Source: Paramoeba atlantica | Lineage: Eukaryota > Protista > Discosea | NCBI GenBank assembly: GCA_977017575.1 | Contig: CDRNVI010000065.1 | Coordinates: 370,196 to 434,195 of the forward strand | Length of the DNA stretch: 64,000 bases | Direction: 5' to 3' | In this document: positions 1-64,000 of the stretch, one piece after another | How the letters are laid out: the number at the start of each line of letters is the position of its first letter | Position numbering within the stretch: the stretch's first letter is position 1 | The notes under the pieces: model-generated | What the model was told of the DNA's origin: nothing | Database searches by the model: none | Seen by the model: only the letters and a program-made list of their open reading frames with translations | Position numbers and translations under genes: made by a program

Positions 1-2
1 AG

Positions 3-938
3 CCAAGATTCAGCACATTTTGTGCACTCCTGGAAAACCTTTTCCATTTGCATCCGTTTTTCGTTTACTGCTTCCTCAGAACACTTTGCACCGTTGCGTG
101 GCGTGTAGAACCAATCTAGAACCGTAGCAAATACCCCTACGCTAGGCAAAACACCCAGCCAATGCACGAACTGTTCCAGATGCAGAGGTAGCTGAACGTG
201 TTGCACATGTGTGTCTTTATCGCAAAAACTAATTTCGCTCTGTACTACGTATTCTCTATGTTGTACCCAACTTTTGAGAAAGCTCTCCGTATAGAGCCGC
301 CGTCCTACTGTAACTGTGATGCTCTCCGCTAACGACAATTGGGTTGATTGCAAGTCGCAAGGAAGAATTCCCGCATTGCTGGATTTCGACACGCATGCGA
401 AGCGTACAGCTTGTTGTCGAAGATATAATCGGTGCAGGTGATCTTCAAGCATGAGGCGAATTAAATCCTCTGAAGTAATTTCATGTTTTTCAAAAAAACT
501 GTTTCTCCGTCCTTGAGGACGCAACCGATATCGGACGTTTAAAAGTTGTGATGTCTGGAGTGGATCCTGTTCATGAAATGGACTGCCTGAAGTGCTTTCC
601 GTTGGAGGTTGTGAATGCCTATGAAGGTTCTTTAGCCAGTTAAAAACTCGAAAATCTTTCTCCCAATAAGGGTGGATCTCTCTAATTCTTTTCAAACGAT
701 TAACTGATTCTTCGTTCATAAAATTCTCTTGGTATTTCTCCGCCTGTCGATTCTCAAGCATAGCTTTCTCCAGAACACGAATACTCGAATAACAGGGGTC
801 ATTCTCTATCGATATGTAGGACGGATGTCCAAAAATTTCGGGATCTCTAGCATCGTACGGAATCGAAGGTCCAATAAGGGGATCAGTGCCGTCCTTGCTG
901 TTTCGTTCAAGGCCAAGGATAACCGTTATTTCTTCCAT
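3..938 (-). CDS. Hypothetical protein, partial (runs off the window start)
   Basis: Manual translation: this minus frame has no stop from 974 to the window edge (>310 codons). First ATG at 938 (MEEITVILGLERNSK...). Not in the ORF track because its stop is outside the window. No domain recognised. Confidence 0.6.
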   Translation of the reverse strand, partial: MEEITVILGLERNSKDGTDPLIGPSIPYDARDPEIFGHPSYISIENDPCYSSIRVLEKAMLENRQAEKYQENFMNEESVNRLKRIREIHPYWEKDFRVFNWLKNLHRHSQPPTESTSGSPFHEQDPLQTSQLLNVRYRLRPQGRRNSFFEKHEITSEDLIRLMLEDHLHRLYLRQQAVRFACVSKSSNAGILPCDLQSTQLSLAESITVTVGRRLYTESFLKSWVQHREYVVQSEISFCDKDTHVQHVQLPLHLEQFVHWLGVLPSVGVFATVLDWFYTPRNGAKCSEEAVNEKRMQMEKVFQECTKCAESW

Positions 939-1125
939 TTCATTATTTTGAAACTTGTAGCCAAAATAAATAAGCTATCCTGGTATACAACTTGCAAAAC
1001 AACACTTTGCAGTAGAATAACAGCAAAAGGAGAGTGATATACTGAAATCCGGGTAAACCTGGGATCAATTGGACTGAAGAATTGTAAGTCATGTATGAAT
1101 AAATAACTCATTCCATTCGCACATG

Positions 1126-2337
1126 CTACTTCGTTGCGTTTGCATGAACTGCACCCTCCTTCACGAAAAGCGTTTTTTCCTTGACCCCATGCTCCTCCAG
1201 CGGGGCCAACGTTTCCACGATACTATCAAGCTCCGGTAGAGGATAGCGCAGCAGCGCGGCAATCCCAGACATTTGCGCGAGCTGCCTTCCGGTGACATGC
1301 AACGAGGAGAAGAACAACACCTTCCCCCCGAGCTCATGGACGTTATCTACCAATGCAACGTATCGCCTACGCGTGGGATACCCCGCACTCAACAGCGTAT
1401 CACACAGTAGTAGCGTGTCCACAGCATTCCGAGTGATCGCCTCCGCAACATGCCGGGGGCCATAGCACACCGTGTCCGGGTCTTCGTTCATGTTTTTAAA
1501 AAACAGTTCCAACGCTCGTGCCTCCTCACACGCCTTCACGTCGGCTAACTGGGACCGCAGCCCGGGATCGGCCAGAGCCTCAGCCAACGCTCGTCGGTGC
1601 GCACTGTGCAGAAGACAGGACACAAATCGACTCTTGTGTTGCACAGCTTCTGGACTATTATGAAATAAATACTCCAGGAATTGTTCTCGTAAGAATCCCG
1701 GGGATCCGATCACACAAACTTTTACATGCTCCCAGTGAACATGTCGCTCCATGGCGGAAATAATTTTATCGAAAAACTTTTCCATCGCCTTGTCCCGGCT
1801 GGATGGATCGTAACAAGCACGAGATTTTCTCGGTACCCCAGACTCGATAGTTTCTCGTGTAAGTGTCATGCTGGGGGTAATTAACGATATATGTGCGACC
1901 CCGGGTTCCATGGTCACCGCCGCGAGCTCCGCAGAGGCTACACGGTCACAGGAGGCTTTAATGTGTTCCATATGGGCGGGATCCCAGGACCCTTTCCCGA
2001 CACTCAGCTCGTACCCGAGCTGCAACGTAAATGTGTGATGCTGTCCGAGTCGCACGAATTCATTCTCCCCAATGTTAATCCCCGCGACCCGTAGAGTGAG
2101 GCTCACGGCGTCATACTCAATACGCACGAGCCGAAGGATTAGCGTCAACACTTTACGATGGGCTGTGGCAGATTTACCCCCCGAGGCGTCGGTTTGAATC
2201 TTTCGTGTGGTCTTGGTTTTAATCGTGTCCCCGGCGGCTAGAAGGTTGTACAGGTCCCACATGTCCTCGGCGTGCTCGGGAAGTAACGTGAGTCGCCCAC
2301 CCCCCTCGCGGTCCATGGACTTGCGTAATATTTTCAT
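1126..2337 (-). CDS. PELO: Pelota/Dom34 ribosome-rescue factor (eRF1-like)
   Basis: 403 aa with family motifs LLPEHAEDMWDLYNLL, GQHHTF, VIGSPGF, YGPRHV and the C-terminal SSLHVTGRQLAQMSGIAALLRYPLP. Confidence 0.96.
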   Translation of the reverse strand: MKILRKSMDREGGGRLTLLPEHAEDMWDLYNLLAAGDTIKTKTTRKIQTDASGGKSATAHRKVLTLILRLVRIEYDAVSLTLRVAGINIGENEFVRLGQHHTFTLQLGYELSVGKGSWDPAHMEHIKASCDRVASAELAAVTMEPGVAHISLITPSMTLTRETIESGVPRKSRACYDPSSRDKAMEKFFDKIISAMERHVHWEHVKVCVIGSPGFLREQFLEYLFHNSPEAVQHKSRFVSCLLHSAHRRALAEALADPGLRSQLADVKACEEARALELFFKNMNEDPDTVCYGPRHVAEAITRNAVDTLLLCDTLLSAGYPTRRRYVALVDNVHELGGKVLFFSSLHVTGRQLAQMSGIAALLRYPLPELDSIVETLAPLEEHGVKEKTLFVKEGAVHANATK

Positions 2338-2351
2338 GGAGACATTTCGTT

Positions 2352-2377
2352 CTACGCAACGAAAACAAAGTCAGAAA
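2352..2377 (-). promoter_or_regulatory. Putative trans-splice acceptor (pyrimidine tract + AG) of pelota
   Basis: Minus strand reads TTTCTGACTTTGTTTTCGTTGCGTAG, ending 14 nt before the ATG. The role is inferred from kinetoplastid gene organisation. Confidence 0.4.
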
Positions 2378-2622
2378 TGCGGAGGCATGTAAAGTAGCCT
2401 TGGGGCTTCAACATTGCAAAGAAAAGGTCCGAATTAGAGGTTCAAGTTCTTCTCCTCCGGATTTGAAGTATATTTTTGTACGATACCATTTCTATGAAAG
2501 TTAATCTATCATAATGAACTTTAAAGTGTCAGTTTCATAATGATACTGGCTTCACTAGGTTCACTGCTCGGGCTTAATTTTTTAGTAGTATATACCTTTT
2601 TTAACTGACTGCAAACGGGGTA

Positions 2623-3015
2623 CTCTCCCCCCCCCTATCCTAGCGTTGCCTGGTTTTGGTGAAAAGCAACGCTAGGAGGGGGCGGGGGAGTAAAAACCCC
2701 CACCAATGGGGAATTTCGAATAATGTACTTGCTCATCGGGCCACGATTTTCAAGTGAATCTTTAGACATGTCGATGACGGTTCTAAGATGGTAATATAGC
2801 CATGGTAATATAGCCATTAGTGAGACTAATGGCTAATGACAGTAATAACATGGGATTGATAAATTGTTGAAATCGATAAAAAAATGTCTTCATGAATATA
2901 GAACTCGGAAAAAAAGAACAAAAAAAAAATCTGCCGCTTCGCGGCTGGATTAGTCATCCTCAAAAGCAACGCTAGGAGGGGGGGGACCGGGGCAACGCTA
3001 GGATAGGGGGGGGAG
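2623..3015. mobile_element. MITE family A (TA-flanked)
   Basis: TIRs CTCTCCCCCCCCCTATCCTAGCGTTGCC / GGCAACGCTAGGATAGGGGGGGGAG with TA on both sides (2621-22, 3016-17). Internal AGCAACGCTAGGA repeats. A shorter copy lies at 48650-48819. Confidence 0.85.
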
Positions 3016-4312
3016 TAATATTACTTCCCCCCCTACTTATGCGCAACCGTTTGACCCGGCCACTTAAGCGCAATTTTGACGCATCGTTCAGAAGAACAGC
3101 GCCGCAAAGCGGCGCGATCTTTTTTTGTGGTACGAAATTTTGTACCAATTTTCGCCACTATTGAAATGGAGAGTCTGCAGGTAGTCCCTTTGGACGTTCA
3201 AAAATGATCTTCATCGATCTCCATCGATCTCCTCTGATCCACACTGACCTCCACCGATCTGTACGGCGAGTCTTTGCAAACTATACTGTACTGTTCATCA
3301 GAGGAACATCAGAGTACTGTACTATACTGTACTGTTCATCAGAGAATGTATGGTGAAAATGTACTGTGAACAGCGATTTTTTTGAAAATGTTCCTCAGAG
3401 GGTTGAAACCTGTCAGGTTTTGCCGGGTTTTGCCAGGTTTTGCCTGGACACCTATTTTGGGAGGGTTACTTTGGGAGGCGTGCCACGGCTTCAAGAAGGG
3501 GCATTTTGTGAAAACTGAACCAATATTCGCACTTTTCTCATTTCTGGTAAAAAAAAAGTTTATTTGAACTTTTTTCTGCCCCTTTTTTATGATGAATTGT
3601 GTTTGTGTACATTAATTTTATATAAACGGTGTGTTTTTTGAATTCGTTTGTGCTTCTTTATCTTCTCACCTTTTAATGACGCGCACTGGATGCGTTAAGG
3701 TTGTCGTTCAATAATTATCATTAGAAAAATGTCCTCCAGGGGTGAGAATCAATGTCTTAAAAGGATGCGAAAGCACTCTCCAGTGGCGCAGAAAGTGATA
3801 TGTTACAAGAACCATTGAGATAATAGAAGAACCACGAATTATCTGCATGGACTCTGGTCCGAATAGAACGTTCAAGAATCCTCTTCTCCAAACATCGAGA
3901 ATCTTGCTTCAGGAAGTCGCATAAAAATTCTATCTGACACCCGTCACGATTTATCTCTACGCGAAAGTGTTAGCCACCAAAGACAGTGGATTACAACTGA
4001 AGGCGTGCACTATGGAGTGCGCTAACTCCATGGCTAAAAAGCGTCTGAAGCGGGACAGTATTGTTCCAGGTCGGAAGCTGAAAAAGAAGGGTACCGAATA
4101 CAAGCATAAGCAGAGGTATGCACCGGAAGTTTTAAGTGTAGTGGGGGTGATGCATTGTTTCAAGTTTTAGTAAATTTGAAGCAAGGCCGTGCATGAGTTC
4201 ATTTGTAAGAAGTAAGCATGTACAAGTTGAGAAAAGTTTAAAGTACGGGAAAAAAGGGATTTTTTTTGAAAATTTGTAAAATTGCGAATATTGGTTCAGT
4301 TTAACCGGCAGA

Positions 4313-4570
4313 GTGCACCGCGATCGCAGTAAAAATCTTAAGGAGAAGGTGCAAGAAACTTGTAGCCGCACGGATGAGATTCTTGTAGAGTTCAAGAAGG
4401 TGCAAAGAGAGGTCGGAGAATTGCGGGATGAAGTACTTGCTCTACGGAAAAAAGTGATCTATCTTGAAATTCTGAGTATCAACCAGACGACTGAAAGCAT
4501 GGGTGAAGTCCATGGGGAAGGAATGACGGTGAAGAAGCGAAAGTCTTACGATCCTATGGAATTACAATAA
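4313..4570 (+). CDS. Short coiled-coil ORF inside the Harbinger-like element (possible accessory ORF remnant)
   Basis: 85 aa with a heptad-like stretch FKKVQREVGELRDEVLALRKKVIYLE. Harbingers normally carry a second ORF, but no Myb/SANT motif is recognisable here. Confidence 0.25.
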   Translation: MHRDRSKNLKEKVQETCSRTDEILVEFKKVQREVGELRDEVLALRKKVIYLEILSINQTTESMGEVHGEGMTVKKRKSYDPMELQ

Positions 4571-4747
4571 ATTTGAACGCATAGTACAGTAAAGAAAGCG
4601 GGAAATGAAGAACGTAACGTAAGCTCATACTTTTGTCTCAATGTATTTCTACGTTTCCTACTATATTTCTATCATCCTATGTTTGTGTACTCTATTTTTC
4701 TATTTCTTCCTATAATTTATGGCATTTATTAGCTTTATATCTTCACG

Positions 4748-5104
4748 ATGTCACAGATTTGCCTTCTTCCTTGGTCTAACGTTGCACATGGATTTACTGG
4801 ATATTCCCCGGAAGTTATTTCGCAACTTGTGTCTCGGCTTAATTGCACTAATGTTCAAGTTTTTAATGCACTTACGATGCTGCATTTGAATCTAACGCAC
4901 GAGCAAACAGCTGACGTTCTCATACCATATTTGGGTAAACATTATTCCTCTACGCACGTGTGGAAAAAGTTTATTCGGCCTGCGTTGAATGCATCTGACA
5001 TTGCAGGCAACCTTGCTGAAACAGAGCGACGCTTTTTGGTCCGTGAACCACACTTTGTTCTCTGCACATCAATACTTGACGGAGTTCCCATGTACAGTAG
5101 GTAG
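4748..5104 (+). pseudogene. Truncated Harbinger/ISL2EU-type (DDE_Tnp_4-like) transposase, N-terminal part
   Basis: LTMLHLNLTHEQTAD resembles the family HTH (LxxLRLNLxxxDLA). FVLCTSILDGVP resembles the first catalytic Asp motif (CxxxIDG/C). The ORF stops immediately after this motif. Confidence 0.55.
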
Positions 5105-5440
5105 TTTTCTTTGACCCGACTACTTATGCGCAATTTTAGGCCAAAACCTGGTTGCGCTTAACTGGGGGGGGATAGTAGGAAAGGGCAAGAAAATAAAGGA
5201 AGTGCAAAAAACGTCAACAAAGACCGAGAGGTAACTTTTCTTCTTTGAATCCACAGTCATCCATTTCTAAGAAGTACGTCTTCATTTGCAAGGAGGGGGA
5301 GATTCTAATTTCTAGTGGTTTCTAATCGTCTATAGCAAGGGTCTATAAAATCGGTCCTGCAATTTTGATCTAGAGCATCTTGTGTTGTAAGGATGGACCC
5401 GTGGGCGCTAGATGCCCGTATACACCAGCGTGGTCATTAC

Positions 5441-6535
5441 TCAGTCTGAGATCCACAGATCTGCGAAAGTGATCTCCTTTTCAAAAGGGTCGGGCTTGAC
5501 TTCTCTTCTTTCTGATTTTGAGCAGGATTCTGTTGCCTCTGCATTACACATGATACCTTTTTGTAAAACTGTAACTGTATTGACGTCAGCATGCTCCAAA
5601 ATTGCCGCAGTGTCTTCGCAATCACTTGCCATTTCCTCCTGTACACTTTCACTGCATTGCTTTGCTGTATCATTCGCTTTTTCAGAAGCCAAAATCGGAC
5701 AGTACTTATTCAGGATATTCTCAATTTGATCCTGATATGCATTCTCAGACGATGGATTATCCTTTACATCCTGTAGACGAAGGTAAAGCAAATCCATTAG
5801 CCATTTTGGCTCAGATAGCTGCGAAATGTTGTACAAACGGATTTCGGTTAACCGCTTTAAATATGGAACCAAATCATCGCTGCTTCTCCCTAATTCACCC
5901 GCGCAGATCTCTAGTTCAGATTCTGGAAAATCTAGTTCTTCTACATCAGGTACTCGCACGGTGTGGTGTTCGGATTTTGAGGAATCAGCATCGGGCTCCG
6001 GCACGTTTTTTGTGGTCTTTTTGTCAATTTTGTCTTCTTTGTTGATTTTCGTGGAAGAACCAAAAAGAAATGAGATATTTCGAGATAGTAAGTCCCGAAG
6101 TTGGCCTGTGTGGCCCGTCACAGTGCTTCGAAGCATTCTCAGTCGGTAAGATAATGACTGTAACTGTTCAGGATTGATCCACAAATGAGTGTGATGTCCA
6201 TATTTTATTGAAGCACTCACCAGATAGTCGGCTGTAAAACGCATGTACGGTGTCAAGGTGAAAAAGTTGTGTGGAACAGGAAATATGTCTGCTCTGCATA
6301 ATGAAATGTTCGACACGTGAGTTGACAGAGAATTGCATTTATCTTGACCGTTAGCACTCGTTCCGGTAAAGTACCTTTTAGACGTGTTGAACCAGCGAGG
6401 AATCACAGGAGATCTGGATCGTGATGTATGATACAAAAAAGAAAATGATGGCTCATGCATGATGAGAACACATGGCGAATAAATTCTGCCCTGAATCATG
6501 AGAAGGAAAATAAGTAAGTAACAAGAGTTGTGCAC
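5441..6535 (-). CDS. Hypothetical protein
   Basis: 364-aa ORF on the cluster strand. No confident domain. The true start is probably a downstream ATG (the track start is GTG). Confidence 0.65.
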   Translation of the reverse strand: MHNSCYLLIFLLMIQGRIYSPCVLIMHEPSFSFLYHTSRSRSPVIPRWFNTSKRYFTGTSANGQDKCNSLSTHVSNISLCRADIFPVPHNFFTLTPYMRFTADYLVSASIKYGHHTHLWINPEQLQSLSYRLRMLRSTVTGHTGQLRDLLSRNISFLFGSSTKINKEDKIDKKTTKNVPEPDADSSKSEHHTVRVPDVEELDFPESELEICAGELGRSSDDLVPYLKRLTEIRLYNISQLSEPKWLMDLLYLRLQDVKDNPSSENAYQDQIENILNKYCPILASEKANDTAKQCSESVQEEMASDCEDTAAILEHADVNTVTVLQKGIMCNAEATESCSKSERREVKPDPFEKEITFADLWISD

Positions 6536-6714
6536 TAAACAGATGTGTCATTTACTACTAGATCATTTATTTTTCATTCTGAAATATTTAGGTGGTGAGT
6601 GCTTTATCACAAATTCTTATAATAAAAAAACATCACTTATAATACAAAATGCACAGGAAACGCTCACCCTCTCTTGACACCATAAGGTTTTCAAGATACA
6701 GGCGCCGCAGTTGC

Positions 6715-9700
6715 TTATTTTCGGGCTTTCTTTTTACGTTCCTTTGATGAGCTCCTTTTTGTCTTGTAGATTTTTTTCGGGGTCCGATCGTCATCATTCA
6801 CTAGAGCCTCCTCAGAAGGAGTTTTGGTCGTTCCCAAGTTCCTCGTTCCACCTGAAACGCATGACATGCGATTTTCGTGTGGACAAATAAGTAAGTTGGC
6901 TGTCGCAGTGTTCCGCGCCGCAGATAATAGCGAAGAAAATCGATAGAGATGGGTCGATAAACGCTGAAGTAACTTTTGAGACGGAGCTGTCGTCAAGGGA
7001 ATGCTGTCCGCCTTCACTACGAAAGAGGTATCTTCCTGTAGAATTTCATCCCATTCACAATGTTCACATGATCTTTCTGTATTGGTATTTCTAGTCCACC
7101 TAAAACGAGCACTCTCGTCAAATGGAGTGGGATCCAACACTTCTGATTCCCACTCCGTATGTAAAAATAGTCGAGCACTGATGTGAAGAGTTGTATTTCG
7201 ACGGGCAAGCTTCACACGTTTCGAAAACCAGCAACTGGAAAGTCGAGTCACATCGGCCCCATGATCGACAATCTTCCCGATTTCAGCTGTTCCCGAGAAC
7301 CAGTCCTCCTTGGAAAGGTCCCCGGGTGAATCATACCTCTTTTCATCCCCTTTTACCTGCGACGACCACCCAGGCGGCAGTTCTACGCTCTCCCTCAAGG
7401 ACTGCACAAACGTTTTAAATCTTGTCTCCTCGAGCTCCTCCTCCTCTCCTCCCAAATCATCCGAAGAACTCTCCCCGCGCGGCAGTCCCACAGAGGATAC
7501 CCTTCTCTCCAGAATGCTGCTCTCCGACTTCCCCCTCTTTCTTGCGTAATCCCCACAATCTTCCCTCCACCTTTGATAGGCCAACGTGACGTGCCCGCAG
7601 CTGCTTCTCGCGAGGTCCAAATAAAGCCCCGTGCCTACCCCTTGGGGGGAAGACATTTTCATGGCGAAATGAAAATGCGTACTGAACTGGAGAATAGCCT
7701 CTTTGTTTTCCTCACATGTTTTCGGGACGTTGCTGAGGACCATTTGATCATCGAAATAATGAGGAGAAGGCATGGCTGAGGAAGACGTTGTTGTTATTCT
7801 TGTTGTTGTTGCGCTTTCCGGCAGCTCCTCTTGTGAATCATTAAATGAAGAGACGAGCGAACTTCTATACCGGTGAATGGGTGTTCCATGAGAACTTAGG
7901 GAGTCCTCATAATCTGTGATGGTCTCAAGAAGCTGTGGAAAAAGCCGTGCGAGGGTTACAAAGGTGTAGGGGCATTCGTGTTCTATCCAACGTGCGAGCT
8001 CCATAGGCAGGAGCTCGGCAATCTCCTTAAGACGTAGCGGGGTGAGCTGGTCGGATAGACACCATGAAATTTGTGCTACTCGGGTGGGAAGGCTGTGAAA
8101 CGACCTGTAACGTTCGGAACATGCCATCAGAGGGTTGTTATGGAGGGAACGCCGGATATAAACTACCTCGGTGACCTCATTTGTGGTGGGGTGAATAAGC
8201 GGGCAGCAGCGAAGTTCAAAATAACGATAAGGGGCGTAACAGTTTAGAAGGCTCGCAATGTTTCTCTCTTTGATGAGCTCAAGGGCTGCCGGGGGTAATC
8301 GAGTTAAAGTCAACGTCAGAGGAACCCAGTAGGACGGCGCCGCCAGTGCCATGGCATCGGTAAATTTTAGCTCAAGCATTAACAAAGAATTTTTGTTCCT
8401 GAATTCCGAAACAGGGAAACGTTCGCGTGTAATCCCCCAATCTTTGCGACCAATATACCTGTCATTGCAATGGTGCAAAACCATGTGGGATCTCTTCAAG
8501 ATCGGGTGTTCATCAACAATATTGTTTAAATGAATCGATGCAGATTCCTGTTGTTTTCCTGTTTGACACACTTGTATGAGACATTCGAGATCCCTGCACG
8601 AAAACCATCCTACGATAGGGACAAAAGAGTCCAAGATGCTGAACAGTTGGTCATCGCTGTAAGGGTGCAGTCGCACAGACCCCTTCTCTGCATTATAGTC
8701 AAAAACGAAGGAGTGCGCGGCAACGAACTTCTCAGCGGATGAGTCCCACGACGAATCAAAATATTTCTCCATTTCTTTCGGCATATTGAGTTCCATGCCA
8801 TTGATCGAATTCCTTGGCTGTTTTAATAGATTTTTCTTGGTCCTTTTCTCTTGCGTTTTACGTTTCTTTCTAGATTGAATTACCGCGTTTTGCAGCCATA
8901 CTGCTAGTTTCAAGCGAGTTGCATTATCTTCTAGGACTTCTGCGATATACTCCGCACTAAGCCGGTCGGGTCGACATAAAAGTTGCCTGACGATTGTTTT
9001 CTGCACTTCACTGCTTCCACGAAGAGCTGTACTGTTTGAGTGTTCAACGCGGTGATATTCATGTTGTGGTGAGGCACTGTTGTATCCAAAATCCTGTAAG
9101 AATGTCTCCAAAATGAGCTCCCGCTCTTGTAGTGTGCCATTAGATGCGGGTTCCCATTCCGGACATGCAAAGCGAATAACGTTACCTTTCTTTCTATTGT
9201 CTGCAGTGGCAGCGTCGGAAAATGGAAACCGATCGTTGGGTGTTGGAGAAAGTGAGAAGCGTTCGTGTATTTTAACAAAATATGGATTGTTCGAGGGTAC
9301 CGCTACATTGACGAAATAATGATGCGTCCCACACGGCTCATTTTCTGCAGAAAAGGGGTTTGTAGCATCCTCGAAAGCTTCTTCACCTTCCTCGTATAGA
9401 GCACTCGTCCACCGAGAGCTTATCTCACCAGTCATAGTGCGATACCGGATGGAAATCGGTTCTTGTAATACAATAGAACATAAACCTTCGCGCACGTTTC
9501 GAGAAGTCTCGTTCGATTCCCTTACGAGATTCAGTATATCATGAAAAAGAGTTCGCAGTTCTTCCGCGCTCAACATGGCGTGCACTCGGCTTCTATACTG
9601 AGGACCGCTATACCATATCCCCTTCTTAGGCACTTCCTTCAAATTTTGATCAGGATCGGAACCAACAGTTTTTTTTTTGATCGGACTCTCATCCTCACCC

Positions 9701-12700
9701 TCATGATCCGCCTGCGATGTGACATCTGATCCACAGTCTACGCTGTATGCTTCGAACAAAGATGTTGTCATTCGGAAAAAGGTATGGGGCTCGAATGGAC
9801 ATTCATATAGCATCCAATATTTGAGCGTTTCAGGCAAGATTTCGATGATGTCACCCACGCTCATGGCTGGAGATAAGGCAGAAAGAAAATGATTATCAGA
9901 ACTTGAGAGCAGTACCTCGCGTTCATCTTCGGATTTCAGGATTGTAGCAAAGCACATATAAATTGCAAGTTCTACGCTTCGCAAGGATAGGTCATTATAT
10001 CCAGCGTAATGAGCCATGCACGAAGGATACAAAACGTTTGAAATTGGGGCAGATCGACGCACAAAGAAGGATTGCACAGTATCTCCCTTCTCGCTTAAAG
10101 GATGTTTGCTTTCCAAAGCTTTACGGTTACAATCTTGATTGGACTTTCTGTAGGAAAATGATATCCAGGATATAAGACACGCATTTCCAGATCCTGACAT
10201 CCATTGAAGAAGCCGATAGGGTTTGACTGTAAGAAACAGAGTCATTTCTTTCGTTGTGAACTGGGAAATAAGTTCCTCTAGTGGTACGTAGTAGCTCGGT
10301 AGGAGAATATATAACGCGTTCATCAACTCGTAGAGTTCAAGCGTCAAGGTAAATGGTGTTCCTGGAACCGTGTCATGCACGTACCATGTTTTCTTTCTTA
10401 AAAAATAGTTTTCACCCGACTTTTTCGAATGATACGCACCGCGAAGGGTCTTGTCTTTTTCTATCTGTTCCTGTACTTGAGATTCATCGACTCCGTGAAA
10501 CAGAGGAAGTATTGATTTTAGATGAGTCCACCCGATCTCCGGAACGAAGAGGCGCAAGACGTAAGAAAAGTAAGAGGTCGTACATATTTTGGAATTGTGC
10601 ATACGGGTATGCAGTGGTCTTAACCAAACTTGATTTTCGTCATGTGGTATGGTAGAGTTTATTTTTGGTTTCAGAACTAGAATACGATGATGTCTTAAAA
10701 GAAAGTTTTCAAATGAACCGCTCCAGTAATTGTCAATGTAGTGATGTGCGCTCGTAGGGACCATCTTCCATAATTTTTTAGAGTTGATGTACCTCGAGAA
10801 GTCGTTTGAATGCAAATCAATCCCAAAGTCTTCGTCTTCATCGCAAGCTAGTTTAGATACCTTTTTAATAACCAACGAAAGGAGATTGATCCGTTTTGTA
10901 GCAAGTGTTCCGGCTTGTGCAAGCACGGCGCCTGACCACGCTATGCTTTCACGCTTTGCTGTTGGAGTTCCCTCTTCGTTCATCCGAGGTGTCTCTTGAC
11001 TGGCGCGAGGTTCCCCTTGGCTAATTTGAGATTTCTCTTCGCTTATCCAAGGTTTGACTTTGTCTATCCGAGGCTTTGCATCCGTTACGGTACTGGGAGG
11101 GATAACAACTGATCTGTACGTGTGCGGTTCAACTTTATTGAAGAAGTCTTCATTTCCGCTGGATCGTGGCGTCTCAACAACAGTTCTTCGTGTACTATTT
11201 AGACGTGTCAGAGGTTCTGTCCGGTTTTCTTCCCGTGTCACACTTTTGTTTGAATGGGGTATATGGTCCGTTGAATTCGGGTACTTCAGGACGTGACCTG
11301 CAGAATTCTTTTGCACCTTGTGTGAAACGGGGGCATTGTTCTGCCCAAATAGAGAAAAACGATTTACAGCAGGCGGTGAAGCAGTGTACTTTATTGTGGA
11401 ATTGGAGTTTCTTGGGAAACAGCTGCGGCTCTCTAGGCTGTGGCTTTGAAACGAAGCTTGCTTTCTGAAGCGGTCTGTGTCTGATGAGGAACCAACAGGG
11501 TAGCGCCTTCCTCCACGGGGTGGAGTGAAATTACCGAAGGACCTACCGTGCAGTATTTTTAGAGAAATATCTTTCGGCAGAGTTGTCCACAACTCTGGTG
11601 ATAGTCGGTTCCAAATTTCCTTCAATAAGGAGTGCGTCGCAAGTCGGGCTAAGCGATCCGTTCGTGATTTTTTCTCGAAAGAAGTACACGTAGTACTCGC
11701 CGTTTTAGTATCGTAGAGTTTTAGGACCTTTCCACACCTTGCGGCTACGCGAAATAGGTTGCCGAATGCAGACTCTGAAGACTTCTTCGCTTGTTGGCTC
11801 AGGCCATGATCCATCACATCGATACCCGAATTCGTAGACTTCGTTTCCTCTTCCGACACGCACTCAAACAGCGAGGGATACATCTCAGCCAAGGAACACA
11901 TGGTAAAGGGGCAATGATCTCTAAGCCATCGAACAAGATCAACAGGGAGTTCTTGAAGCATTTTCTCCGTGCTTATGGGGCAGCTGTATTCAGATAAAGC
12001 CACTGCAAGATACCAAACATTAGTTTCAACTAGATCGAACTTGTGATAAACGTACGAACACGGAGGAAAGGGGTAAACAGTGGGACTTTTCTTTACCATC
12101 TTTTCATGAACATCATCTGAAGGACAGCGTCGAATAAGGTGCCGCCTGGTAGGTTTCGAATCACCAGGGAATTTATTTGGTATGCGATTTGCGTCTCCTA
12201 TTTTGGGTCTTTCACCAAATTCTAAGTATGAAGAGACGAGCAGAAAGCGATGGGGTGCAAAAACCTGCATCAGTCGCGAAAGTGTCACAATTTCTAATGC
12301 CGATTTAACATGCCTAGGAAGTCGCTTCAGGACTTCGTGCACAGGAACCCAATATTCAGGAACTGCTGCAATTACCTCATTGAGCACAGTAATTGCCTGT
12401 AAAGGGAAAATATCGTCTGCTATCAGTCGCTGCGGCGTAGTCTGCGTCTGAAAATCTCCCCAAATTCGACGGGAGATCACAGAATAATTGCCGGGTTGTA
12501 CAACATCGATACGGTACTTGTCGCTGTGTATCCTGTTCAATTCAATTTCTTCCACGATCTTCTGCACGCGCAAACCTAAGAAAAGAGGTTCCAAAGAGGA
12601 GATTCGAATCCACCCGACCACAGGTATGTATTTCTCCAAAATTGCAGCCTGTACATCGTATTTTCTACGGTTATATCTTGCTGATTCGCACAGAGAGATG

Positions 12701-15700
12701 GTTTCGGACGCCCTGTCTACAACGACACATTCCGAGAATGATTTCAATAAAGATATGATGTCGCCATGCCAAACTCGAGCAACAAATTGATTAAGCTCTG
12801 GGGAAAACGTGTTTTTGAGTTTCGAAATACTCAAGAAGACTAGTGGGTTCTCTCCATTGAGCCGATTAGTCGACCGAGTGTCTTCATAAAGTTTCGCTAT
12901 ATGCTTTAGCACAAGTAAGTTATGATACGCAGAATAGAGCTCCCGATATAGCCAAGTACCATTCCAAGGGGTGGTGTCATAGTCAATTGGCCTTGCGGCT
13001 TCCTGGGGAATGTAGCTCTGGTTAAGCTCTTCTGATGCATCAATATTTATCACTGATCCTCTAGTTTCATGCGCACTCGTAGTGTCGACCTTTGAGGGTG
13101 AACTGCTAGATGCTTTATCGGAAGGCTCGGGAGCGCGTGGTATCGATAGTTTATCAACAAAACTACCAAACGTGGATAGCGTTGTGGGTGTATCACTAGA
13201 TTTTTCCTCTGAAGCCAAGCAGCTAAGAGTCTGAGATGCTTCGTCATATCGAAAATATTCGGGACAAACCGCTGCAAGTATTTCTGCGTTCAAGGTGCCA
13301 GGTGCGGGAATCGCAACGCTATTCCCAAAATTAATCCAAACTTGGAGATGTTTTGGAAGCTTTTCTACTTTAAATGGAAGAAATCGCCTCATTTTTGAAG
13401 CACTTATACCATTTTTATCTCCATAAATATTGGGAGTTCTTCGTAATCTCTCAATGGAGTTTCGTAAGTCAGCGATTCTTGCATTCCACCCTTCATAGTT
13501 TAAGTAGGGAGCGACAGTTGCGTTATGCCTCAACCAACCCATCACTAACCTTTTGTTCACTTCGAATATCGGGCTGGTAATTTCTTTCCATCCTGTTTGT
13601 ATGTTAGAATCCAAAACTTTTCGGAAGTGATGCTTCTCCAAATTTCTGAGGCACTTCTCCTGATGAAAGAGCGTCCGTATTTGAGCCTCTTCGTGTTCGT
13701 CATTCTCAAAAACGTTTCGTTTGACAAATATAAGTGATTTTTCCTTTGAGTCCGATAATTTCCCAGGCTTACCTACTTTGACTACGCAAATGATGGAATT
13801 CTGGCAGACTGCGTCTTTATTTGATGCTGCACCCTGAGTCATACATATTCCATTGGTATTCATAATCCATTCAGGAGTAGAACTTAAGATTTCTATACAT
13901 TTCGTTAGACTCGAATCCGGCAAAGGGCTAAGTTTCGAAGCCACTCGGCTTATGACTGCACTCCATGGAACCCAATAACTCGGAATTTCTGAAAGAACAC
14001 TACTCATATTATAGTTTGCAAGATCGATAGTAGTTGCTACTTCTGGCTTGAAAAAGCTTTGATTTTCTTTCCATCCTCTACAGCAGATGTACACGATGGA
14101 ATCACCCTGTTTGGTTAACCTTTCGTCGATGCAGTACGACGAGCGCATAATTTCATGCGACCGCAAGAAACGAAACAGGCGAGCCCTCAAATAAAGAAAT
14201 TTCTTGGTCGGTTCATCATAGCGCGTACACGGAATGAACGTCGCTTTGTCTTTCCTACCGGAATCGCAAAATATATAGTCCCAATGAACGTCCACATCTT
14301 CTTCACTATCTTCGCTTTGATTTTCCTCTTGTGTAATACTCGTACGATCCGTATGCGAATCTAATGGTTGTTCGATATTACGGGTGGCACTGCTGTGCAA
14401 TTCACGCATCGTAAGAAGAAACAGGGCAATGAGGTCGAGTTCCGCCCATCCCGACAGCGGTATACAAAAGAGCATTGTAAACGCAACGTGCACAGAATGG
14501 AAATCAGTGTCGGGGACACAACCTCCCGATAAACTCGGTGTCTTCTCACCCCAGATATTCCCACATACGGAAAAGAATGTGTGATACAGTTCTATAAGTT
14601 CAGAGAGAAAGAAAAGGACTAACTCGGAGCTAACATTCGAGCTTAATTCGTCTAGTCGTAGCTTTTGCAAAACTGTGGACAGCACTTCGCGGGAGGGACA
14701 AGGCTTAACGCACAGCAAAGGAGATAGGAGAGAGACAAATTCGTGAATAAGATACGTGGTCGGTACCTCAGATAGTCCGTTTCTTTTCGACAGAAAAAGG
14801 CGAGATAATAACAAGAAAAATTGTCGAGCCCACACTCTTTGTAGGAAAAGATTAGCATTTCTGTGGTATGTGTATTTTGAATTAATACAAGATTTTTTGC
14901 TCACTCCTTCGCAATTCGTTTTTGACTCTTCGTTTACGTCTATCGAGGGTTTCGGATCATTTCTCGACGAGGATGGGATTCTCACTTCTTGTACAGAAGG
15001 ACTGACAGTCGAACTGTTTTCAAAAATTATTCTTTCCGTGCTGGCTTTAGAAATCAGGTTAGTGCCAGAAGATGGCGCCATTCCATCCCGATCTTTGTTG
15101 CTCGATATAATATTAGAATCTGACGTTTTCTTGCCTTTCTTTTCTCTTGGCGGCTTAGGTTGGCTCGAAACGGTTTCTTTTGGAGAATATGAATTGTAAG
15201 ACATACGCGTACCTAGTAAATGCTGGCTATGACTCTGAATTAACTTCGTAGGTTGCAACTCACACTCAGAAAGTATTTTCCGAAATCCAATAATTCGGCT
15301 TCCGTCGTACAGATACTGATTCCGTTCTTTAATAATGGCTTTAGATTCTTCCTTGACTTGATAGCAGTCAGTTGAGCACCTGAATAAGTTGTGTGTTGCG
15401 CATTGACTGTCATCGAAGTGCTCATCCATTCGGTGGTAAGCACATGGCGATGGACACAGAAATTGATAGTGAGAAACAGGGCAACCGTAGTAACGAACCC
15501 CGGAAAAGCATGCACAAAATTGTCTTTCTGAATCCTCGGGACATGGTAGCCAATCGTCTGATAAGTATTTTTCATTTCCTTGGAGGTATCGATGCATGTT
15601 CTTCGGGTCTGTGCCCTGAAGAGCTATTTTTTGTTCGCTGTATACTAGATTCATCGAAGTTCCATACGCTCCATAAGTAGATTCAACATCCCTTGGACTT

Positions 15701-16290
15701 TCTAGCCCCGCGTCTATTGAATCAGAGGAATCTGCATTTAAAAAGTTTGTTCTGGTCATGGTATTTATGCGAGGCTTTTTAGGGTTTCCTTTTATAAGGG
15801 CGCCTTGAGCAACGTTCAATTGCAAATATCTTTCGTAAATACTCTTACGATGTAGATGGCGCGACCAACGAGAATTGTATCGTGAAGGAAATTTTCTTTG
15901 ATTTAGATATGTATCGCTTCGTTCACTTTTCCACTCATTTTCCAGCTTTGTACAAAAGGATTTTGTTGATCTGGCATAGGGTTCAAGACTTCTAATCCAA
16001 TATATTAAAGTATTTTTAGGAATGCGAGGAAGAGCGCGATGCGTGCACTCAGGAGAACTAGAAAAGGGGTCTGAACCACTTACGGCAAAAGATTGCGAAT
16101 TGGCGAGAGAATTCACTTCTTCAAAGGCCGAATAAGAGGACTTATCGACATCGGCTGCGTATTGGTCGCAGGTCTCATTGAGATTGAGTTTGCAACCCGA
16201 GTACCAAGGAAATCCCGTACGGGCGAGAAAACCTCGAAAGTACTGTAAGGATGGCGAATTTTCAAATCTTCTGCGACGCTGCAACTTCAT
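6715..16290 (-). CDS. Giant (3191 aa) protein with a three-fold repeated module
   Basis: Uninterrupted 9.6-kb ORF. The motif sets P-x-x-GW, P-x-Y-[WY]-VP and W-x-x-x-x-CP-[FY] each recur three times at ~2-kb spacing. Confidence 0.85.
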   Translation of the reverse strand: MKLQRRRRFENSPSLQYFRGFLARTGFPWYSGCKLNLNETCDQYAADVDKSSYSAFEEVNSLANSQSFAVSGSDPFSSSPECTHRALPRIPKNTLIYWIRSLEPYARSTKSFCTKLENEWKSERSDTYLNQRKFPSRYNSRWSRHLHRKSIYERYLQLNVAQGALIKGNPKKPRINTMTRTNFLNADSSDSIDAGLESPRDVESTYGAYGTSMNLVYSEQKIALQGTDPKNMHRYLQGNEKYLSDDWLPCPEDSERQFCACFSGVRYYGCPVSHYQFLCPSPCAYHRMDEHFDDSQCATHNLFRCSTDCYQVKEESKAIIKERNQYLYDGSRIIGFRKILSECELQPTKLIQSHSQHLLGTRMSYNSYSPKETVSSQPKPPREKKGKKTSDSNIISSNKDRDGMAPSSGTNLISKASTERIIFENSSTVSPSVQEVRIPSSSRNDPKPSIDVNEESKTNCEGVSKKSCINSKYTYHRNANLFLQRVWARQFFLLLSRLFLSKRNGLSEVPTTYLIHEFVSLLSPLLCVKPCPSREVLSTVLQKLRLDELSSNVSSELVLFFLSELIELYHTFFSVCGNIWGEKTPSLSGGCVPDTDFHSVHVAFTMLFCIPLSGWAELDLIALFLLTMRELHSSATRNIEQPLDSHTDRTSITQEENQSEDSEEDVDVHWDYIFCDSGRKDKATFIPCTRYDEPTKKFLYLRARLFRFLRSHEIMRSSYCIDERLTKQGDSIVYICCRGWKENQSFFKPEVATTIDLANYNMSSVLSEIPSYWVPWSAVISRVASKLSPLPDSSLTKCIEILSSTPEWIMNTNGICMTQGAASNKDAVCQNSIICVVKVGKPGKLSDSKEKSLIFVKRNVFENDEHEEAQIRTLFHQEKCLRNLEKHHFRKVLDSNIQTGWKEITSPIFEVNKRLVMGWLRHNATVAPYLNYEGWNARIADLRNSIERLRRTPNIYGDKNGISASKMRRFLPFKVEKLPKHLQVWINFGNSVAIPAPGTLNAEILAAVCPEYFRYDEASQTLSCLASEEKSSDTPTTLSTFGSFVDKLSIPRAPEPSDKASSSSPSKVDTTSAHETRGSVINIDASEELNQSYIPQEAARPIDYDTTPWNGTWLYRELYSAYHNLLVLKHIAKLYEDTRSTNRLNGENPLVFLSISKLKNTFSPELNQFVARVWHGDIISLLKSFSECVVVDRASETISLCESARYNRRKYDVQAAILEKYIPVVGWIRISSLEPLFLGLRVQKIVEEIELNRIHSDKYRIDVVQPGNYSVISRRIWGDFQTQTTPQRLIADDIFPLQAITVLNEVIAAVPEYWVPVHEVLKRLPRHVKSALEIVTLSRLMQVFAPHRFLLVSSYLEFGERPKIGDANRIPNKFPGDSKPTRRHLIRRCPSDDVHEKMVKKSPTVYPFPPCSYVYHKFDLVETNVWYLAVALSEYSCPISTEKMLQELPVDLVRWLRDHCPFTMCSLAEMYPSLFECVSEEETKSTNSGIDVMDHGLSQQAKKSSESAFGNLFRVAARCGKVLKLYDTKTASTTCTSFEKKSRTDRLARLATHSLLKEIWNRLSPELWTTLPKDISLKILHGRSFGNFTPPRGGRRYPVGSSSDTDRFRKQASFQSHSLESRSCFPRNSNSTIKYTASPPAVNRFSLFGQNNAPVSHKVQKNSAGHVLKYPNSTDHIPHSNKSVTREENRTEPLTRLNSTRRTVVETPRSSGNEDFFNKVEPHTYRSVVIPPSTVTDAKPRIDKVKPWISEEKSQISQGEPRASQETPRMNEEGTPTAKRESIAWSGAVLAQAGTLATKRINLLSLVIKKVSKLACDEDEDFGIDLHSNDFSRYINSKKLWKMVPTSAHHYIDNYWSGSFENFLLRHHRILVLKPKINSTIPHDENQVWLRPLHTRMHNSKICTTSYFSYVLRLFVPEIGWTHLKSILPLFHGVDESQVQEQIEKDKTLRGAYHSKKSGENYFLRKKTWYVHDTVPGTPFTLTLELYELMNALYILLPSYYVPLEELISQFTTKEMTLFLTVKPYRLLQWMSGSGNACLISWISFSYRKSNQDCNRKALESKHPLSEKGDTVQSFFVRRSAPISNVLYPSCMAHYAGYNDLSLRSVELAIYMCFATILKSEDEREVLLSSSDNHFLSALSPAMSVGDIIEILPETLKYWMLYECPFEPHTFFRMTTSLFEAYSVDCGSDVTSQADHEGEDESPIKKKTVGSDPDQNLKEVPKKGIWYSGPQYRSRVHAMLSAEELRTLFHDILNLVRESNETSRNVREGLCSIVLQEPISIRYRTMTGEISSRWTSALYEEGEEAFEDATNPFSAENEPCGTHHYFVNVAVPSNNPYFVKIHERFSLSPTPNDRFPFSDAATADNRKKGNVIRFACPEWEPASNGTLQERELILETFLQDFGYNSASPQHEYHRVEHSNSTALRGSSEVQKTIVRQLLCRPDRLSAEYIAEVLEDNATRLKLAVWLQNAVIQSRKKRKTQEKRTKKNLLKQPRNSINGMELNMPKEMEKYFDSSWDSSAEKFVAAHSFVFDYNAEKGSVRLHPYSDDQLFSILDSFVPIVGWFSCRDLECLIQVCQTGKQQESASIHLNNIVDEHPILKRSHMVLHHCNDRYIGRKDWGITRERFPVSEFRNKNSLLMLELKFTDAMALAAPSYWVPLTLTLTRLPPAALELIKERNIASLLNCYAPYRYFELRCCPLIHPTTNEVTEVVYIRRSLHNNPLMACSERYRSFHSLPTRVAQISWCLSDQLTPLRLKEIAELLPMELARWIEHECPYTFVTLARLFPQLLETITDYEDSLSSHGTPIHRYRSSLVSSFNDSQEELPESATTTRITTTSSSAMPSPHYFDDQMVLSNVPKTCEENKEAILQFSTHFHFAMKMSSPQGVGTGLYLDLARSSCGHVTLAYQRWREDCGDYARKRGKSESSILERRVSSVGLPRGESSSDDLGGEEEELEETRFKTFVQSLRESVELPPGWSSQVKGDEKRYDSPGDLSKEDWFSGTAEIGKIVDHGADVTRLSSCWFSKRVKLARRNTTLHISARLFLHTEWESEVLDPTPFDESARFRWTRNTNTERSCEHCEWDEILQEDTSFVVKADSIPLTTAPSQKLLQRLSTHLYRFSSLLSAARNTATANLLICPHENRMSCVSGGTRNLGTTKTPSEEALVNDDDRTPKKIYKTKRSSSKERKKKARK

Positions 16291-16913
16291 TTCTCCTCAC
16301 TATGTAGCGCAACCTATCTATGCAGTCTTCTGTGTAATTTGAGACAATGGTCCGCGCACTGCACCATCAATGTGCGAGAGGTCAGATTGGTGCGGTTCGC
16401 GTGATGCTCCCAATTTTAACTATTGACATGATTCTTTTTCCAGCTTGAGATAGGAAAAAAACGTTTTTTTCTTCTACTAAATTTGTTTAGAAAAATGTCT
16501 AGAGCAGAAATAATGAATTGTGGTTCTCTTATTTTTGATTGCGTGCCAAAAGAAAATTATAAAATTCAGTGCAATGAACTGTTTTCATTTTTGTGTCGAA
16601 TATATGCTTGTTTGAAGTGACATCACGTAGAGTGCGAATACTGCTACTATATATTGAAACTATTTCCAATCAAATCCATCAGGCAAAAATCTCTGTTTTA
16701 GGAAATGAACACGAAAAGAAATTACTAGTTTAAGCTATTTTACTTAGTGGTTTAATGGTATAATAGTGACAAAAACAGGAACTGATACTACAGTATCAGA
16801 GTAGATATTTGTCCACCTAATTAACAGTCCACCCATTTTTTGATATTTGGATTCCTACCCGTATCTGGAATCTAACCCTGTTCCGGGTTATTGTCCCCCC
16901 GGCAAGATAACTA

Positions 16914-17218
16914 CTATCCCCACCTATTTAATGGGGCAACGGTTTTGGTGGAAATGCCTTAATAAAGAGGGGGGGGACTAATTAAGGAGATGGAATAAAA
17001 TAATGCACACGAACTTACGTATAGAAACGAACGTATAGAAACAAACTAACGTATAGAAACATCGTAGGTCGAAGTTTACATCAAAATCAGATAACGCACT
17101 CAAATTTATAACGATACGCACATGTACTAGTAGTTATAGTATCTTGTTTGACCTTTTAGACAAAATAGCCCTATTAAAGGGGGGGCACGCATAGCCCTAT
17201 TAAATAGGGGGTGGATAG
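16914..17218. mobile_element. MITE family C (TA-flanked)
   Basis: TIRs CTATCCCCACCTATTTAATGGGGC / GCCCTATTAAATAGGGGGTGGATAG with TA at 16912-13 and 17219-20. Related copy at 30384-30670. Confidence 0.75.
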
Positions 17219-17442
17219 TAGCTATAGTCGCAATAACCTTACTTACAGTATACCTTACACTGTATGAGTTCGACGAACACTCTTCTTCAAGAGTACACTT
17301 ATCTTATCGACTCATTCCTTTGGGCCAAAGAACGAAATGGTTTTCGTAGCCTGACAGACGACATGTAAACCATGCTTTGGGTTAATGTGCCCATGGCTAC
17401 GGGTTAATGTGTCCTGTAGTTATTGTGCCGGGGGCATGATAA

Positions 17443-17979
17443 GAGGGTTGAAACCCACGAAAGGCAAAACCTGGCAAAACCCGCATATTCCTCATTGACA
17501 TGGCGAAGAAAAGTACTTTGTCAAAAGTAGTGAAGAACGTACTTGGTCTCCATCGTGCGCTGCAAAGCATTTTCGCGCCACAAAAAATGAAAATTTTGAA
17601 AAAGATATTTTTTGAAATAAACCCTCAGAAACGGTAGCCGAGTTCTTGGCGAACACTTTCCACCCCCGTACTCGGGGACGACTCCCCCTGGTATCAACAG
17701 GACGGGGCCGCCAAGTTTGGTTTCTTCTGAAAAGAAAATTGAAAAACACGCCAACTTGGCGAAAAACATAGCTTAAAAAATAGTTATTCAAAATCGTTTC
17801 ACCTATAGTAGTTTGAGAGTTTGGGACCTATACTAGCTTTCTACGCCGTTGTTTTCACAAGATACCCCTTCTTGAAGCCGTGACACGTCTCCCAAAATGA
17901 CGCCCAAAAAAATAGGTGTCCTGGCAAAACCAGGCAAAACTTGGCGAAACCTGGCAAAATTTAACAGGTTTCAACCCTC
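17443..17979. mobile_element. Tourist/Harbinger-type MITE with 3-bp TAA target-site duplication
   Basis: Perfect TIRs GAGGGTTGAAACC / GGTTTCAACCCTC, TAA at 17440-42 and 17980-82, and CCTGGCAAAA-type subterminal repeats at both ends. Confidence 0.8.
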
Positions 17980-18688
17980 TAAGTGGGAACGATTATTAGT
18001 ATTGTGCCCCCCATAAAATTGAGCGCCTCAAAGCTATTTTCATCACTGCTTCAGATAAGGCAGGCTATTAGCTAGACAAGGGACGCTATTGGCGTAGTTG
18101 AAGCGCCAATTAAATTAATATTTGCATCACATTAGCTTAGATTTTACTTTTTCGAGGTATTGTGGTCCGCGATAGGAAAAGAAACGCCGCAAATCGGTGC
18201 GAGTTTTTATGCATTTACTTATGATGGAAATCAGTATTTCCGTGACATCAGCGAGGCTCTTCGTTTTACCCAACACCCGTTTTCATAATCAAAATTATTG
18301 TATCCATCTTCTGCCCTCCTGTATTTCATCGTTGGTCATGAGTCAAGTACGCTAAGGTGTAGACAACGTATTACAACTTCACTTCGGGAGACTGACGCAT
18401 GGGAGAAATCTTGCTCTGGGGTTGTCGCTGGTGCATATTCCCCGGCACGGCTGTCTTCCCGGTAATCACTCCGAGCGGTATACTGTATCACCATGGGAGT
18501 GCGACTCTGGTGATACGGTGTACCTACACGTACACACACACTCGATTCTCCTGTTCTACAAATCATATTTAAAAGATTTCTACAGTTGACGAGTAGAAAC
18601 AATCCCGCGAGCTGCGCGGGATTGGTCAGTTCTCCGAACTTCATGATTATCTTCAAAACTGAAACTCATGTCTGGTCGAACGGTGATT

Positions 18689-19486
18689 CTACACTGGGTA
18701 CCGCAACATGATACTTTTATCCGAGTGAAGAGAATCGCCACTCAGACCGTATATCTTTAACCCATGCACTCTGCTATCGCGCCCATTCTCATGATTTTCC
18801 GTGAAGTCAAGTGCAAAGTAACTCCCCGCAATAAGCTGGGTGACGGCTCGCTGCTCGTTCCGCAGTTGGATGCTAACCCAACCGGTAGGGGAAGAGAAGG
18901 AGGCCTGGAGTATTTCCTCGGCGTCGCGGCAACTCGTGCCGCACCGGACATGAACGCGGCTTGGCGTATAACTGTCGTCGCCTGGGTGGTCTAAAAGGAG
19001 ACATATTTCGGAAACCAGTACCAGGCGAGGAAAAGAAATTTCGATTCGATGAGGTTGAGTACCATCACTTTGCCAGTAAGTTTTCCGTGAGGGTGATACG
19101 CTGCTTAGGAGATCAGTTCTAGCACCTGTTAATTTACGATCGTAAGGAAGTAGGGAGCCAGAACACTGTCCGCGGAAACCGTTTCCAGCGTTCAATAACG
19201 CACATTCGATATATGTATTGGTTTTCAAACCTGTATTAAGTTTTAAATGCTCTATGCCACATTCATACTTTGAACTCGATACTTGCCATGAAGCTTGTGA
19301 TCCTATTTCGCGTATGTAATTGCTAATTTCATGTTTATACGAAGCGACATGAGAAGACCTTGATTCATACGAAACCGAAGCTCTATTAAACAAAGATCGA
19401 CTTGCTCCATCTGACAAGCCTTGAAAACCTTCAGGCGGCGTGTCTCCGTAACCAACAACGTCCATAAAAAGTTTTGTATAATACAA
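18689..19486 (-). CDS. APC10: Anaphase-promoting complex subunit 10 (DOC1 domain)
   Basis: Motifs WQVSSSK, TYWQSDGTQPH, DDSYTPSRV and NHENGRDSRVHGLKIYG. Confidence 0.9.
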   Translation of the reverse strand: MYYTKLFMDVVGYGDTPPEGFQGLSDGASRSLFNRASVSYESRSSHVASYKHEISNYIREIGSQASWQVSSSKYECGIEHLKLNTGLKTNTYIECALLNAGNGFRGQCSGSLLPYDRKLTGARTDLLSSVSPSRKTYWQSDGTQPHRIEISFPRLVLVSEICLLLDHPGDDSYTPSRVHVRCGTSCRDAEEILQASFSSPTGWVSIQLRNEQRAVTQLIAGSYFALDFTENHENGRDSRVHGLKIYGLSGDSLHSDKSIMLRYPV

Positions 19487-19566
19487 TGTATATTGTATAT
19501 GTCTGTGTGTGAGGGAGAGAGAGAGCGAGAGAATTTTCTACTTGCTATTCCTACCACATTAAAGAA

Positions 19567-19720
19567 ACAGTTTCTGTACCATAAAGAGTTTCTGGATCAT
19601 AAAAATACAGTTTCTGTACCTTGTTGGTACATTTTTCCTAGTTCATCCTTTCTTTTCCCGGAAACGGGCATACTCTTAAACTTTTATGTTCGTTTCCGGT
19701 TGGCGCTAGGGCCGGAAACT
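19567..19720 (+). ncRNA. Spliced-leader (SL) RNA-like gene, copy 1
   Basis: The kinetoplastid/diplonemid SL core ACAGTTTCTGTAC occurs at 19567 and 19607. The second core continues CTTGTTG|GTAC (donor GT at 19627). Downstream are a hairpin CCCG-GAAA-CGGG (19657-68), a U-rich single strand AACTTTTATG and a hairpin at 19692-19719. The exon 5' end is not canonical. Confidence 0.65.
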
Positions 19721-20063
19721 CATCTTTCCGTTGAAGAGGGGCCGCCGCTTCGCACCCTCGTGCAGCGCGCCAGACGCGCCGAGTGCCCCCGCTGGATGGA
19801 CGCCGGGGAAAGCCTCTCAACGACGCTGCGTAGCCGAAAGGTTTCTTGCAGCCTCTCAACAACGCCCCCCGCAGTGGAAGTCCAGTGCCCCCTTCACCCC
19901 CCCCCAGGCGCTGCAGGACCTCCCTTGAGGACCACGCGGCGTGGCCATAGGCCGAATCCCTGCCTACGACCGGCGTTGAATGCGCTGTAATGGCCGTTGA
20001 TAACGGTCGTCGTACGACAGGAAAAGCTCTGCCGGCTCGCCCGGTATGAAAGTGAAATGAAAT

Positions 20064-20166
20064 ACCTTGTTGTTGGTACTTAACCTTAGTTCCTTTCTTT
20101 CCCCGGAAACGGGCACTCTCTTACTGTATTTTCATACCCGTTGCCGACCGGCGCTAAAGCTGGAAC
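20064..20166 (+). pseudogene. Degenerate second SL RNA-like copy
   Basis: TACCTTGTTGTTG|GTAC (GT at 20076) followed by sequence aligning to copy 1, including CCCGGAAACGGGCA and GGCGCTA..GC.GGAA. The ACAGTTTCTG core is absent. Repeat period is ~450 bp. Confidence 0.5.
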
Positions 20167-20378
20167 TGTCCCTTTTTCTCACTGAAGCAGGGGAAGAGCC
20201 TTCATCCCTTCACCCCTCCCCGACTCACTCCCCTGGAGTGAGTGCTTTCTCTCTCGGCTTCTTTCTTCTTAATCTTTACCTCTCCGAGAGAGGTAGGCGT
20301 CACGGTGGCCTCCCTCGAGGACCACTAGACGTGTCCCTCGCTGCCCGTGTTTAGGCTCTCCTCACCTGGCGGTCACCC

Positions 20379-20520
20379 AGCTCTCCGCACCTCGGCTCTG
20401 TCGCAGCTCTCTGCACCCGAATTGCCCCCGAAACAGTAATATGGGGATTACGCATCCGACTCTCTGAACCTACGCAAGACAACCGAGCTCTCTGCACCTG
20501 GGACGCCAGCTCTCTGCACC
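20379..20520 (+). repeat. Four spaced copies of AGCTCTC(T/C)GCACC
   Basis: Copies at 20379, 20405, 20486 and 20508, plus degenerate copies near 20354 and 20458. Confidence 0.8.
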
Positions 20521-20673
20521 CATTCTCCTCCAGCGAGGGCAAATCCTCATGTGATCCACCCGTCGTGTGCGGGTAAGGACACTGTCTCTGCACTATAAGT
20601 GCATGATTAAACAACAATCAAGGACGCTTCGGAACTCAAAATCAATTTGAAACGCTTCGGATAACATGCATTA

Positions 20674-20958
20674 CCGTATACCCCCCCCAGTAAGGTACCC
20701 CCCAATAAGAGAAATTTGGCTTGGGAGCCCCACAGGGGGCGTATAGGGGGTAGGGGGTGGGTGTCTGCATGTTGGGGGCCTCGGGGGTAACCCAAAGAAG
20801 CGTTTTAACACGTTTTCAGAAGAAAAAATAGAAAAAACAGTCAAAAAAGTTGGGAGAAAAGGGGAAACTGGCCAAAAAAGCATACCCCCCCGGTAAGAGA
20901 GATTTGGCCATTTCGACCCTAAACTTTACTGATTCTCTTACTGAGGGGGGGTATACGG
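20674..20958. mobile_element. MITE family E (TA-flanked)
   Basis: TIRs CCGTATACCCCCCCCAGTAAG / CTTACTGAGGGGGGGTATACGG with TA at 20672-73 and 20959-60. Confidence 0.8.
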
Positions 20959-21785
20959 TAATCAAAGTTCGCATTCTCCTAGCGAAAATAAGCAGCGCTA
21001 GAAACCATGTGCAAAAGATTATTTTCACATCCATCGTAATCACGACCCCAAAAGGGCACCATACAATCCACGAGGAGGCTGCACACCGGAGCCACAGAAT
21101 GCTTTTAGTAGCAGACTATGAGCCAACACAGTCTTTCTCCCGAACAGCTCAGAATTTTGGGGTGCACAATTTTTTCAAACTTTTAACAAAGGCTAAAAAA
21201 TCCAGGAACGCACAGATCTCAAAATTGTGAACGAAAAAGTGGTGATGCAACTCTCATAGGTCCCCGCTCGAGAAAAACAAGGGGGCCTTATTCTCGTCGA
21301 GGGGTTTCAATATGCACGCGTGAGTAAGAACACGAAATACTAGCGCATGTGTAACAGAGCCAACTCATACAGTTTGTAGACATTTTCCATCGAATAGGAT
21401 CAATATTTCCGAAGATTATTCTATCCTCTCAAAAGAATTGCAACATCCTATTGGATTTTTTCGAAACGCTCCAATTGGAATCCAATTGGAGTCCCAACTG
21501 TGTAATACATGAGGGGCTGTGGGTGAAACCTCGCAAAATTTGTTGTGAGATTTATATGTGAGGGGGGTCACGCGTCTGTGGTGATCGACATAATATGGCA
21601 GAAATAGACGAGAGTATGCAGTTGACGATAGCGGATAAAAAAAGGATTCGAGCGAGTCGTTCAAAACCCCTAAGCTGTGCAATTTCATCGCTGAGCAAAC
21701 TCACATTTAGGCAAGACACAATTAGGCTTGATCAGATATATGTCATCAAATGTACATGTTTTATGGTAGTATATTCCATTAAACG

Positions 21786-24377
21786 CTACGACAAGGCAGG
21801 CACAGAAACGCACGCCAAAACGGAAGAGGTGCGCTTCGCTAAGTTAACAGATGGTGGTGAAATCGTCTCAATTGAACCTTCCGTTTCATTCTGGCTATGA
21901 ACCTTCTCCAAATTATTTTTCCATATGGTGAGGCACTGATTTGCTAATCGAGTTCTAGATGGTTTTGGTGGAAGAAGAGAGTTCATATTAAATGGATAAC
22001 CTCGTGGCTTCTTCCGCAACAGAATATAAATTAATTGAGTTGAAATGTCTGGAAAAAAGGGAATAATGTCTGTCATACACAAGCTCTCAAACTCTGCTGT
22101 TGTACTCGTGCCCAATATTCGTTTCACGAGAAGAAGTGCATCGGTACTATGCTGAATAGCTGTGGTATTGCGTACATAATACTTATTAGCCACTCTTTCC
22201 CAACAATTTTTGAGGGATCTAGCATTGCGATCGATGTTTTCCACGGTCCCAACGTCGATTTCATCCTGAGCGGCGTAGACGGAGATTAAGCAATCAACGT
22301 AGGACACTGAAATCACGTGACAAATCCTGTGTAATACGTCAGACCCCCACAATTTCACACTTAGATGTCCGCTTATATCAGAGAAAAAATGATCCAACAG
22401 AGAGATCATCGAGACTTCCAAATAATTGGACTTCGGTTCTTCCATCGATTTCTTCAGAGCTGTGTGACAATTATTCGAAACGTAACTTGAAAGACACGAA
22501 AGCCACATGTCGCACGCGCTGTGCCGCAGCTCAAAAATAGTGTCGCGAGTGATATGCTCAATCTCTTCTATCCACTCATCGTGTTGGCTAATATCTTCCA
22601 TAGTTTGCAAAGAGCGAGATGCATTAACTTTCTCAATAACCATTTCCTCTACCTTTTGAGCGATGTTCTGCAGGGGGTATAAGTCATTTAATTGCGCAAG
22701 TACAAGCAATACGTAGCAATCATCCAAGTGCACTTTTTTTCCCATGCCATGCGCTTCATTCAAAGAATTTCTTTCGCCTGTACACATACAGCATACGTCT
22801 GGTGGATGCGTCCCCCTGTGGTTCTTCCATTCAACTGCGATCGTTTTCACATAGGATAGTATGCCTCGTGTGCTACATTTCAACAGTTCCAAGGCATAGG
22901 CTACCGGAAGAACACCCAGAGGTTGTTGAACTCCTTGAAAAATAATATCTCCGACATCAACCGGTCCTGGGGTGTTCACCAAACCTTTAGGATCGTACTC
23001 AAATCCACCGGGAAGATTTGTCTGCGCGCTGGACTCGCAACATGAAACTATTCGTACTCCGACAATCTTGACCCACTGGTTTTTGATGGTATTCAGCGTT
23101 TTGTGTAAATAGTAATCAGGGGAGAACTCGTCCTTCTTGGAAAGCATTCGACATGCATTACATGATAAATCCTGTAGAGCTCCTGAGTGCCATGCAATAT
23201 CACACTCGTCCGGGTACTCAAAATGGGGTGGTTCACTTACAAGAGAACTCAACAATTCGACACAATCTACAAATTCATGATTTCCCGCTCTTGTGGAATT
23301 GCTAATGCACAGTAAGTCCTCACAAAGACACGTTAACCAATGTGCTTTCATCCACACAGAGAAATCATGAAATCCCACAGAGACTTTTCCAACGGGCTCA
23401 ATCAGTCGTAAGAGAGTATCTGACGCTTTTTTCACCTGTGTAAAGAGGTCCGATTGGGACATTGCAAATTTCCCAATTTGTACATTTTTGGACCAAAAGG
23501 TTTTCAGAGCGCCTGCAAGCATGCTGTGGAACGTTAGAGCATCGCAAATACTTTTTTGACTGCTTGCAAATCCTTCTGAACTCCTCTTCTGTAACTCAAG
23601 CAAAGTGTCATAGATAAATTCTAAACGTACTGGAGATCGACGTTCATCTGCGCTGATTTGCAAGGCAAACTGAAGCAACGGATACGCCGGACTTCCTTTT
23701 CCTTCCAGGAATTCTGCTGTCTGGAACAATCCAAGTTGCCAAACTTCGTGCAACATCAGGAGAAGTTCTTGAAACCTTTTGAAGAAAGGGAGTAAAAGCT
23801 CTTCGCAACCACCAGATTCCACTTTCTTTGCATTGAATACTCTCTTAAAAGTGGGATAGAAAAGAAGAATCTCCTGGTGAGTAATTTCTAAAATATTTAA
23901 GTGACTTTTCTGAATCACTTTGAGCGTCTTACTTGTGCTTTTTCCACTTTTAATACTCTGGAGCTCGTGAATACGGTCAGAAATTCTGTCGAAAAACTCC
24001 AAGCATTGGCGAACTGCCATTATGTTTTCGCGAGTTTTGTACATGACTTTTACAGTGGCTTCCAAGACAGATGGAACATCTTGCAGGTTCTTATTTACTG
24101 CGCTTGATACATGTTTCGTTGTAGAAAAATCGCCGTTTCGATCACAAGAGTTATCCCCTTCCTTCACGCGGGACAGTCGAGTTATAGAGTTTTCAATTTC
24201 CTCGCGAAATGGCGTACTTTTTTCGAAAATCTTCGAAACCTGCCTATATCGAGAACGAAAATATGTATCTAGGGTCGCGAGTTTAAAGAAGCTCAAATGA
24301 GCCTGGACTTCCTCCTGTGTGAACTCAGTGTGTGAACTCAGTGTGTGAGTAGTGTAATCAAGATCATCAGTTTTCAT
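21786..24377 (-). CDS. SEC6: Exocyst subunit Sec6/EXOC3-like helical rod protein
   Basis: 863-aa predominantly helical sequence. NTPGPVDVGDIIFQGVQ resembles the Sec6 (Y/H)TPxxVDLFxI motif, and the length fits the family. Confidence 0.6.
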   Translation of the reverse strand: MKTDDLDYTTHTLSSHTEFTQEEVQAHLSFFKLATLDTYFRSRYRQVSKIFEKSTPFREEIENSITRLSRVKEGDNSCDRNGDFSTTKHVSSAVNKNLQDVPSVLEATVKVMYKTRENIMAVRQCLEFFDRISDRIHELQSIKSGKSTSKTLKVIQKSHLNILEITHQEILLFYPTFKRVFNAKKVESGGCEELLLPFFKRFQELLLMLHEVWQLGLFQTAEFLEGKGSPAYPLLQFALQISADERRSPVRLEFIYDTLLELQKRSSEGFASSQKSICDALTFHSMLAGALKTFWSKNVQIGKFAMSQSDLFTQVKKASDTLLRLIEPVGKVSVGFHDFSVWMKAHWLTCLCEDLLCISNSTRAGNHEFVDCVELLSSLVSEPPHFEYPDECDIAWHSGALQDLSCNACRMLSKKDEFSPDYYLHKTLNTIKNQWVKIVGVRIVSCCESSAQTNLPGGFEYDPKGLVNTPGPVDVGDIIFQGVQQPLGVLPVAYALELLKCSTRGILSYVKTIAVEWKNHRGTHPPDVCCMCTGERNSLNEAHGMGKKVHLDDCYVLLVLAQLNDLYPLQNIAQKVEEMVIEKVNASRSLQTMEDISQHDEWIEEIEHITRDTIFELRHSACDMWLSCLSSYVSNNCHTALKKSMEEPKSNYLEVSMISLLDHFFSDISGHLSVKLWGSDVLHRICHVISVSYVDCLISVYAAQDEIDVGTVENIDRNARSLKNCWERVANKYYVRNTTAIQHSTDALLLVKRILGTSTTAEFESLCMTDIIPFFPDISTQLIYILLRKKPRGYPFNMNSLLPPKPSRTRLANQCLTIWKNNLEKVHSQNETEGSIETISPPSVNLAKRTSSVLACVSVPALS

Positions 24378-26643
24378 TTGATGTAGATCTTCTTACAATA
24401 ATGTGAATGCTGCGTTACCGCGAACAAGAATCTATTATAAATTGCGGTGGTTGTACTACCGCTCTACCCTCGATTATTGAAAAAAGTGTACAAAAAAGTG
24501 AAAATATAAGAGGAACACGGTATAAATCTTACATTTCGGATTATTGTTACCTTTTGTGTTATTACCGTTTCGAATTTATTCCGAACCCCACAGCGTACCC
24601 CCCACAGCGAATAAGTCACCCCCCTCTTTTTTTTGTACAACGAGGCTTGGGGGGGTTGCGGCACCACTTTTTCGTTCAAAATTTTGAGATCTGCACGTTG
24701 CCGCTGTTTTTAGACCTCTTCACAGATAACAAATTAAAACTCATTTTTTTAATGACGTTTTTACATAGTCATGCCAATGTTACCAGAAAAATCTCATGTT
24801 CCTCGACCAGGGGGGGAGAAGGGGGTCAACATGAAAATGGCGTTACAGATCTTCGCTAGGGGGACGAGCTCCGCCTTCTGCCTTTTTGCCTTGCGCCTTC
24901 TCCTTCCTCTTCGACCTCGCGTGTAGCACGGTCGAGACGTATCGAATGAAACCAAAGCGTATACAGGTATAACAGGTCCTAAACTCTCAAAACAATAATT
25001 CTGCTCCCCGGGGCCAACACCATTTTTCGCCCAAGAATATCAGATTTCCCTGTGTTTTGACCTAGGATCTTGAATTCTTTACCAGTAGGGGTTGTTTAGG
25101 TATCTCATCGAAAAAACGTCATATAATGGTACCTGGGCTTCCAAGCTCTCAGACTACTGTTTGGCAATCTATTTTGAAAAAATATTTTTTTTTACTTTTT
25201 TTCGGTAAAAAAAAAAATTTTGATCCCCGCAAAATTGTTTGAAATTTTGTGGGACACCACCTGAGAGTACAGAGCAGAGTTGTATTATCATCTCCGAGTC
25301 GTGTGCTACCACTTCCCCTAACTTGAAAACAAGTATATTTGTTTTTACAAAAAAAATCGGCAAAAAAAGGGACCAGGTCCGGGCCAAATTTCGGGAAAAA
25401 GTGAACAAAATCTTTGGCGACCAACATACCATGGATTCAATTTGTAGTAATTTACTACATGAGTAATTGGTGTAGTAAATTACTACATTTGAATTGAACA
25501 TTACTACATCTTCTGCCGTATTATGCTGTGACGAATATACTTTCGCACTTGAGTACACTTTATGCACATGCCTTTATTGTAGTACTTCCAGGCCGATAAA
25601 TCACTGGGCTAGATGCCGGTGTCTGTGCTTCGTATTCGCAACACTTAATTTGCACCTTGATCGCCATAATAACCTTGACCGTTAACTGAATCTGATGATT
25701 TAACATTAATACTAATGGTTTAGTACTCAATTAAGCTGACTTTTTTCTTCAGGATGTAACCACGTCGGAAGAATTCGCCGACGTATTCTCTTTCTGTCAA
25801 GGTTGTGCGACACTGGATCATGAACGAATTCGATAATTATGCGATGTATGTGATGAAGAACAATATGATATGTGCTCAACTTAAAACACAAAGTGTGATG
25901 TATAGTACTTGATCTGAAACGGATCACTTGAAGATAGAAGCGCGCGGAAATTGGAATACCTATAGAGGGTTTGCAAGACACTAAGTGAAAACCACAGAAA
26001 AACTTAGATACGGTGAATACAAAAAAAATAATTAAAAACGTTGATGTGGACGTGGCTGGGAAGGTGAGGGTCGCTAAGCCCCAGCATTGCCAAAAGATAG
26101 GCAATATCCCTGACCTATGACCATCTTTACGGTGGTCAATTAAAATGATATTAAAATCGCGCTCATACAAGTAGAGATTTGGATTAAAGATTTAATGCTC
26201 TTCAACATAAATTTTATAACGGTTTGCACTAACAAGTCTAAGAGGGAAGAGTACACTGTATTAGTCTCCCGTCTGACATTCTTTTGATCACAACGCATCG
26301 GGCCGTACTTAATCGTCCGGCTCAATTTCGCAGCGCGATTGTTCCCGCCCACGCCCCCGAGTTAAGACCTCCAAATTTCCGCGAATGAACATCTGAGTAG
26401 CGATGGTGTCTGAGTCTAGGGAAGCTTGACGTGGATCATATTTCCAACCCACGATGGACAACAATGAATCACATGCAGTGACGATGGTAAGGTGTGAGGA
26501 GGGACCGCACCCTCCCTGGAAAGGGTAAAGTTGTTAAAGTTGGCCACTCTCGGGCCACGTGAGGGCAAAATTCAGGCAAAACAACGGCGAAATTTCTGAC
26601 AAACAATTAATATACGGTAGCGAGGGAGTAGTATTTCCCTCAA

Positions 26644-26682
26644 TACTGTACCCTAGTTACTGTACCCTAGTTACTGTACCCC
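26644..26682 (+). repeat. 14-bp tandem repeat TACTGTACCCTAGT x2.5 abutting a TIR
   Basis: Units start at 26644, 26658 and 26672; the last merges into the TIR at 26674. Confidence 0.85.
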
Positions 26683-26983
26683 TCCCGTTTATAATAGCCT
26701 CGCTTTTGCCCAAGTGAACCTACATATAAAGGGGGGGGGGGCGATACTTACTTATAAAGGGGGGGGGGCGATTAAAAGTTGGCACAGAAATCGCCCTACA
26801 TTTGGGAGCGAGGAACCAATAATTATCCAATCGCTAAGTGGGCCCCGGCACTCTGCCAAAGTAAAATGACCAACACGGCCCCGCGCGATACCTCGAAGAA
26901 CCATGTGAAAATAAATATCAAAATATTTAAGACGGCGCAAGAAAAATAAAAAAATTGCTCGGTTTGCCCAAAAAATGAACCCA

Positions 26984-29061
26984 CAGGGGGGTGCACGAAA
27001 ATATGGGGGGGGGGTCAAAATTCTTATAGCTCGGCCAATCTTGGAAAATAATAGCGCATTCGAGAGCTCTCGCAGAGTTACGTGTCATGTGATATCACGT
27101 TTTACGTAGTTTCCAGGTATATGCATTCTACTGAATACCGTAAATAGGGCAACTGCAAGTTTTTTTTCTGGTAAAAAAAAAGTTAGTATCCACAATTTCC
27201 ACCTTTTTTCTCCAACACAATTTTCACACGCGTTGGAACACTCTTTAAAGTTCTCAAAAATACATCGTATTGCTCCCCCTTTAATTTTTCGACCCCAGAA
27301 GCGATCGCTCGTCTCAAATCTTCACGATTCGTTGGACAAAGCGCGTTTTTATGCTCGTCCATTATTCCCCAAATGTTTTCTATTGGGTTTAAATCTAGGG
27401 ATTTGGGTGGCCAACACAACATCTTCACTCCTTCATCATTAAAGGCACGAAGAGTGCTATTGTGAATTGTACAATTATCCATAGCAACGACTGCCCCCCG
27501 ATGTCTTCGTAAAAAAGATAAGAAACCGTTACGTTGTAGCATAGTTTTTTTGAAAAGGTCTCCATTCACTGAAATTTTATTACCCTGTTGATCTTTATTA
27601 GGGAATTCATGAAAAAAGAAACCGTGCTTAATGCTGACCCCCATCCACACCATAATACCATCACCCCCCAACCACCTTTCCCGCTCACCGGCGTGCTCCT
27701 TTGGGGGGTCTGAACGACGGCAAAGGTAGGTAATTTTGCGTCTGCCCCCGCAAGTAAATTTTTTCTCGTCTGTCCAGACGATAGCCTCAAGCTGAGCAGG
27801 GGTCCATGTTGCCAACTCCTGGCATAGCTCTACTCGTTTCCTTTTGTGCTCCTTTGTGAGTGCAGGGTTTCGGGGGACTGTGCGGGATATGATACCCTCC
27901 TTCTTGAGGGAACGTATCAGAGCGCGACGGGAGCTGAAACCCTCTCCTACAAGAAGGTTCAGAAGGTGACCCCAAGAAGCGATACCATAGGTTTCATTCC
28001 TTGTTGCTTGATCAATAAGATTGAGTGCTCGCTTCAACAGAGGGCCAGATATTACAGGAGATTGGCGAGTTTTATAGGGAGACCTATCGACCTCACCAGT
28101 CGCTTCGTAACGCTGCACCCAACGCTTGATAGTGTCCTCGTGACACCTAAACGCCTTGGCGACAGCTGAAAAAGAATTAGTTTCCTCAAATTTTTAACCA
28201 AAAGTATCCTATGAGATGCTTTAAGTTGCCCACGAGGCGAATAGCAAAATCTACTCCGTTTCTGAACCTTTTTTTATTCGGTTATGATCATACGCTCGTG
28301 GCGCAGAGATACGTCTCTCTGTGTGACGGCCGATACCATCAGCGCATGACCCGCATACGACGGGTGTCACACAGAGAGTGGAGTGCGAGGTAGGAGACGA
28401 GTCGCCCATCGGTCATGCTACAGCACGTATAGCCATGGTTCATGCTGCAACACGGTCAAGCCGTGGGTTCATGCTGTCAGATGGTCTATCGTGGATCATG
28501 ATGCATCATGGGGAGGTCCGTTACCGCCGCACTCGCTACAGCATGTAGGAAGAGAGGGGTGCAAGTTCGCATCCCCTATACACGCATACAACGTGCCCTC
28601 CCGCTGTAGCACGCCCAGTGGTCCTCAAGGGAGGCCACCATGGCGCATAGCTCCCGGGAGAAGAAAGCACGAGAAGTAGAGAGCCGGGGAGGGAAGAAAG
28701 CTCACTCGAAGAGAGCGAGCCGGGGAGGGGTGAAGAGTGCGAAGTGCGTCCCCTACTATATATATGACCTACTATATATGACCCCTACTATACATGTATA
28801 TGACCTTTTCTGGGGCATGGTAGTGTATTAGGATCAAAAAAGTCGGTAAATTCACAAAAAAAAGTATTTTATTCAAAAAACTGCAGAATTTTTTGAAAAA
28901 TCATGATTTTTTTAATTTTTTTTAAAAAATTAAAAAATGCGGGAAACGCATTATCACATGACACGTAACTCTGCGAGAGCTCTCGAATGCGCTATTATTT
29001 TCCAAAATTGGCCAAGTTATAAGAATTTTGACCCCCCCCCATATTTTCGTGCACCCCCCTG
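26984..29061 (-). mobile_element. Tc1/mariner-superfamily (Tc1-like) transposon, 2078 bp
   Basis: ~110-bp near-perfect TIRs (26984-27094 / 28952-29061) starting CAGGGGGGTGCACGAAA. Flanks are TA on the right and CA on the left (probably a mutated TSD). Confidence 0.9.
27183..28118 (-). pseudogene. Tc1-like DDE transposase (DD32E), probably 5'-frameshifted
   Basis: Motifs WTDEKKF, VMVWMG-like, MDNCTIH and WPPKSLDLNPIENIWG. The frame extends upstream through an HTH (SFSAVAKAFRCHEDTIKRWVQRY) to a TAA near 28195 with no ATG. Confidence 0.85.
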
Positions 29062-29967
29062 TATAAAGGGGGGGACGGGTCTTGGCTATTATAAACAGGG
29101 GGGGTACAGTAATAATACTGTACCCTAATTATCTGTCACACGTCACCCCCACTAGTTATCTGTCACTTTTTGGGGCTTCGATTTTTTTTGTCGACTATCC
29201 CCCCTAGTTATCAGTCACCTTCTTAAAATAGGTAAATTACTACAATTTTTTTCTAAAAAAATCTTAAAACGAAATTTACATCTTTTTTTTGTGTTTCAAG
29301 CGAATGATCGTGCGTGGTACCCTCCCCATTTTTGATTTTTCAAGTTTGGACCACACGAAATTGCCTCAATTTTTTAGGATTGTTTCGAATGCAGTAGGAC
29401 AAATGCGTATGCAATGCATATGTGTTTGAACATGTACGAATACTTGAGCGGCACCCTGGTTCCGTATTCCAGCATTCTTGACACACGTTTAACAGCGTGT
29501 TGCCGGGGAGATCACTCGGGTACGCAAGCGGGCCCCTTAAGTGGGAAGCATTCTGGGCGGGGAAAAGACTCCGGATTTTTTTTCTCGGCGATCACAGTGC
29601 CAGGCAAGCTAATGTGTGTATACCACGCCCGAGATAATGGGGAGTTGCTATGTCCCCGGGCAGAAGGCTGTCCAGGGATTAGCAACACCCTCATAAAAAT
29701 TTTACCCCATGGGCTTCACTTCACGAAACTGCTGTATGCTCAATTTTGTACATATTGATCGGGGGGGGGTGAATATTAAAGGAGGGTCACTGCATGTCAA
29801 TTTATTATGTCGTAAAGAACTTCAACCCAAGTGTGATCATTCAAGAAGCCGTTATTTTACTTCAATTTAGGCGATCACAAGGATAACTGTTTAGATCAAG
29901 ACAAATATGGACCAACTTTTCAGGCACATTTCAGAGGAAAGTGGGGTGAACTATGATGTACGCTGCA

Positions 29968-30315
29968 TTAACAAAACCGATTCAGTGCGCGTCTGGGGAA
30001 AAATCGTGACCACATTTTGTACACGAATTTATTAAAATATGCTCCACGACCAAATAAGTTTCCGAAAAAGAGAAGAACGACCGAATATGTAGGCGACATT
30101 ACCAGGACGTACATCATTCGATATGCATTTGGCCCATGAAGGAGTGAACTATCATTGGGAATGTAAGCTTCGAGGCTTTTCGAACGACGGAAATAGTCCA
30201 TAATCGGACGAGCAACCAGCAAACTAGATGACCCCGCACAAGCGAATGTAGCACAGATTATTGCGTTCTCTTTTGTTAGTTTGTTGGCCATGGTAGACAT
30301 AAATATTTGTCTCAT
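29968..30315 (-). CDS. Small membrane protein, DUF6787-like
   Basis: FACAGSSSLLVARP and SPTYSVVLLFFGNLFGRGAYF..F..KMWSRF match the recalled pattern of the bacterial DUF6787 family (FAITGS.S..V.RP ... PIYQVLL..G.LFGQF.FF). Recalled similarity, not searched. Confidence 0.55.
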   Translation of the reverse strand: MRQIFMSTMANKLTKENAIICATFACAGSSSLLVARPIMDYFRRSKSLEAYIPNDSSLLHGPNAYRMMYVLVMSPTYSVVLLFFGNLFGRGAYFNKFVYKMWSRFFPRRALNRFC

Positions 30316-30383
30316 GAGAAATATTCAGATTGCTCCAAACACCATTCTTTCTAGTTTATTTTTGGTATAAGCTGAATGTATCA

Positions 30384-30670
30384 CTACCCCCCCTATTTAA
30401 TAGGGCTATGCGCGACGTCCCCTCCCTTTAATAGGACCTTCTAGTCTAGAAAGCCAAAAAGTATTTCCGGGAAGTAGAGAAAAATTTGTCGAATCACCAC
30501 TTTAATAGCTACCCCAACATCAAAAAATGCATCAAAAGACTTTGTTTAGCAACGACAAAAAAGGGGCCGCGAAGCGGCGCCGAATTTTTATTCACATCTT
30601 TTTCTATGTACCCCCCCTTTAACAGGACATTTTGTCCAAAATCGGAGCCCCGTTAAATAGGGGGGGATAG
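30384..30670. mobile_element. MITE family C, second copy
   Basis: Left end CTACCCCCCCTATTTAATAGGGCTATGCG matches the inverted right end of 16914-17218. Right end GTTAAATAGGGGGGGATAG followed by TA. Confidence 0.7.
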
Positions 30671-30672
30671 TA

Positions 30673-31134
30673 CTGTGCCCCCGCCCCACTTATTTGTCAC
30701 CAATTTTTCGAAAAAAAGACAATTAAGTGGGGGGGTCAACTTATTTGGTTATATGAAACAAAGGTCCCAAACTTTTTTCATTGAGACGACTGGGATGGCG
30801 GTGGGGAATGACTGAACTGTTCGTAGTGAGGGGAGAAGGGAGTGGTGGTGGGGGTGAATAACTATTATCCATACAATGGAAGAAACCCAAAAAAAGTTAG
30901 AAACCTAGCTAGGTATTGTGATATCAAAATTTTGAAGCAGACAACATATAAATACAAACTTACGTAGGGCTCTGATATACTGTATGTATGAGGTTCGTAG
31001 GGAAAAAATTGAGCCCCCCCCAACAAAAAAAAATCCGGCGCCGCTTCGCGGCGCCTCCTGCCCAGTCTCGTCGAAAAGGACAAATACGTGGGGAGGGGGG
31101 GGGGGACTATGAGGAATAAGTGGGGGGGGCACAG
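30673..31134. mobile_element. MITE family D, sharing a TA with the preceding MITE
   Basis: TIRs CTGTGCCCCCGCCCCACTTAT / ATAAGTGGGGGGGGGCACAG with TA at 30671-72 and 31135-36. Confidence 0.8.
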
Positions 31135-31524
31135 TATTTATCTAATCTAAAATGATACTCTGAGAAGACTCATTATGCTCAGAATGTTTAAATAACTTGT
31201 AACGCGATGCGAGTATTATTTTAAAAAGATGCGAAACAATGCTTCACTTCAAGGCTCTATTATCTAGACACCCTCTGGCTTCTTGCCTACAACACATGTT
31301 CCGAAGCGCAATCTTCGGAAGCTACGTCATCGCAAGGCGTGAAGACGCCACATGGTCCGACAAACCACAGAATGCTACCGAAGCAAACAGTTGTGCCGGC
31401 TCGCCAGGTATGAAATTGAATTGAAAAGATGTGTTTTACTTCGGAAACGATTGTGAGCTTGTAGATGAGTTTGTAGAAAGAGCCGTGAAGCTAATACGAT
31501 TTCACTAAATATACAGCCGTAAAT

Positions 31525-32223
31525 TTATCCCGGGGACAGTGGTTTCAGTGCCGATATTTTGTGGTGAGCGCGCAACATTTCAATCGCATACCACGTCTGT
31601 GTTTCAGGACAAAGACGAACGGCATGTAATTCATGCATTTCTAGGAGAACTTGAGCTGTGTGGAGTTTAACGCAACGGGATAGCCTTCGGTTCAATTCGG
31701 AGTTCTCGCTTTTCAAACATGCATCCAAAAAATGCCTCAATTGACGAACGATGTGAGGCGTCAGAGGAATCTTGTTGCGCAGTAAGTTAAGAGTGCTGCT
31801 TGAGAATACCTTAGGCGTTGGTATCGTAGTGTAAATCGCCAAAAGTAAGGTGAGAGCAAAGGTCCAACATTTCGGATTCGTCTTCCAGTTTGTAAGGGTA
31901 AAATATCCAATAATGTGAGAATACACAATCTGCAGGAATTCATTGTGTGTTGCGCAAATATGCTGGGGACACTCATGTGATGCATGAGGAATTTGGGCGT
32001 AAACTGCATCAAAATTTTCAGGGCGATAAAGGGCTAAATGTACTGAGATAAACCCCCCTCGCTCAAGCTCGCTCACAAGATTTCGTAGCAAACATTCACC
32101 TTCATTAATCTCAAAAGACTTCATGTAGAGGTTCGCAATATCCAAAGCAAGCGGTGAGATAGGAGACTTTTCTGGACGCGCATGTGCACGAGAGGCCATA
32201 GGGAAGAAAGAGAGAAACACCAA
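31525..32223 (-). CDS. Hypothetical protein
   Basis: 232-aa ORF on the cluster strand with helical composition. No motif recognised. Confidence 0.65.
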   Translation of the reverse strand: MVFLSFFPMASRAHARPEKSPISPLALDIANLYMKSFEINEGECLLRNLVSELERGGFISVHLALYRPENFDAVYAQIPHASHECPQHICATHNEFLQIVYSHIIGYFTLTNWKTNPKCWTFALTLLLAIYTTIPTPKVFSSSTLNLLRNKIPLTPHIVRQLRHFLDACLKSENSELNRRLSRCVKLHTAQVLLEMHELHAVRLCPETQTWYAIEMLRAHHKISALKPLSPG

Positions 32224-32484
32224 AGTAAATAGTCGAAATGCATATCTATTTTTATCATCTATTAAATTAGTTCATTGACAAAAGAAAATTCTCTCGTTGT
32301 ACTGTACTCAATACCCAAATCATACATAGATTTTCTCAAAAAAGTGACGTTAAGTCTATGCACAAGTAGCGTAAAGAATATCAATTCTCGAAAATGTCCG
32401 AAGACTCAAGGCCCTGGGCCTCTAGCTTCGCAGTCCTTGGACGGTACACGAAGGTTGAGCCAGTGTAGCTCGTATTCTGGATTT

Positions 32485-33399
32485 TTAAATGGTAATCGCA
32501 AAAATGGTTTCTTGTGCCCAATTTCTTTCCATATTCAGAAAGCGGTGCGCATCGGAACAAAACTTACTATTTCCTAGTAAATACGCACCTTTTCCGTCTC
32601 CAAATTTATTACTGTCATGAAATAGCGAAAGCAAATTATTGTCTATTGCACCATAGCCACCAGCCCACTTCGATATTGCATTTTCTACGGTCAAATGTGA
32701 GGAAAAACTAATGTTCGACTGAAGAGCAATACGTTTTTGCAAGGATATTAGTTCTTTAAGCAAAGCAAGATCTGAAGTTGTTTTCGCTGCATACAAGAGA
32801 TGAATTTCTAAAGTTCGGCTGCACTTCCAGTAATAATTGATTTGCTGTGTTAGTATATCAAATGCATAAGCCATGGCCATTGATCCATTAACAACAAATA
32901 ACAACTGATTGTGCTCGAAGTCACCCACTTTTGTTCTTATCGGTCCCTTGACAGAGATATCTTCTGTGGGGCGCAAGCAATGCAAAAAAATGGAATTAGG
33001 AGAAGATTTTCTTCTCCGGACAAGAACGTCGAAATCATTGCCATTGCTTTCCGGGGAGTATACTGATTTTACTGCAGGATAGTATTCCTCATTCCCTTCT
33101 AAGTCTTTCACTATTATCTCAGAGTAGGATGGCGATTCCGAAGATTTCACATCCGGAAGCAAGCACTCAAGAGTGATTCTCTTTACTTCTGATGTTTCAT
33201 AAATAGTGCGTTTAACGGGACAAGTGGTGAATCTTTCACTGGAGACAACGTTATATTCCTTTCCCGGCAGGTCCTCAACATTTTTCCCTTCCTTTTCTCT
33301 ACAAAATACAGTTCCCCAGAATTGATGTTGAATCAGGCTTGCAAGGCACCATGATCCTGCTGTGCTAGCAAAAAGCAGCCTATTGTAGAACTGCGTCAT
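32485..33399 (-). CDS. Divergent NADH-cytochrome b5 reductase-like (FNR family) protein
   Basis: N-terminal hydrophobic anchor, then the family order FDVLVR, S-x-FLH-x-L, VKGP, LLFVV, IHLLYAAKT, DLALLKEL and W-x-G-x-x-G-x-ID. Cofactor motifs are degenerate. Confidence 0.7.
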   Translation of the reverse strand: MTQFYNRLLFASTAGSWCLASLIQHQFWGTVFCREKEGKNVEDLPGKEYNVVSSERFTTCPVKRTIYETSEVKRITLECLLPDVKSSESPSYSEIIVKDLEGNEEYYPAVKSVYSPESNGNDFDVLVRRRKSSPNSIFLHCLRPTEDISVKGPIRTKVGDFEHNQLLFVVNGSMAMAYAFDILTQQINYYWKCSRTLEIHLLYAAKTTSDLALLKELISLQKRIALQSNISFSSHLTVENAISKWAGGYGAIDNNLLSLFHDSNKFGDGKGAYLLGNSKFCSDAHRFLNMERNWAQETIFAITI

Positions 33400-33789
33400 C
33401 GTGAACGTTCACTCAAACAAAAACGTGTAGCGCGAATATACAATTTGGTAAGTAAAACTCATAGCCTGCATATCATCGAGAGAACAGAAATTGTAGATTT
33501 CATGCTATCAAATAATTTTCTACAGTTTCTATACAGCGAATTATAAGGTGAAACATCATGCAGCTCTATTCTCATACAATATTTACAGTCATCCTACCTT
33601 ACAATGGAGCTTCTGCAAGTTCGCCTTTTTAAAAGTTTCTATGGGTAACACTGGGTAACACAGGTTGCACTGGGTAAATTATTTTCAAAAAATCTTCCTT
33701 TAATCTATATTTTTGAAATTAGTACTCTTTGAGATTACGTTTCTGAATACAAAAGAATAAAAAATAATTTTCCGACCAAGCTCCGTATC

Positions 33790-34214
33790 ATGATTTCCTC
33801 CTCTGTAGCTATGTCTGAGCAAGATTCTCTTCCGCAGCTGTATTGTACGGAATGCGAAAAGAAAATGTTTTTTTCGGTGTGGGCGCCTAGGCGCTGTCTC
33901 GTGTGTCAAGCACCAGAAGACACAGCATCTACCATTGTGGACGTAGAGACATGCCTGCGCTGTAACTACAAAAACGTGCCCGCCACCGCCAATGTCCCGT
34001 ATGTACCGCTCCTAAAAACATTGAGGAGATATCTCGTGCATTCAAGGAAAAGCTGAGTGCCGTGGGTATCAATGTGGAAAGCGCACAACAGGTTTGCTGC
34101 ACATACAGCAAATACAGGTTGTGCATGAAACAGCTGACTTCCGATGATGTAGCCCAAATTCTTTGGCAAGTAGCTACGTGCAAAAAAATGGGGCTGCAAG
34201 ATCACACTGGGTAA
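33790..34214 (+). pseudogene. RanBP2-type zinc-finger ORF with a 1-nt frameshift
   Basis: CLRCNYKNVPAT in one frame continues as RQCPVC in the -1 frame at ~33986, giving C-x2-C-x3-N-x6-C-x2-C. The second frame stays open to TAA at 34212-14. Another CxxC...CxxC pair lies upstream. Confidence 0.55.
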
Positions 34215-34325
34215 ATGCAGAATCTCCAATGTCGGTGTGCTAGCTGCTTCGTAAAAAAGCGGTGGTTGTTGGTAAACGGGCTCCGCAAATTTCTTCCCAC
34301 TAACGACGCCGCGTATGGCTGAAAA

Positions 34326-34398
34326 TATCACTGCCGGGAATCGAACCTGCGACCACCGGATTATGAATGGCAGGTCTTACCAACTGGACTACCTGGGT
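34326..34398 (-). other. tRNA-like element (intact Pol III A and B boxes, unpaired stems, CAT pseudo-anticodon)
   Basis: Minus strand has A box TAGTCCAGTTGG and B box GGTTCGATTCC at tRNA spacing, with loop TTCATAA. The acceptor, anticodon and T stems do not pair. A second T-arm/B box (CTGGG-TTCAAGT-CCCGG) lies on the plus strand at 34393-34409. Confidence 0.6.
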
Positions 34399-34682
34399 TC
34401 AAGTCCCGGGACCTACGTTTTTAGGCACCATGATTTGTGCCCAAATCGAGGATAGGAGGGGGGGCTGGACCCCCTTTTCTCACCCTGCTGGATCCACCCT
34501 ACTCCGGACACCATAAAGAAGAGAGAGGCAGAGGTTGTAAATAACCCCCGCAATAAAATACCATAAAAAAGATGCTCAAGCTGAGAATTTTGTAACAAGA
34601 TATTCTTGAAGAAAGATTATTGTCTTCATAATGGTGTTCCAGTTTTTTTCTCAGATCACTATTGGGTGTCTTCTTCTTTAGA

Positions 34683-35639
34683 TTAGAGAAGTGCGACATC
34701 CGCTACCATGTGGTACAATAGCGGTGAAAAGGATTTAATTTTTCTGATTTGCATGATGGAATGTGCCCCCGAAGTGTGAGGAGAAAACTCATCGTCCAAA
34801 GTGTCCTGCGGGGATCTGTTTGCATGGCTTAAAAAGTGATAGTGAATAACGCAACGTGGGGTTGAAGAACCACTCGATTCGTTGGCAAATTCCAGTGCAC
34901 GAGATAAAAATCTTCTCGTGTCGGGTAGAAATCCCATTAGGATTCGATGAAATGTATGACGATATTCGTCGCCAACGCGACGGTTGTCGCCCAAAAGCAG
35001 AATATGTGCGCATGCGCGCTTTCGATATTTCTCAAAGTTCTGTTTTAGATATTGAAAACTATCGGGATTCTTTTCTATCGCAACCAGAAGCTCGGGCTTT
35101 TCTGGCTTTGACCGTGTACCCAACCTCGATCTTCCCGCAGCCCAGGGAAGAGAAAAGTAGCCAATGCCGGCAAACATGTCCAGCACGCGCTCAGCGGCAG
35201 CTCTCACGTCTCTGCCAAAGCGAGTACGTTCCTTAATATTTCCACTTGAGAACATAATCTTGGAAGCATCAAACGCGTAGCAAATGCCATCTTCCACATG
35301 ATGAGTCACAGCTGGAGATTTTGAAATAACTTCCGGTGAAATCCATAAGATTCGACTGTTCAATGGCACTCGTAGATCGCCTGCGGAGGGTGCAGCTTGG
35401 AGGATACAATCCACGTGTAGTTCGTGGGCAAGAGCCGATCCCAGCGTGCATGGGAAAGCGTCCTGACACTTCCAAGGCACAATTAGCACGTGACCGTAGC
35501 GCTCATATTTACCAGGCACGAGATCTCGTACCTGTGGGGTGGCGGCAAGTCTTTCACGAATTCTCTGGATAGGATTTCGTAGGGAAACAGCTCGTTTGTG
35601 TTGGGTGGAATTTGAATTATGTTCCAGTGTGACATTCAT
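34683..35639 (-). CDS. TYW2: tRNA wybutosine-synthesis protein 2 (Trm12/TYW2, Met-10+ family)
   Basis: Motifs KYERYGHVLI, YAFDASKIMFSSGNIKER, VLDMFAGIGYFSLP, AIEKNP and HRILMGFLP. Confidence 0.88.
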   Translation of the reverse strand: MNVTLEHNSNSTQHKRAVSLRNPIQRIRERLAATPQVRDLVPGKYERYGHVLIVPWKCQDAFPCTLGSALAHELHVDCILQAAPSAGDLRVPLNSRILWISPEVISKSPAVTHHVEDGICYAFDASKIMFSSGNIKERTRFGRDVRAAAERVLDMFAGIGYFSLPWAAGRSRLGTRSKPEKPELLVAIEKNPDSFQYLKQNFEKYRKRACAHILLLGDNRRVGDEYRHTFHRILMGFLPDTRRFLSRALEFANESSGSSTPRCVIHYHFLSHANRSPQDTLDDEFSPHTSGAHSIMQIRKIKSFSPLLYHMVADVALL

Positions 35640-36183
35640 GGTATCGTTTAAATTATTGTACTACGTTATAGAACTACAGTGTTGTAGAGTGTTTGCGTCA
35701 TTAAGATTTTCCTTCAGAGAGAATTACATTTTTCTTTTCTGCTTTCGCTCATTTACAGTGAAAAGAAATCAATAAGAAAGAAAACGAACCTTTTGCTAAA
35801 AAATACGTCACTTTCTTTTGGTGCGTTTCCTATCGGCAATTCAAGGAGTGTGTGTCACCCGCGCTGCGACGGTAGGTCCACTGTATGTTTGGTCATGAAA
35901 CAGCGTACATTAGTCAATGGCGAGAGTCAATGGCCAGAGTGCAAGTGGCCTTTCGACGACCTCAAAAAATACCCACGCCATTTACCACTGACCGCCACCG
36001 TTCGCCACTGTCTGGCGCCTTTTGTCAGCAACCTCCTGATACTGTCTGCATCCCCTTCAATGTTTCCTTATTAGTGGGCTTTTTGTTGAGGAAACAGCAA
36101 AACCCTTTTAAAGTAAAATAACATACCAGTCAACATGCGTATGCGCGTTCTCTATGGAGACACCTTCCGGTCCCTATATTAGT

Positions 36184-36819
36184 TTAATCAGAATCTTTAT
36201 CTGAATCCATTAGAAAATCTGCTTCACCTCCTCCCACCTCAAGCGACATCATGCGGTACTCAAAGCTTTTTGTATGTGAATGCTTTTCACCGATAAGGTC
36301 GCGGGATATACACGCATTTAGGCTTTCGGGATTAGGATGCCTATCCGATTGTTCTCTAAACGATGTTCCTGCCTCCGAGAAAGTATGGATTTGAGTCATT
36401 TCTTCAAGTACCATTTCTTCCTTTTCAACCGTAAGAAGGCTTTGTATCATATCGTCACTAAGGAAATTTTCGAAAGATGGGGAAGCGGAATTCGAAAAAG
36501 TTGTCGAGGCTTTGCTGGGGAGCAGTTCCACACCGTCCTCAAAATTCCACTTAGAATGCTGCACGGAAGTTATTTCAGTACTCATTAAGGAATCCTGCAG
36601 ATCTTTTTCTACAGTAAGCGTGTGAAGCTCCAATGGGGGGATCGAAGGAGGTTTCAATGCCCCCTGATTTCGACAATGAATGGAGAATGAACGTCTCGTT
36701 ACTTGAGGGGAAATTTCAGGCTTTTTTATTCTTGCAACTGGTTTATTGAAGCCTGAACCATCCGCTTCTGACGATTCGGACATTGGAACAGATTGAACAA
36801 ACGCTTCAAAAAAGGCCAT
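36184..36819 (-). CDS. Hypothetical Ser/Glu-rich protein
   Basis: 211-aa ORF on the cluster strand, low complexity, no domain recognised. Confidence 0.6.
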   Translation of the reverse strand: MAFFEAFVQSVPMSESSEADGSGFNKPVARIKKPEISPQVTRRSFSIHCRNQGALKPPSIPPLELHTLTVEKDLQDSLMSTEITSVQHSKWNFEDGVELLPSKASTTFSNSASPSFENFLSDDMIQSLLTVEKEEMVLEEMTQIHTFSEAGTSFREQSDRHPNPESLNACISRDLIGEKHSHTKSFEYRMMSLEVGGGEADFLMDSDKDSD

Positions 36820-37266
36820 GGAGATGGGCTGTTATATAAAACTAATCATCTTTAAACCTAGCTCTTCCTATTCTTACGAATCTTAATGACATTTTACTTT
36901 TTAAAATTTTCTTGCCGTCCGAAGTAACGGGGGTATCAAAAATTAGCTCAAAACTCAGAATTCCTATTTTTTGTGAGATACACTGCAAACATTCAACCAA
37001 TCGCAAAGTTGTATATTACATGGCTTGATGTCCGACATGTTGTAATTTTTTATACCCACAGGCCCTTTCTTATTCGAGCTTCAATGACAAGTACGTTCTA
37101 CAAAATTTGTACCTCATCAACCCGTCATTGTGGTTCCGTCTCCCCAAAAGGTCACTTCATCGCTGGTTCAGGTAGATACAACGGTTAAAAAAGGTTACAG
37201 CATTTGAAGAAGAGACTTGGAAGTTATCACAGAGTCAATACAAACAGTTGGACTCACATTGCAATG

Positions 37267-38163
37267 TTAATAATAACTCGACTTCCATGCAGGATTCCAA
37301 AATAAAGAAACACACTTGGGAAGGCGATGCGGGACACAAGACTCAATACAGTTATTTTCAAGCGACAACACACTCATTCCGCGAGGCAGATGGGAGAAAT
37401 CTACATGTCCACTGAGACGATTACGTCGAAGTTGTAGGCACGATATCGTCGGTGGAAGTTTGTCAAATCGTGGTGTTCCTGTAAACGAATTGTTTTGTAC
37501 TTTAAATAAGAACAACGAAGCTGGAAGTTCTTCTAATGCCAACTCTCCGACGAACATGTTATTGGATATATCAACACTACGTAAATTAGGAGGAAGGGAG
37601 GCACAGGTAAGCGTCCCATTGAGATCATTTCCATTGATATCAATCTTGCGCAAACCCTGTGGAAGTGTACTCCAGTCTATCATTCCCGAGAAATGATTGT
37701 TGTTGAGCAAAAGTCGTTCTAATGCATTAGGGAGATCTTCTGTAACAATTGGACCAGAAAACTGATTTTTTCCCAAGTCGAGACAAGTAAGTCCTCGAGG
37801 TAGGGCATCAAAAGAAACTTCACCACTGCATCTGCTGTTCAATCCCCAATTTGAGCCTAAAAGAAACCAACTGAGTGTCCCGGGAAGGTTTTCCCAACTA
37901 GGGATACCACCCAAAATAGAGCCTCGCCAGTCAATCTTACGTGCCATTTGAAATGCATCACACTGAACTCCATACCAGTTACACCCGGGTACGCTTGTGT
38001 TCCATGACGAGTGCTTACCACAAAATATGCCGGAGAGAAAGGCGTCAAGCTGTAGTTCTATGGGAAGCAAAGATTTGTGTGCCTTCTGAGCTCGACGGGG
38101 TCGTGGTTGATCATCCGCGGCGTCAATGCGAAGGATGTCGTTGAGAAACATACCCATACACAT
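37267..38163 (-). CDS. Leucine-rich repeat protein (plant-like Cys cap, 22-aa repeats)
   Basis: WNTSVPGCNWYGVQCD cap followed by repeats of N-x-F-x-G-x5-LP-x2-L-x2-L-x-L. No signal peptide or transmembrane segment visible. Confidence 0.9.
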   Translation of the reverse strand: MCMGMFLNDILRIDAADDQPRPRRAQKAHKSLLPIELQLDAFLSGIFCGKHSSWNTSVPGCNWYGVQCDAFQMARKIDWRGSILGGIPSWENLPGTLSWFLLGSNWGLNSRCSGEVSFDALPRGLTCLDLGKNQFSGPIVTEDLPNALERLLLNNNHFSGMIDWSTLPQGLRKIDINGNDLNGTLTCASLPPNLRSVDISNNMFVGELALEELPASLFLFKVQNNSFTGTPRFDKLPPTISCLQLRRNRLSGHVDFSHLPRGMSVLSLENNCIESCVPHRLPKCVSLFWNPAWKSSYY

Positions 38164-38447
38164 GTAGATGACGTTTTAGTAACTTGCCAAATCGCTAGAA
38201 CAAAATCGCTAGTACAACATAAGCGACGATAAGTCGGTACAATAAATCGCTAGAACTAAATCGCTAGTATTATAAGCGAGATCACGTGAGATCATGTGAT
38301 ATCACACCTGCAGTTCCTCCAGTGCAACAAAAAGTCTTTAAAAAAAGTAAAACATATAGCCCCGGGCCAGAGGACTACCTCGCGACATATCCCGAAAACG
38401 GGAATGTTAGGTAGGGCAAGTCAGAGGGGTCCTGGTATGTAAGAATC

Positions 38448-41400
38448 TCAAGTACGAACATCTGACCAAGTTAACCCCAAAGCAGCATGAACTGGGAGAG
38501 GCACAGAGAGCTCAGTAGTACTTTGCATAACACTTTGTATACGATCTCTCCAATAGGCAGCTCGTTCAATCGGTACTTCTAATAAAAGTTCATCATGTAT
38601 CTGCAGAACGATCCATGGAATGTCACACACAATTGATGACGAGAGGGATCCGTTCACGTCTACTAGAACGGCTTCTTTTAATAAAAGGAAAACCTTTTGC
38701 ATCGCTAGCTTCATAATATCTGCCGCAGAGCCCTGACATACAGTATTGATAGCTGTTCTTTCTGCAGCTCTCTTCCTAGTTTCGTTACGTGAATTGATGT
38801 CAGCTAAGTACCTCCTCCTCCGGGAAAATGTCTCCACATAACCCGACTTGCGACATTGATTCAATATTTGCGTTTTGCATGATTCAATCGCAGGGTAGGA
38901 ATAGGTAAATTTATCAATCAAAGAATGTGCTTCCTCTACTGTGATTTCCAGTTCTTTGGCAAGTGACTTTTTTCCTCTACCATAAATTATGCCATAGCAC
39001 ACCGTCTTTACTTTGCGACGTTCTTCAAAGGTCACAGCATCCGGTGATGTGCAATGCATAATTTCGCATGCGAGCACTGAAAATATGTCTTCTTTTGCTA
39101 GAAGTTGATTTTTTAACTGAATATCGTCGCTGTAATGAGCGAGTACGCGAAGCTCCACGTGTGAGTAATCTACAGAAAGAAAAATAGAACCTTTAGATGC
39201 TAAAAAAGAGCGTCTCAAGTCGACCGTGACTTCTTTTTCATCGAAATTGAACAACTTCGCGTGAGGAATCGTTTGCAAATTAGGCTCCGACATGCTCAAC
39301 CGTCCGGTAACAGTTCCACTTTGAAGAAATTCTCCATGTAGTCTCCCATCAGCACTACATTTTCGAGGTAAAGGAATAATGTAATTCTGTAGCCAACCGG
39401 TAAGGACATTGTACTCCTTCAAGACGTGTAGCAATTTATCACCAGAGTACGAAGATTTCAGTTTCCTACGCCCACTTTGGTGCCGCTTTTCAACGGAAGT
39501 TACATGAATACTATTGCGGGATCGACATCTTACCGTGTTGTGCGACTGTTCTGATGGGCCGGGAACTGCGAGAAGACGTTCTACTCGTTTTTTCATTTGC
39601 CACGCAATCCAGTTGTAGTTGTCAGCACTGAACGCGATCCCTCTCCATTCCATTGCAGCCAATATTTCTACGAGCGGCATTTCAAAAGACTGAAACGCGT
39701 CGGTCAAATTTCGCAATTTCATAAGTCGCTGCATTCTTTTTCCAATGATGAGTGAAAGAAACGCAGTGCGACTGCCTCGCGAATGCGAAAAAGACATATC
39801 TCCGTGCTTAGCGTTGGACTGATTTCCAACACAATCGTACGGTTTATACGCAATGCGTGACAATGGCGTAGGAAAATAAGTCAGAATATTTTCCAGGGAA
39901 GGTTCTTCTGTCGTGTTCGACGGATGTATAAGTCCGCAGGCAACATGGATGTCGAATACATTACTAAACTCAGGGACCGTGTATGGGTTCAACTGAAAGA
40001 ACGAGTATAGCGATTTCAGCTGTTCCTTCCAGTGGAAGCAGAACTTTGCGCAAGTAGAATTTTGAAGCCAGCTTAACAAGTATTGCGCCACGATTTCTCG
40101 GTCGTTTGTGTCAACCAGGGCAACGAATGCATCGCCATCGGTTTTGGTTACCGAAAAAGAAAGCATATTCTCATAGTGGCAGTCATTTCGATGCAGGTTT
40201 AGGTGAATGCCAACTGCGTTTGCGGAATCTACTCTCTCCAATATTTCTGACAAAGCAGTGTAGCTAAACTTGAGCACATTGTTGATATGGTTTGATATGG
40301 AAATGTCTGATTCGCTTTCTAACCGGGGGTGCACACCTCCTGTGAACGCCTCATCATCGCTTCCAAAACTCAAGATTGCATCAGAATTGGACCCTTCTTT
40401 GTCTCCTGAGAAGGTACTACTGCTTTCGGAGTAGTCGTTTTCTTCTCTTTCTCTCGACAGAGATCTATTCCTGGTCCGCTTGGACGCACGCATAATGCTT
40501 TCTGAAGCTGCAACATCCCGCGATCGTAATGGACTAGAAACCCCTTCTGAAGCATTCTTTAAATCCAGTGCTTCCTGGTGCAGAATTCGACGTGCATCCT
40601 GAATTAACGTTGCGGCCTGGCGAGCTTCAGTTTTTCGCGCCGATTCAGTTGCATCGAAAGGAAGTACAGAGCGAAATATATTTTCTACGTCTTCCACTTC
40701 CGCAGTGGCGATCTCTTCCAGAGAACGATACCCTTTTTTGTATAATAAACGGGCCCTCCATGGTCTTAAAGATGGAATCTGGATCACGTTCAGCAGCTCG
40801 TTTTGAACCCCGAGTTTAAGTCTCTGCGTGACTTTATCGAACGCTGATGCAAAAAGCCACCAATTCAATTTCTCACAAAAAGTGCTTAGCATGGAGCAGT
40901 ACGTGCTTGCCGTTTCCATAAGTTTCTGTATCTCACCCCTTGATATTCCGTATTTTGAGGACAAAGCGGCTAATTCCATTTCGGAAACGACGTCCTGGAG
41001 AATGAGTGCCACGTAAAACCGGCGTAATGTGTGTATTTTCTGCTTTACGCCCTCTTCTAACGTTTTGTTTCCCGTTTCTTTCGGTAGGCCCACTCTCTCA
41101 ATGCGCAATAAAAGGGATTCGTCGACGCCCAGGGCAATGGCTGTTTTGCAATGGCTATGCGAGATGTGCTGATAAACATCAGTGTAGTACCGACCCCAGG
41201 GTGGATCCATTAGCTGCCCGCTGGGAACCACAAAATACAGGAGGTGAAGCTCGTCCGAGATAACGAAGTTTTCTCTAGCCCTTTCCAGCTCCTTAAAGGT
41301 GGTTATGGCCTGTTCAGGAGGTATCGAAGCTGCGACACATGCCGCTCCTAACAAGGAAGACTCAAACAGCTTCGGCGTGCGAAGCCACTGGATCACTTTC

Positions 41401-43472
41401 CACTGCTCTAGGAACCGTAGCGCGTGCTGTGCCTCTGCATGCACCTCCGCATATCCGCTCTGGTGACTGAAAAACGTTTTCGTAATAAACACCTGGATGT
41501 CATACACCGTGCGGACGAGACCTAGAGAGACGGCCTCCAGCAGCGCGCGCGTGAGCCCACAGCGCTCCGGGCGAAGTGCGGATTGGATTCGCGGAAGGGC
41601 GGCCTGTAGCAACCTTGCCACAATCCCTTTATCATTCTCCTTTCCCATTAAATAGGACTCCCCTACGGTATCCAGCCCAGCGCGTCCGGCACGACCACAG
41701 GCCTGGCGGTAGCAAATAATATCCAGCTGTTCCATCCCGACACGCAGAGAACGAAAAATCACACGTCGGGCCGGGAGATTCACCCCGGCAGCGAGAGTTG
41801 TGGTGCTGCAGAGTACTTTGACGAGCCCCGAGCGGTAGCCGTGTTCCAGAGCCTCCCGTTCCTCGAGGGTAAGTCCTGCGTGGTGATACCCTACCCCTTG
41901 GTGAAGAGCTTTCTCAAGCAATGGCTCAATACCCCCGGGAACATGTCGGAGTTTGGAAAATAATTCATTTGCGTGCAATTGCGTGGAAGAGGCACCAAAC
42001 TCTGTGCCGTGCGCGGAGATAAGGTCACTGAGATGAGTCGCTGTGGCCTCACAGAGTCGTTTTGTGGCACAAAAGACGAGAACTTGGTGTCCCTGCTTGA
42101 CGACCTCCGCGACAAGCGTTCCAAGACCATCGGTATCCTTGCGAGACAGCCCCAAAACGGATCGTACTGTGTTGAGCTCGGTGTCCAGGATGCTTTCTCC
42201 CACCTTGGCGTACTGTTTTAAAGGTACCGGTCGGAAATCGGTGGCAAAGTAATGTGTTTTTTCTCCAATCCAGTTCGCCAATTCCCACGCATTCGGCAGC
42301 GTTGCGCTCAAGACGAGAAGCTGAAGATCAATCTCTTTGGAGGCGTAAATAAGTTTGGTGAGGAGGAGTTCGAGAATATACCCCCGTGAGGTGTCTTCCA
42401 TCATATGCGCCTCATCAATGATCACCGTCGCAATTTGATCCAGTTTAGATTTGGAAATCAGATCGTTAACGTAGGCGTTTGCTTTCTCAATAGTGCACAC
42501 GACAATGTCACCAAAGGTTCGACGGATCGATCGTCTTCCAGCGTGACAACTGACCAAAAGGTCGGTTTGCTCGAGCAGAGAGGTGAAATACGAGGCCTTT
42601 TCTTCCACAACGGCGACGTAGGGAAGAACAAACAGCGCCTTCCTTCGCAGCTCGGTGACCCGTTTAATCATTACGATCTCTGCGACTAGGGTTTTACCTC
42701 CGCTCGTTGGGGCACTATAGACAAGATTTTCACCCTGCAATACTCCAGAACACTCCTCAAGGCAGGATTTCTGCCATGGATACAAACTCTTTATACCAAA
42801 TTTATTAAAATACGCACGAGCCACTGAAGTCGAAAGCCCATACCAGGTAAGGAAATTCAAATCAGGTTGACTCAGGATTGACTCCAAGGGTTTGATCTCT
42901 ATCTCAGATTTCAAATACGTTTTACGCCTTTGTACATTAGGACTTATTACGGGAGAATCTGATGACCGTATTTTCTCGTTGATTGTCTCGTCATTACCTA
43001 CAACGGATATCCTTTGTTCTACTTTCTCATCCGGTTGATCCGCCTCTGTTGCAGCTGGTGAAGGACTCGCTAATCCTCTCCTTAATAGATCAAAATTGAG
43101 AGAATCGGTAGAGATCAAATCGTCGCTTTCATAAAGAGGGTCGTCCAAGGTGTCGGCATCTACGAAAGGAGGCGAGCATTTACTTGCAAGGAAGTCTTCA
43201 CCGAAATCATGAGCTGGGGCATACAACTCTTCACTATCCTGGTTCCGGAATACTTGCTCATGCTGCTGGTTCTGTTGAGGAAACGAATCTACAGGCTCCG
43301 ATGTGGCGTTGAAGGCTCGGCAGAAGTGCTGTGTTCCTGGAATTTCACTATACGATACAAACGAGGCATTGCTTCTCTCTTCATCAAAAGCGTTGTTGTC
43401 GGACTCGGAGCTGGCGGAAAACAGATCATAGGCGTCTGCTTCAGGGGAGAGGTCTCGAACGCTACACATCAC
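38448..43472 (-). CDS. POLQ: DNA polymerase theta (Ski2-like helicase fused to family-A polymerase)
   Basis: Helicase motifs APTSGGKT, IDEAH, LSAT, TLAAGVNLPA and QACGRAGRAG. PolA motifs TGRLSMSEPNLQ, DYSHVELR, KTVCYGIIYG and QIHDELL. Confidence 0.95.
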   Translation of the reverse strand: MMCSVRDLSPEADAYDLFSASSESDNNAFDEERSNASFVSYSEIPGTQHFCRAFNATSEPVDSFPQQNQQHEQVFRNQDSEELYAPAHDFGEDFLASKCSPPFVDADTLDDPLYESDDLISTDSLNFDLLRRGLASPSPAATEADQPDEKVEQRISVVGNDETINEKIRSSDSPVISPNVQRRKTYLKSEIEIKPLESILSQPDLNFLTWYGLSTSVARAYFNKFGIKSLYPWQKSCLEECSGVLQGENLVYSAPTSGGKTLVAEIVMIKRVTELRRKALFVLPYVAVVEEKASYFTSLLEQTDLLVSCHAGRRSIRRTFGDIVVCTIEKANAYVNDLISKSKLDQIATVIIDEAHMMEDTSRGYILELLLTKLIYASKEIDLQLLVLSATLPNAWELANWIGEKTHYFATDFRPVPLKQYAKVGESILDTELNTVRSVLGLSRKDTDGLGTLVAEVVKQGHQVLVFCATKRLCEATATHLSDLISAHGTEFGASSTQLHANELFSKLRHVPGGIEPLLEKALHQGVGYHHAGLTLEEREALEHGYRSGLVKVLCSTTTLAAGVNLPARRVIFRSLRVGMEQLDIICYRQACGRAGRAGLDTVGESYLMGKENDKGIVARLLQAALPRIQSALRPERCGLTRALLEAVSLGLVRTVYDIQVFITKTFFSHQSGYAEVHAEAQHALRFLEQWKVIQWLRTPKLFESSLLGAACVAASIPPEQAITTFKELERARENFVISDELHLLYFVVPSGQLMDPPWGRYYTDVYQHISHSHCKTAIALGVDESLLLRIERVGLPKETGNKTLEEGVKQKIHTLRRFYVALILQDVVSEMELAALSSKYGISRGEIQKLMETASTYCSMLSTFCEKLNWWLFASAFDKVTQRLKLGVQNELLNVIQIPSLRPWRARLLYKKGYRSLEEIATAEVEDVENIFRSVLPFDATESARKTEARQAATLIQDARRILHQEALDLKNASEGVSSPLRSRDVAASESIMRASKRTRNRSLSREREENDYSESSSTFSGDKEGSNSDAILSFGSDDEAFTGGVHPRLESESDISISNHINNVLKFSYTALSEILERVDSANAVGIHLNLHRNDCHYENMLSFSVTKTDGDAFVALVDTNDREIVAQYLLSWLQNSTCAKFCFHWKEQLKSLYSFFQLNPYTVPEFSNVFDIHVACGLIHPSNTTEEPSLENILTYFPTPLSRIAYKPYDCVGNQSNAKHGDMSFSHSRGSRTAFLSLIIGKRMQRLMKLRNLTDAFQSFEMPLVEILAAMEWRGIAFSADNYNWIAWQMKKRVERLLAVPGPSEQSHNTVRCRSRNSIHVTSVEKRHQSGRRKLKSSYSGDKLLHVLKEYNVLTGWLQNYIIPLPRKCSADGRLHGEFLQSGTVTGRLSMSEPNLQTIPHAKLFNFDEKEVTVDLRRSFLASKGSIFLSVDYSHVELRVLAHYSDDIQLKNQLLAKEDIFSVLACEIMHCTSPDAVTFEERRKVKTVCYGIIYGRGKKSLAKELEITVEEAHSLIDKFTYSYPAIESCKTQILNQCRKSGYVETFSRRRRYLADINSRNETRKRAAERTAINTVCQGSAADIMKLAMQKVFLLLKEAVLVDVNGSLSSSIVCDIPWIVLQIHDELLLEVPIERAAYWRDRIQSVMQSTTELSVPLPVHAALGLTWSDVRT

Positions 43473-43697
43473 CTTACCCTAATCCCATCACCTCATTATC
43501 TCGGGAACAATGTTCTCGCGCCAGATGTCTGCCTTCCCAGTCTCCCAACTAAAGACCAAAGATTTCATACAAGAAAACCGTAACCGTGTGTAAAACTGGT
43601 GCGTTTAAGAAATAATAGCCACGGTAACCGATGACAGTTTCTAGTTTTATAATATTGTATACATTCATACACGAAAGAAGGAAGCTAAAATCCACTC

Positions 43698-45872
43698 TCA
43701 CAACCTCTTCATTTTACCATTCAGGGAAGGAAACCTATTTACCATCCAAGAAACAGTGAAGAACACCCCCAGCGCGGCCACCACTACAACGCAACTCGCA
43801 ACGGTTTCCGACACAAAGATGGACGTCCCGATCAGAAGCAACACACACGGCATCCCCACGTCCCGCAGGAACCGAGAAAACGTATTTCGTGGCTGGGAGC
43901 GTGCGATTCTATGCCGAAGCGTGATCCGGTGTCGCACAATGTACTGTCCCAGGTGAAGCACCGCATCATAGAGACCTTTGACAATATTCTTCACCGGACG
44001 CGCCACGGTGAACCAAAACTCATACACCTTCCACAACAGCGGCATGGAACTCGACGCATTTCGCACCCCACTCGACCCCTCCTCCCACAAAAACGACACA
44101 TTCGGGTAAAACACAAAATACACCAGAAACACCGCCACCCTCGTGGGGAGATACACCAAAACCCCCACCACCCTCACCGCTACCCACCCCACCGCCCACA
44201 CCCCCCACACCACCCCCCTCACCTGTTCCACCACCCCCTCCAACGGTCCCCCGACCCCTACCACCCCCCCGACCACGGGCTCCAGCACCCCCCTGCCCCA
44301 CCCCGCCACCGTCTCCCCCCCCTCCCCTACCGCTGCCCCCACCCTCCCCAGCCCCCCGACCACTGCCCTGCCGTAGGGCAGCACCCGGCCCAGCCCCCGG
44401 CCCCCCACGCGGGCGTACACGTCGTAGAGGCCGCAGCCCAGGGAGAGCAGGGGGTAGACCCCGAGCAGGGCGTGGGCGGCGTGGCGCAGGGCGGGGCGGT
44501 AGGGGAGGCCGGCGCGGGCGAGGGCGCGGGTCCAGGGGGGGAGGCCGGCGTGGTGGAGGGCGAGGAGGGAGCCGGGGTGGGGGTCGTGGGCCAGGAGGAG
44601 GGCGCGCAGGAGGAGGGGGGCGGGGGAGGGGTCGTGGAAGTGGAGCTGGAGGAGCGTGGGGGAGGGGGAGGCCGTGGAGGGGGGAGAGAAGTGAGAGGGT
44701 AGAGGGGGGGGAGGGGAAGCCACAGACGTGGAGACGTTAGAGGGTAGAGGGGGGGAAGGGGAGGCCTGAGACGTAGAGACGTTAGACGTAGAGACCTTAG
44801 AGAGCGCAGGGGGGGCAGGGGGGGGAGAGACCATAGAGAGCGTAGGGGAGGAAGGGGAGGCCTTAGACGTAGAGGCCTTGGAGATCGTAGGGGTGGAAGG
44901 GGGTGGAGAGGTCTTAGAGAGCGTAGGGGAGGAAGTCTTTTCAGGGGAGACGTTTAACGTAGAGACCTTGGGGATCGTAGGGGAGGAAGGGGAGACTTTC
45001 GACGTAGAGACCTTGGAGAGCGTAGGGGAGGGGAAAGATTCGTGGTTGGGGGAGACTGTAGGGGAGGAGGTGCAACACAGGGTTGGGGGATAACGTGGGG
45101 TGGATTCCAGAATAGGGGTGTTTTGGGTAACCGTACTATTGGGATTTGTGGTGGTGTCCGGTTGGGTGGGCTTGTTAGAGTGGTTGGGTTTCGGAGGTGA
45201 TTCGGAGGTGTGTTGGTTTGTGCTGTGTGAGGTGGGGCTGCGATGGGGTTCACAGAAGAAATCGGTGGGGTTGTCGAAATCGGGGAGACTGCGTGAGAAG
45301 GTGTCATAGCGATAGCGTTTGGGTTCCGTGAGGGGGTGGGTGGGCCAGGTTGTTCTTCCCAGAGGCTTGGTGAGTGGCGCTGTCATTTTCGCGGAGGATG
45401 GGCAATAAAAGGCAAACAAGGTTTCTTCGGAGGGAAACTCGCGGAGGGTATATCGCTCGATTTCGAAGCAAATCCTACCCTGCAAAAGGGCGTTGTGATA
45501 GTCGATTCCCGTGATGGCGTCGATCGGCACCTCGATAGCTTGCCAAGGAACCACGTTTTCGGTTGCCGTTCTGCATCGCTTTTGGGTCATATTAGAGAAG
45601 AAATTTTTCGGGCTTGTCGGACGATATGACATCACGGACCACAAATTGCGCCATGAACGGCGTTTGTGTGCACTGTTGACGAGCGGAGGCGTACATGCTA
45701 GCACAATTTTCTGGTTTTTTAAAAGGCTTTCCGGAATCCACACGGTGTGAACCCCTCTACGAGAATCTTCTTTGGCGTCAAACCGAGAGTAATTGGATGT
45801 CTTTGAGTAGAGTCCACCCAGTATGACATAGTGTAAGGGAAACGGGCTGTCGATCACGTCATCCAGCGCCAT
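43698..45872 (-). CDS. Conserved-looking membrane protein with Ser/Pro/Thr-rich linker
   Basis: 724-aa ORF. GLPPW...GLPYRPALR...LGCGLYDVY looks like a conserved motif. Several C-terminal hydrophobic segments. Very GC-rich core. Confidence 0.65.
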   Translation of the reverse strand: MALDDVIDSPFPLHYVILGGLYSKTSNYSRFDAKEDSRRGVHTVWIPESLLKNQKIVLACTPPLVNSAHKRRSWRNLWSVMSYRPTSPKNFFSNMTQKRCRTATENVVPWQAIEVPIDAITGIDYHNALLQGRICFEIERYTLREFPSEETLFAFYCPSSAKMTAPLTKPLGRTTWPTHPLTEPKRYRYDTFSRSLPDFDNPTDFFCEPHRSPTSHSTNQHTSESPPKPNHSNKPTQPDTTTNPNSTVTQNTPILESTPRYPPTLCCTSSPTVSPNHESFPSPTLSKVSTSKVSPSSPTIPKVSTLNVSPEKTSSPTLSKTSPPPSTPTISKASTSKASPSSPTLSMVSPPPAPPALSKVSTSNVSTSQASPSPPLPSNVSTSVASPPPPLPSHFSPPSTASPSPTLLQLHFHDPSPAPLLLRALLLAHDPHPGSLLALHHAGLPPWTRALARAGLPYRPALRHAAHALLGVYPLLSLGCGLYDVYARVGGRGLGRVLPYGRAVVGGLGRVGAAVGEGGETVAGWGRGVLEPVVGGVVGVGGPLEGVVEQVRGVVWGVWAVGWVAVRVVGVLVYLPTRVAVFLVYFVFYPNVSFLWEEGSSGVRNASSSMPLLWKVYEFWFTVARPVKNIVKGLYDAVLHLGQYIVRHRITLRHRIARSQPRNTFSRFLRDVGMPCVLLLIGTSIFVSETVASCVVVVAALGVFFTVSWMVNRFPSLNGKMKRL
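44690..45030 (-). repeat. Imperfect coding tandem repeat (VSTSKxSPSSPTLSK)
   Basis: Recurrent GACGTAGAGACC and GAGAGCGTAGGGGAGG units. Confidence 0.7.
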
Positions 45873-47317
45873 GTCATAATGTATCCATGTACAAAAGTAA
45901 GACGAATGAGATTCTATTAAGTAGAAGGATTTACAGACCAGAAACCTTACAGCAGGGGCTGAAGTATGTGGATCGAAACTGCGGTTTGAAAAATAAGCGG
46001 AGAACCCTTTCTGCAGTTTACAAAAAAAAATCTACAGTAAGTAAATTTCATTCTACTACAATACAGTAAGAGACACAATTCTGAGAATGGTGAGTTGCAC
46101 GTTTTCACGTAAAAATAACATTTTTTTGTAAAATTTCGTTACTAGTATCAGAATTGACCAATTAGACCTGTTTTTTCATGCAGGGCATGACCTGCAGAGA
46201 TATTTAGATACAGCAAGGGTGGGCGCAGTCAACGCTCCCTTCCGGACCTTTTCGCCTTCTACGGCGACACAGGGAAAAGCTCGGGGTATCATCCCCGGAA
46301 AAGCGAAGAGAAACGGCCTCATCGGGACAAGATATCCTTTCAGCCTACCGATTCGTCTTCGCGCCTTGTTTCGAGCCTTTCTTACTTCCCTGGCTACCCG
46401 TTCACGGGTCGTTTTTTATGTAAATTAAATCGATCCTCATGACATGGGGATCAAAAAATGAAACTAGGGCTACATGCCAGCTTAATATTCATTCACTTAT
46501 AGTGCAGAGATAAGACTATTTCGGAAAAGTGGGTATGTCACTTTTCTTTTTTCTTTTTTCGAATAAAAAATAGTAGCAAAAAACCAGGCTATGTCTCTAC
46601 TTCGTTGACCCGTCAACGAGTGTGATTTTTTATACGTACTTTGTTCCCGACATGGAAAAAGGGGAACGTGGGGGCGCGCACTAAGAACTAACGTCTGCCC
46701 CTTACTATGCTGTTTCACGTACACCCCCTCTCATTAATTTTAATAAATGACGTTCGGTATTTTTTCGCAAAAATTTATAATTTTGTTCAGAGTCATATCT
46801 TTTCAAATTTTTCTGAAGTACATTATTTCTATGTTCCCGAAACGTTTGGACCCCGCTTCGGACCAGGGTCTTGGTTTTTATTTTTCCCCGCAGCGCATCG
46901 CTGATCAAGAAGAAAATCGTCGAAATCAGCGCGTAATCACGTTTGTGGAGACGAAGGGGCAGGAACACTGCTCTATTGGAAATCAAATCGTGGAAGATCA
47001 TGAGAAGGCCGTCTACCTTTTATACAATAATATGCAATATAAAGTGTCCGTCAAAGCCTCTTACGAATCACCAATAAGTGTTATTCTGTCACCCGAAGGT
47101 TTGGCTCGGCAAAAATTGCTCTTCTCTGAAAAATTAGCTGGTGTCAGCTGCAGCCATTGCTGTTCGCTGAATTGTTTTCTACTAAGGAATCTGGCCCCGT
47201 GTTTTTCACAAACGGAGAATCCATGTCAATCTACAATTTTCTTGGGTGCACACACCGCCAAATACTGAAAAGTTGAACGTTGACATACAAACTTCAGAGA
47301 ACCTTAGAGAGCGCACT

Positions 47318-48976
47318 AAGCAACTTTCAGTGTGTGTAAAAATAAACGTTTGTGATGCAATTGACCGGTTAGTGTCAACGTCTTCAAATTTTAGACGTTT
47401 AGAAACTTTAGGCGTTTAGAAAAAGAGATAAAGCTTTTGTTTTCCTCCGTCTCTGATTAATTATCCTACCAGAACATCAGTGGCTGGCATAAACTTCGCC
47501 AAGAAAAAGGTGACCAAGGCTTAATAGCCATGACAGGAACTAATGCCAGACCATCGCTTAAAAAGCACTTCGAAAAATTTATCAAAGAAAGTATTTCTGA
47601 ATGTCACTTTTTTGGAATTCCAGTCAGCAAGGCGTATCTGTGGAGAATAGCTTGTGAATCCCTACTTACTCCCGATGACTCTCCCCGTTTAGCGCCCGTG
47701 ATTGAAGTGCTTAAAAAGGTTCAAGGCGAAAGACAAGAAATGCGGACGCCGTCTTAACCCACATTTGTTAGATGGTTGAGACAATTTAATGTAATTATGA
47801 AATCTATCAAACGGACACATAAACCTTCACTTCCTTTGGATCGGGAGGATCAGGGTCGCAACATGCTCCTGCGAATCGTTTATCATGTTTCATATGCCCA
47901 ACATGGAACTTTAAACGAAGATCTTGTTATTAATATAGACGAGACAGGAATTGCGTATAATAAGCTGGCCGAGCGGGGAGCTTCCTACAAAGGGAATAAG
48001 GCCGGTAATATTTCCCTAGCTGACAAACGAAGCTGCACATTGCTTGCTGGCTTATCTCTCTCAAGAAAACTTCTTTCTCCCTTCGTTGTTTGGAACGGGA
48101 AAGAGACATGCAAACATGCCAAAGTCAGGCATTACTATGAAACGGTGCAATATCAGACGGAAAATCATTATATTTCCACCGGAGCACTCTTAAACTATGT
48201 ATCAAGTATTTTAAAACCCTACTATGATGGTCAAACGCAGCATATTCTACAAGATGACCGCAAGCCTGCGATGGTTCTCCTTCTGGATTGCTGTTCGGTT
48301 CATGTATCCAAAGCCACGAGGAATAGATTTATCGATCACTGCCGTCCGGGAAAATTGTTTTCATGGCTGTGCGTGGTTTATGTCCCCGCCAAATGCACTT
48401 CTCGTCTTCAGCCATGCGACGTCGGTTTGTTTAACCGTCTAAAATCAAAAGCATTGCACTTCAGAACAATTTGTTTGCTAAAATACTGTCAAGATTTGTA
48501 TGCTCGGTCACAAAGAATCGGTGATACCAGCTCTACTGGGACAAAAATTAGCAAAAGCCAACTTCTCGACAGCACTCAAAGCGGCTACGATAATCTCAAT
48601 AGTTCTCAACAAAAACATGCCAACATACAATCTTGGACAAAGGTTGGTACTATCCCCCCCCCCTATCCTAGCGTTGCCTGGTTTTGGGAAAAAGCAACGC
48701 TAGGAGGGGGGGTCAAAAAAAAAATCGCCGCTTCGCGGCAAGAGAGTCTTGAAGAGACAGTCTAAGAAGCAACGCTAGGATAGGGGGGGTACTGAGGCAA
48801 CGCTAGGATAGGGGGAGAGTATCTCACGAGAAACTTTGACAAAGCCTGAGCATATATTGGAAGCTACAAGACGCTCTATCGAGTTCTCCGGTGAAAACAC
48901 TGCTGTAGATTCTGACGAAGAAATGGATCTTGAAGAAATTTCTCCAGAAAGTGCAGATCAACCTTTTGTACCTTAG
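47318..48976 (+). pseudogene. Decayed pogo-like (DDE_1/CENP-B-type) transposase
   Basis: Aligns with 49726-51783 from KQLSVCVKINVCD onward. Lesions: a 17-bp tandem duplication (47390-47423) causing a frameshift, in-frame TAA at 47458 and 47755, and a MITE at 48650-48819. Catalytic IDET / LDCCSVH / LQPCD are retained. A TIR-like TA|CACCCCCTCTCATTAATTTTAATAAAT lies at 46722-46748. Confidence 0.85.
48650..48819. mobile_element. MITE family A, 170-bp internally deleted copy, inserted into the pogo ORF
   Basis: Same TIRs as 2623-3015, with TA at 48648-49 and 48820-21. Confidence 0.9.
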
Positions 48977-49174
48977 CCCTCCCTTTATTATGGTTCAGGT
49001 TCATTATACTGTATGGGCGCTTAAGCAAATATTTGTCATGATCACCTCATAATTATTATCCTCGTTTACCCACAATCTATCCTTACAGCGAAAAAAATTG
49101 GTTCATCCTATCAGCTAAAGTGTTGTATATCACGTCCTTCCACCTACCCTCTCTCATTAATTTTTATAAATATA

Positions 49175-49290
49175 CTGTACCCCCCCTACTTAATTGTCAC
49201 CGCTTTTTGGGAAAAAGGACAATTAAATAGGGGGGGTGCAAATTTTTAAGAAAGTAGGGGAAAAAAAAATTGCGCCGCTTCGCGGCGCAT
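49175..49290. mobile_element. Left end of a family-D-like MITE (no right end found)
   Basis: TA|CTGTACCCCCCCTACTTAATTGTCACC...GACAATTAAATAGGGGGGG aligns with 30673-30735 and includes the GCCGCTTCGCGGC hairpin. Confidence 0.6.
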
Positions 49291-49725
49291 GTTTTACTCT
49301 ATTCTACCACCTGCTATTATTTTTCTTATGTAAGCGTATGTCCAACGGAGACACTAAAAAATTCACGATGGGCACCACTAGAGGATTTTATAGAGGCCCT
49401 ACCCGAGGGGCAGGAGGCCGTATTCTCACCCAACGCCCTAGAGGACCAGTAACCCGTTGTTCATTTGAGGTAGTTGACAGTAAACGTACTGTCAACGAAG
49501 TGGCATCGTTTGGGTTGACTCGTCAACAAGTTTTTGAGGCATTATCTTCTAAAAAGCAATTTTTAAGAATACTTTCTTTGACGTTCTGTTGTGCCGTATT
49601 ACTGTAAGTTGCATTAATAATTATAAATTTGCACAAATCCTAAATTTATAATTATTAAGGGTTTATAATTCTTTCAGAGTGTTTTTATAATTATAAATTG
49701 GTTTTAAGCTTTTTGTTTTACTCGC

Positions 49726-51783
49726 ATGTCACGACCGAAGGGGAAAAGGGGACAAGATCAGAACGTAGGCAGCATTGAACAATTTACTAGCGTATCCGGC
49801 CGACCCCCTCCTCGATGGATGGAGAAAAAGCGGCGTTTTCTTACATCCTGCTTAGAAAATGGAGGGGAAAATTCTTTTTTTAAGGAACTTTTTGTAAATA
49901 TGTTCCAATCATTTGCGAGTGAGCATGAATCTCTTTTTCTCAGTTACGTCGAAACTTTATTGCTTGAAGAGCGTACCAAGTTCATTATTGAGGAGCGCAA
50001 GGAGCGTGAAATGATAGCATGTAAATTTCATGGAGGTTTATTTAGTCTTAACGGCGACGGCATACCAATATTCTGGGACGATAATTCTACGTCGCTTCAA
50101 TTTTCGTTTTCTTTTTGTTGGACGGCGCGAAGCGTTGATGCGCCGCGTTCAATGAGTGATGAAAGTAGTGATGCTCCTCTCGCTGAAGACGATGATTCTG
50201 AACATGTGGAAATGTCACATTGCGTAAAGAAGCAATTCGTCTCCAACGTGAAGATTTGTCTGTGTGATTCCATGGATTATTTCATGCATCAATCAGACTA
50301 CTTCGTACGTCTCCCAAAGAGGGGAGGACGGTTTCCTCATTACACTAACCTATGCAAAAAACTGAAATCTGTATATCCGAGCATTGCTGAACAAATCGAA
50401 TATCAAATTCTTCGTCTTTGGTGGCAAAAACGCGAGAAGCTCGGAGACGAGTCCTTAATTCCTAAGAATACATCTAACCAACGACCAAGCATGTTGTCAT
50501 TCTATGAACCCCTCATTCGCAGGCTATTGAATGAGCTAATATTTTACGGAATTCCTGTAGGTAAGAACCTGCTCTGGGCAATTACACGTGAAGCAATCAT
50601 GCACGATTCTGACGACATTGATTATCTAACGAAACATCTCGTAGACAAAGTTAGATCTGGTGCCAAGGTAAAAGATGAAGAAACGTTTATACCATCCTAT
50701 CATACCTTCATCCGGTGGCTGTCGAAAATGGATATTTCAATGAAATCGACAAGAAATACACCCGAAGGCGCTCTACCAACAAATTTAAACGACCTTGCGC
50801 GAGATATGCTACTGCGTATATGTTATTATGTAGGCATAGAATGGAACGACAAGGTTATTTCCCCTCTTCTAATTAACATGGACGAAACTGCCGTCGCCTA
50901 TAATTCTCTTGCGGAGCGTGGCTTAACATATCAGGGGCAAGAAGCGCATAGCATTGCAGTAGGAGACAAACGAAGCGCAACTCTTGTAACTGCTGCATCT
51001 TTAAGCGGTGATTTGGTTCCACCATTCGTGATCTGGAATGGAAAAGAAGCCTATAAGGGTGCGCACGTGAAGACGTATGACACGACGGTTCAGTACCAAA
51101 CTGAAAGTCACTACATTAGCACAGGGGCATTCAAAGAATTTTTGTCACGCATTCTTCAGCCATATCATGAAAATATTGTTGGAAAACTGGATTTATCGAC
51201 TCACACGCCTATGATTCTGCTTATTGATTGTTGCAGTGTTCATACATCAAGCGCTACCAAAGAACAGATTATTTCCCAATGTAATTCGAACGGAGCATTT
51301 CCGTGGCTCCGAATTGTATTTGTTCCTGCGCGATGCACGAGTGTGCTTCAACCATGCGATGTGGGGATCTTTAATCGATTGAAACCTAAAATACGGTACG
51401 AACGAACGTTGGTTCTTCTGTCGTATTGTAAGTATAAGAGACAAAATTCTGAATTGATTGGAAGCGCGAAGGAGCTGAGTTCTCGTTTAAGTAAGGAACA
51501 ACTTCTCCGTTCGATTCATAAAGCATATGAATACATGAGCTCCCCAGAGCAGCGCAAAGCAAATGAGAAAGCATGGGAAAAAGTAGGTATCACTAGTTGC
51601 ACGTTGGAGGATCGTCGCAACTTGGTTGAAGCATGGGGAAATCGAAGACGCTTATTTCCCTTGAGCGACGACTACCACCCATTAAGTAGTGACGAAAATA
51701 CGGATTCCGAGGATGATTTCGAGGATATTCCCATTGAACTTGATGACCAACAATGGCTTGGTGTTGACACAAATGTCAATTAA
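49726..51783 (+). CDS. Pogo-like transposase, intact (685 aa, DD43D)
   Basis: CENP-B/Tc5-like HTH (GIPVGKNLLW...PSYHTFIRWL), INMDET, LIDCCSVH and VPARCTSVLQPCDVGIFNRLK. 43 residues counted between the 2nd and 3rd Asp. Acidic C-terminal tail. Confidence 0.92.
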   Translation: MSRPKGKRGQDQNVGSIEQFTSVSGRPPPRWMEKKRRFLTSCLENGGENSFFKELFVNMFQSFASEHESLFLSYVETLLLEERTKFIIEERKEREMIACKFHGGLFSLNGDGIPIFWDDNSTSLQFSFSFCWTARSVDAPRSMSDESSDAPLAEDDDSEHVEMSHCVKKQFVSNVKICLCDSMDYFMHQSDYFVRLPKRGGRFPHYTNLCKKLKSVYPSIAEQIEYQILRLWWQKREKLGDESLIPKNTSNQRPSMLSFYEPLIRRLLNELIFYGIPVGKNLLWAITREAIMHDSDDIDYLTKHLVDKVRSGAKVKDEETFIPSYHTFIRWLSKMDISMKSTRNTPEGALPTNLNDLARDMLLRICYYVGIEWNDKVISPLLINMDETAVAYNSLAERGLTYQGQEAHSIAVGDKRSATLVTAASLSGDLVPPFVIWNGKEAYKGAHVKTYDTTVQYQTESHYISTGAFKEFLSRILQPYHENIVGKLDLSTHTPMILLIDCCSVHTSSATKEQIISQCNSNGAFPWLRIVFVPARCTSVLQPCDVGIFNRLKPKIRYERTLVLLSYCKYKRQNSELIGSAKELSSRLSKEQLLRSIHKAYEYMSSPEQRKANEKAWEKVGITSCTLEDRRNLVEAWGNRRRLFPLSDDYHPLSSDENTDSEDDFEDIPIELDDQQWLGVDTNVN

Positions 51784-51900
51784 TTTTTTTTATTTCTGTC
51801 CGTTGGACAGAACTCAAAATCGGGAAGCTAGGTCGGGACCTCCTTGTTGTCTTACCTGGTACTACCGCCTCACTGATGGCACTAACGCGGACATGTAGTA

Positions 51901-52085
51901 ACCCTCCCCCTCGCTTATATATACACTTACGGTTATATATACACTTACGGTTATATATACACTTACACTTATATATACACATAAACACTTATATATACAC
52001 ATATTAGCTACTTTCGCTTATATATACACTTACACTTATAACTTTTACATACAGATAATTATGTGTATATAACCAGGGGGGGTTA
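51901..52085. repeat. MITE-like insert with TTATATATACAC(TTAC) tandem repeats in the pogo 3' region
   Basis: About six TTATATATACAC units, weak terminal inversion (CCCTCCCCCTCGCTTATATATACAC / GTGTATATAACCAGGGGGGTTAG), and flanking ACATGTAGTA direct repeats. Confidence 0.55.
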
Positions 52086-52340
52086 GTACATGTAGTAGTA
52101 CATGTAGTATCATTCGTAAAAAAGCAAGAGGCCCAGTTGCATAATTATTTATAATTATAATTATAATTATAAATACAAAAGTTTTATTTTTTATATTTAT
52201 AATTATTAATGCAACTCCCAGTACAGCGTCGAAATGTCTAATATCGAAATAGGAAAGTCTAATAATCAAAGCCTGTCAAGTGAGAAACGATTACCTCTTA
52301 GTAGACGTAGATTACCTCTAGTAGACGTAGAGTGTATGCT

Positions 52341-53180
52341 TTACATTTGCTTCAAAAGGGTCTCATGAAAATTAAATTCGTTCAGAGATGTAGGAAATAA
52401 TGCCTTATTAAACTCTCCTACAAGTTCCTTGTTTTGTTCAACACTTAGCCGTTGCAACTGCGGTGGCAGTGATTCCAGCCCTGTTATGTGCTCAAGTTGA
52501 TTGTTATTTAATCTGAGCACTTTCATGGAAGGAGGAAGTTGGCGTAGATCAACGCGACCGGTAAATGCATTCTGATTCAGTATGAGATCCGTCATTGAGT
52601 GTGGTAACGCGCAAATATTAAGGGAACCAAAGAGCTCGTTATGAGAAACTGAAAGCTCTGTGAGATTGTGAGGCAGAATGCTCAAATCAAGCGTGCTGCA
52701 AAATGAATTTGACCATAAATACGCCTCAAGTGTAGCACCAGGAAGATTTTCTACATCTAAGGAGCCAACAAGCTTGTTTGAACCTAAGTATAGAAATTCT
52801 AATTCGCGTGGAAGAAGTTCGAGTGGTAATTCGCCGGTCAAAAGATTCTTAAATATGTTTAGATAACATACCGATCGGGGCATGTATTTCCAATTTGCAG
52901 TTCCTTGAAGTTCACGCCGGTGCCATTCAATATTTGTTACTTCCTCTGGTCTAGTCGAATCTTTGCACTGAACTCCAGACCACTTGCAAGCAGGAGTTGA
53001 TGAGTTCCAAGATGGATGCGCATTTGTCAATCCAGCTGTAAATTGAGACAGTTCGATTTCCGGAGGAAAAATACTTCCAAATACTTTTCCTCGACGACTA
53101 CTGTAGCTGGGGGGACACTGTGCCTCTGTTTGATGCAAATGACTTGCAAAATGACTTGCTTCCGCTGAATTGTCTGACAT
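52341..53180 (-). CDS. Leucine-rich repeat protein (paralog of 37267-38163)
   Basis: WNSSTPACKWSGVQC cap and 22-aa LRRs. Confidence 0.9.
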   Translation of the reverse strand: MSDNSAEASHFASHLHQTEAQCPPSYSSRRGKVFGSIFPPEIELSQFTAGLTNAHPSWNSSTPACKWSGVQCKDSTRPEEVTNIEWHRRELQGTANWKYMPRSVCYLNIFKNLLTGELPLELLPRELEFLYLGSNKLVGSLDVENLPGATLEAYLWSNSFCSTLDLSILPHNLTELSVSHNELFGSLNICALPHSMTDLILNQNAFTGRVDLRQLPPSMKVLRLNNNQLEHITGLESLPPQLQRLSVEQNKELVGEFNKALFPTSLNEFNFHETLLKQM

Positions 53181-53547
53181 TTGTTTTGTAAAAAGAGTTT
53201 AAAAATGCAAAACCAAGAACCCCTATAAAGAGCTATTTCTCTTCTGAAGAAGTATTTAAAGAGAGCAAAACAGAATAAAGCTTACGCTTCTTGAAGAATT
53301 CTTTATGACGCGAATGGTATAAACCTCTGCCCTCCAAAAGTCACACGAGTTTATCCATCACATTGCTTCCTTACCTCATTTTTTGGTGAAAGTGAATCAT
53401 TATTGCGCCAAAAAAATATTTTTCTCCAATTTTCAAATATTCGTTTGAAACAAGTATGTTTTCTTTTAGAGTGTGTCAGATTATTAAAAATACAAACTTT
53501 TTTCGGTTTATCACAATGAACTGCGCACAATAACACAATTAATTAAG

Positions 53548-53757
53548 TTGTCTGCTGGAAGCCGAACCGTAACGCGCGCTGATGGCTGGCGAGCGAGTCG
53601 CTCGCTGGGAAAAGACTTGCGGCATGAGACAGTTAATCGTCGACGATCTTTGGTGCACACCAACACGGTTGAACGCATGAGTGAGATACTCAAGAAGGCA
53701 GTACGATCCCGTAGGAATGGGACCGTTGGGTGCTTTGATGAAGAAAGAAAAGATTGA
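53548..53757 (+). pseudogene. Merlin/IS1595-type transposase remnant (C-terminal catalytic part)
   Basis: TRADGWRASRSL ~ (S/T)D-x-W-x-AY-x2-L, and HETVN...VHTNTVE..LK ~ H-x-TVNH...HTN-x-IE-x-W-x2-LK. Confidence 0.65.
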
Positions 53758-53995
53758 CCAAAGTTCAGCGGAGACGTCGTCAATGGTCTGAAGATCGGAA
53801 ACAGCGAGGGAGATCTTTTAAAACAGCTGTGCGAAGATCTCTAATTAATGTGAAGACTCATCTTTTTAGAAGCGAAATCAAAAGAAATAAGTAGTAGCGG
53901 CCCATAAACGTAAAAAGATATCTGCATTTATTTTTTTCAAAAAAGGCGCAATAATGCCTCACTTTGACCCATTTTTTACCCCTTTGTCGTTCTCC

Positions 53996-55150
53996 TCAAT
54001 AGCTTGTGATAAACCAAGATAGGTCGAGCAAGCTCAAGTAATGTTTCATGTATTGCTTCATCGTGCCCCCAAGTAAAGGTATACCATCGAAAAAGCCTCC
54101 TGGGGTACAAAGATCAGTCAAGGCTTTTTTAAAAAAGATGTTAAAGAACGGTTGTTTAAAGAAATTCCATATGATGAGCATTCGACGATATCTCAAGACT
54201 TCCCACTGTGATGCTCCGTTGCAGAAGTAAGGCGGCATATTGTTGGAGTTCGAAGCGAATTCTTTTTTCTCTTGGAGCAGATCTCTGCGCGACTCGTCAA
54301 TTGTATTATGTCCATGTAGAGTAATGGGCTCTTTAAATTTTCCTGATGCAATGTTCTCGGAAAGCGTGCAGGCTACGCAGTCCGCGACAAACATTACTAC
54401 CCAGGCTCCCCACCCTGTGCCTATGCAGTTCGCTTCACTTTTCTGTACGTTGCGTATTGTACAAGACAAATTAACAATGGAATATAAAAGAGGACGGATC
54501 ATGTAGAATCGATCCACGGTTGAGACCATGAACGCATTTAGACTAACGCAATTAGCCGACAAATCTGATTTCGCGTTTCCACAGTATTCGGTAGCGTACG
54601 TTCTGCGCGTTAAGTTCGTTCGTGGAACCTGCAATTGACAGTGCGCTGCAGTTTCATTTTTCTCAGGGTCTGTTCTCGTCGCTACAGTGATGGATCTGCG
54701 TGGTAGTCGGACCATTTTGTAAAGGATTGCAATGACAGATTTCATATTTCTCACAAACTGATAAAAGCCATCATAGAATGTTGTGTGCAAGTCTTCACGG
54801 TAAATGAATGAAATTCGACATTTCAGAGCTTCAATAACAACAATGCTTAAAGCGGTGAGGTAATTTCTATTTCCATTACATCGTAGTGTGATGAAAAGCT
54901 CAATGAGTCGCTGTACTTGCTGTACAAAGCCATAGAAGAAATCTGCAACAATTGTTCGGCTGATATCATTTAGCGAAAGCCTGTTCGACTCAAGAAATGT
55001 TCTGATGTATCTAAAGACATTCAAAAAGCTAAAGGAAGCTTCTGTGATTAGCAATGAGGTCTGCTTCAGCTGCCTCCAGATTGTATATCGCACGATATTC
55101 TCCACTGCGTTCAGCCAGATCCCAGTGCTTACAACACTTGCTGTATTCAT
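53996..55150 (-). CDS. PEX16: Peroxisomal/glycosomal biogenesis factor 16
   Basis: Motifs IEALKCRI, MIRPLLY, W-x2-W-x4-V-x-D, EVLRYRRMLIIWNFFKQPFF and IPLLG. Confidence 0.75.
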   Translation of the reverse strand: MNTASVVSTGIWLNAVENIVRYTIWRQLKQTSLLITEASFSFLNVFRYIRTFLESNRLSLNDISRTIVADFFYGFVQQVQRLIELFITLRCNGNRNYLTALSIVVIEALKCRISFIYREDLHTTFYDGFYQFVRNMKSVIAILYKMVRLPRRSITVATRTDPEKNETAAHCQLQVPRTNLTRRTYATEYCGNAKSDLSANCVSLNAFMVSTVDRFYMIRPLLYSIVNLSCTIRNVQKSEANCIGTGWGAWVVMFVADCVACTLSENIASGKFKEPITLHGHNTIDESRRDLLQEKKEFASNSNNMPPYFCNGASQWEVLRYRRMLIIWNFFKQPFFNIFFKKALTDLCTPGGFFDGIPLLGGTMKQYMKHYLSLLDLSWFITSY

Positions 55151-55464
55151 GGTGTCGAAAGGATTCTATTTTTTTCTATTAAAAGTCTATTATTCTAAAA
55201 AGTATGTTAATTCTATCGATACAAAAATAATGGTTTTAACAAGGATAGACACATACATAAAGACTTGCGAAAGACGACACAGAAAATTACTAAGATACCT
55301 TAACAAGGGTAAGATATAGGGCAAGGTAGAGGGTAAGGTGTAACAAGGGTATGCATAACAAGGTAAAGAAAACATTCAGTAAGAACATATAATTGCTAGG
55401 CGCACAACAAATACAAATGTAGCTTCTACGAAGCCAGTGATTTAAGGCAACCTTCAAACCCCAA

Positions 55465-56409
55465 TCACAGCACAATAGGATGCAGTAAATGTTCTACTCT
55501 GGAGGAAAAGATCTTTAATTTTCTTATTTTAAGGTGCAGCAAGATTTCCTCGGGTTGTTTTACTATTTTCCCATCCTCAATCGCATCGATGTCTACTGGA
55601 GAGAATAAAAACAGAAATATGAGCTTGCCACAACAAAATCGACGACAGGCGGGGTTGTAGCCTTGGTCAAGAATCGCTTTTAAATGAATGCGGAAGGTAT
55701 GAGAAAGTTTACTCGAGTTGAGAAAATTTATGATCCTACAGGGCACATAGAACGAAGAAGGTGGTCTGTCGTTAATGATGGTTTGGATGACTTCCTCATC
55801 ATATGATTCTACGTTGTACACTCGAGCGTCCTCGGTAATACTTCTCTCAGGGTTCTTGCTCATAGCCCGAGCAATATTGTATGAGAATTCCATAAACGTT
55901 TCCCGCGTTCCGTAAACGGCAAACGCCACATTCCCAGTTGAAAAAAGGTGCGATTCAGCCTCAGCGAATGCACTTGTCGAAAAGTGAGTCAAGTTCAAGT
56001 TGGTCCCTAAAAACAAGTTATCCGTCGGTTTGAATTCGCATCGATTCGATGCGCCAAACAGATTTCCAAGCTGTGTTAATGCAACGACGAATACACTCAC
56101 CAAAGCCCATATCTTCAGAGGATAAATCCTTCTCTGACTGCGGAACGAAAGTTTAAGTGGTAAACGTGAAGACCATTTCATTTGTCTGAGACATTGCAGG
56201 GGATGAAAACTACATGCCCAAATGTTTCGTAGTAAATAAGATTTAATAAATGCAAATTGAAGGTCTATACGAAAAACAGTCATACGCGATTCATGTACAA
56301 GTTTCTTTCGGTCAATCCCGTAGTGAAAAAAGTAAAGTGCAATAAATAAGAGATCAACTACGACCACGCGTCTACAAGAGGACCTGATTTTCCCTTGTTG
56401 AAGTTCCAT
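55465..56409 (-). CDS. Hypothetical membrane-anchored protein (possibly degenerate torsin/AAA+-like)
   Basis: 314 aa with a TM-like IWALVSVFVVALTQL. HLKAILDQGY...GKLIFLFL weakly recalls torsin LKPFLD...KAIFIFL. No Walker A. Confidence 0.55.
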   Translation of the reverse strand: MELQQGKIRSSCRRVVVVDLLFIALYFFHYGIDRKKLVHESRMTVFRIDLQFAFIKSYLLRNIWACSFHPLQCLRQMKWSSRLPLKLSFRSQRRIYPLKIWALVSVFVVALTQLGNLFGASNRCEFKPTDNLFLGTNLNLTHFSTSAFAEAESHLFSTGNVAFAVYGTRETFMEFSYNIARAMSKNPERSITEDARVYNVESYDEEVIQTIINDRPPSSFYVPCRIINFLNSSKLSHTFRIHLKAILDQGYNPACRRFCCGKLIFLFLFSPVDIDAIEDGKIVKQPEEILLHLKIRKLKIFSSRVEHLLHPIVL

Positions 56410-56423
56410 TTGCTAACCCTAAA

Positions 56424-57698
56424 CTAGAGGCCAGGCTCGAAATACAAACAATCCGAATCAAGCATTTGTAAAAGGTCGCGTAGTCTTTCATGGGGAACGT
56501 TTTCACACCGCAATGCTTCATTAAACTCCTTCAAGGTTGAATAAAACATTTTCAGTCGAGAGCAAAACGCAGCACGATTCCCTTCTTGCTTCCTCTGCCT
56601 CGATTCGACATGTTTACTCGAACGTAAAAAACGCACCCATTGCCCAGCCATGGACTCGCGAATCTTTTTGTGGAACCTTTCATCCCAATACGACAAACCC
56701 ATGGCTCGTGCCTCACGAATACAAATATAGGGCTGGTTATCAAAATCGACCTGGAGCGTTCGAGGCCCTGCGAGCTCGATTTGGACAAACTCAAACGGCA
56801 GCATACACCCAAAGGAGAACCGCTGCGGCTGCTCGGTGTGTTGGCATGCCAACCATTTTGTATGACCCATCCATTGTATGTTTTTCGGTAGAAGATTATC
56901 TACCATTCTTCCGTCTGTCTTTTGCTTCTGTTCTGGACATTTGCGTCCCCTGGTCTCCCCAAAGGTGTAGCAGGAACCAAATGAAAATCGAATCCTCTCG
57001 CAGGAGTAAATCGGAAATCCAGTTTGTCGCAGCTCCTGGTAAAACGTAATCTCAATATCAGAGAGAAGTGTATTGGGTTTTGTGGCATAAATTAGGATTT
57101 GGGTTTCGACCTCCCGACAGGATGAACTGCTCCAAAAAGGGACCGGGTTGGGCGTGAGCGTACAGCCCAGGGATTGGCCTTCTTGATCCGTGCTTGTGGC
57201 AAACAGGGCTTGTTTGAAAACGTTATTTGCGGCTTGGCCTGGAAAATTCGATTCATAAAGAGTCCGTAACCTATGAAACAGTTCTCTATATGAGCCCATT
57301 GAAGGTTGAAAATGTACCAGACTTTTTTCAGCGCGACAAAAAGAGGACACGAAAGGGTCATTTTCGGCAAGAACAGGACATGACGGAAGGGAAAGCAAAT
57401 TTTGCTGCCCTTGCGTACAGAGACACTTTGCAAGACATATTCGGTCTGTGTGTGTTTGTTGAGAGGACGAGAGAACAGCATGGCCCGGGGTTTCATAAAT
57501 CAAGGAGTTCCTTCCTATCGTATCACAGAAAGTAAAAGATGTTCGAAGTTTACTCGATACATCGCGTAACCACGGGTGTGGAGACTTCTCAAGAAAGGTT
57601 CTCCATTTTTTACACACAAAAAGACAACGTTCGATTTCTTCTGCATGTAAAAATGCTAGGCATTGTGCTATCCCGTCCAGTGGAAAATCTATGGACAT
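56424..57698 (-). CDS. F-box protein (At4g00755-like C-terminal domain)
   Basis: N-terminal F-box (FPLDGIAQCLAFL..EEIERCLFVCKKW). ATSTD, FWSS, PIYSCERIRF and YICI match the recalled family pattern. Confidence 0.75.
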   Translation of the reverse strand: MSIDFPLDGIAQCLAFLHAEEIERCLFVCKKWRTFLEKSPHPWLRDVSSKLRTSFTFCDTIGRNSLIYETPGHAVLSSSQQTHTDRICLAKCLCTQGQQNLLSLPSCPVLAENDPFVSSFCRAEKSLVHFQPSMGSYRELFHRLRTLYESNFPGQAANNVFKQALFATSTDQEGQSLGCTLTPNPVPFWSSSSCREVETQILIYATKPNTLLSDIEITFYQELRQTGFPIYSCERIRFSFGSCYTFGETRGRKCPEQKQKTDGRMVDNLLPKNIQWMGHTKWLACQHTEQPQRFSFGCMLPFEFVQIELAGPRTLQVDFDNQPYICIREARAMGLSYWDERFHKKIRESMAGQWVRFLRSSKHVESRQRKQEGNRAAFCSRLKMFYSTLKEFNEALRCENVPHERLRDLLQMLDSDCLYFEPGL

Positions 57699-58032
57699 TT
57701 TTGCGTACTTCGTTCCGATTTACATGTATTTAAATGCATTCCATTCACATAACTTCTTATAACTGCATAGTTTTACGATGACCTGTCCTCGGAAATGTTC
57801 CACACGTAGACTTCATCATTAACAGGTTCCAAATCATAAAGCTATACATTGGTAAAAGATTAATCGAGTTCAATTCACCGTCCAATCAAATTTGCTATAG
57901 AAAAATTACACGGCTACTTCCCTACACAATCCCTCTGCACTAAACTATACACTACCCATGCAAGTATTTACAATTCAATCACGCGGCAAAGAAAAAGTAT
58001 TTTACACGAAAACATGCAACACACGATAAACT

Positions 58033-60759
58033 TCACTTGTTTTCCTCATTCCGGCGCCTCAAGTACACCTTGACAGCTTGAAACAACCTGCAACGCTGCG
58101 TTTTCGAAAGTAGGCTTTCCGAGAGGCGATGCTTTCCTATAATCACATTCCCGTTCATTTCCCGAAACCTGTTCCTACACCATCGGGACGCGAGCTTTCT
58201 CACCATCGCCTTTTCATCCGCAGAGCTCAACCTTTTTCCCTTATCTCCTTCCCCGTTTCCCCTGTATTTCCGAACCGCGCTGTACACCGTTGCCGCGACC
58301 CCATCATAGACCCTCCCTCCCCCCTTTTCCCCACGTCTCGTCGAGGTCTTCCTCTCTTCACCCTTCCTCACTGGACTCGTACCTCGCTCCCCACCCCGCC
58401 CACTCCCTCCCGACCCCTCTGACGAATACCCCTCCCCCCCCTCCCCCCCCTCTCCTGTTTCGATCCCCATCACGCTTTCGTGTTCACGCTCCCCCCACCC
58501 TTCCTCTGCCGTTTCCGTTTCTCGCCCCTCCCCGGGTTCTCCCCACCCCCCCCTCTCCCCCCACGGCCTCTCCCCATACGCGTGTCTCACGTAAAACCGT
58601 ACCGCCGCCCTCCCCCCCGTGCCCCCCCCTGCCTCCCCCTCCCCCTCCTCCCCCCCACGCAGCGGCCACCGCAGTGCGGGGGATCCACCGAGGAGGGGGG
58701 TGTCCGCTGTGGAGACCGAAGAGGGCTGGGGGATCCGTGGGGTAAGGCGTGCGGGGGGGGATACGTCGTGAGGCGTGGGGGGTCCTGTAGGGGGCGTTCG
58801 GTTAGGGCTGTGGTGAAGTGCCGCGAGGGGAGTTACGGTATTGCTGTTGTCAAGTGCTGCAGAGGGAGTTAACTCGTTACGGTTGTTAAGTCCTGTAGAG
58901 AGACTTAGGTCGCTATTCGTATGGTTAAGTGCTGCAGAGGGAGTTAAGTCGTTACGGTTGTTAAGTCCTGCAGGAGTTAAGTCGTTATTCGTATGGTTAA
59001 GTGCTGCAAGGGGAGTTAAGTTGTTATTCGTGTTAAGTGCTGTAGCGGGAGTTAAGTCGTTATCCGTATGGTTAAGTGCTGCAAGGGGAGTTAAGTTGTT
59101 ATTCGTGTTAAGTGCTGTAGCGGGAGTTAAGTCGTTATTCGTATGGTTAAGTGCTGCAAGGGGAGTTAAGTCGTTATTCGTGTTAAGTGCTGTAGCGGGA
59201 GTTAAGCCATTATTCGTATGGTTAAGTGCTGCAAGGGGAGTTAAGTTGTTATTCGTGTTAAGTGCTGTAGCGGGAGTTAAGTCGTTATTCGTATGGTTAA
59301 GTGCTGCAAGGGGAGTTAAGTCGTTATTCGTGTTAAGTGCTGTAGCGGGAGTTAAGTCATTATTCGTACAGTTAAGTCCTGCAGAGGGAGTTAAGTTATT
59401 GTTCTTGTTCTTATTCTTCTCCCCTTGTGGGGTAGGATGGGATGAACCCGGTTGTGGGGATAAAGGAGCAGTGAGGGGGTGGGGTGCCTGGGATAGCACA
59501 TTTGTTGTTGCTGTTGCTGTTGCTGTTATGGTTTGACTCGTATAGGTGGGATGATCGGGTGGTTGTTGGCTTCGTTTGTGCAAAGGGGGGATGGGGAGGG
59601 TGGGAAATGCGATGTGGAGTTTGGGGGAGGTAGGTGGGGGTTTTCGGTTTTTTAATAAAACTCGGAAGGAAGGAAAGAGGGCATCCCGTAGGGTGTGAAA
59701 TGGGAAATCGTGTGGAGGAGGGAAATGAATCGAGAGCTCGGAGTCATCGCTTGGGGTTGCCGATAGACCTAAGGAGGGTGAGGATTGCACGAGAAAATCA
59801 TTCAAGATGCGAAAGGGATGGCAGAAAGCGTCTCTCTTTTGAGGCGTAAACCTGACACTGACCATGCCTGAAGGATCTGTGTCTTCTTCATGGTAGGCGT
59901 TCAATGCAGACAGTATCATCTGGTCCGAACAGCTCACGGCGCGGAGGGTGTCATATTTCCGCTGTGCAGCTTGATTCATGTCGATTTCTACTACTCGTCG
60001 TGGAGATGAAACACTTTTTCCGCTTCCCCACGGCTCGGATTTTCGTTTCAAACACTGATTTCTCAGGGAAATTACACAATTTTGATGCCCACTCGCGCCA
60101 CGCTTTGTTCTTACGGGTTTCGGTGACCCATCAGACGTGTTTGTATCTTGGACGAGGCTTTCCTCAGTAGGAGCAGCGTGACGTGTCGGAGTCTGTGAAG
60201 GGGGATGTTCTGTCTCTAACTGAAGCTCCGACGACGACACCTCGATATCCGTGCCCTTCTGCTCTTGTTCGTCACAAGCAGCTTTTTCCGTACTTTGTGA
60301 CGATGCGGCTTGCCCAAATGCATCAGTAGGAGCAGCATGACGTGTCGGAGACAGTGAAGGGGACGTTTCGAGACAAAGTTCCGAGGGCGACACCTCAGTA
60401 TACGTGCCCTTCTGGTCGTGTTCATCAGAGTCAGCTTTTTCCGCACTCTGTGATGCTACGGCTTGCCCGTAAGCATAAAGAAGCTCGTCTCTTGATTGTT
60501 CCGTACTCAGTCGAGAGGCTACTTCCTCCACATTGATGTCCTCAAGGGGGCGATATATTTCTTCGAAAGTGGATGTGTGCGTCCACCACAACCATGCACT
60601 TTCTGCAGGAAAAAACATGACCAGGGTGTCTGCCCCCACGTCTGACTCCTCCGTCCTATGCGCCTCGTTCTCTGCTGGGTTAAGCAGCATACCCGGGAAC
60701 CAGTCGCTATCTGGAAACAGAAACCAACCAACCAATCCCGCATGAGGCGGTTCCTTCAT
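58033..60759 (-). CDS. Protein with an N-terminal PWWP/Tudor-like segment, repeats and low-complexity regions
   Basis: 908-aa ORF. LVGWFLFPDSDWFPGML...VMFFP resembles a PWWP-type fold. The C-terminal helical segment is weakly SRI-like. Confidence 0.65.
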   Translation of the reverse strand: MKEPPHAGLVGWFLFPDSDWFPGMLLNPAENEAHRTEESDVGADTLVMFFPAESAWLWWTHTSTFEEIYRPLEDINVEEVASRLSTEQSRDELLYAYGQAVASQSAEKADSDEHDQKGTYTEVSPSELCLETSPSLSPTRHAAPTDAFGQAASSQSTEKAACDEQEQKGTDIEVSSSELQLETEHPPSQTPTRHAAPTEESLVQDTNTSDGSPKPVRTKRGASGHQNCVISLRNQCLKRKSEPWGSGKSVSSPRRVVEIDMNQAAQRKYDTLRAVSCSDQMILSALNAYHEEDTDPSGMVSVRFTPQKRDAFCHPFRILNDFLVQSSPSLGLSATPSDDSELSIHFPPPHDFPFHTLRDALFPSFRVLLKNRKPPPTSPKLHIAFPTLPIPPLHKRSQQPPDHPTYTSQTITATATATTNVLSQAPHPLTAPLSPQPGSSHPTPQGEKNKNKNNNLTPSAGLNCTNNDLTPATALNTNNDLTPLAALNHTNNDLTPATALNTNNNLTPLAALNHTNNGLTPATALNTNNDLTPLAALNHTNNDLTPATALNTNNNLTPLAALNHTDNDLTPATALNTNNNLTPLAALNHTNNDLTPAGLNNRNDLTPSAALNHTNSDLSLSTGLNNRNELTPSAALDNSNTVTPLAALHHSPNRTPPTGPPTPHDVSPPARLTPRIPQPSSVSTADTPLLGGSPALRWPLRGGEEGEGEAGGGTGGRAAVRFYVRHAYGERPWGERGGWGEPGEGRETETAEEGWGEREHESVMGIETGEGGEGGEGYSSEGSGGSGRGGERGTSPVRKGEERKTSTRRGEKGGGRVYDGVAATVYSAVRKYRGNGEGDKGKRLSSADEKAMVRKLASRWCRNRFREMNGNVIIGKHRLSESLLSKTQRCRLFQAVKVYLRRRNEENK
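58860..59400 (-). repeat. Coding tandem repeat, 75-bp unit (39+36) = NHTNNDLTPATALNTNNNLTPLAAL
   Basis: About five near-identical units plus degenerate flanking units, with the reading frame preserved. Confidence 0.9.
60165..60476 (-). repeat. Internal ~155-bp coding duplication (SPTRHAAPT module x2)
   Basis: CAGTAGGAGCAGC.TGACGTGTCGGAG at ~60165 and ~60324, and ACACCTC...GCCCTTCTG...CGGCTTGCCC at ~60237 and ~60390. Confidence 0.75.
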
Positions 60760-61291
60760 AAGGTCATAAAAAATATGGAGAACAAAAGTATATTACGTAG
60801 AGTGAGACACGCGTTGCGCAAAATACAGAGTTAGAAGGCATGCACTTGTATCTCCGCAAAACTCTGCTCCTCCTACATGCGTGTAATATACCTCTGTAAT
60901 ATCATTCAATGGCATGAGCACTGTTCACAAATCATCTTTTAAGATTGTGTATAAGTGCTGGAATTAGGTACTATGCACAGCTTAAGCAATCTTTAACTCC
61001 CTTATAAAATGTGGTTCGTCTGATCAATACAAAGGATATCCGAGGTATCATAAATCAAGTAAAAATATCTCCCTGATTTTCAAAGGTATATCTTTTCAAT
61101 AGGTAAAAAAAACACAAAAATTGCCTTCCGCGGTACTTTTCTCCAAGTTCAGCAATACAGTGGTTCTTTATGTACCTGTATCTTCATTATTTTTTTAATC
61201 AAAAATGCGTATTCCAAACATATAGTCCATCCATTGTAATTTTCTCCACAACTCGCCATATTCCAATCTTGCTCCCTGGTTTTTACCAAAC

Positions 61292-62026
61292 TCAGTAGTA
61301 GGAAAAGGCTTTGCGCGCTTTCTCTTTCTTTGTTTTTGTTTTCGGTGGCCACTGGCGTCCGTTCAGTTCGTTGGGATACTTCTTAAGCTCATCAAAGATG
61401 CCCTCATCCTTGCAGTACTCCAGCCACGGGTCATTCACCACCACCCCCGCGTTCACAAGTTCCCGGTGCAGCTGGGGGAGATAGAACTCATTGGTGCCTT
61501 GAAAATACCGAAACACGGGCTTCTCCATCGGGTGGAGCTCATCATTGCGGCAGAACGTCACATAGGGCTTCGTCATCCACATGGCCAAGTGGCGCATCGT
61601 GACGTCGGGGTGCTCGTACAGGTACCACCAGCAGTGCCACAAGGTGTACGCCGACACCACCAGCCAGCACATCAGGTGGGGGAAGCACTCCTCGGAGAAC
61701 ACGTGCCGGGCCACCTTGATTGTGGTTGTGTTCTCCAGCCAGTGGACCTGGAGGCCCATGGGGTTCTGCGAGGTGTACCGCCCGACCGCCCGGCACCGCG
61801 GGTTAAGGTTATGCCGCCAGCGGTACAGCCAGTGGATATCCCGAGGACGAAACCCTTGCTGGTACCCCTCGGAGACGCCATCGTGTTCCAGGAACGCGTA
61901 CGGATTCCCTGGCACCGGCGCAACCTTATAGGGGAGAAACTTGGGTCCGAGGAAAAACGCAGCATCGGGATTCGGGCATGGGTGGACCGGGCGGACGGAG
62001 AACTGCTGAAGCGAGCGGCTCAGCAT
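61292..62026 (-). CDS. Probable mitochondrial inner-membrane protein (NDUFA4/COXFA4-like HPDV motif)
   Basis: MLSRS-type presequence, one TM segment ending WWYLYEHPDV, and GC3-rich codon usage suggesting high expression. Confidence 0.6.
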   Translation of the reverse strand: MLSRSLQQFSVRPVHPCPNPDAAFFLGPKFLPYKVAPVPGNPYAFLEHDGVSEGYQQGFRPRDIHWLYRWRHNLNPRCRAVGRYTSQNPMGLQVHWLENTTTIKVARHVFSEECFPHLMCWLVVSAYTLWHCWWYLYEHPDVTMRHLAMWMTKPYVTFCRNDELHPMEKPVFRYFQGTNEFYLPQLHRELVNAGVVVNDPWLEYCKDEGIFDELKKYPNELNGRQWPPKTKTKKEKARKAFSYY

Positions 62027-62224
62027 TCGGCGCTAATGGGACAATCGATGGATGATCAACCTTTCTAAGAAAAAAAATTGTTGCTAATAAATGAAATTAG
62101 TTGCATCTCCCGGTAAAGAGCTATTGAAGAAAATGATTTTTCTTTTTTTATCGTTCCGTTAAGCGCGGTAGTCGTCGAAAATTCGTCGAAAATTAAAGAG
62201 GAACACAGCAAACCGGGACCCGGG

Positions 62225-62500
62225 ATAACATACCTGTAACACGACAACATACCGGGGGGGTATGCTATCGTGAACAGCAGTGGATAACATACCCCCCCCC
62301 TCTGGATTTTGGAGTTTGGGGGTCAATTTTTTTTTTGAGATTTTTTTTTACATGTGTAGTACTGATCATTTTTTTTGTTTTCTTATCAACATGAGCATTC
62401 AAGTACAGAGTTGCACAAAAGTTAACATACCTGTAACAGCATAACATACCTGTAACATGTACCTGTAACACGATAACATATCGGGGGGGGTATGTTATCC
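62225..62500. repeat. Repeat cluster: ATAACATACCTGTAACA direct repeats and an 18-bp inverted pair
   Basis: Direct copies at 62225, ~62422 and 62441. GGATAACATACCCCCCCC (62282) pairs with GGGGGGGGTATGTTATCC (62483-62500). No clear TSD. Confidence 0.7.
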
Positions 62501-63143
62501 TGTAACACCGTTTAGTAATCTAATATTGCAGTGGTTGTATAACTACCTCTCTACCCTTGTTGAAAAAAGTGAACAAAAAAAATGAAAATATAAAGAGGAA
62601 CAACATAAAGAAAGATTTAGAAGAGAAGTATATAAAAGGGGGCTCCGGTGGTTCAAAATTGAAAGGAAAAATCGAAAAGAATTGACGGTCTAGGGGGGGG
62701 GGCAAGGGGGGCTCTAAGGGGGTCTATGGGGGGTATATGGGGGGTGGGTTGTCAATGTCAGTCCACCAAATTGAGGGAGTTGCTATGCGCTGTCCGTGGT
62801 ATCATGTTCAGGGGAACAGCAACTCCCCAATATCTTCGCGTTGAAAACTACCACCGCGTTTAACGATGAACCAAAAAAATAAAAATTCCCTTCGAAAGCA
62901 GAAGAAACCGGAAGGATTTGAGTAAAAGGTAGCCGATTTTCAGGTAAAAATGGGGTCATTTTTGCGTATTTTTGCTCAGTGCGCTAAATCCGACATTTGC
63001 TTGTGGGAAATCACTCGTAGGCATGCATTCAAGGCTACAGAACGTATTGAGTAGAGAATACGACTCCAACCACACCATTTTTCCGACACAAAACGACCCT
63101 TAGGGTCCGAAAATTACTTTTTCCGCATATTTAGGTCAATAAA

Positions 63144-63238
63144 GGGTTATTTTGGAAGGCGTACCACAGCTCCAAGAAGGCGTATCTTGTGAAACTGACG
63201 GCGTAGAAAGGTAGTATAGGTCCCAAACTCTCAAAATA
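63144..63238 (+). repeat. Dispersed copy of the Harbinger-family subterminal sequence
   Basis: Aligns with 3463-3515 and with the reverse complement of ~17810-17900. A weaker copy lies at ~24938-24993. Confidence 0.7.
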
Positions 63239-63417
63239 CAATACGCAAAACGATTTTGAAAAACTATTTTTGGGTAATATGCAGTCAAACTGTACCCTAA
63301 ATTTCATTTTTTTTTTACTTTTTTTTGTCAAAAAAATATGTGTGATTAATTATTTACTTGATAGTTTTGAGTCATTTTCACCCACTTTTAAGCTTTGTTT
63401 ACGTCTTAAACCATTGA

Positions 63418-64000
63418 ATGGACTGCTCAGGGTGTAGAACTTTTGCGTGCTTGACGCTAGTTACGTCAATTTTGCAAATAACGTCAGAGAATGTTGTTTC
63501 CTGGCTAGTAAATCACTCTTTCGGGGCTTATACACAGTGTCTTCGCTGCAAAGAGAAACCGAGAAGCGATCAATGCTTCAAAAAACTCGAAGACGGTTCG
63601 AAGTGCCGCCTAAAAATTCCGAAATTTGGCCCCTTTTTTCCTTTAAACTGTCGAATTGTTGATAAATTTCGATGTTGGCTGCTTCTAGCGCAAGGTAACC
63701 TGCCCTTGAACGCAGCTTTGCAAGCGCTCAGGTCTCTTCGTTCAGTTCTTACAGACCTAAGTGAAATTGAACGCATATTCAGCATTCCCCGTTCCCCGCA
63801 CATGCTCATGAAGTACGTTATAGTGGATGAGACATACATTGGGAAACGCCTGCACCATCGCGGGAGACAAGTCCGCAAACAAAAGTTCTGGTTTATGACG
63901 GCTACAGAGGTTGATCCAAACACCGGGAAATCATTGCAAACATACTGGGAGGCAACGGTTCGCCGAACGAGAGAGGTTTGCCACAGGTTTGTCCGATCAG
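63418..64000 (+). CDS. Merlin/IS1595-type transposase, partial (runs off the window end)
   Basis: Manual translation from ATG 63418 is open to the edge. A Cys cluster (QCLRC...C...C) precedes VIVDETYIGKRLHHRGRQV..KFW, matching the Merlin V-x-IDE-x3-GKRK-x-HRGR motif. Confidence 0.85.
   Translation, partial: MDCSGCRTFACLTLVTSILQITSENVVSWLVNHSFGAYTQCLRCKEKPRSDQCFKKLEDGSKCRLKIPKFGPFFPLNCRIVDKFRCWLLLAQGNLPLNAALQALRSLRSVLTDLSEIERIFSIPRSPHMLMKYVIVDETYIGKRLHHRGRQVRKQKFWFMTATEVDPNTGKSLQTYWEATVRRTREVCHRFVRS

Follow-up and report, generated by a model that had tools for sequence, protein, structure and literature searches.

The 64,000 nt of DNA analysed here (the "window") come from an assembly of the amoeba Paramoeba atlantica (GCA_977017575.1, contig CDRNVI010000065.1, here C65, positions 370,196–434,195 of the forward strand, the contig ending at window position 64000). 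They carry several kinds of DNA transposon among genes of kinetoplastid appearance, which raises the question of whose genome this is and how the transposons came to be in it. We think it very likely that the window is a prokinetoplastid polycistronic gene cluster, most probably that of the Perkinsela-like endosymbiont of P. atlantica, which has been colonised by class II transposons of four superfamilies and their non-autonomous derivatives, and that these are long-standing residents of the lineage and not recent imports from the amoeba. The kinetoplastid mobile elements known so far are the trypanosomatid retrotransposons ingi, CRE, VIPER and TATE; those are class I copy-and-paste elements, whereas the elements described here are class II. 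Haplotypes were compared by means of C7, the allelic contig of C65, to which it is about 99% identical.

The host of the gene cluster

Pfam matches and the ORF list place a PELO gene (eRF1 domains 1–3; 1126–2337, minus strand) first among about 18 co-directional, intronless host ORFs, all on the minus strand and running uninterrupted for up to 3,191 aa; the plus strand of the window has transposase ORFs only. A spliced-leader-RNA-like locus lies at 19560–19720 on the plus strand, where ATACAGTTTCTGTACCTTGTTG is followed by GT, and the assembly has at least 319 dispersed candidate copies of it. On HSP90 mRNA an AG acceptor 50 nt before the start codon receives a spliced leader of kinetoplastid type. 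The leader ends in CAGTTTCTGTACCTTGTTG, a sequence also present at window positions 19605–19628, and the loose end joined at this AG reads GATACAGTTTCTGTACCTTGTT; the trans-splicing evidence comes from HSP90 rather than from a gene of the window. The HSP90 genes are arranged as tandem arrays, are 99% identical to a EukProt Paramoeba atlantica transcript and, in a single-gene tree (one FastTree run), fall in a clade with Perkinsela, apart from Trypanosoma, with 97% local support. The kinetoplastid RNA-editing family MRP is also present (32.8 bits, above the cut-off), and a search for a paraflagellar rod (PFR) gene gave no match. A kinetoplastid host, as proposed in the initial annotation, is thus supported by the spliced leader in the window and on HSP90 mRNA, the HSP90 grouping, MRP and the run of intronless ORFs; the match to the Paramoeba transcript and the missing PFR suggest that this host is the endosymbiont.

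The assembly is mixed, however, since amoebozoan-type actin is found on contigs C163 and C151, and the window might in principle be P. atlantica nuclear DNA with a misleading kinetoplastid look, in which case its DNA transposons would be unremarkable. The LRR/FNIP and F-box proteins that Pfam recognises in the window are in keeping with an amoeba, as is the best match of PELO, which is only 41% identical and has no kinetoplastid label. Such an origin is nonetheless very improbable given the long one-strand ORFs and the spliced leader within the window, and base composition speaks against it as well: one tetranucleotide composition is common to the window, the HSP90 and MRP loci and every fetched transposon locus but one (a Harbinger element on C169, which groups with the amoeba-type actin contigs), and the actin contigs differ from it. 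The MITE families of the window recur on contigs with HSP90 arrays (C48 and C90) and on an MRP contig (C53), and free-living prokinetoplastids have members in its pogo clade (below).

Anatomy of the transposons

An autonomous copy of such an element would encode a DDE/DDD transposase; this enzyme would attach to the TIRs, cut the element out and insert it again. Because the target is cut with a stagger, insertion would leave a duplication of TA in the case of Tc1 and pogo, of TAA/TTA for Harbinger and of 8 bp for Merlin, and short copies consisting of ends only (MITEs and deletion derivatives) would be mobilised in trans by the autonomous ones. TIRs and TSDs, which the initial annotation cited for three types, were found for all four superfamilies: in the window for Tc1, pogo, a Harbinger-type MITE and a Merlin derivative. 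Of the four types of DDE/D transposase that the annotation listed in the window, Tc1 and pogo are borne out by Pfam, and Merlin is supported by a tblastn match of an N-terminal ORF; the Harbinger DDE domain is missing. In the HMM searches that the annotation called for, DDE_3 and DDE_1 matched in the window, and DDE_Tnp_4 and DDE_Tnp_IS1595 had no match there but were found elsewhere in the assembly. Assembly-wide Pfam matches number at least 117 for DDE_Tnp_4, at least 150 for IS1595, at least 81 for DDE_1 and, among 676 candidates for DDE_3, at least 150; these counts include both haplotypes and, because the assembly is mixed, some amoeba copies.

The complete Tc1 element (26984–29061, minus strand) has TIRs of about 120 bp that start with CAGGGGGGTGCAC, a TA TSD and a canonical length of about 1,570 bp; an unclassified 510-bp insertion (28288–28797) nested within it has no counterpart in the C7 allele or in six other copies. 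Its ORF (27183–28118, minus strand), which has a GTG start and may lack part of its N-terminus, matches DDE_3 (E = 3e-8, 34.1 bits, above the cut-off) and aligns with the Sleeping Beauty catalytic domain (5cr4; E = 1e-8), with the D-D-E residues in place in the motifs WTDE, MDNC and PIENIW. At least eight near-full copies are 95–100% identical. TA surrounds seven other copies; the left flank in the window is a mutated CA, which is TA in the C7 allele. Length (~1.6 kb), long TIRs, TA duplication, an alignable DDE_3 domain and an HTH_Tnp_Tc3_2 signal are all as in Tc1 and Sleeping Beauty, and the differences are a D-to-E spacing of 32 residues in the window element against 34 in the known ones, and the kinetoplastid host, a group from which the searched literature reports no Tc1. 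The insertion split an outer MITE-like element (26671–29112) that has 29-nt inverted ends (TTACTGTACCCC...).

Two pogo elements lie close together on the plus strand. The younger (49602–52221, 2,620 bp) is complete, has 27-bp TIRs (CTG..AGTTGCATTAATAATTATAAAT) that match at 25 of 27 positions and is flanked by TA TSDs at 49600–49601 and 52222–52223. Its 685-aa ORF (49726–51783) matches DDE_1 (E = 6.6e-9, 36 bits, above the cut-off) and has a D, D, D triad of the DD43D kind in the motifs NMDET, LLIDCCSVH and QPCDVG; Pfam recognised neither an HTH nor a CENP-B domain within residues 1–400, perhaps because of divergence. The element is not in C7, where the empty site has a single TA; the filled site in C65 reads TA-element-TA. 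Since one haplotype carries the element and the other an intact target site, movement of the pogo family, at the least, is recent. Other copies are 99% identical on contig C1, and short deletion derivatives are also present. The older element (47582–49581), with 31-nt TIRs at 47582 and 49581 that are 77% complementary, groups with the younger in the tree; its ORF (47776–48765) keeps the D/D/D motifs and is missing the N-terminal half. The DDE_1 domain with its D-D-D triad, the TA duplication and the short TIRs are shared with pogo/Tigger/Fot-type elements (Gao et al. 2020, PMC7325037), from which the present elements are set apart by the spacing of 43 residues between the second and third D, by a 685-aa transposase whose N-terminal half Pfam does not explain, and by the lack of near relatives beyond unnamed environmental sequences and transcripts of prokinetoplastids.

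Harbinger is represented in the window by a decayed remnant and by MITEs. The remnant (3398–5104, plus strand) shares its left TIR, GAGGGTTGAAACCTG, with the MITE at 17443–17979, and its ORF (4748–5104) encodes an N-terminal portion of a transposase; the window haplotype has lost the DDE_Tnp_4 part by deletion, and no DDE_Tnp_4 domain is found within the window. C7 has 1,264 extra bp at about window position 5102, and the missing part lies there (L052:1216–1683, minus strand; DDE_Tnp_4, 39.5 bits). Another Harbinger half lies 2.0–2.7 kb upstream of the window start, with a catalytic domain surviving about 2 kb upstream, and other loci of the same compartment match DDE_Tnp_4 at 71.8 bits. A second ORF of 216–243 aa is conserved (44–90% identity among three copies); in the copy tested Pfam gave no match to it and recognised no Myb-like domain. 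The 537-bp Tourist-like MITE (17443–17979, plus strand; TIR GAGGGTTGAAACC) is flanked by TAA TSDs at 17440–17442 and 17980–17982, has 756 candidate copies in the assembly, of which four others are flanked by TAA or TTA, and is 86% identical over 17776–17901 to a fragment at 63146–63271 on the minus strand. A DDE_Tnp_4 transposase (here outside the window), a 3-bp TAA/TTA duplication and a high-copy MITE of about 0.5 kb with the TIR of a larger element are features of PIF/Harbinger and Tourist-like elements in general; the present elements differ in their new host lineage and in that Pfam recognised no Myb-like second ORF in that copy.

The Merlin ORF at the right end (63418–64000, plus strand) is open to the end of the contig and comprises the N-terminal 194 aa with the first catalytic motif, VDETYIG. 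A Pfam match to Merlin (DDE_Tnp_IS1595) is missing because the contig stops before most of that domain, but tblastn relates the ORF (E = 2e-15) to others of this genome that Pfam verified as Merlin (L013–L016). One of these loci (L015) holds a complete element with 71-nt TIRs, an 8-bp TSD (GTATAATC) and a 396-aa ORF. Within the window, a 585-bp deletion derivative, or MITE (53385–53969, plus strand), has 25-nt TIRs (GGTGAAAGTGAATCATTATTGCGCC), an 8-bp TSD (CATTTTTT; 53377–53384 and 53970–53977) and a 51-aa transposase remnant at 53560–53712; more than 20 full-length copies are 86–99% identical, some of them on the HSP90 contigs C48 and C90. The Merlin elements of Perkinsela sp. CCAP 1560/4 and Bodo saltans belong to the same DDE_Tnp_IS1595 superfamily and likewise have non-trypanosomatid kinetoplastid hosts, in Perkinsela an amoeba endosymbiont, as the present host probably is, but they are few, diverged, lack TIRs and TSDs and are thought inactive (Lopes et al. 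2021, PMC8101967); the present genome, with the complete element and the 585-bp non-autonomous family, differs in this, as does the assembly, where many of the at least 150 Pfam matches have open frames of 380–450 aa.

The same paper makes it conceivable that the transposase genes here have been domesticated by the host or are dead relics, as proposed for the TIR-less Perkinsela Merlin, and the older pogo and the window Harbinger are clearly decayed. We consider this extremely unlikely for a set of elements with intact TIRs and TSDs in all four kinds, near-identical copies at unrelated loci, large MITE families and a polymorphic pogo insertion with a clean empty site. The transposases of these mobile elements are presumably catalytically active, and would be expressed from within a polycistronic unit.

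Other repeats are less easily assigned. A MITE-like element at 2625–3013 has 23-nt perfect inverted ends (a C-run, then TATCCTAGCGTTGCC) and is related to 48646–48822, and several more TIR pairs in the window are consistent with MITEs; among the MITEs of the window, those of Harbinger and Merlin type have TSDs. An unclassified insertion of 380 bp (29373–29752) is present in the window haplotype only, is flanked by a 9-bp direct repeat (CTCAATTTT) and has as its core (80–321) a dispersed repeat. At the left end of the window the allelic contig carries a 4.9-kb LINE, itself polymorphic, whose reverse-transcriptase ORF of 1,578 aa is intact.

Origin of the elements and their place among kinetoplastid transposons

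The pogo elements are closest to transcripts from two free-living prokinetoplastids, Apiculatamorpha and Papus (42–51% identity), with which they form a 99%-supported clade; the next relatives, from Volvox and fungi, are near 29% identity. Because the nearest relatives are in free-living prokinetoplastids, these sequence relationships favour inheritance of pogo within the prokinetoplastid lineage over its capture from the amoeba, and the suggestion of the initial annotation that the families were acquired from an amoeba host finds no backing here. Horizontal transfer into the symbiont, from the amoeba or another outside donor, is unlikely but would be understandable in partners that live in intimate, long-term contact and that both harbour Harbinger elements, and the comparison with outside relatives covered pogo, one of the four superfamilies. 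Yet blastp detects no similarity between the one Harbinger copy sampled from an amoeba-type contig and those from kinetoplastid-type contigs, and each superfamily has many diverged subfamilies in the assembly, which suggests the long residence that we prefer as an explanation.

In the searched literature Merlin, as degenerate copies, is the only DNA transposon reported from a kinetoplastid (PMC8101967); a survey of 57 trypanosomatids found none (PMC12278014), and the description of free-living prokinetoplastids does not mention transposons (PMC7859406). The Tc1, pogo and Harbinger families therefore appear to be undescribed for kinetoplastids, as the initial annotation had supposed. Elements of all four superfamilies would have been mobile recently in a kinetoplastid, a member of a group previously believed to be almost devoid of cut-and-paste transposons.

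Host lineage and composition of the assembly

HSP90, which is present in tandem arrays in the assembly, is 99% identical to EukProt entry EP00008_Paramoeba_atlantica_P001689, and its best named relatives are the proteins of Perkinsela, at 80%, and of Trypanosoma, at 76%. A FastTree phylogeny groups it with Perkinsela and environmental sequences at 97% support and puts Trypanosoma in a separate clade. In contigs of run X1 the sequence GATACAGTTTCTGTACCTTGTT meets the HSP90 transcript at an AG that follows a pyrimidine-rich tract and lies 50 nt ahead of the start codon; this junction is spliced-leader trans-splicing, and an identical leader followed by GT is present at window positions 19605-19630. 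The RNA-editing family MRP, a kinetoplastid family, was also found. No match to the paraflagellar rod family was found in the assembly, a weak hint of an aflagellate Perkinsela-like cell, and PELO, whose best match is just 41% identical, is uninformative as a host marker. We note that the spliced-leader-RNA-like locus of the window (19560-20200) is a dispersed repeat and not merely a tandem array, with at least 319 candidate sites assembly-wide (83-100% identity, on dozens of contigs); the window locus has two full leader cores and a degenerate third, and downstream of them a second unit that lacks the leader.

Canonical actin is encoded on contigs C163 (107054-108172) and C151 (90319-95362), with the actins of Dictyostelium and Acanthamoeba as best solved relatives. 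The assembly is mixed, with such amoebozoan-type actin contigs beside kinetoplastid-type contigs; the idea that it represents a single organism, based on the one HSP90 set seen, was dropped after the amoebozoan-type actin was found, and assembly-wide Pfam transposase counts are counts over mixed organisms and both haplotypes. The amoeba-type contigs (C163, C151 and C169, the last represented by locus L009) have a GC content of 0.36-0.41, below that of the window, and a tetranucleotide make-up unlike it; C169 carries a Harbinger family of its own.

A tetranucleotide score, with the window plus its counterpart contig C7 as one training set and the two actin loci as the other, separated these two sets and was applied to the sampled loci. 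The HSP90, MRP and divergent-actin loci scored as window-like, as did nearly all sampled loci of Tc1, pogo, Harbinger, Merlin and MITEs (short non-autonomous elements); the opposite score came from the actin loci and from a single Harbinger locus, that on C169. MITE families of the window recur on C48 and C90, which carry HSP90, and on C53, which carries MRP. Taken together, the composition score, these shared MITE families and the host markers indicate that the window and its transposon families belong to the kinetoplastid. The kinetoplastid host proposed in the initial annotation is thus upheld by spliced leader, MRP, HSP90 clade and composition, and can be narrowed further, to a prokinetoplastid associated with Paramoeba atlantica; amoeba DNA is mixed into the assembly, but the composition score puts the window on the kinetoplastid side. 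Among kinetoplastid-type contigs, the actin-family sequence that scores best (C48:107154-108383 and C90:52430-53659) is highly divergent, with 128.9 bits versus ~500 for canonical actin, so the symbiont may be without conventional actin.

Transposons of the window

The window (C65:370196-434195), whose right edge is the end of contig C65, contains about 18 long minus-strand ORFs in which introns are not apparent (ORF list and Pfam). Host genes on this strand encode PELO, a 3,191-aa ORF, APC10, TYW2/TRM5, a Pex16-like protein, an F-box protein, two small LRR proteins and a full-length POLQ with helicase and polymerase in one 1,674-aa ORF. The only substantial plus-strand ORFs in the window that are clear of host genes are transposase genes, and Rfam and tRNA scans of the window gave no matches. 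By our own tally ~12-13 kb, about one fifth of the window, is transposon-derived. Contig C7 matches the window at ~99% identity across 60 kb in reverse orientation, and is its allelic or recently duplicated counterpart.

The pogo element (49602-52221) is bounded by inverted ends of 27 bp and has a TA at each flank; it encodes a 685-aa transposase (49726-51783, Pfam DDE_1) with the motifs NMDET, LLIDCCSVH and QPCDVG, in which 43 residues separate the second D from the third. At this position the target in C7 is unbroken and has one TA, indicating that the insertion is recent. Directly upstream lies an older relative (47582-49581) with decayed ends, whose ORF is truncated N-terminally and has the same motifs. 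The family has few members. C1 carries a copy at 99% identity as well as a partial tandem array, a copy on C51/C60 is 89% identical, and both ends are retained in several short deletion derivatives; the array (C1:11798-29409) repeats the first 1.5 kb of the element with a period of 5,093 bp.

The Tc1 transposase ORF (27183-28118, minus strand; Pfam DDE_3 and HTH_Tnp_Tc3_2) can be aligned to the catalytic domain of Sleeping Beauty with the three catalytic residues in place and a D-to-E spacing of 32 residues. Comparison with seven other copies placed the limits of the Tc1 element at 26984 and 29061; a canonical copy measures ~1,570 bp, the ~120-bp inverted ends begin CAGGGGGGTGCAC, and TA is present at both flanks. 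A 510-bp nested insertion is private to the window copy, which is itself nested within another element with 29-nt inverted ends. Tandem arrays of the first 180 nt of this family, with a period of ~2 kb, are present at G000:C21:764409-782024 and C19:303419-307652.

A Merlin transposase ORF begins at 63418 and meets no stop before the contig ends; the first catalytic motif lies within it, and four Merlin transposases of this genome that were verified by Pfam match it with E-values as low as 2e-15. A 585-bp deletion derivative (53385-53969), with 25-nt ends and the 8-bp target duplication CATTTTTT, has more than 20 full-length copies, and a complete element on C8 has a 396-aa ORF, 71-nt ends and an 8-bp duplication. 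A Merlin transposase segment also forms a tandem array at C21:145145-164000 (period 1,692 bp).

The four transposon groups initially annotated largely stand, except that the Harbinger catalytic domain is missing from the window, where only a remnant and MITEs are present. The Pfam profile search gave no DDE_Tnp_4 match in the window, the ORFs at 3382-6535 have no Pfam Harbinger match, and relaxed tblastn over 2300-6800 with four Harbinger transposases as queries found nothing. The Harbinger-type MITE (17443-17979, 537 bp) has the ends GAGGGTTGAAACC and TAA on both sides; it has 756 candidate copies in the assembly, and all four other copies examined are flanked by TAA or TTA. The remnant, which starts at 3398, opens with the same end sequence, and it is only in the C7 allele that its ORF 4748-5104 reads on into a region matching DDE_Tnp_4 (39.5 bits), the 1,264 bp with the DDE_Tnp_4 part being present in C7 and missing in the window haplotype. 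A second Harbinger half is located 2.0-2.7 kb ahead of the window start.

Candidate MITE-like inverted-repeat pairs are found at 2625-3013, 3512-4302, 20663-20969, 30387-30666, 30562-31056 and 62210-62513. An 863-aa ORF (21786-24377) was considered as a new transposon and rejected; it is single-copy with two alleles, and so is a gene of the host with a repeat copy on each side, the 59-nt inverted repeats at 21193-21251 and 24655-24713. Just past this pair, near position ~24870, C7 has a specific 1,322-bp insertion. The 334-bp stretch 33883-34216 is in the window haplotype, missing in C7 and without target duplication; it could reflect a deletion in C7 or a duplication-less element. Facing window position ~2817, C7 carries a 4.9-kb insertion with no counterpart in the window, a LINE (L050:580-5316, equal to G000:C7:56579-61315) with one intact 1,578-aa ORF that has reverse transcriptase (E 9e-28) and zf-RVT domains; it is polymorphic and was probably recently active.

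Origin and significance of the elements

With the pogo transposase as query, a word-indexed search of proteins returned only a partial self-match; an exhaustive search yielded 630 relatives. Among those with a name, the nearest are transcripts of the free-living prokinetoplastids Apiculatamorpha spiralis (42%, E 3e-85) and Papus ankaliazontas (44-51%), and a 99%-supported clade unites both window pogo ORFs with these transcripts and some further sequences, leaving algal and fungal pogo outside. Blastp found no similarity between the Harbinger of the amoeba-type contig and those of kinetoplastid-type contigs. Acquisition from an amoeba, raised in the initial annotation, finds no support in the pogo and Harbinger comparisons: the evidence speaks against such a donor for pogo, and the comparison lends it no support for Harbinger.

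Kinetoplastids are, to our knowledge, the textbook example of eukaryotes without DNA transposons. The first and only one reported from them is Merlin, in Bodo saltans and Perkinsela, with few and degenerate copies and neither inverted ends nor duplications (PMC8101967); DNA transposons were not found in 57 trypanosomatids (PMC12278014), and the description of Papus and Apiculatamorpha is silent on transposons (PMC7859406). Our literature search found no publication on the genome of Paramoeba atlantica or of its symbiont.

As transposons the elements are ordinary and belong to known superfamilies; what makes them interesting is the lineage that hosts them and their evident recent activity. At least four superfamilies are seen in the window, with ends intact, duplicated targets, MITE families and an insertion that one haplotype has and the other lacks. 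On balance we lean slightly towards the reading that mobile class II elements are ancestral and retained in Prokinetoplastina, make up a large share of a bigger symbiont genome, and were lost secondarily in trypanosomatids. The 9.5-Mb Perkinsela genome is the current model of this symbiosis. If the reading is true, mobile Tc1, pogo, Harbinger and Merlin elements and their MITEs form a large share of a Paramoeba atlantica endosymbiont genome that exceeds this model severalfold in size and is much less streamlined, a Perkinsela-like endosymbiont can be repeat-rich, and class II loss would map to the trypanosomatid line rather than to the root of the kinetoplastids. Both pogo ORFs and that of Merlin (47776-51783 and 63418-64000) are antisense to the gene cluster and the Tc1 ORF is sense; with three of four transposase ORFs antisense, the question arises of how they are transcribed in a polycistronic genome. 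The window offers a natural case in which to study transposase expression under polycistronic transcription and trans-splicing, and native active elements could serve as genetic tools for kinetoplastids.

Follow-up and report, generated by a model that had tools for sequence, protein, structure and literature searches.

The 64,000-nucleotide stretch of DNA from the Paramoeba atlantica assembly analysed here (the window) carries, at positions 49602-52221, a pogo-type element of 2,620 bp with TA duplications, inverted ends, and one open gene for a 685-aa protein. Two questions are raised by this locus: whether the element is still able to move, and whether the spacing of its catalytic residues sets it apart from other members of the pogo superfamily. 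An earlier note had described it as a complete, potentially active element with an unusually long DD43D spacing. The features of the locus, in window coordinates, are as follows.

47318-48765, plus strand: paralog from the same clade, old and decayed, DD43D, present on both contigs C65 and C7
49600-49601, no strand: left TA target-site duplication; only one TA is present here in the empty C7 allele
49602-49628, plus strand: left 27-bp terminal inverted repeat (TIR), with the tip CTGTAAGTTGC kept in all copies
49613-49698, no strand: left subterminal TTATAATTATAAAT repeats, about 3 sites, candidate transposase-binding sites
49726-51783, plus strand: transposase gene, 685 aa, uninterrupted (open reading frame, Pfam, HMMER, and structure model)
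49726-50235, plus strand: family-specific N-terminal extension, residues 1-170
50233-50760, plus strand: residues 170-345, predicted to bind DNA, with two helical bundles (pLDDT ~80-95)
50758-51645, plus strand: RNase H-fold catalytic domain, residues ~345-640, Pfam DDE_1
50881-50883, plus strand: codon of D386, first catalytic Asp
51226-51228, plus strand: codon of D501, second catalytic Asp
51268-51306, plus strand: loop of residues ~515-527, with ~6 extra residues relative to DD37D relatives (alignment and model)
51358-51360, plus strand: codon of D545, third catalytic Asp
51914-52000, no strand: tandem array of an 18-bp unit, 4.7 copies, 3' untranslated
52147-52210, no strand: right subterminal sites of the 14-mer seen on the left (TTATAATTATAAAT)
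52195-52221, minus strand: right 27-bp TIR, with the tip CTGGGAGTTGC kept in all copies
52222-52223, no strand: right TA target-site duplication

The anatomy of the element is that of a complete transposon, and the 27-bp TIRs, TA duplication, and uninterrupted 685-aa frame described previously are all confirmed. The arms (49600-49628 and 52195-52223), each of 29 nt with the flanking TA, are 93% complementary; the TIRs themselves have two mismatches, at positions 4-5 (CTGTA versus CTGGG), and TA lies outside each end. A TA is likewise found at both ends of every complete copy in the genome, and at each single end that was recovered. The 22-nt core of the TIR occurs in the 64-kb window at the two element ends only (expected 0), and there are 22 occurrences genome-wide compared with 0 for the reversed control. 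The subterminal 14-mer has 13 matches in the window, all of them within the two element ends, against an expectation of 0.05. No tRNA was detected in the element, and Rfam gave nothing at the gathering threshold in the window.

Evidence of movement is provided by other contigs of the same genome. Contig C7 is collinear with the window: 1-kb probes from both sides gave near-identical bit scores, and the distances agree within 2 bp. Across the insertion point, the C7 sequence is ...GCCGTATTA|CAGCGTCG..., a clean empty site that has a single TA and bears no footprint. Because this second copy of the region in the genome lacks the element, the move was very recent. C7 could be a recent segmental duplicate and not the other allele; in that case, the insertion would still postdate the duplication. 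A second full copy (C1:27075-32311) is 99.4% identical and has an open frame; the sequences around it are unrelated, and it is bordered by a separate TA duplication. The six coding differences from the window copy comprise three amino-acid changes, two silent changes, and the loss of the stop codon, which adds 16 residues; in addition, the 3' part of the C1 copy contains another transposon, nested at the point corresponding to the 18-bp tandem repeat. For the C1 copy, both of whose flanks are other repeats, no empty site could be identified. Although only two coding copies are present in the genome, at least five shorter, TA-flanked deletion derivatives with the same asymmetric tips occupy distinct sites on C83, C45, C33, C22, and C19. 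From the empty allelic site, the 99.4% identical copy elsewhere, and the TA-flanked derivatives, it appears very likely that the element, earlier called potentially active, is still mobile. A single fixed, domesticated copy, which the earlier note had considered as the contrary case, is excluded by the empty C7 site and the further copies.

The transposase has one Pfam family above threshold, DDE_1 (PF03184), which matches residues 419-602 with 36 bits (cut-off 22); DDE_3 remains below threshold at 21.8 bits. The catalytic triad consists of D386 (in NMDET), D501 (in LLIDCC), and D545 (in QPCDVG), separated by intervals of 114 and 43 residues. In a MAFFT alignment of 116 relatives gathered by a full HMMER scan, the three columns hold Asp in 116/116, 115/116, and 116/116 rows, respectively; therefore, the D-D-D triad as first read, including Asp as its third acidic residue, stands. 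A sequence search of the PDB with the transposase returned no match at E≤10, and the sole match in a word-index protein search was a 100% identical fragment. The AlphaFold model, with pLDDT above 95 over residues 350-640, is best matched by the structures of the Mos1, SETMAR, and Sleeping Beauty transposases (Z up to 13.7; in VIA-align, SETMAR at 13.7 and Mos1 at 13.6), with retroviral integrases lower, at about 11; Foldseek found Mos1 at E 1e-6.

The spacing of 43 residues between the second and third Asp was counted earlier in both the intact copy and the decayed paralog, and both are indeed DD43D; the paralog is 42% identical in amino acids over residues 203-621, and is interrupted by one frameshift and two TAA stops. 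However, the spacing cannot be called unusually long, because the published range for pogo extends from DD29D to DD59D and includes a DD42D Lemi element of Salpingoeca (Gao et al. 2020, PMC7386202). Known pogo diversity is therefore extended only slightly by DD43D. The suggestion that the spacing marks a distinct clade fares better: in a tree constructed without named pogo references, the query, the window paralog, and the sequences P0002, P0003, and P0006 form a group (SH-aLRT 97), all of DD42-44D. About 15 distinct sequences share the signature DCCSVH...QP[CM]D, spaced by 42-45 residues. Among the clade members are paralogs in this genome, sequences from the transcriptomes of Apiculatamorpha spiralis and Papus ankaliazontas, and a few metagenome proteins. 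The two named organisms are free-living prokinetoplastids, and the relatives are transcribed in both cultures. Judged from these sequences, DD42-45D is the mark of a small distinct clade associated with kinetoplastids. The next relatives outside the clade are mostly DD37D, and their hosts include fungi, algae, and protists. As these nearest relatives are DD37D and not DD30-35D, the extension amounts to ~6 residues. The proposed conserved insertion in the catalytic domain can thus be retained as one ordered loop (pLDDT ~97) between the helix H509-514, after the second Asp, and strand beta5 (E528-533), but with a length of only ~6 residues measured against DD37D, and not as an insertion measured against DD30-35D.

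In the N-terminal half, a long N-terminus of ~190 aa had been noted; it is real, comprises ~170 residues, and is conserved in full-length relatives of 691 and 720 aa. This extension (residues 1-170) has no Pfam or PDB match; a long helix is predicted at residues 50-101, residues 111-118 carry the conserved motif G-[ILM]-P-[IV]-F-W-D, and an acidic linker is modelled with low confidence. Helical bundles are predicted with high pLDDT at 206-243 and 256-334, and full-length Mos1 aligns loosely from residue ~175 (rmsd ~12 Å). When residues 1-345 were modelled separately, pLDDT was 66, and the matches were coiled-coil-like or weak (Z≤6, Foldseek E>0.6). No DNA-binding family was recovered by Pfam, even at E≤10, from either residues 1-159 or residues 160-345; the helix-turn-helix (HTH) reported earlier is supported only by predicted helical bundles and by the loose alignment with the DNA-binding region of Mos1.

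The host looks kinetoplastid-type. The genome contains 234 occurrences of a spliced-leader-like 23-mer, and Rfam gave nothing meaningful around the spliced-leader-like locus. The long intronless host ORFs of the window are all on the minus strand, and the element gene on the plus strand is antisense to this cluster. Assembly artefact and contamination were considered and rejected, the element being embedded in host DNA on several contigs.

A possible mode of action of the element can be described as follows. The 685-aa transposase may bind the 27-bp inverted ends and the subterminal 14-mers through residues ~170-345, and its RNase H-fold domain with D386, D501, and D545 would cut and rejoin DNA, so that insertion at TA leads to duplication of the TA. 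The 43-residue spacing results from the ~6-residue longer ordered loop before beta5, which the members of the clade have in common, and the first ~170 residues are a conserved clade-specific extension. Expression of a gene antisense to the host cluster would presumably need the addition of a spliced leader.

Overall, the locus is very probably an autonomous cut-and-paste element that belongs to the pogo superfamily (IS630-Tc1-mariner group) and resides in the nuclear genome of a kinetoplastid-type host. It was mobile until very recently and probably still is, and it represents a new, probably active member of a superfamily already known. A host gene domesticated from a pogo element, similar to the vertebrate TIGD and CENP-B genes, would fit the long open frame with its extra N-terminal region, and pogo transposases are often domesticated (PMC7386202). 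Nevertheless, this explanation is hardly credible since the TIRs and TA duplication are intact, the locus is missing from the collinear C7, and a second copy lies in other flanks while non-coding derivatives share its ends. It is also very improbable that the element belongs to another superfamily of the IS630-Tc1-mariner group, or to a separate new one, and resembles pogo through the shared fold alone. The modest DDE_1 score and the sub-threshold DDE_3 score leave some room for such an assignment, as do several clade members that fall under the DDE_1 cut-off in a Pfam scan of an alignment subset, the lack of a detected pogo-type HTH family, and a tree that contained no named pogo reference. 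Against it, no Pfam family scores higher than DDE_1 and none besides it passes its threshold; the triad reads D-D-D; each of the 630 HMMER relatives that were examined or named is a 'DDE-1 domain' protein; and in the protein atlas the neighbouring clusters are DDE_1 and HTH_Tnp_Tc5. Moreover, the published Lemi and Mover elements also lack a Pfam-detectable DNA-binding domain (PMC7386202).

Another explanation is that the element only looks intact, having moved recently, and that its present copies no longer transpose, for example due to host silencing, non-expression in antisense, or a disabling substitution. The scarcity of coding copies (just two, compared with several deletion derivatives and many dead paralogs) and the antisense position relative to the host gene cluster are consistent with inactivity, and the three amino-acid and two silent changes between the copies carry no signal of selection either way. 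The inactive state is nonetheless unlikely, given that the 685-aa frame is open, the triad is intact, and the ends are conserved, that the insertion is younger than the split of two near-identical haplotypes, and that relatives are transcribed in two prokinetoplastid cultures.

Taking the element as a recently mobile pogo transposon, its significance lies in its host. To our knowledge, few DNA transposons have been reported in kinetoplastids, the group of the trypanosomes and their free-living relatives, which were long thought to carry retroelements only. The filled and empty sites, the second near-identical coding copy, and the mobilised derivatives together make this locus a candidate active cut-and-paste element of kinetoplastids that is open to direct testing. 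It also raises the question of how a transposase gene that is antisense to a polycistronic cluster, and needs trans-splicing, gets expressed. A more far-reaching scheme, put forward tentatively and with somewhat less than even confidence, is that the pogo lineage formed by the DD42-45D clade is confined to kinetoplastids and transposing today, with the N-terminal module and the longer loop as adaptations to the host. If so, current mobility would be directly evidenced for a DNA transposon in Kinetoplastea for the first time; the conserved ~170-residue module (long helix and G-x-P-x-F-W-D) and the loop might serve, for example, multimerisation, regulation, or life in a polycistronic genome, and a native transposon tool for use in kinetoplastids could be derived from the element.

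The relation to Lemi, Mover, and the classical pogo, Tigger, and Fot1 elements is drawn from published descriptions. Lemi (PMC7386202) is alike in its TA duplication, short TIRs (~23-26 bp), DDE_1 domain, and D-D-D triad, in a variable spacing of DD29-42D with DD37D and DD42D members, and in some members without a Pfam-detectable DNA-binding domain; one Lemi member has the CTGTA tip found at the left end of this element, and the host range of the family includes fungi, algae, and protists, as for the DD37D relatives here. Unlike Lemi, the present element has a spacing of 43 (42-45 in its clade), one past the Lemi range, a transposase of 685 aa with the ~170-residue extension compared with ~400-600 aa, and a kinetoplastid-type host. 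Mover, from red algae, stramenopiles, and Rhizaria (PMC7386202), shares DDE_1, the D-D-D triad, the TA duplication, and the absence of a DNA-binding domain by hmmscan; however, all Mover elements are DD36D with CACCC or CACCG tips, whereas DD43D and CTGTA/CTGGG are found here. Classical pogo, Tigger, and Fot1 are also cut-and-paste elements with TA targets, DDE_1, and the D-D-D triad, but they have CENP-B_N, HTH_Tnp_Tc5, BrkDBD, or HTH_psq domains and spacings of ~29-36 (PMC7386202), whereas no such Pfam domain was detected in this element and its spacing is 43.

The structures of Mos1 mariner, SETMAR, and Sleeping Beauty share the catalytic fold (Z 12.5-13.7, rmsd 3.2-4.5 Å over 185-198 residues), but with only 10-14% sequence identity; their superfamily is another one (DD34D/E), and the long N-terminal extension is missing from them. 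With respect to the host, the closest parallel is Merlin of Bodo saltans and Perkinsela (Lopes et al. 2021, PMC8101967), relics reported in 2021 as the first kinetoplastid DNA transposons, whose copies also run opposite to neighbouring genes. Merlin, however, belongs to the IS1595-like superfamily and is conserved with no evidence of activity, whereas the pogo element described here has an empty site and near-identical copies.

The insertion is demonstrably a young, coding, cut-and-paste transposon. It is 2,620 bp long (window 49602-52221), and its arms at 49600-49628 and 52195-52223, each of 29 nt including the flanking TA, are 93% complementary, which corresponds to 27-bp terminal inverted repeats (TIRs) with two mismatches. 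Within the window, the 22-nt TIR core matches only at the two ends of the element (0 expected); genome-wide (45.7 Mb) there are 22 matches, against 0 for a reversed control. In the 64-kb window, the 14-mer TTATAATTATAAAT has 13 matches against 0.05 expected, and all of them fall inside two subterminal blocks; they are plausible candidates for extra transposase-binding sites.

Features of the window
19560-20110: spliced-leader-like ACAGTTTCTGTACCTTGTTG then GTA, with partial repeats alongside
38448-43472, minus strand: intronless DNA polymerase theta gene, 1,674 aa, helicase and family-A polymerase
47318-48765: decayed transposase paralog, 42% identity, one frameshift, two TAA stops, DD43D (43 residues between D2 and D3 of the catalytic triad)
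49613-49698: left subterminal 14-mer repeats (window count of TTATAATTATAAAT)
49726-51783, plus strand: transposase gene, 685 aa (ORF call)
52147-52210: right subterminal 14-mer repeats (window count of TTATAATTATAAAT)

Collinearity between contig C7 and the window extends to either side of the element: window 39000-40000 and 56500-57500 map to C7:17850-18850 and C7:2967-3967, both in reverse orientation and with bit scores no more than 1% off the self-match. Measured to the insertion point, the distances match to within 2 bp. There, C7 has GCCGTATTA followed by CAGCGTCG, and the window reads GCCGTATTA, the element and TACAGCGTCG. The empty site is precise, with a single TA and no footprint. 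The insertion therefore postdates the divergence of two near-identical haplotypes, or else a segmental duplication that is itself very recent. A second full copy on C1 is 99.4% identical across 2,338 bp; its coding region carries six differences, of which three alter an amino acid, two are silent, and one (TAA>TCA) removes the stop codon and so lengthens the protein by 16 residues. Derivatives at five distinct sites share the same asymmetric tips, left CTGTA and right CTGGG, and an older copy (89%) lies on C51/C60.

Copies and TA-flanked derivatives elsewhere in the genome
C1:27075-32311: second full copy, unrelated flanks, own TA duplication
C83: shorter derivative, 539 bp
C45: shorter derivative, 976 bp
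C33: shorter derivative, 1,574 bp
C19: shorter derivative, 1,723 bp
C22: derivative, 5,663 bp

A single fixed copy is ruled out by the C7 empty site, the second copy on C1 and the TA-flanked derivatives. The earlier note had called the element potentially active and proposed a search for further copies and empty sites; several copies and the C7 site were found, and judging from these sequences the element is probably active at present.

The C1 copy lies in a complex locus. C1:8210-28577 is a four-unit tandem array (period 5,093 bp, 99.8-99.9% identity), in which each unit comprises 3,587 bp of upstream flank and the element's initial 1,506 bp (transposase residues 1-461), and the final unit continues into the full copy. 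The array reflects either a tandem segmental duplication of recent date, one breakpoint of which falls within the transposase gene, or an artefact of assembly. Two public predicted proteins, P0001 (470 aa) and P0151 (514 aa), match the truncated array frame (residues 47-461, with the C1-type E82D). Within an 18-bp repeat region of the same copy, a 2,648-bp insertion (C1:29410-32057; L031:3411-6058 in locus coordinates) has imperfectly inverted ends, CAGGGGTGCGAA and GCGAACCCTG, and an opposite-strand 211-aa ORF matching Pfam DDE_3 at 38 bits; by these sequence features it is classed as a nested Tc1/mariner-type element.

The uninterrupted 685-aa transposase matches Pfam DDE_1 at 36 bits (cut-off 22). 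The motifs NMDET, LLIDCC and QPCDVG give the triad D386, D501 and D545, with gaps of 114 and 43 residues. A full HMMER scan yielded 630 relatives at E<=1e-3, of which 13 reach E<=1e-30; in 116 aligned relatives taken from it, Asp fills the triad columns in 116, 115 and 116 sequences, respectively. An AlphaFold model (125-row alignment) has a mean pLDDT of 74, rising above 95 across residues 350-640. Structural comparison places it closest to the catalytic domains of SETMAR (Z 13.7, with an rmsd of 3.5 A over 185 residues), Mos1 and Sleeping Beauty; retroviral integrases match lower (Z about 11). In the model, D501 ends strand 496-501 and D545 starts helix 543-573; the residues extra relative to DD37D relatives form one ordered loop, about 515-527, ahead of strand 528-533.

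Residues about 170-345 are confidently predicted as two helical bundles, and full-length Mos1 aligns from residue about 175. The bundles sit where transposases of this group carry their bipartite DNA-binding domain, and they presumably bind DNA. Neither Pfam nor a separate fold search gave an assignment for this region, and the helix-turn-helix reported earlier is unrecognisable by sequence in Pfam; all other features counted in the earlier note are present. Residues 1-170 comprise a long helix (predicted at 50-101), the conserved motif G-[ILM]-P-[IV]-F-W-D at 111-118 and an acidic linker. The long N-terminus, which had also been remarked, is common to the full-length relatives P0156 (691 aa) and P0170 (720 aa), to P0023 and to diverged broken paralogs in the same genome, and is a feature of the transposase family.

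In a tree built without the variable loop, the transposase, the decayed window paralog, P0002, P0003 and P0006 form one group (SH-aLRT 97), all DD42-44D, in agreement with the distinct clade proposed earlier from a spacing of 43 in both window copies. P0004 (DD43D) and P0016 (DD38D) are next to join, and spacing 43 arose independently in P0069 and P0132. About 15 distinct sequences carry the signature DCCSVH...QP[CM]D, spaced by 42-45 residues. The named members come from transcriptomes of the free-living prokinetoplastids Apiculatamorpha spiralis and Papus ankaliazontas, and the remainder are metagenomic; since bodonid prey was also present in these cultures, the true transcript source may be either kinetoplastid. 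Relatives outside the clade are unnamed 'DDE-1 domain' proteins from basidiomycetes, an ascomycete and Volvox, with a spacing of 37 in 79 rows, 35 in 11 and 38 in 7. At least 12 diverged, mostly broken clade paralogs (30-52% amino-acid identity) are spread across the genome, for example at C67:38900-40903, C100:35523-36886, C39:107020-108405 and C72:10017-10859; one C67 paralog has a spacing of 45.

Every long intronless host ORF in the window lies on the minus strand, among them those for DNA polymerase theta, a Pex16-like protein, an F-box protein and LRR proteins. The polymerase gene, which is single-copy, is found on both the window contig and C7. The element is antisense to this cluster, 120 bp past the stop of an LRR gene (52341-53180, minus), within a 6.5-kb intergenic stretch rich in other repeats. 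Directly left of it, window 48950-49475 holds two other dispersed repeat families (probe positions 1-225 and 224-526 match dozens of contigs at 76-93%), so the 45.9-52.3 kb stretch is a mobile-element nest. In the 3' untranslated part of the element, about 82 bp (window 51811-51892, element positions 2210-2291) match at least 15 other contigs at ~80% identity, all outside copies of the element; this piece may be a short dispersed repeat, captured or common to both. Elsewhere in the window, ACAGTTTCTGTACCTTGTTG followed by GTA looks like the 3' portion of a kinetoplastid spliced leader. The 23-mer has 234 occurrences over many contigs, a dispersal far beyond that of a simple tandem SL RNA gene array.

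The element is very probably a new member of pogo, an already known superfamily. Since pogo spans DD29-59D and its Lemi family DD29-42D, including a DD42D Salpingoeca element (Gao et al. 2020, PMC7386202), the DD43D spacing is a clade marker just past the published Lemi range and not a pogo outlier; "unusually long", as the earlier note had it, was overstated. Lemi also includes an Aspergillus element (DD37D) whose tip is CTGTA and which has no Pfam DNA-binding domain. Mover is DD36D throughout; its tips are CACCC, and a DNA-binding domain is not detectable there either (PMC7386202). The tables of that study list no kinetoplastid or euglenozoan. Lopes et al. 2021 (PMC8101967) reported Merlin, for which they had no evidence of activity, as the first kinetoplastid DNA transposon, and likewise remarked on its antisense orientation. 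The less ordinary point is the presence of a demonstrably young coding cut-and-paste element in a kinetoplastid-like host group.
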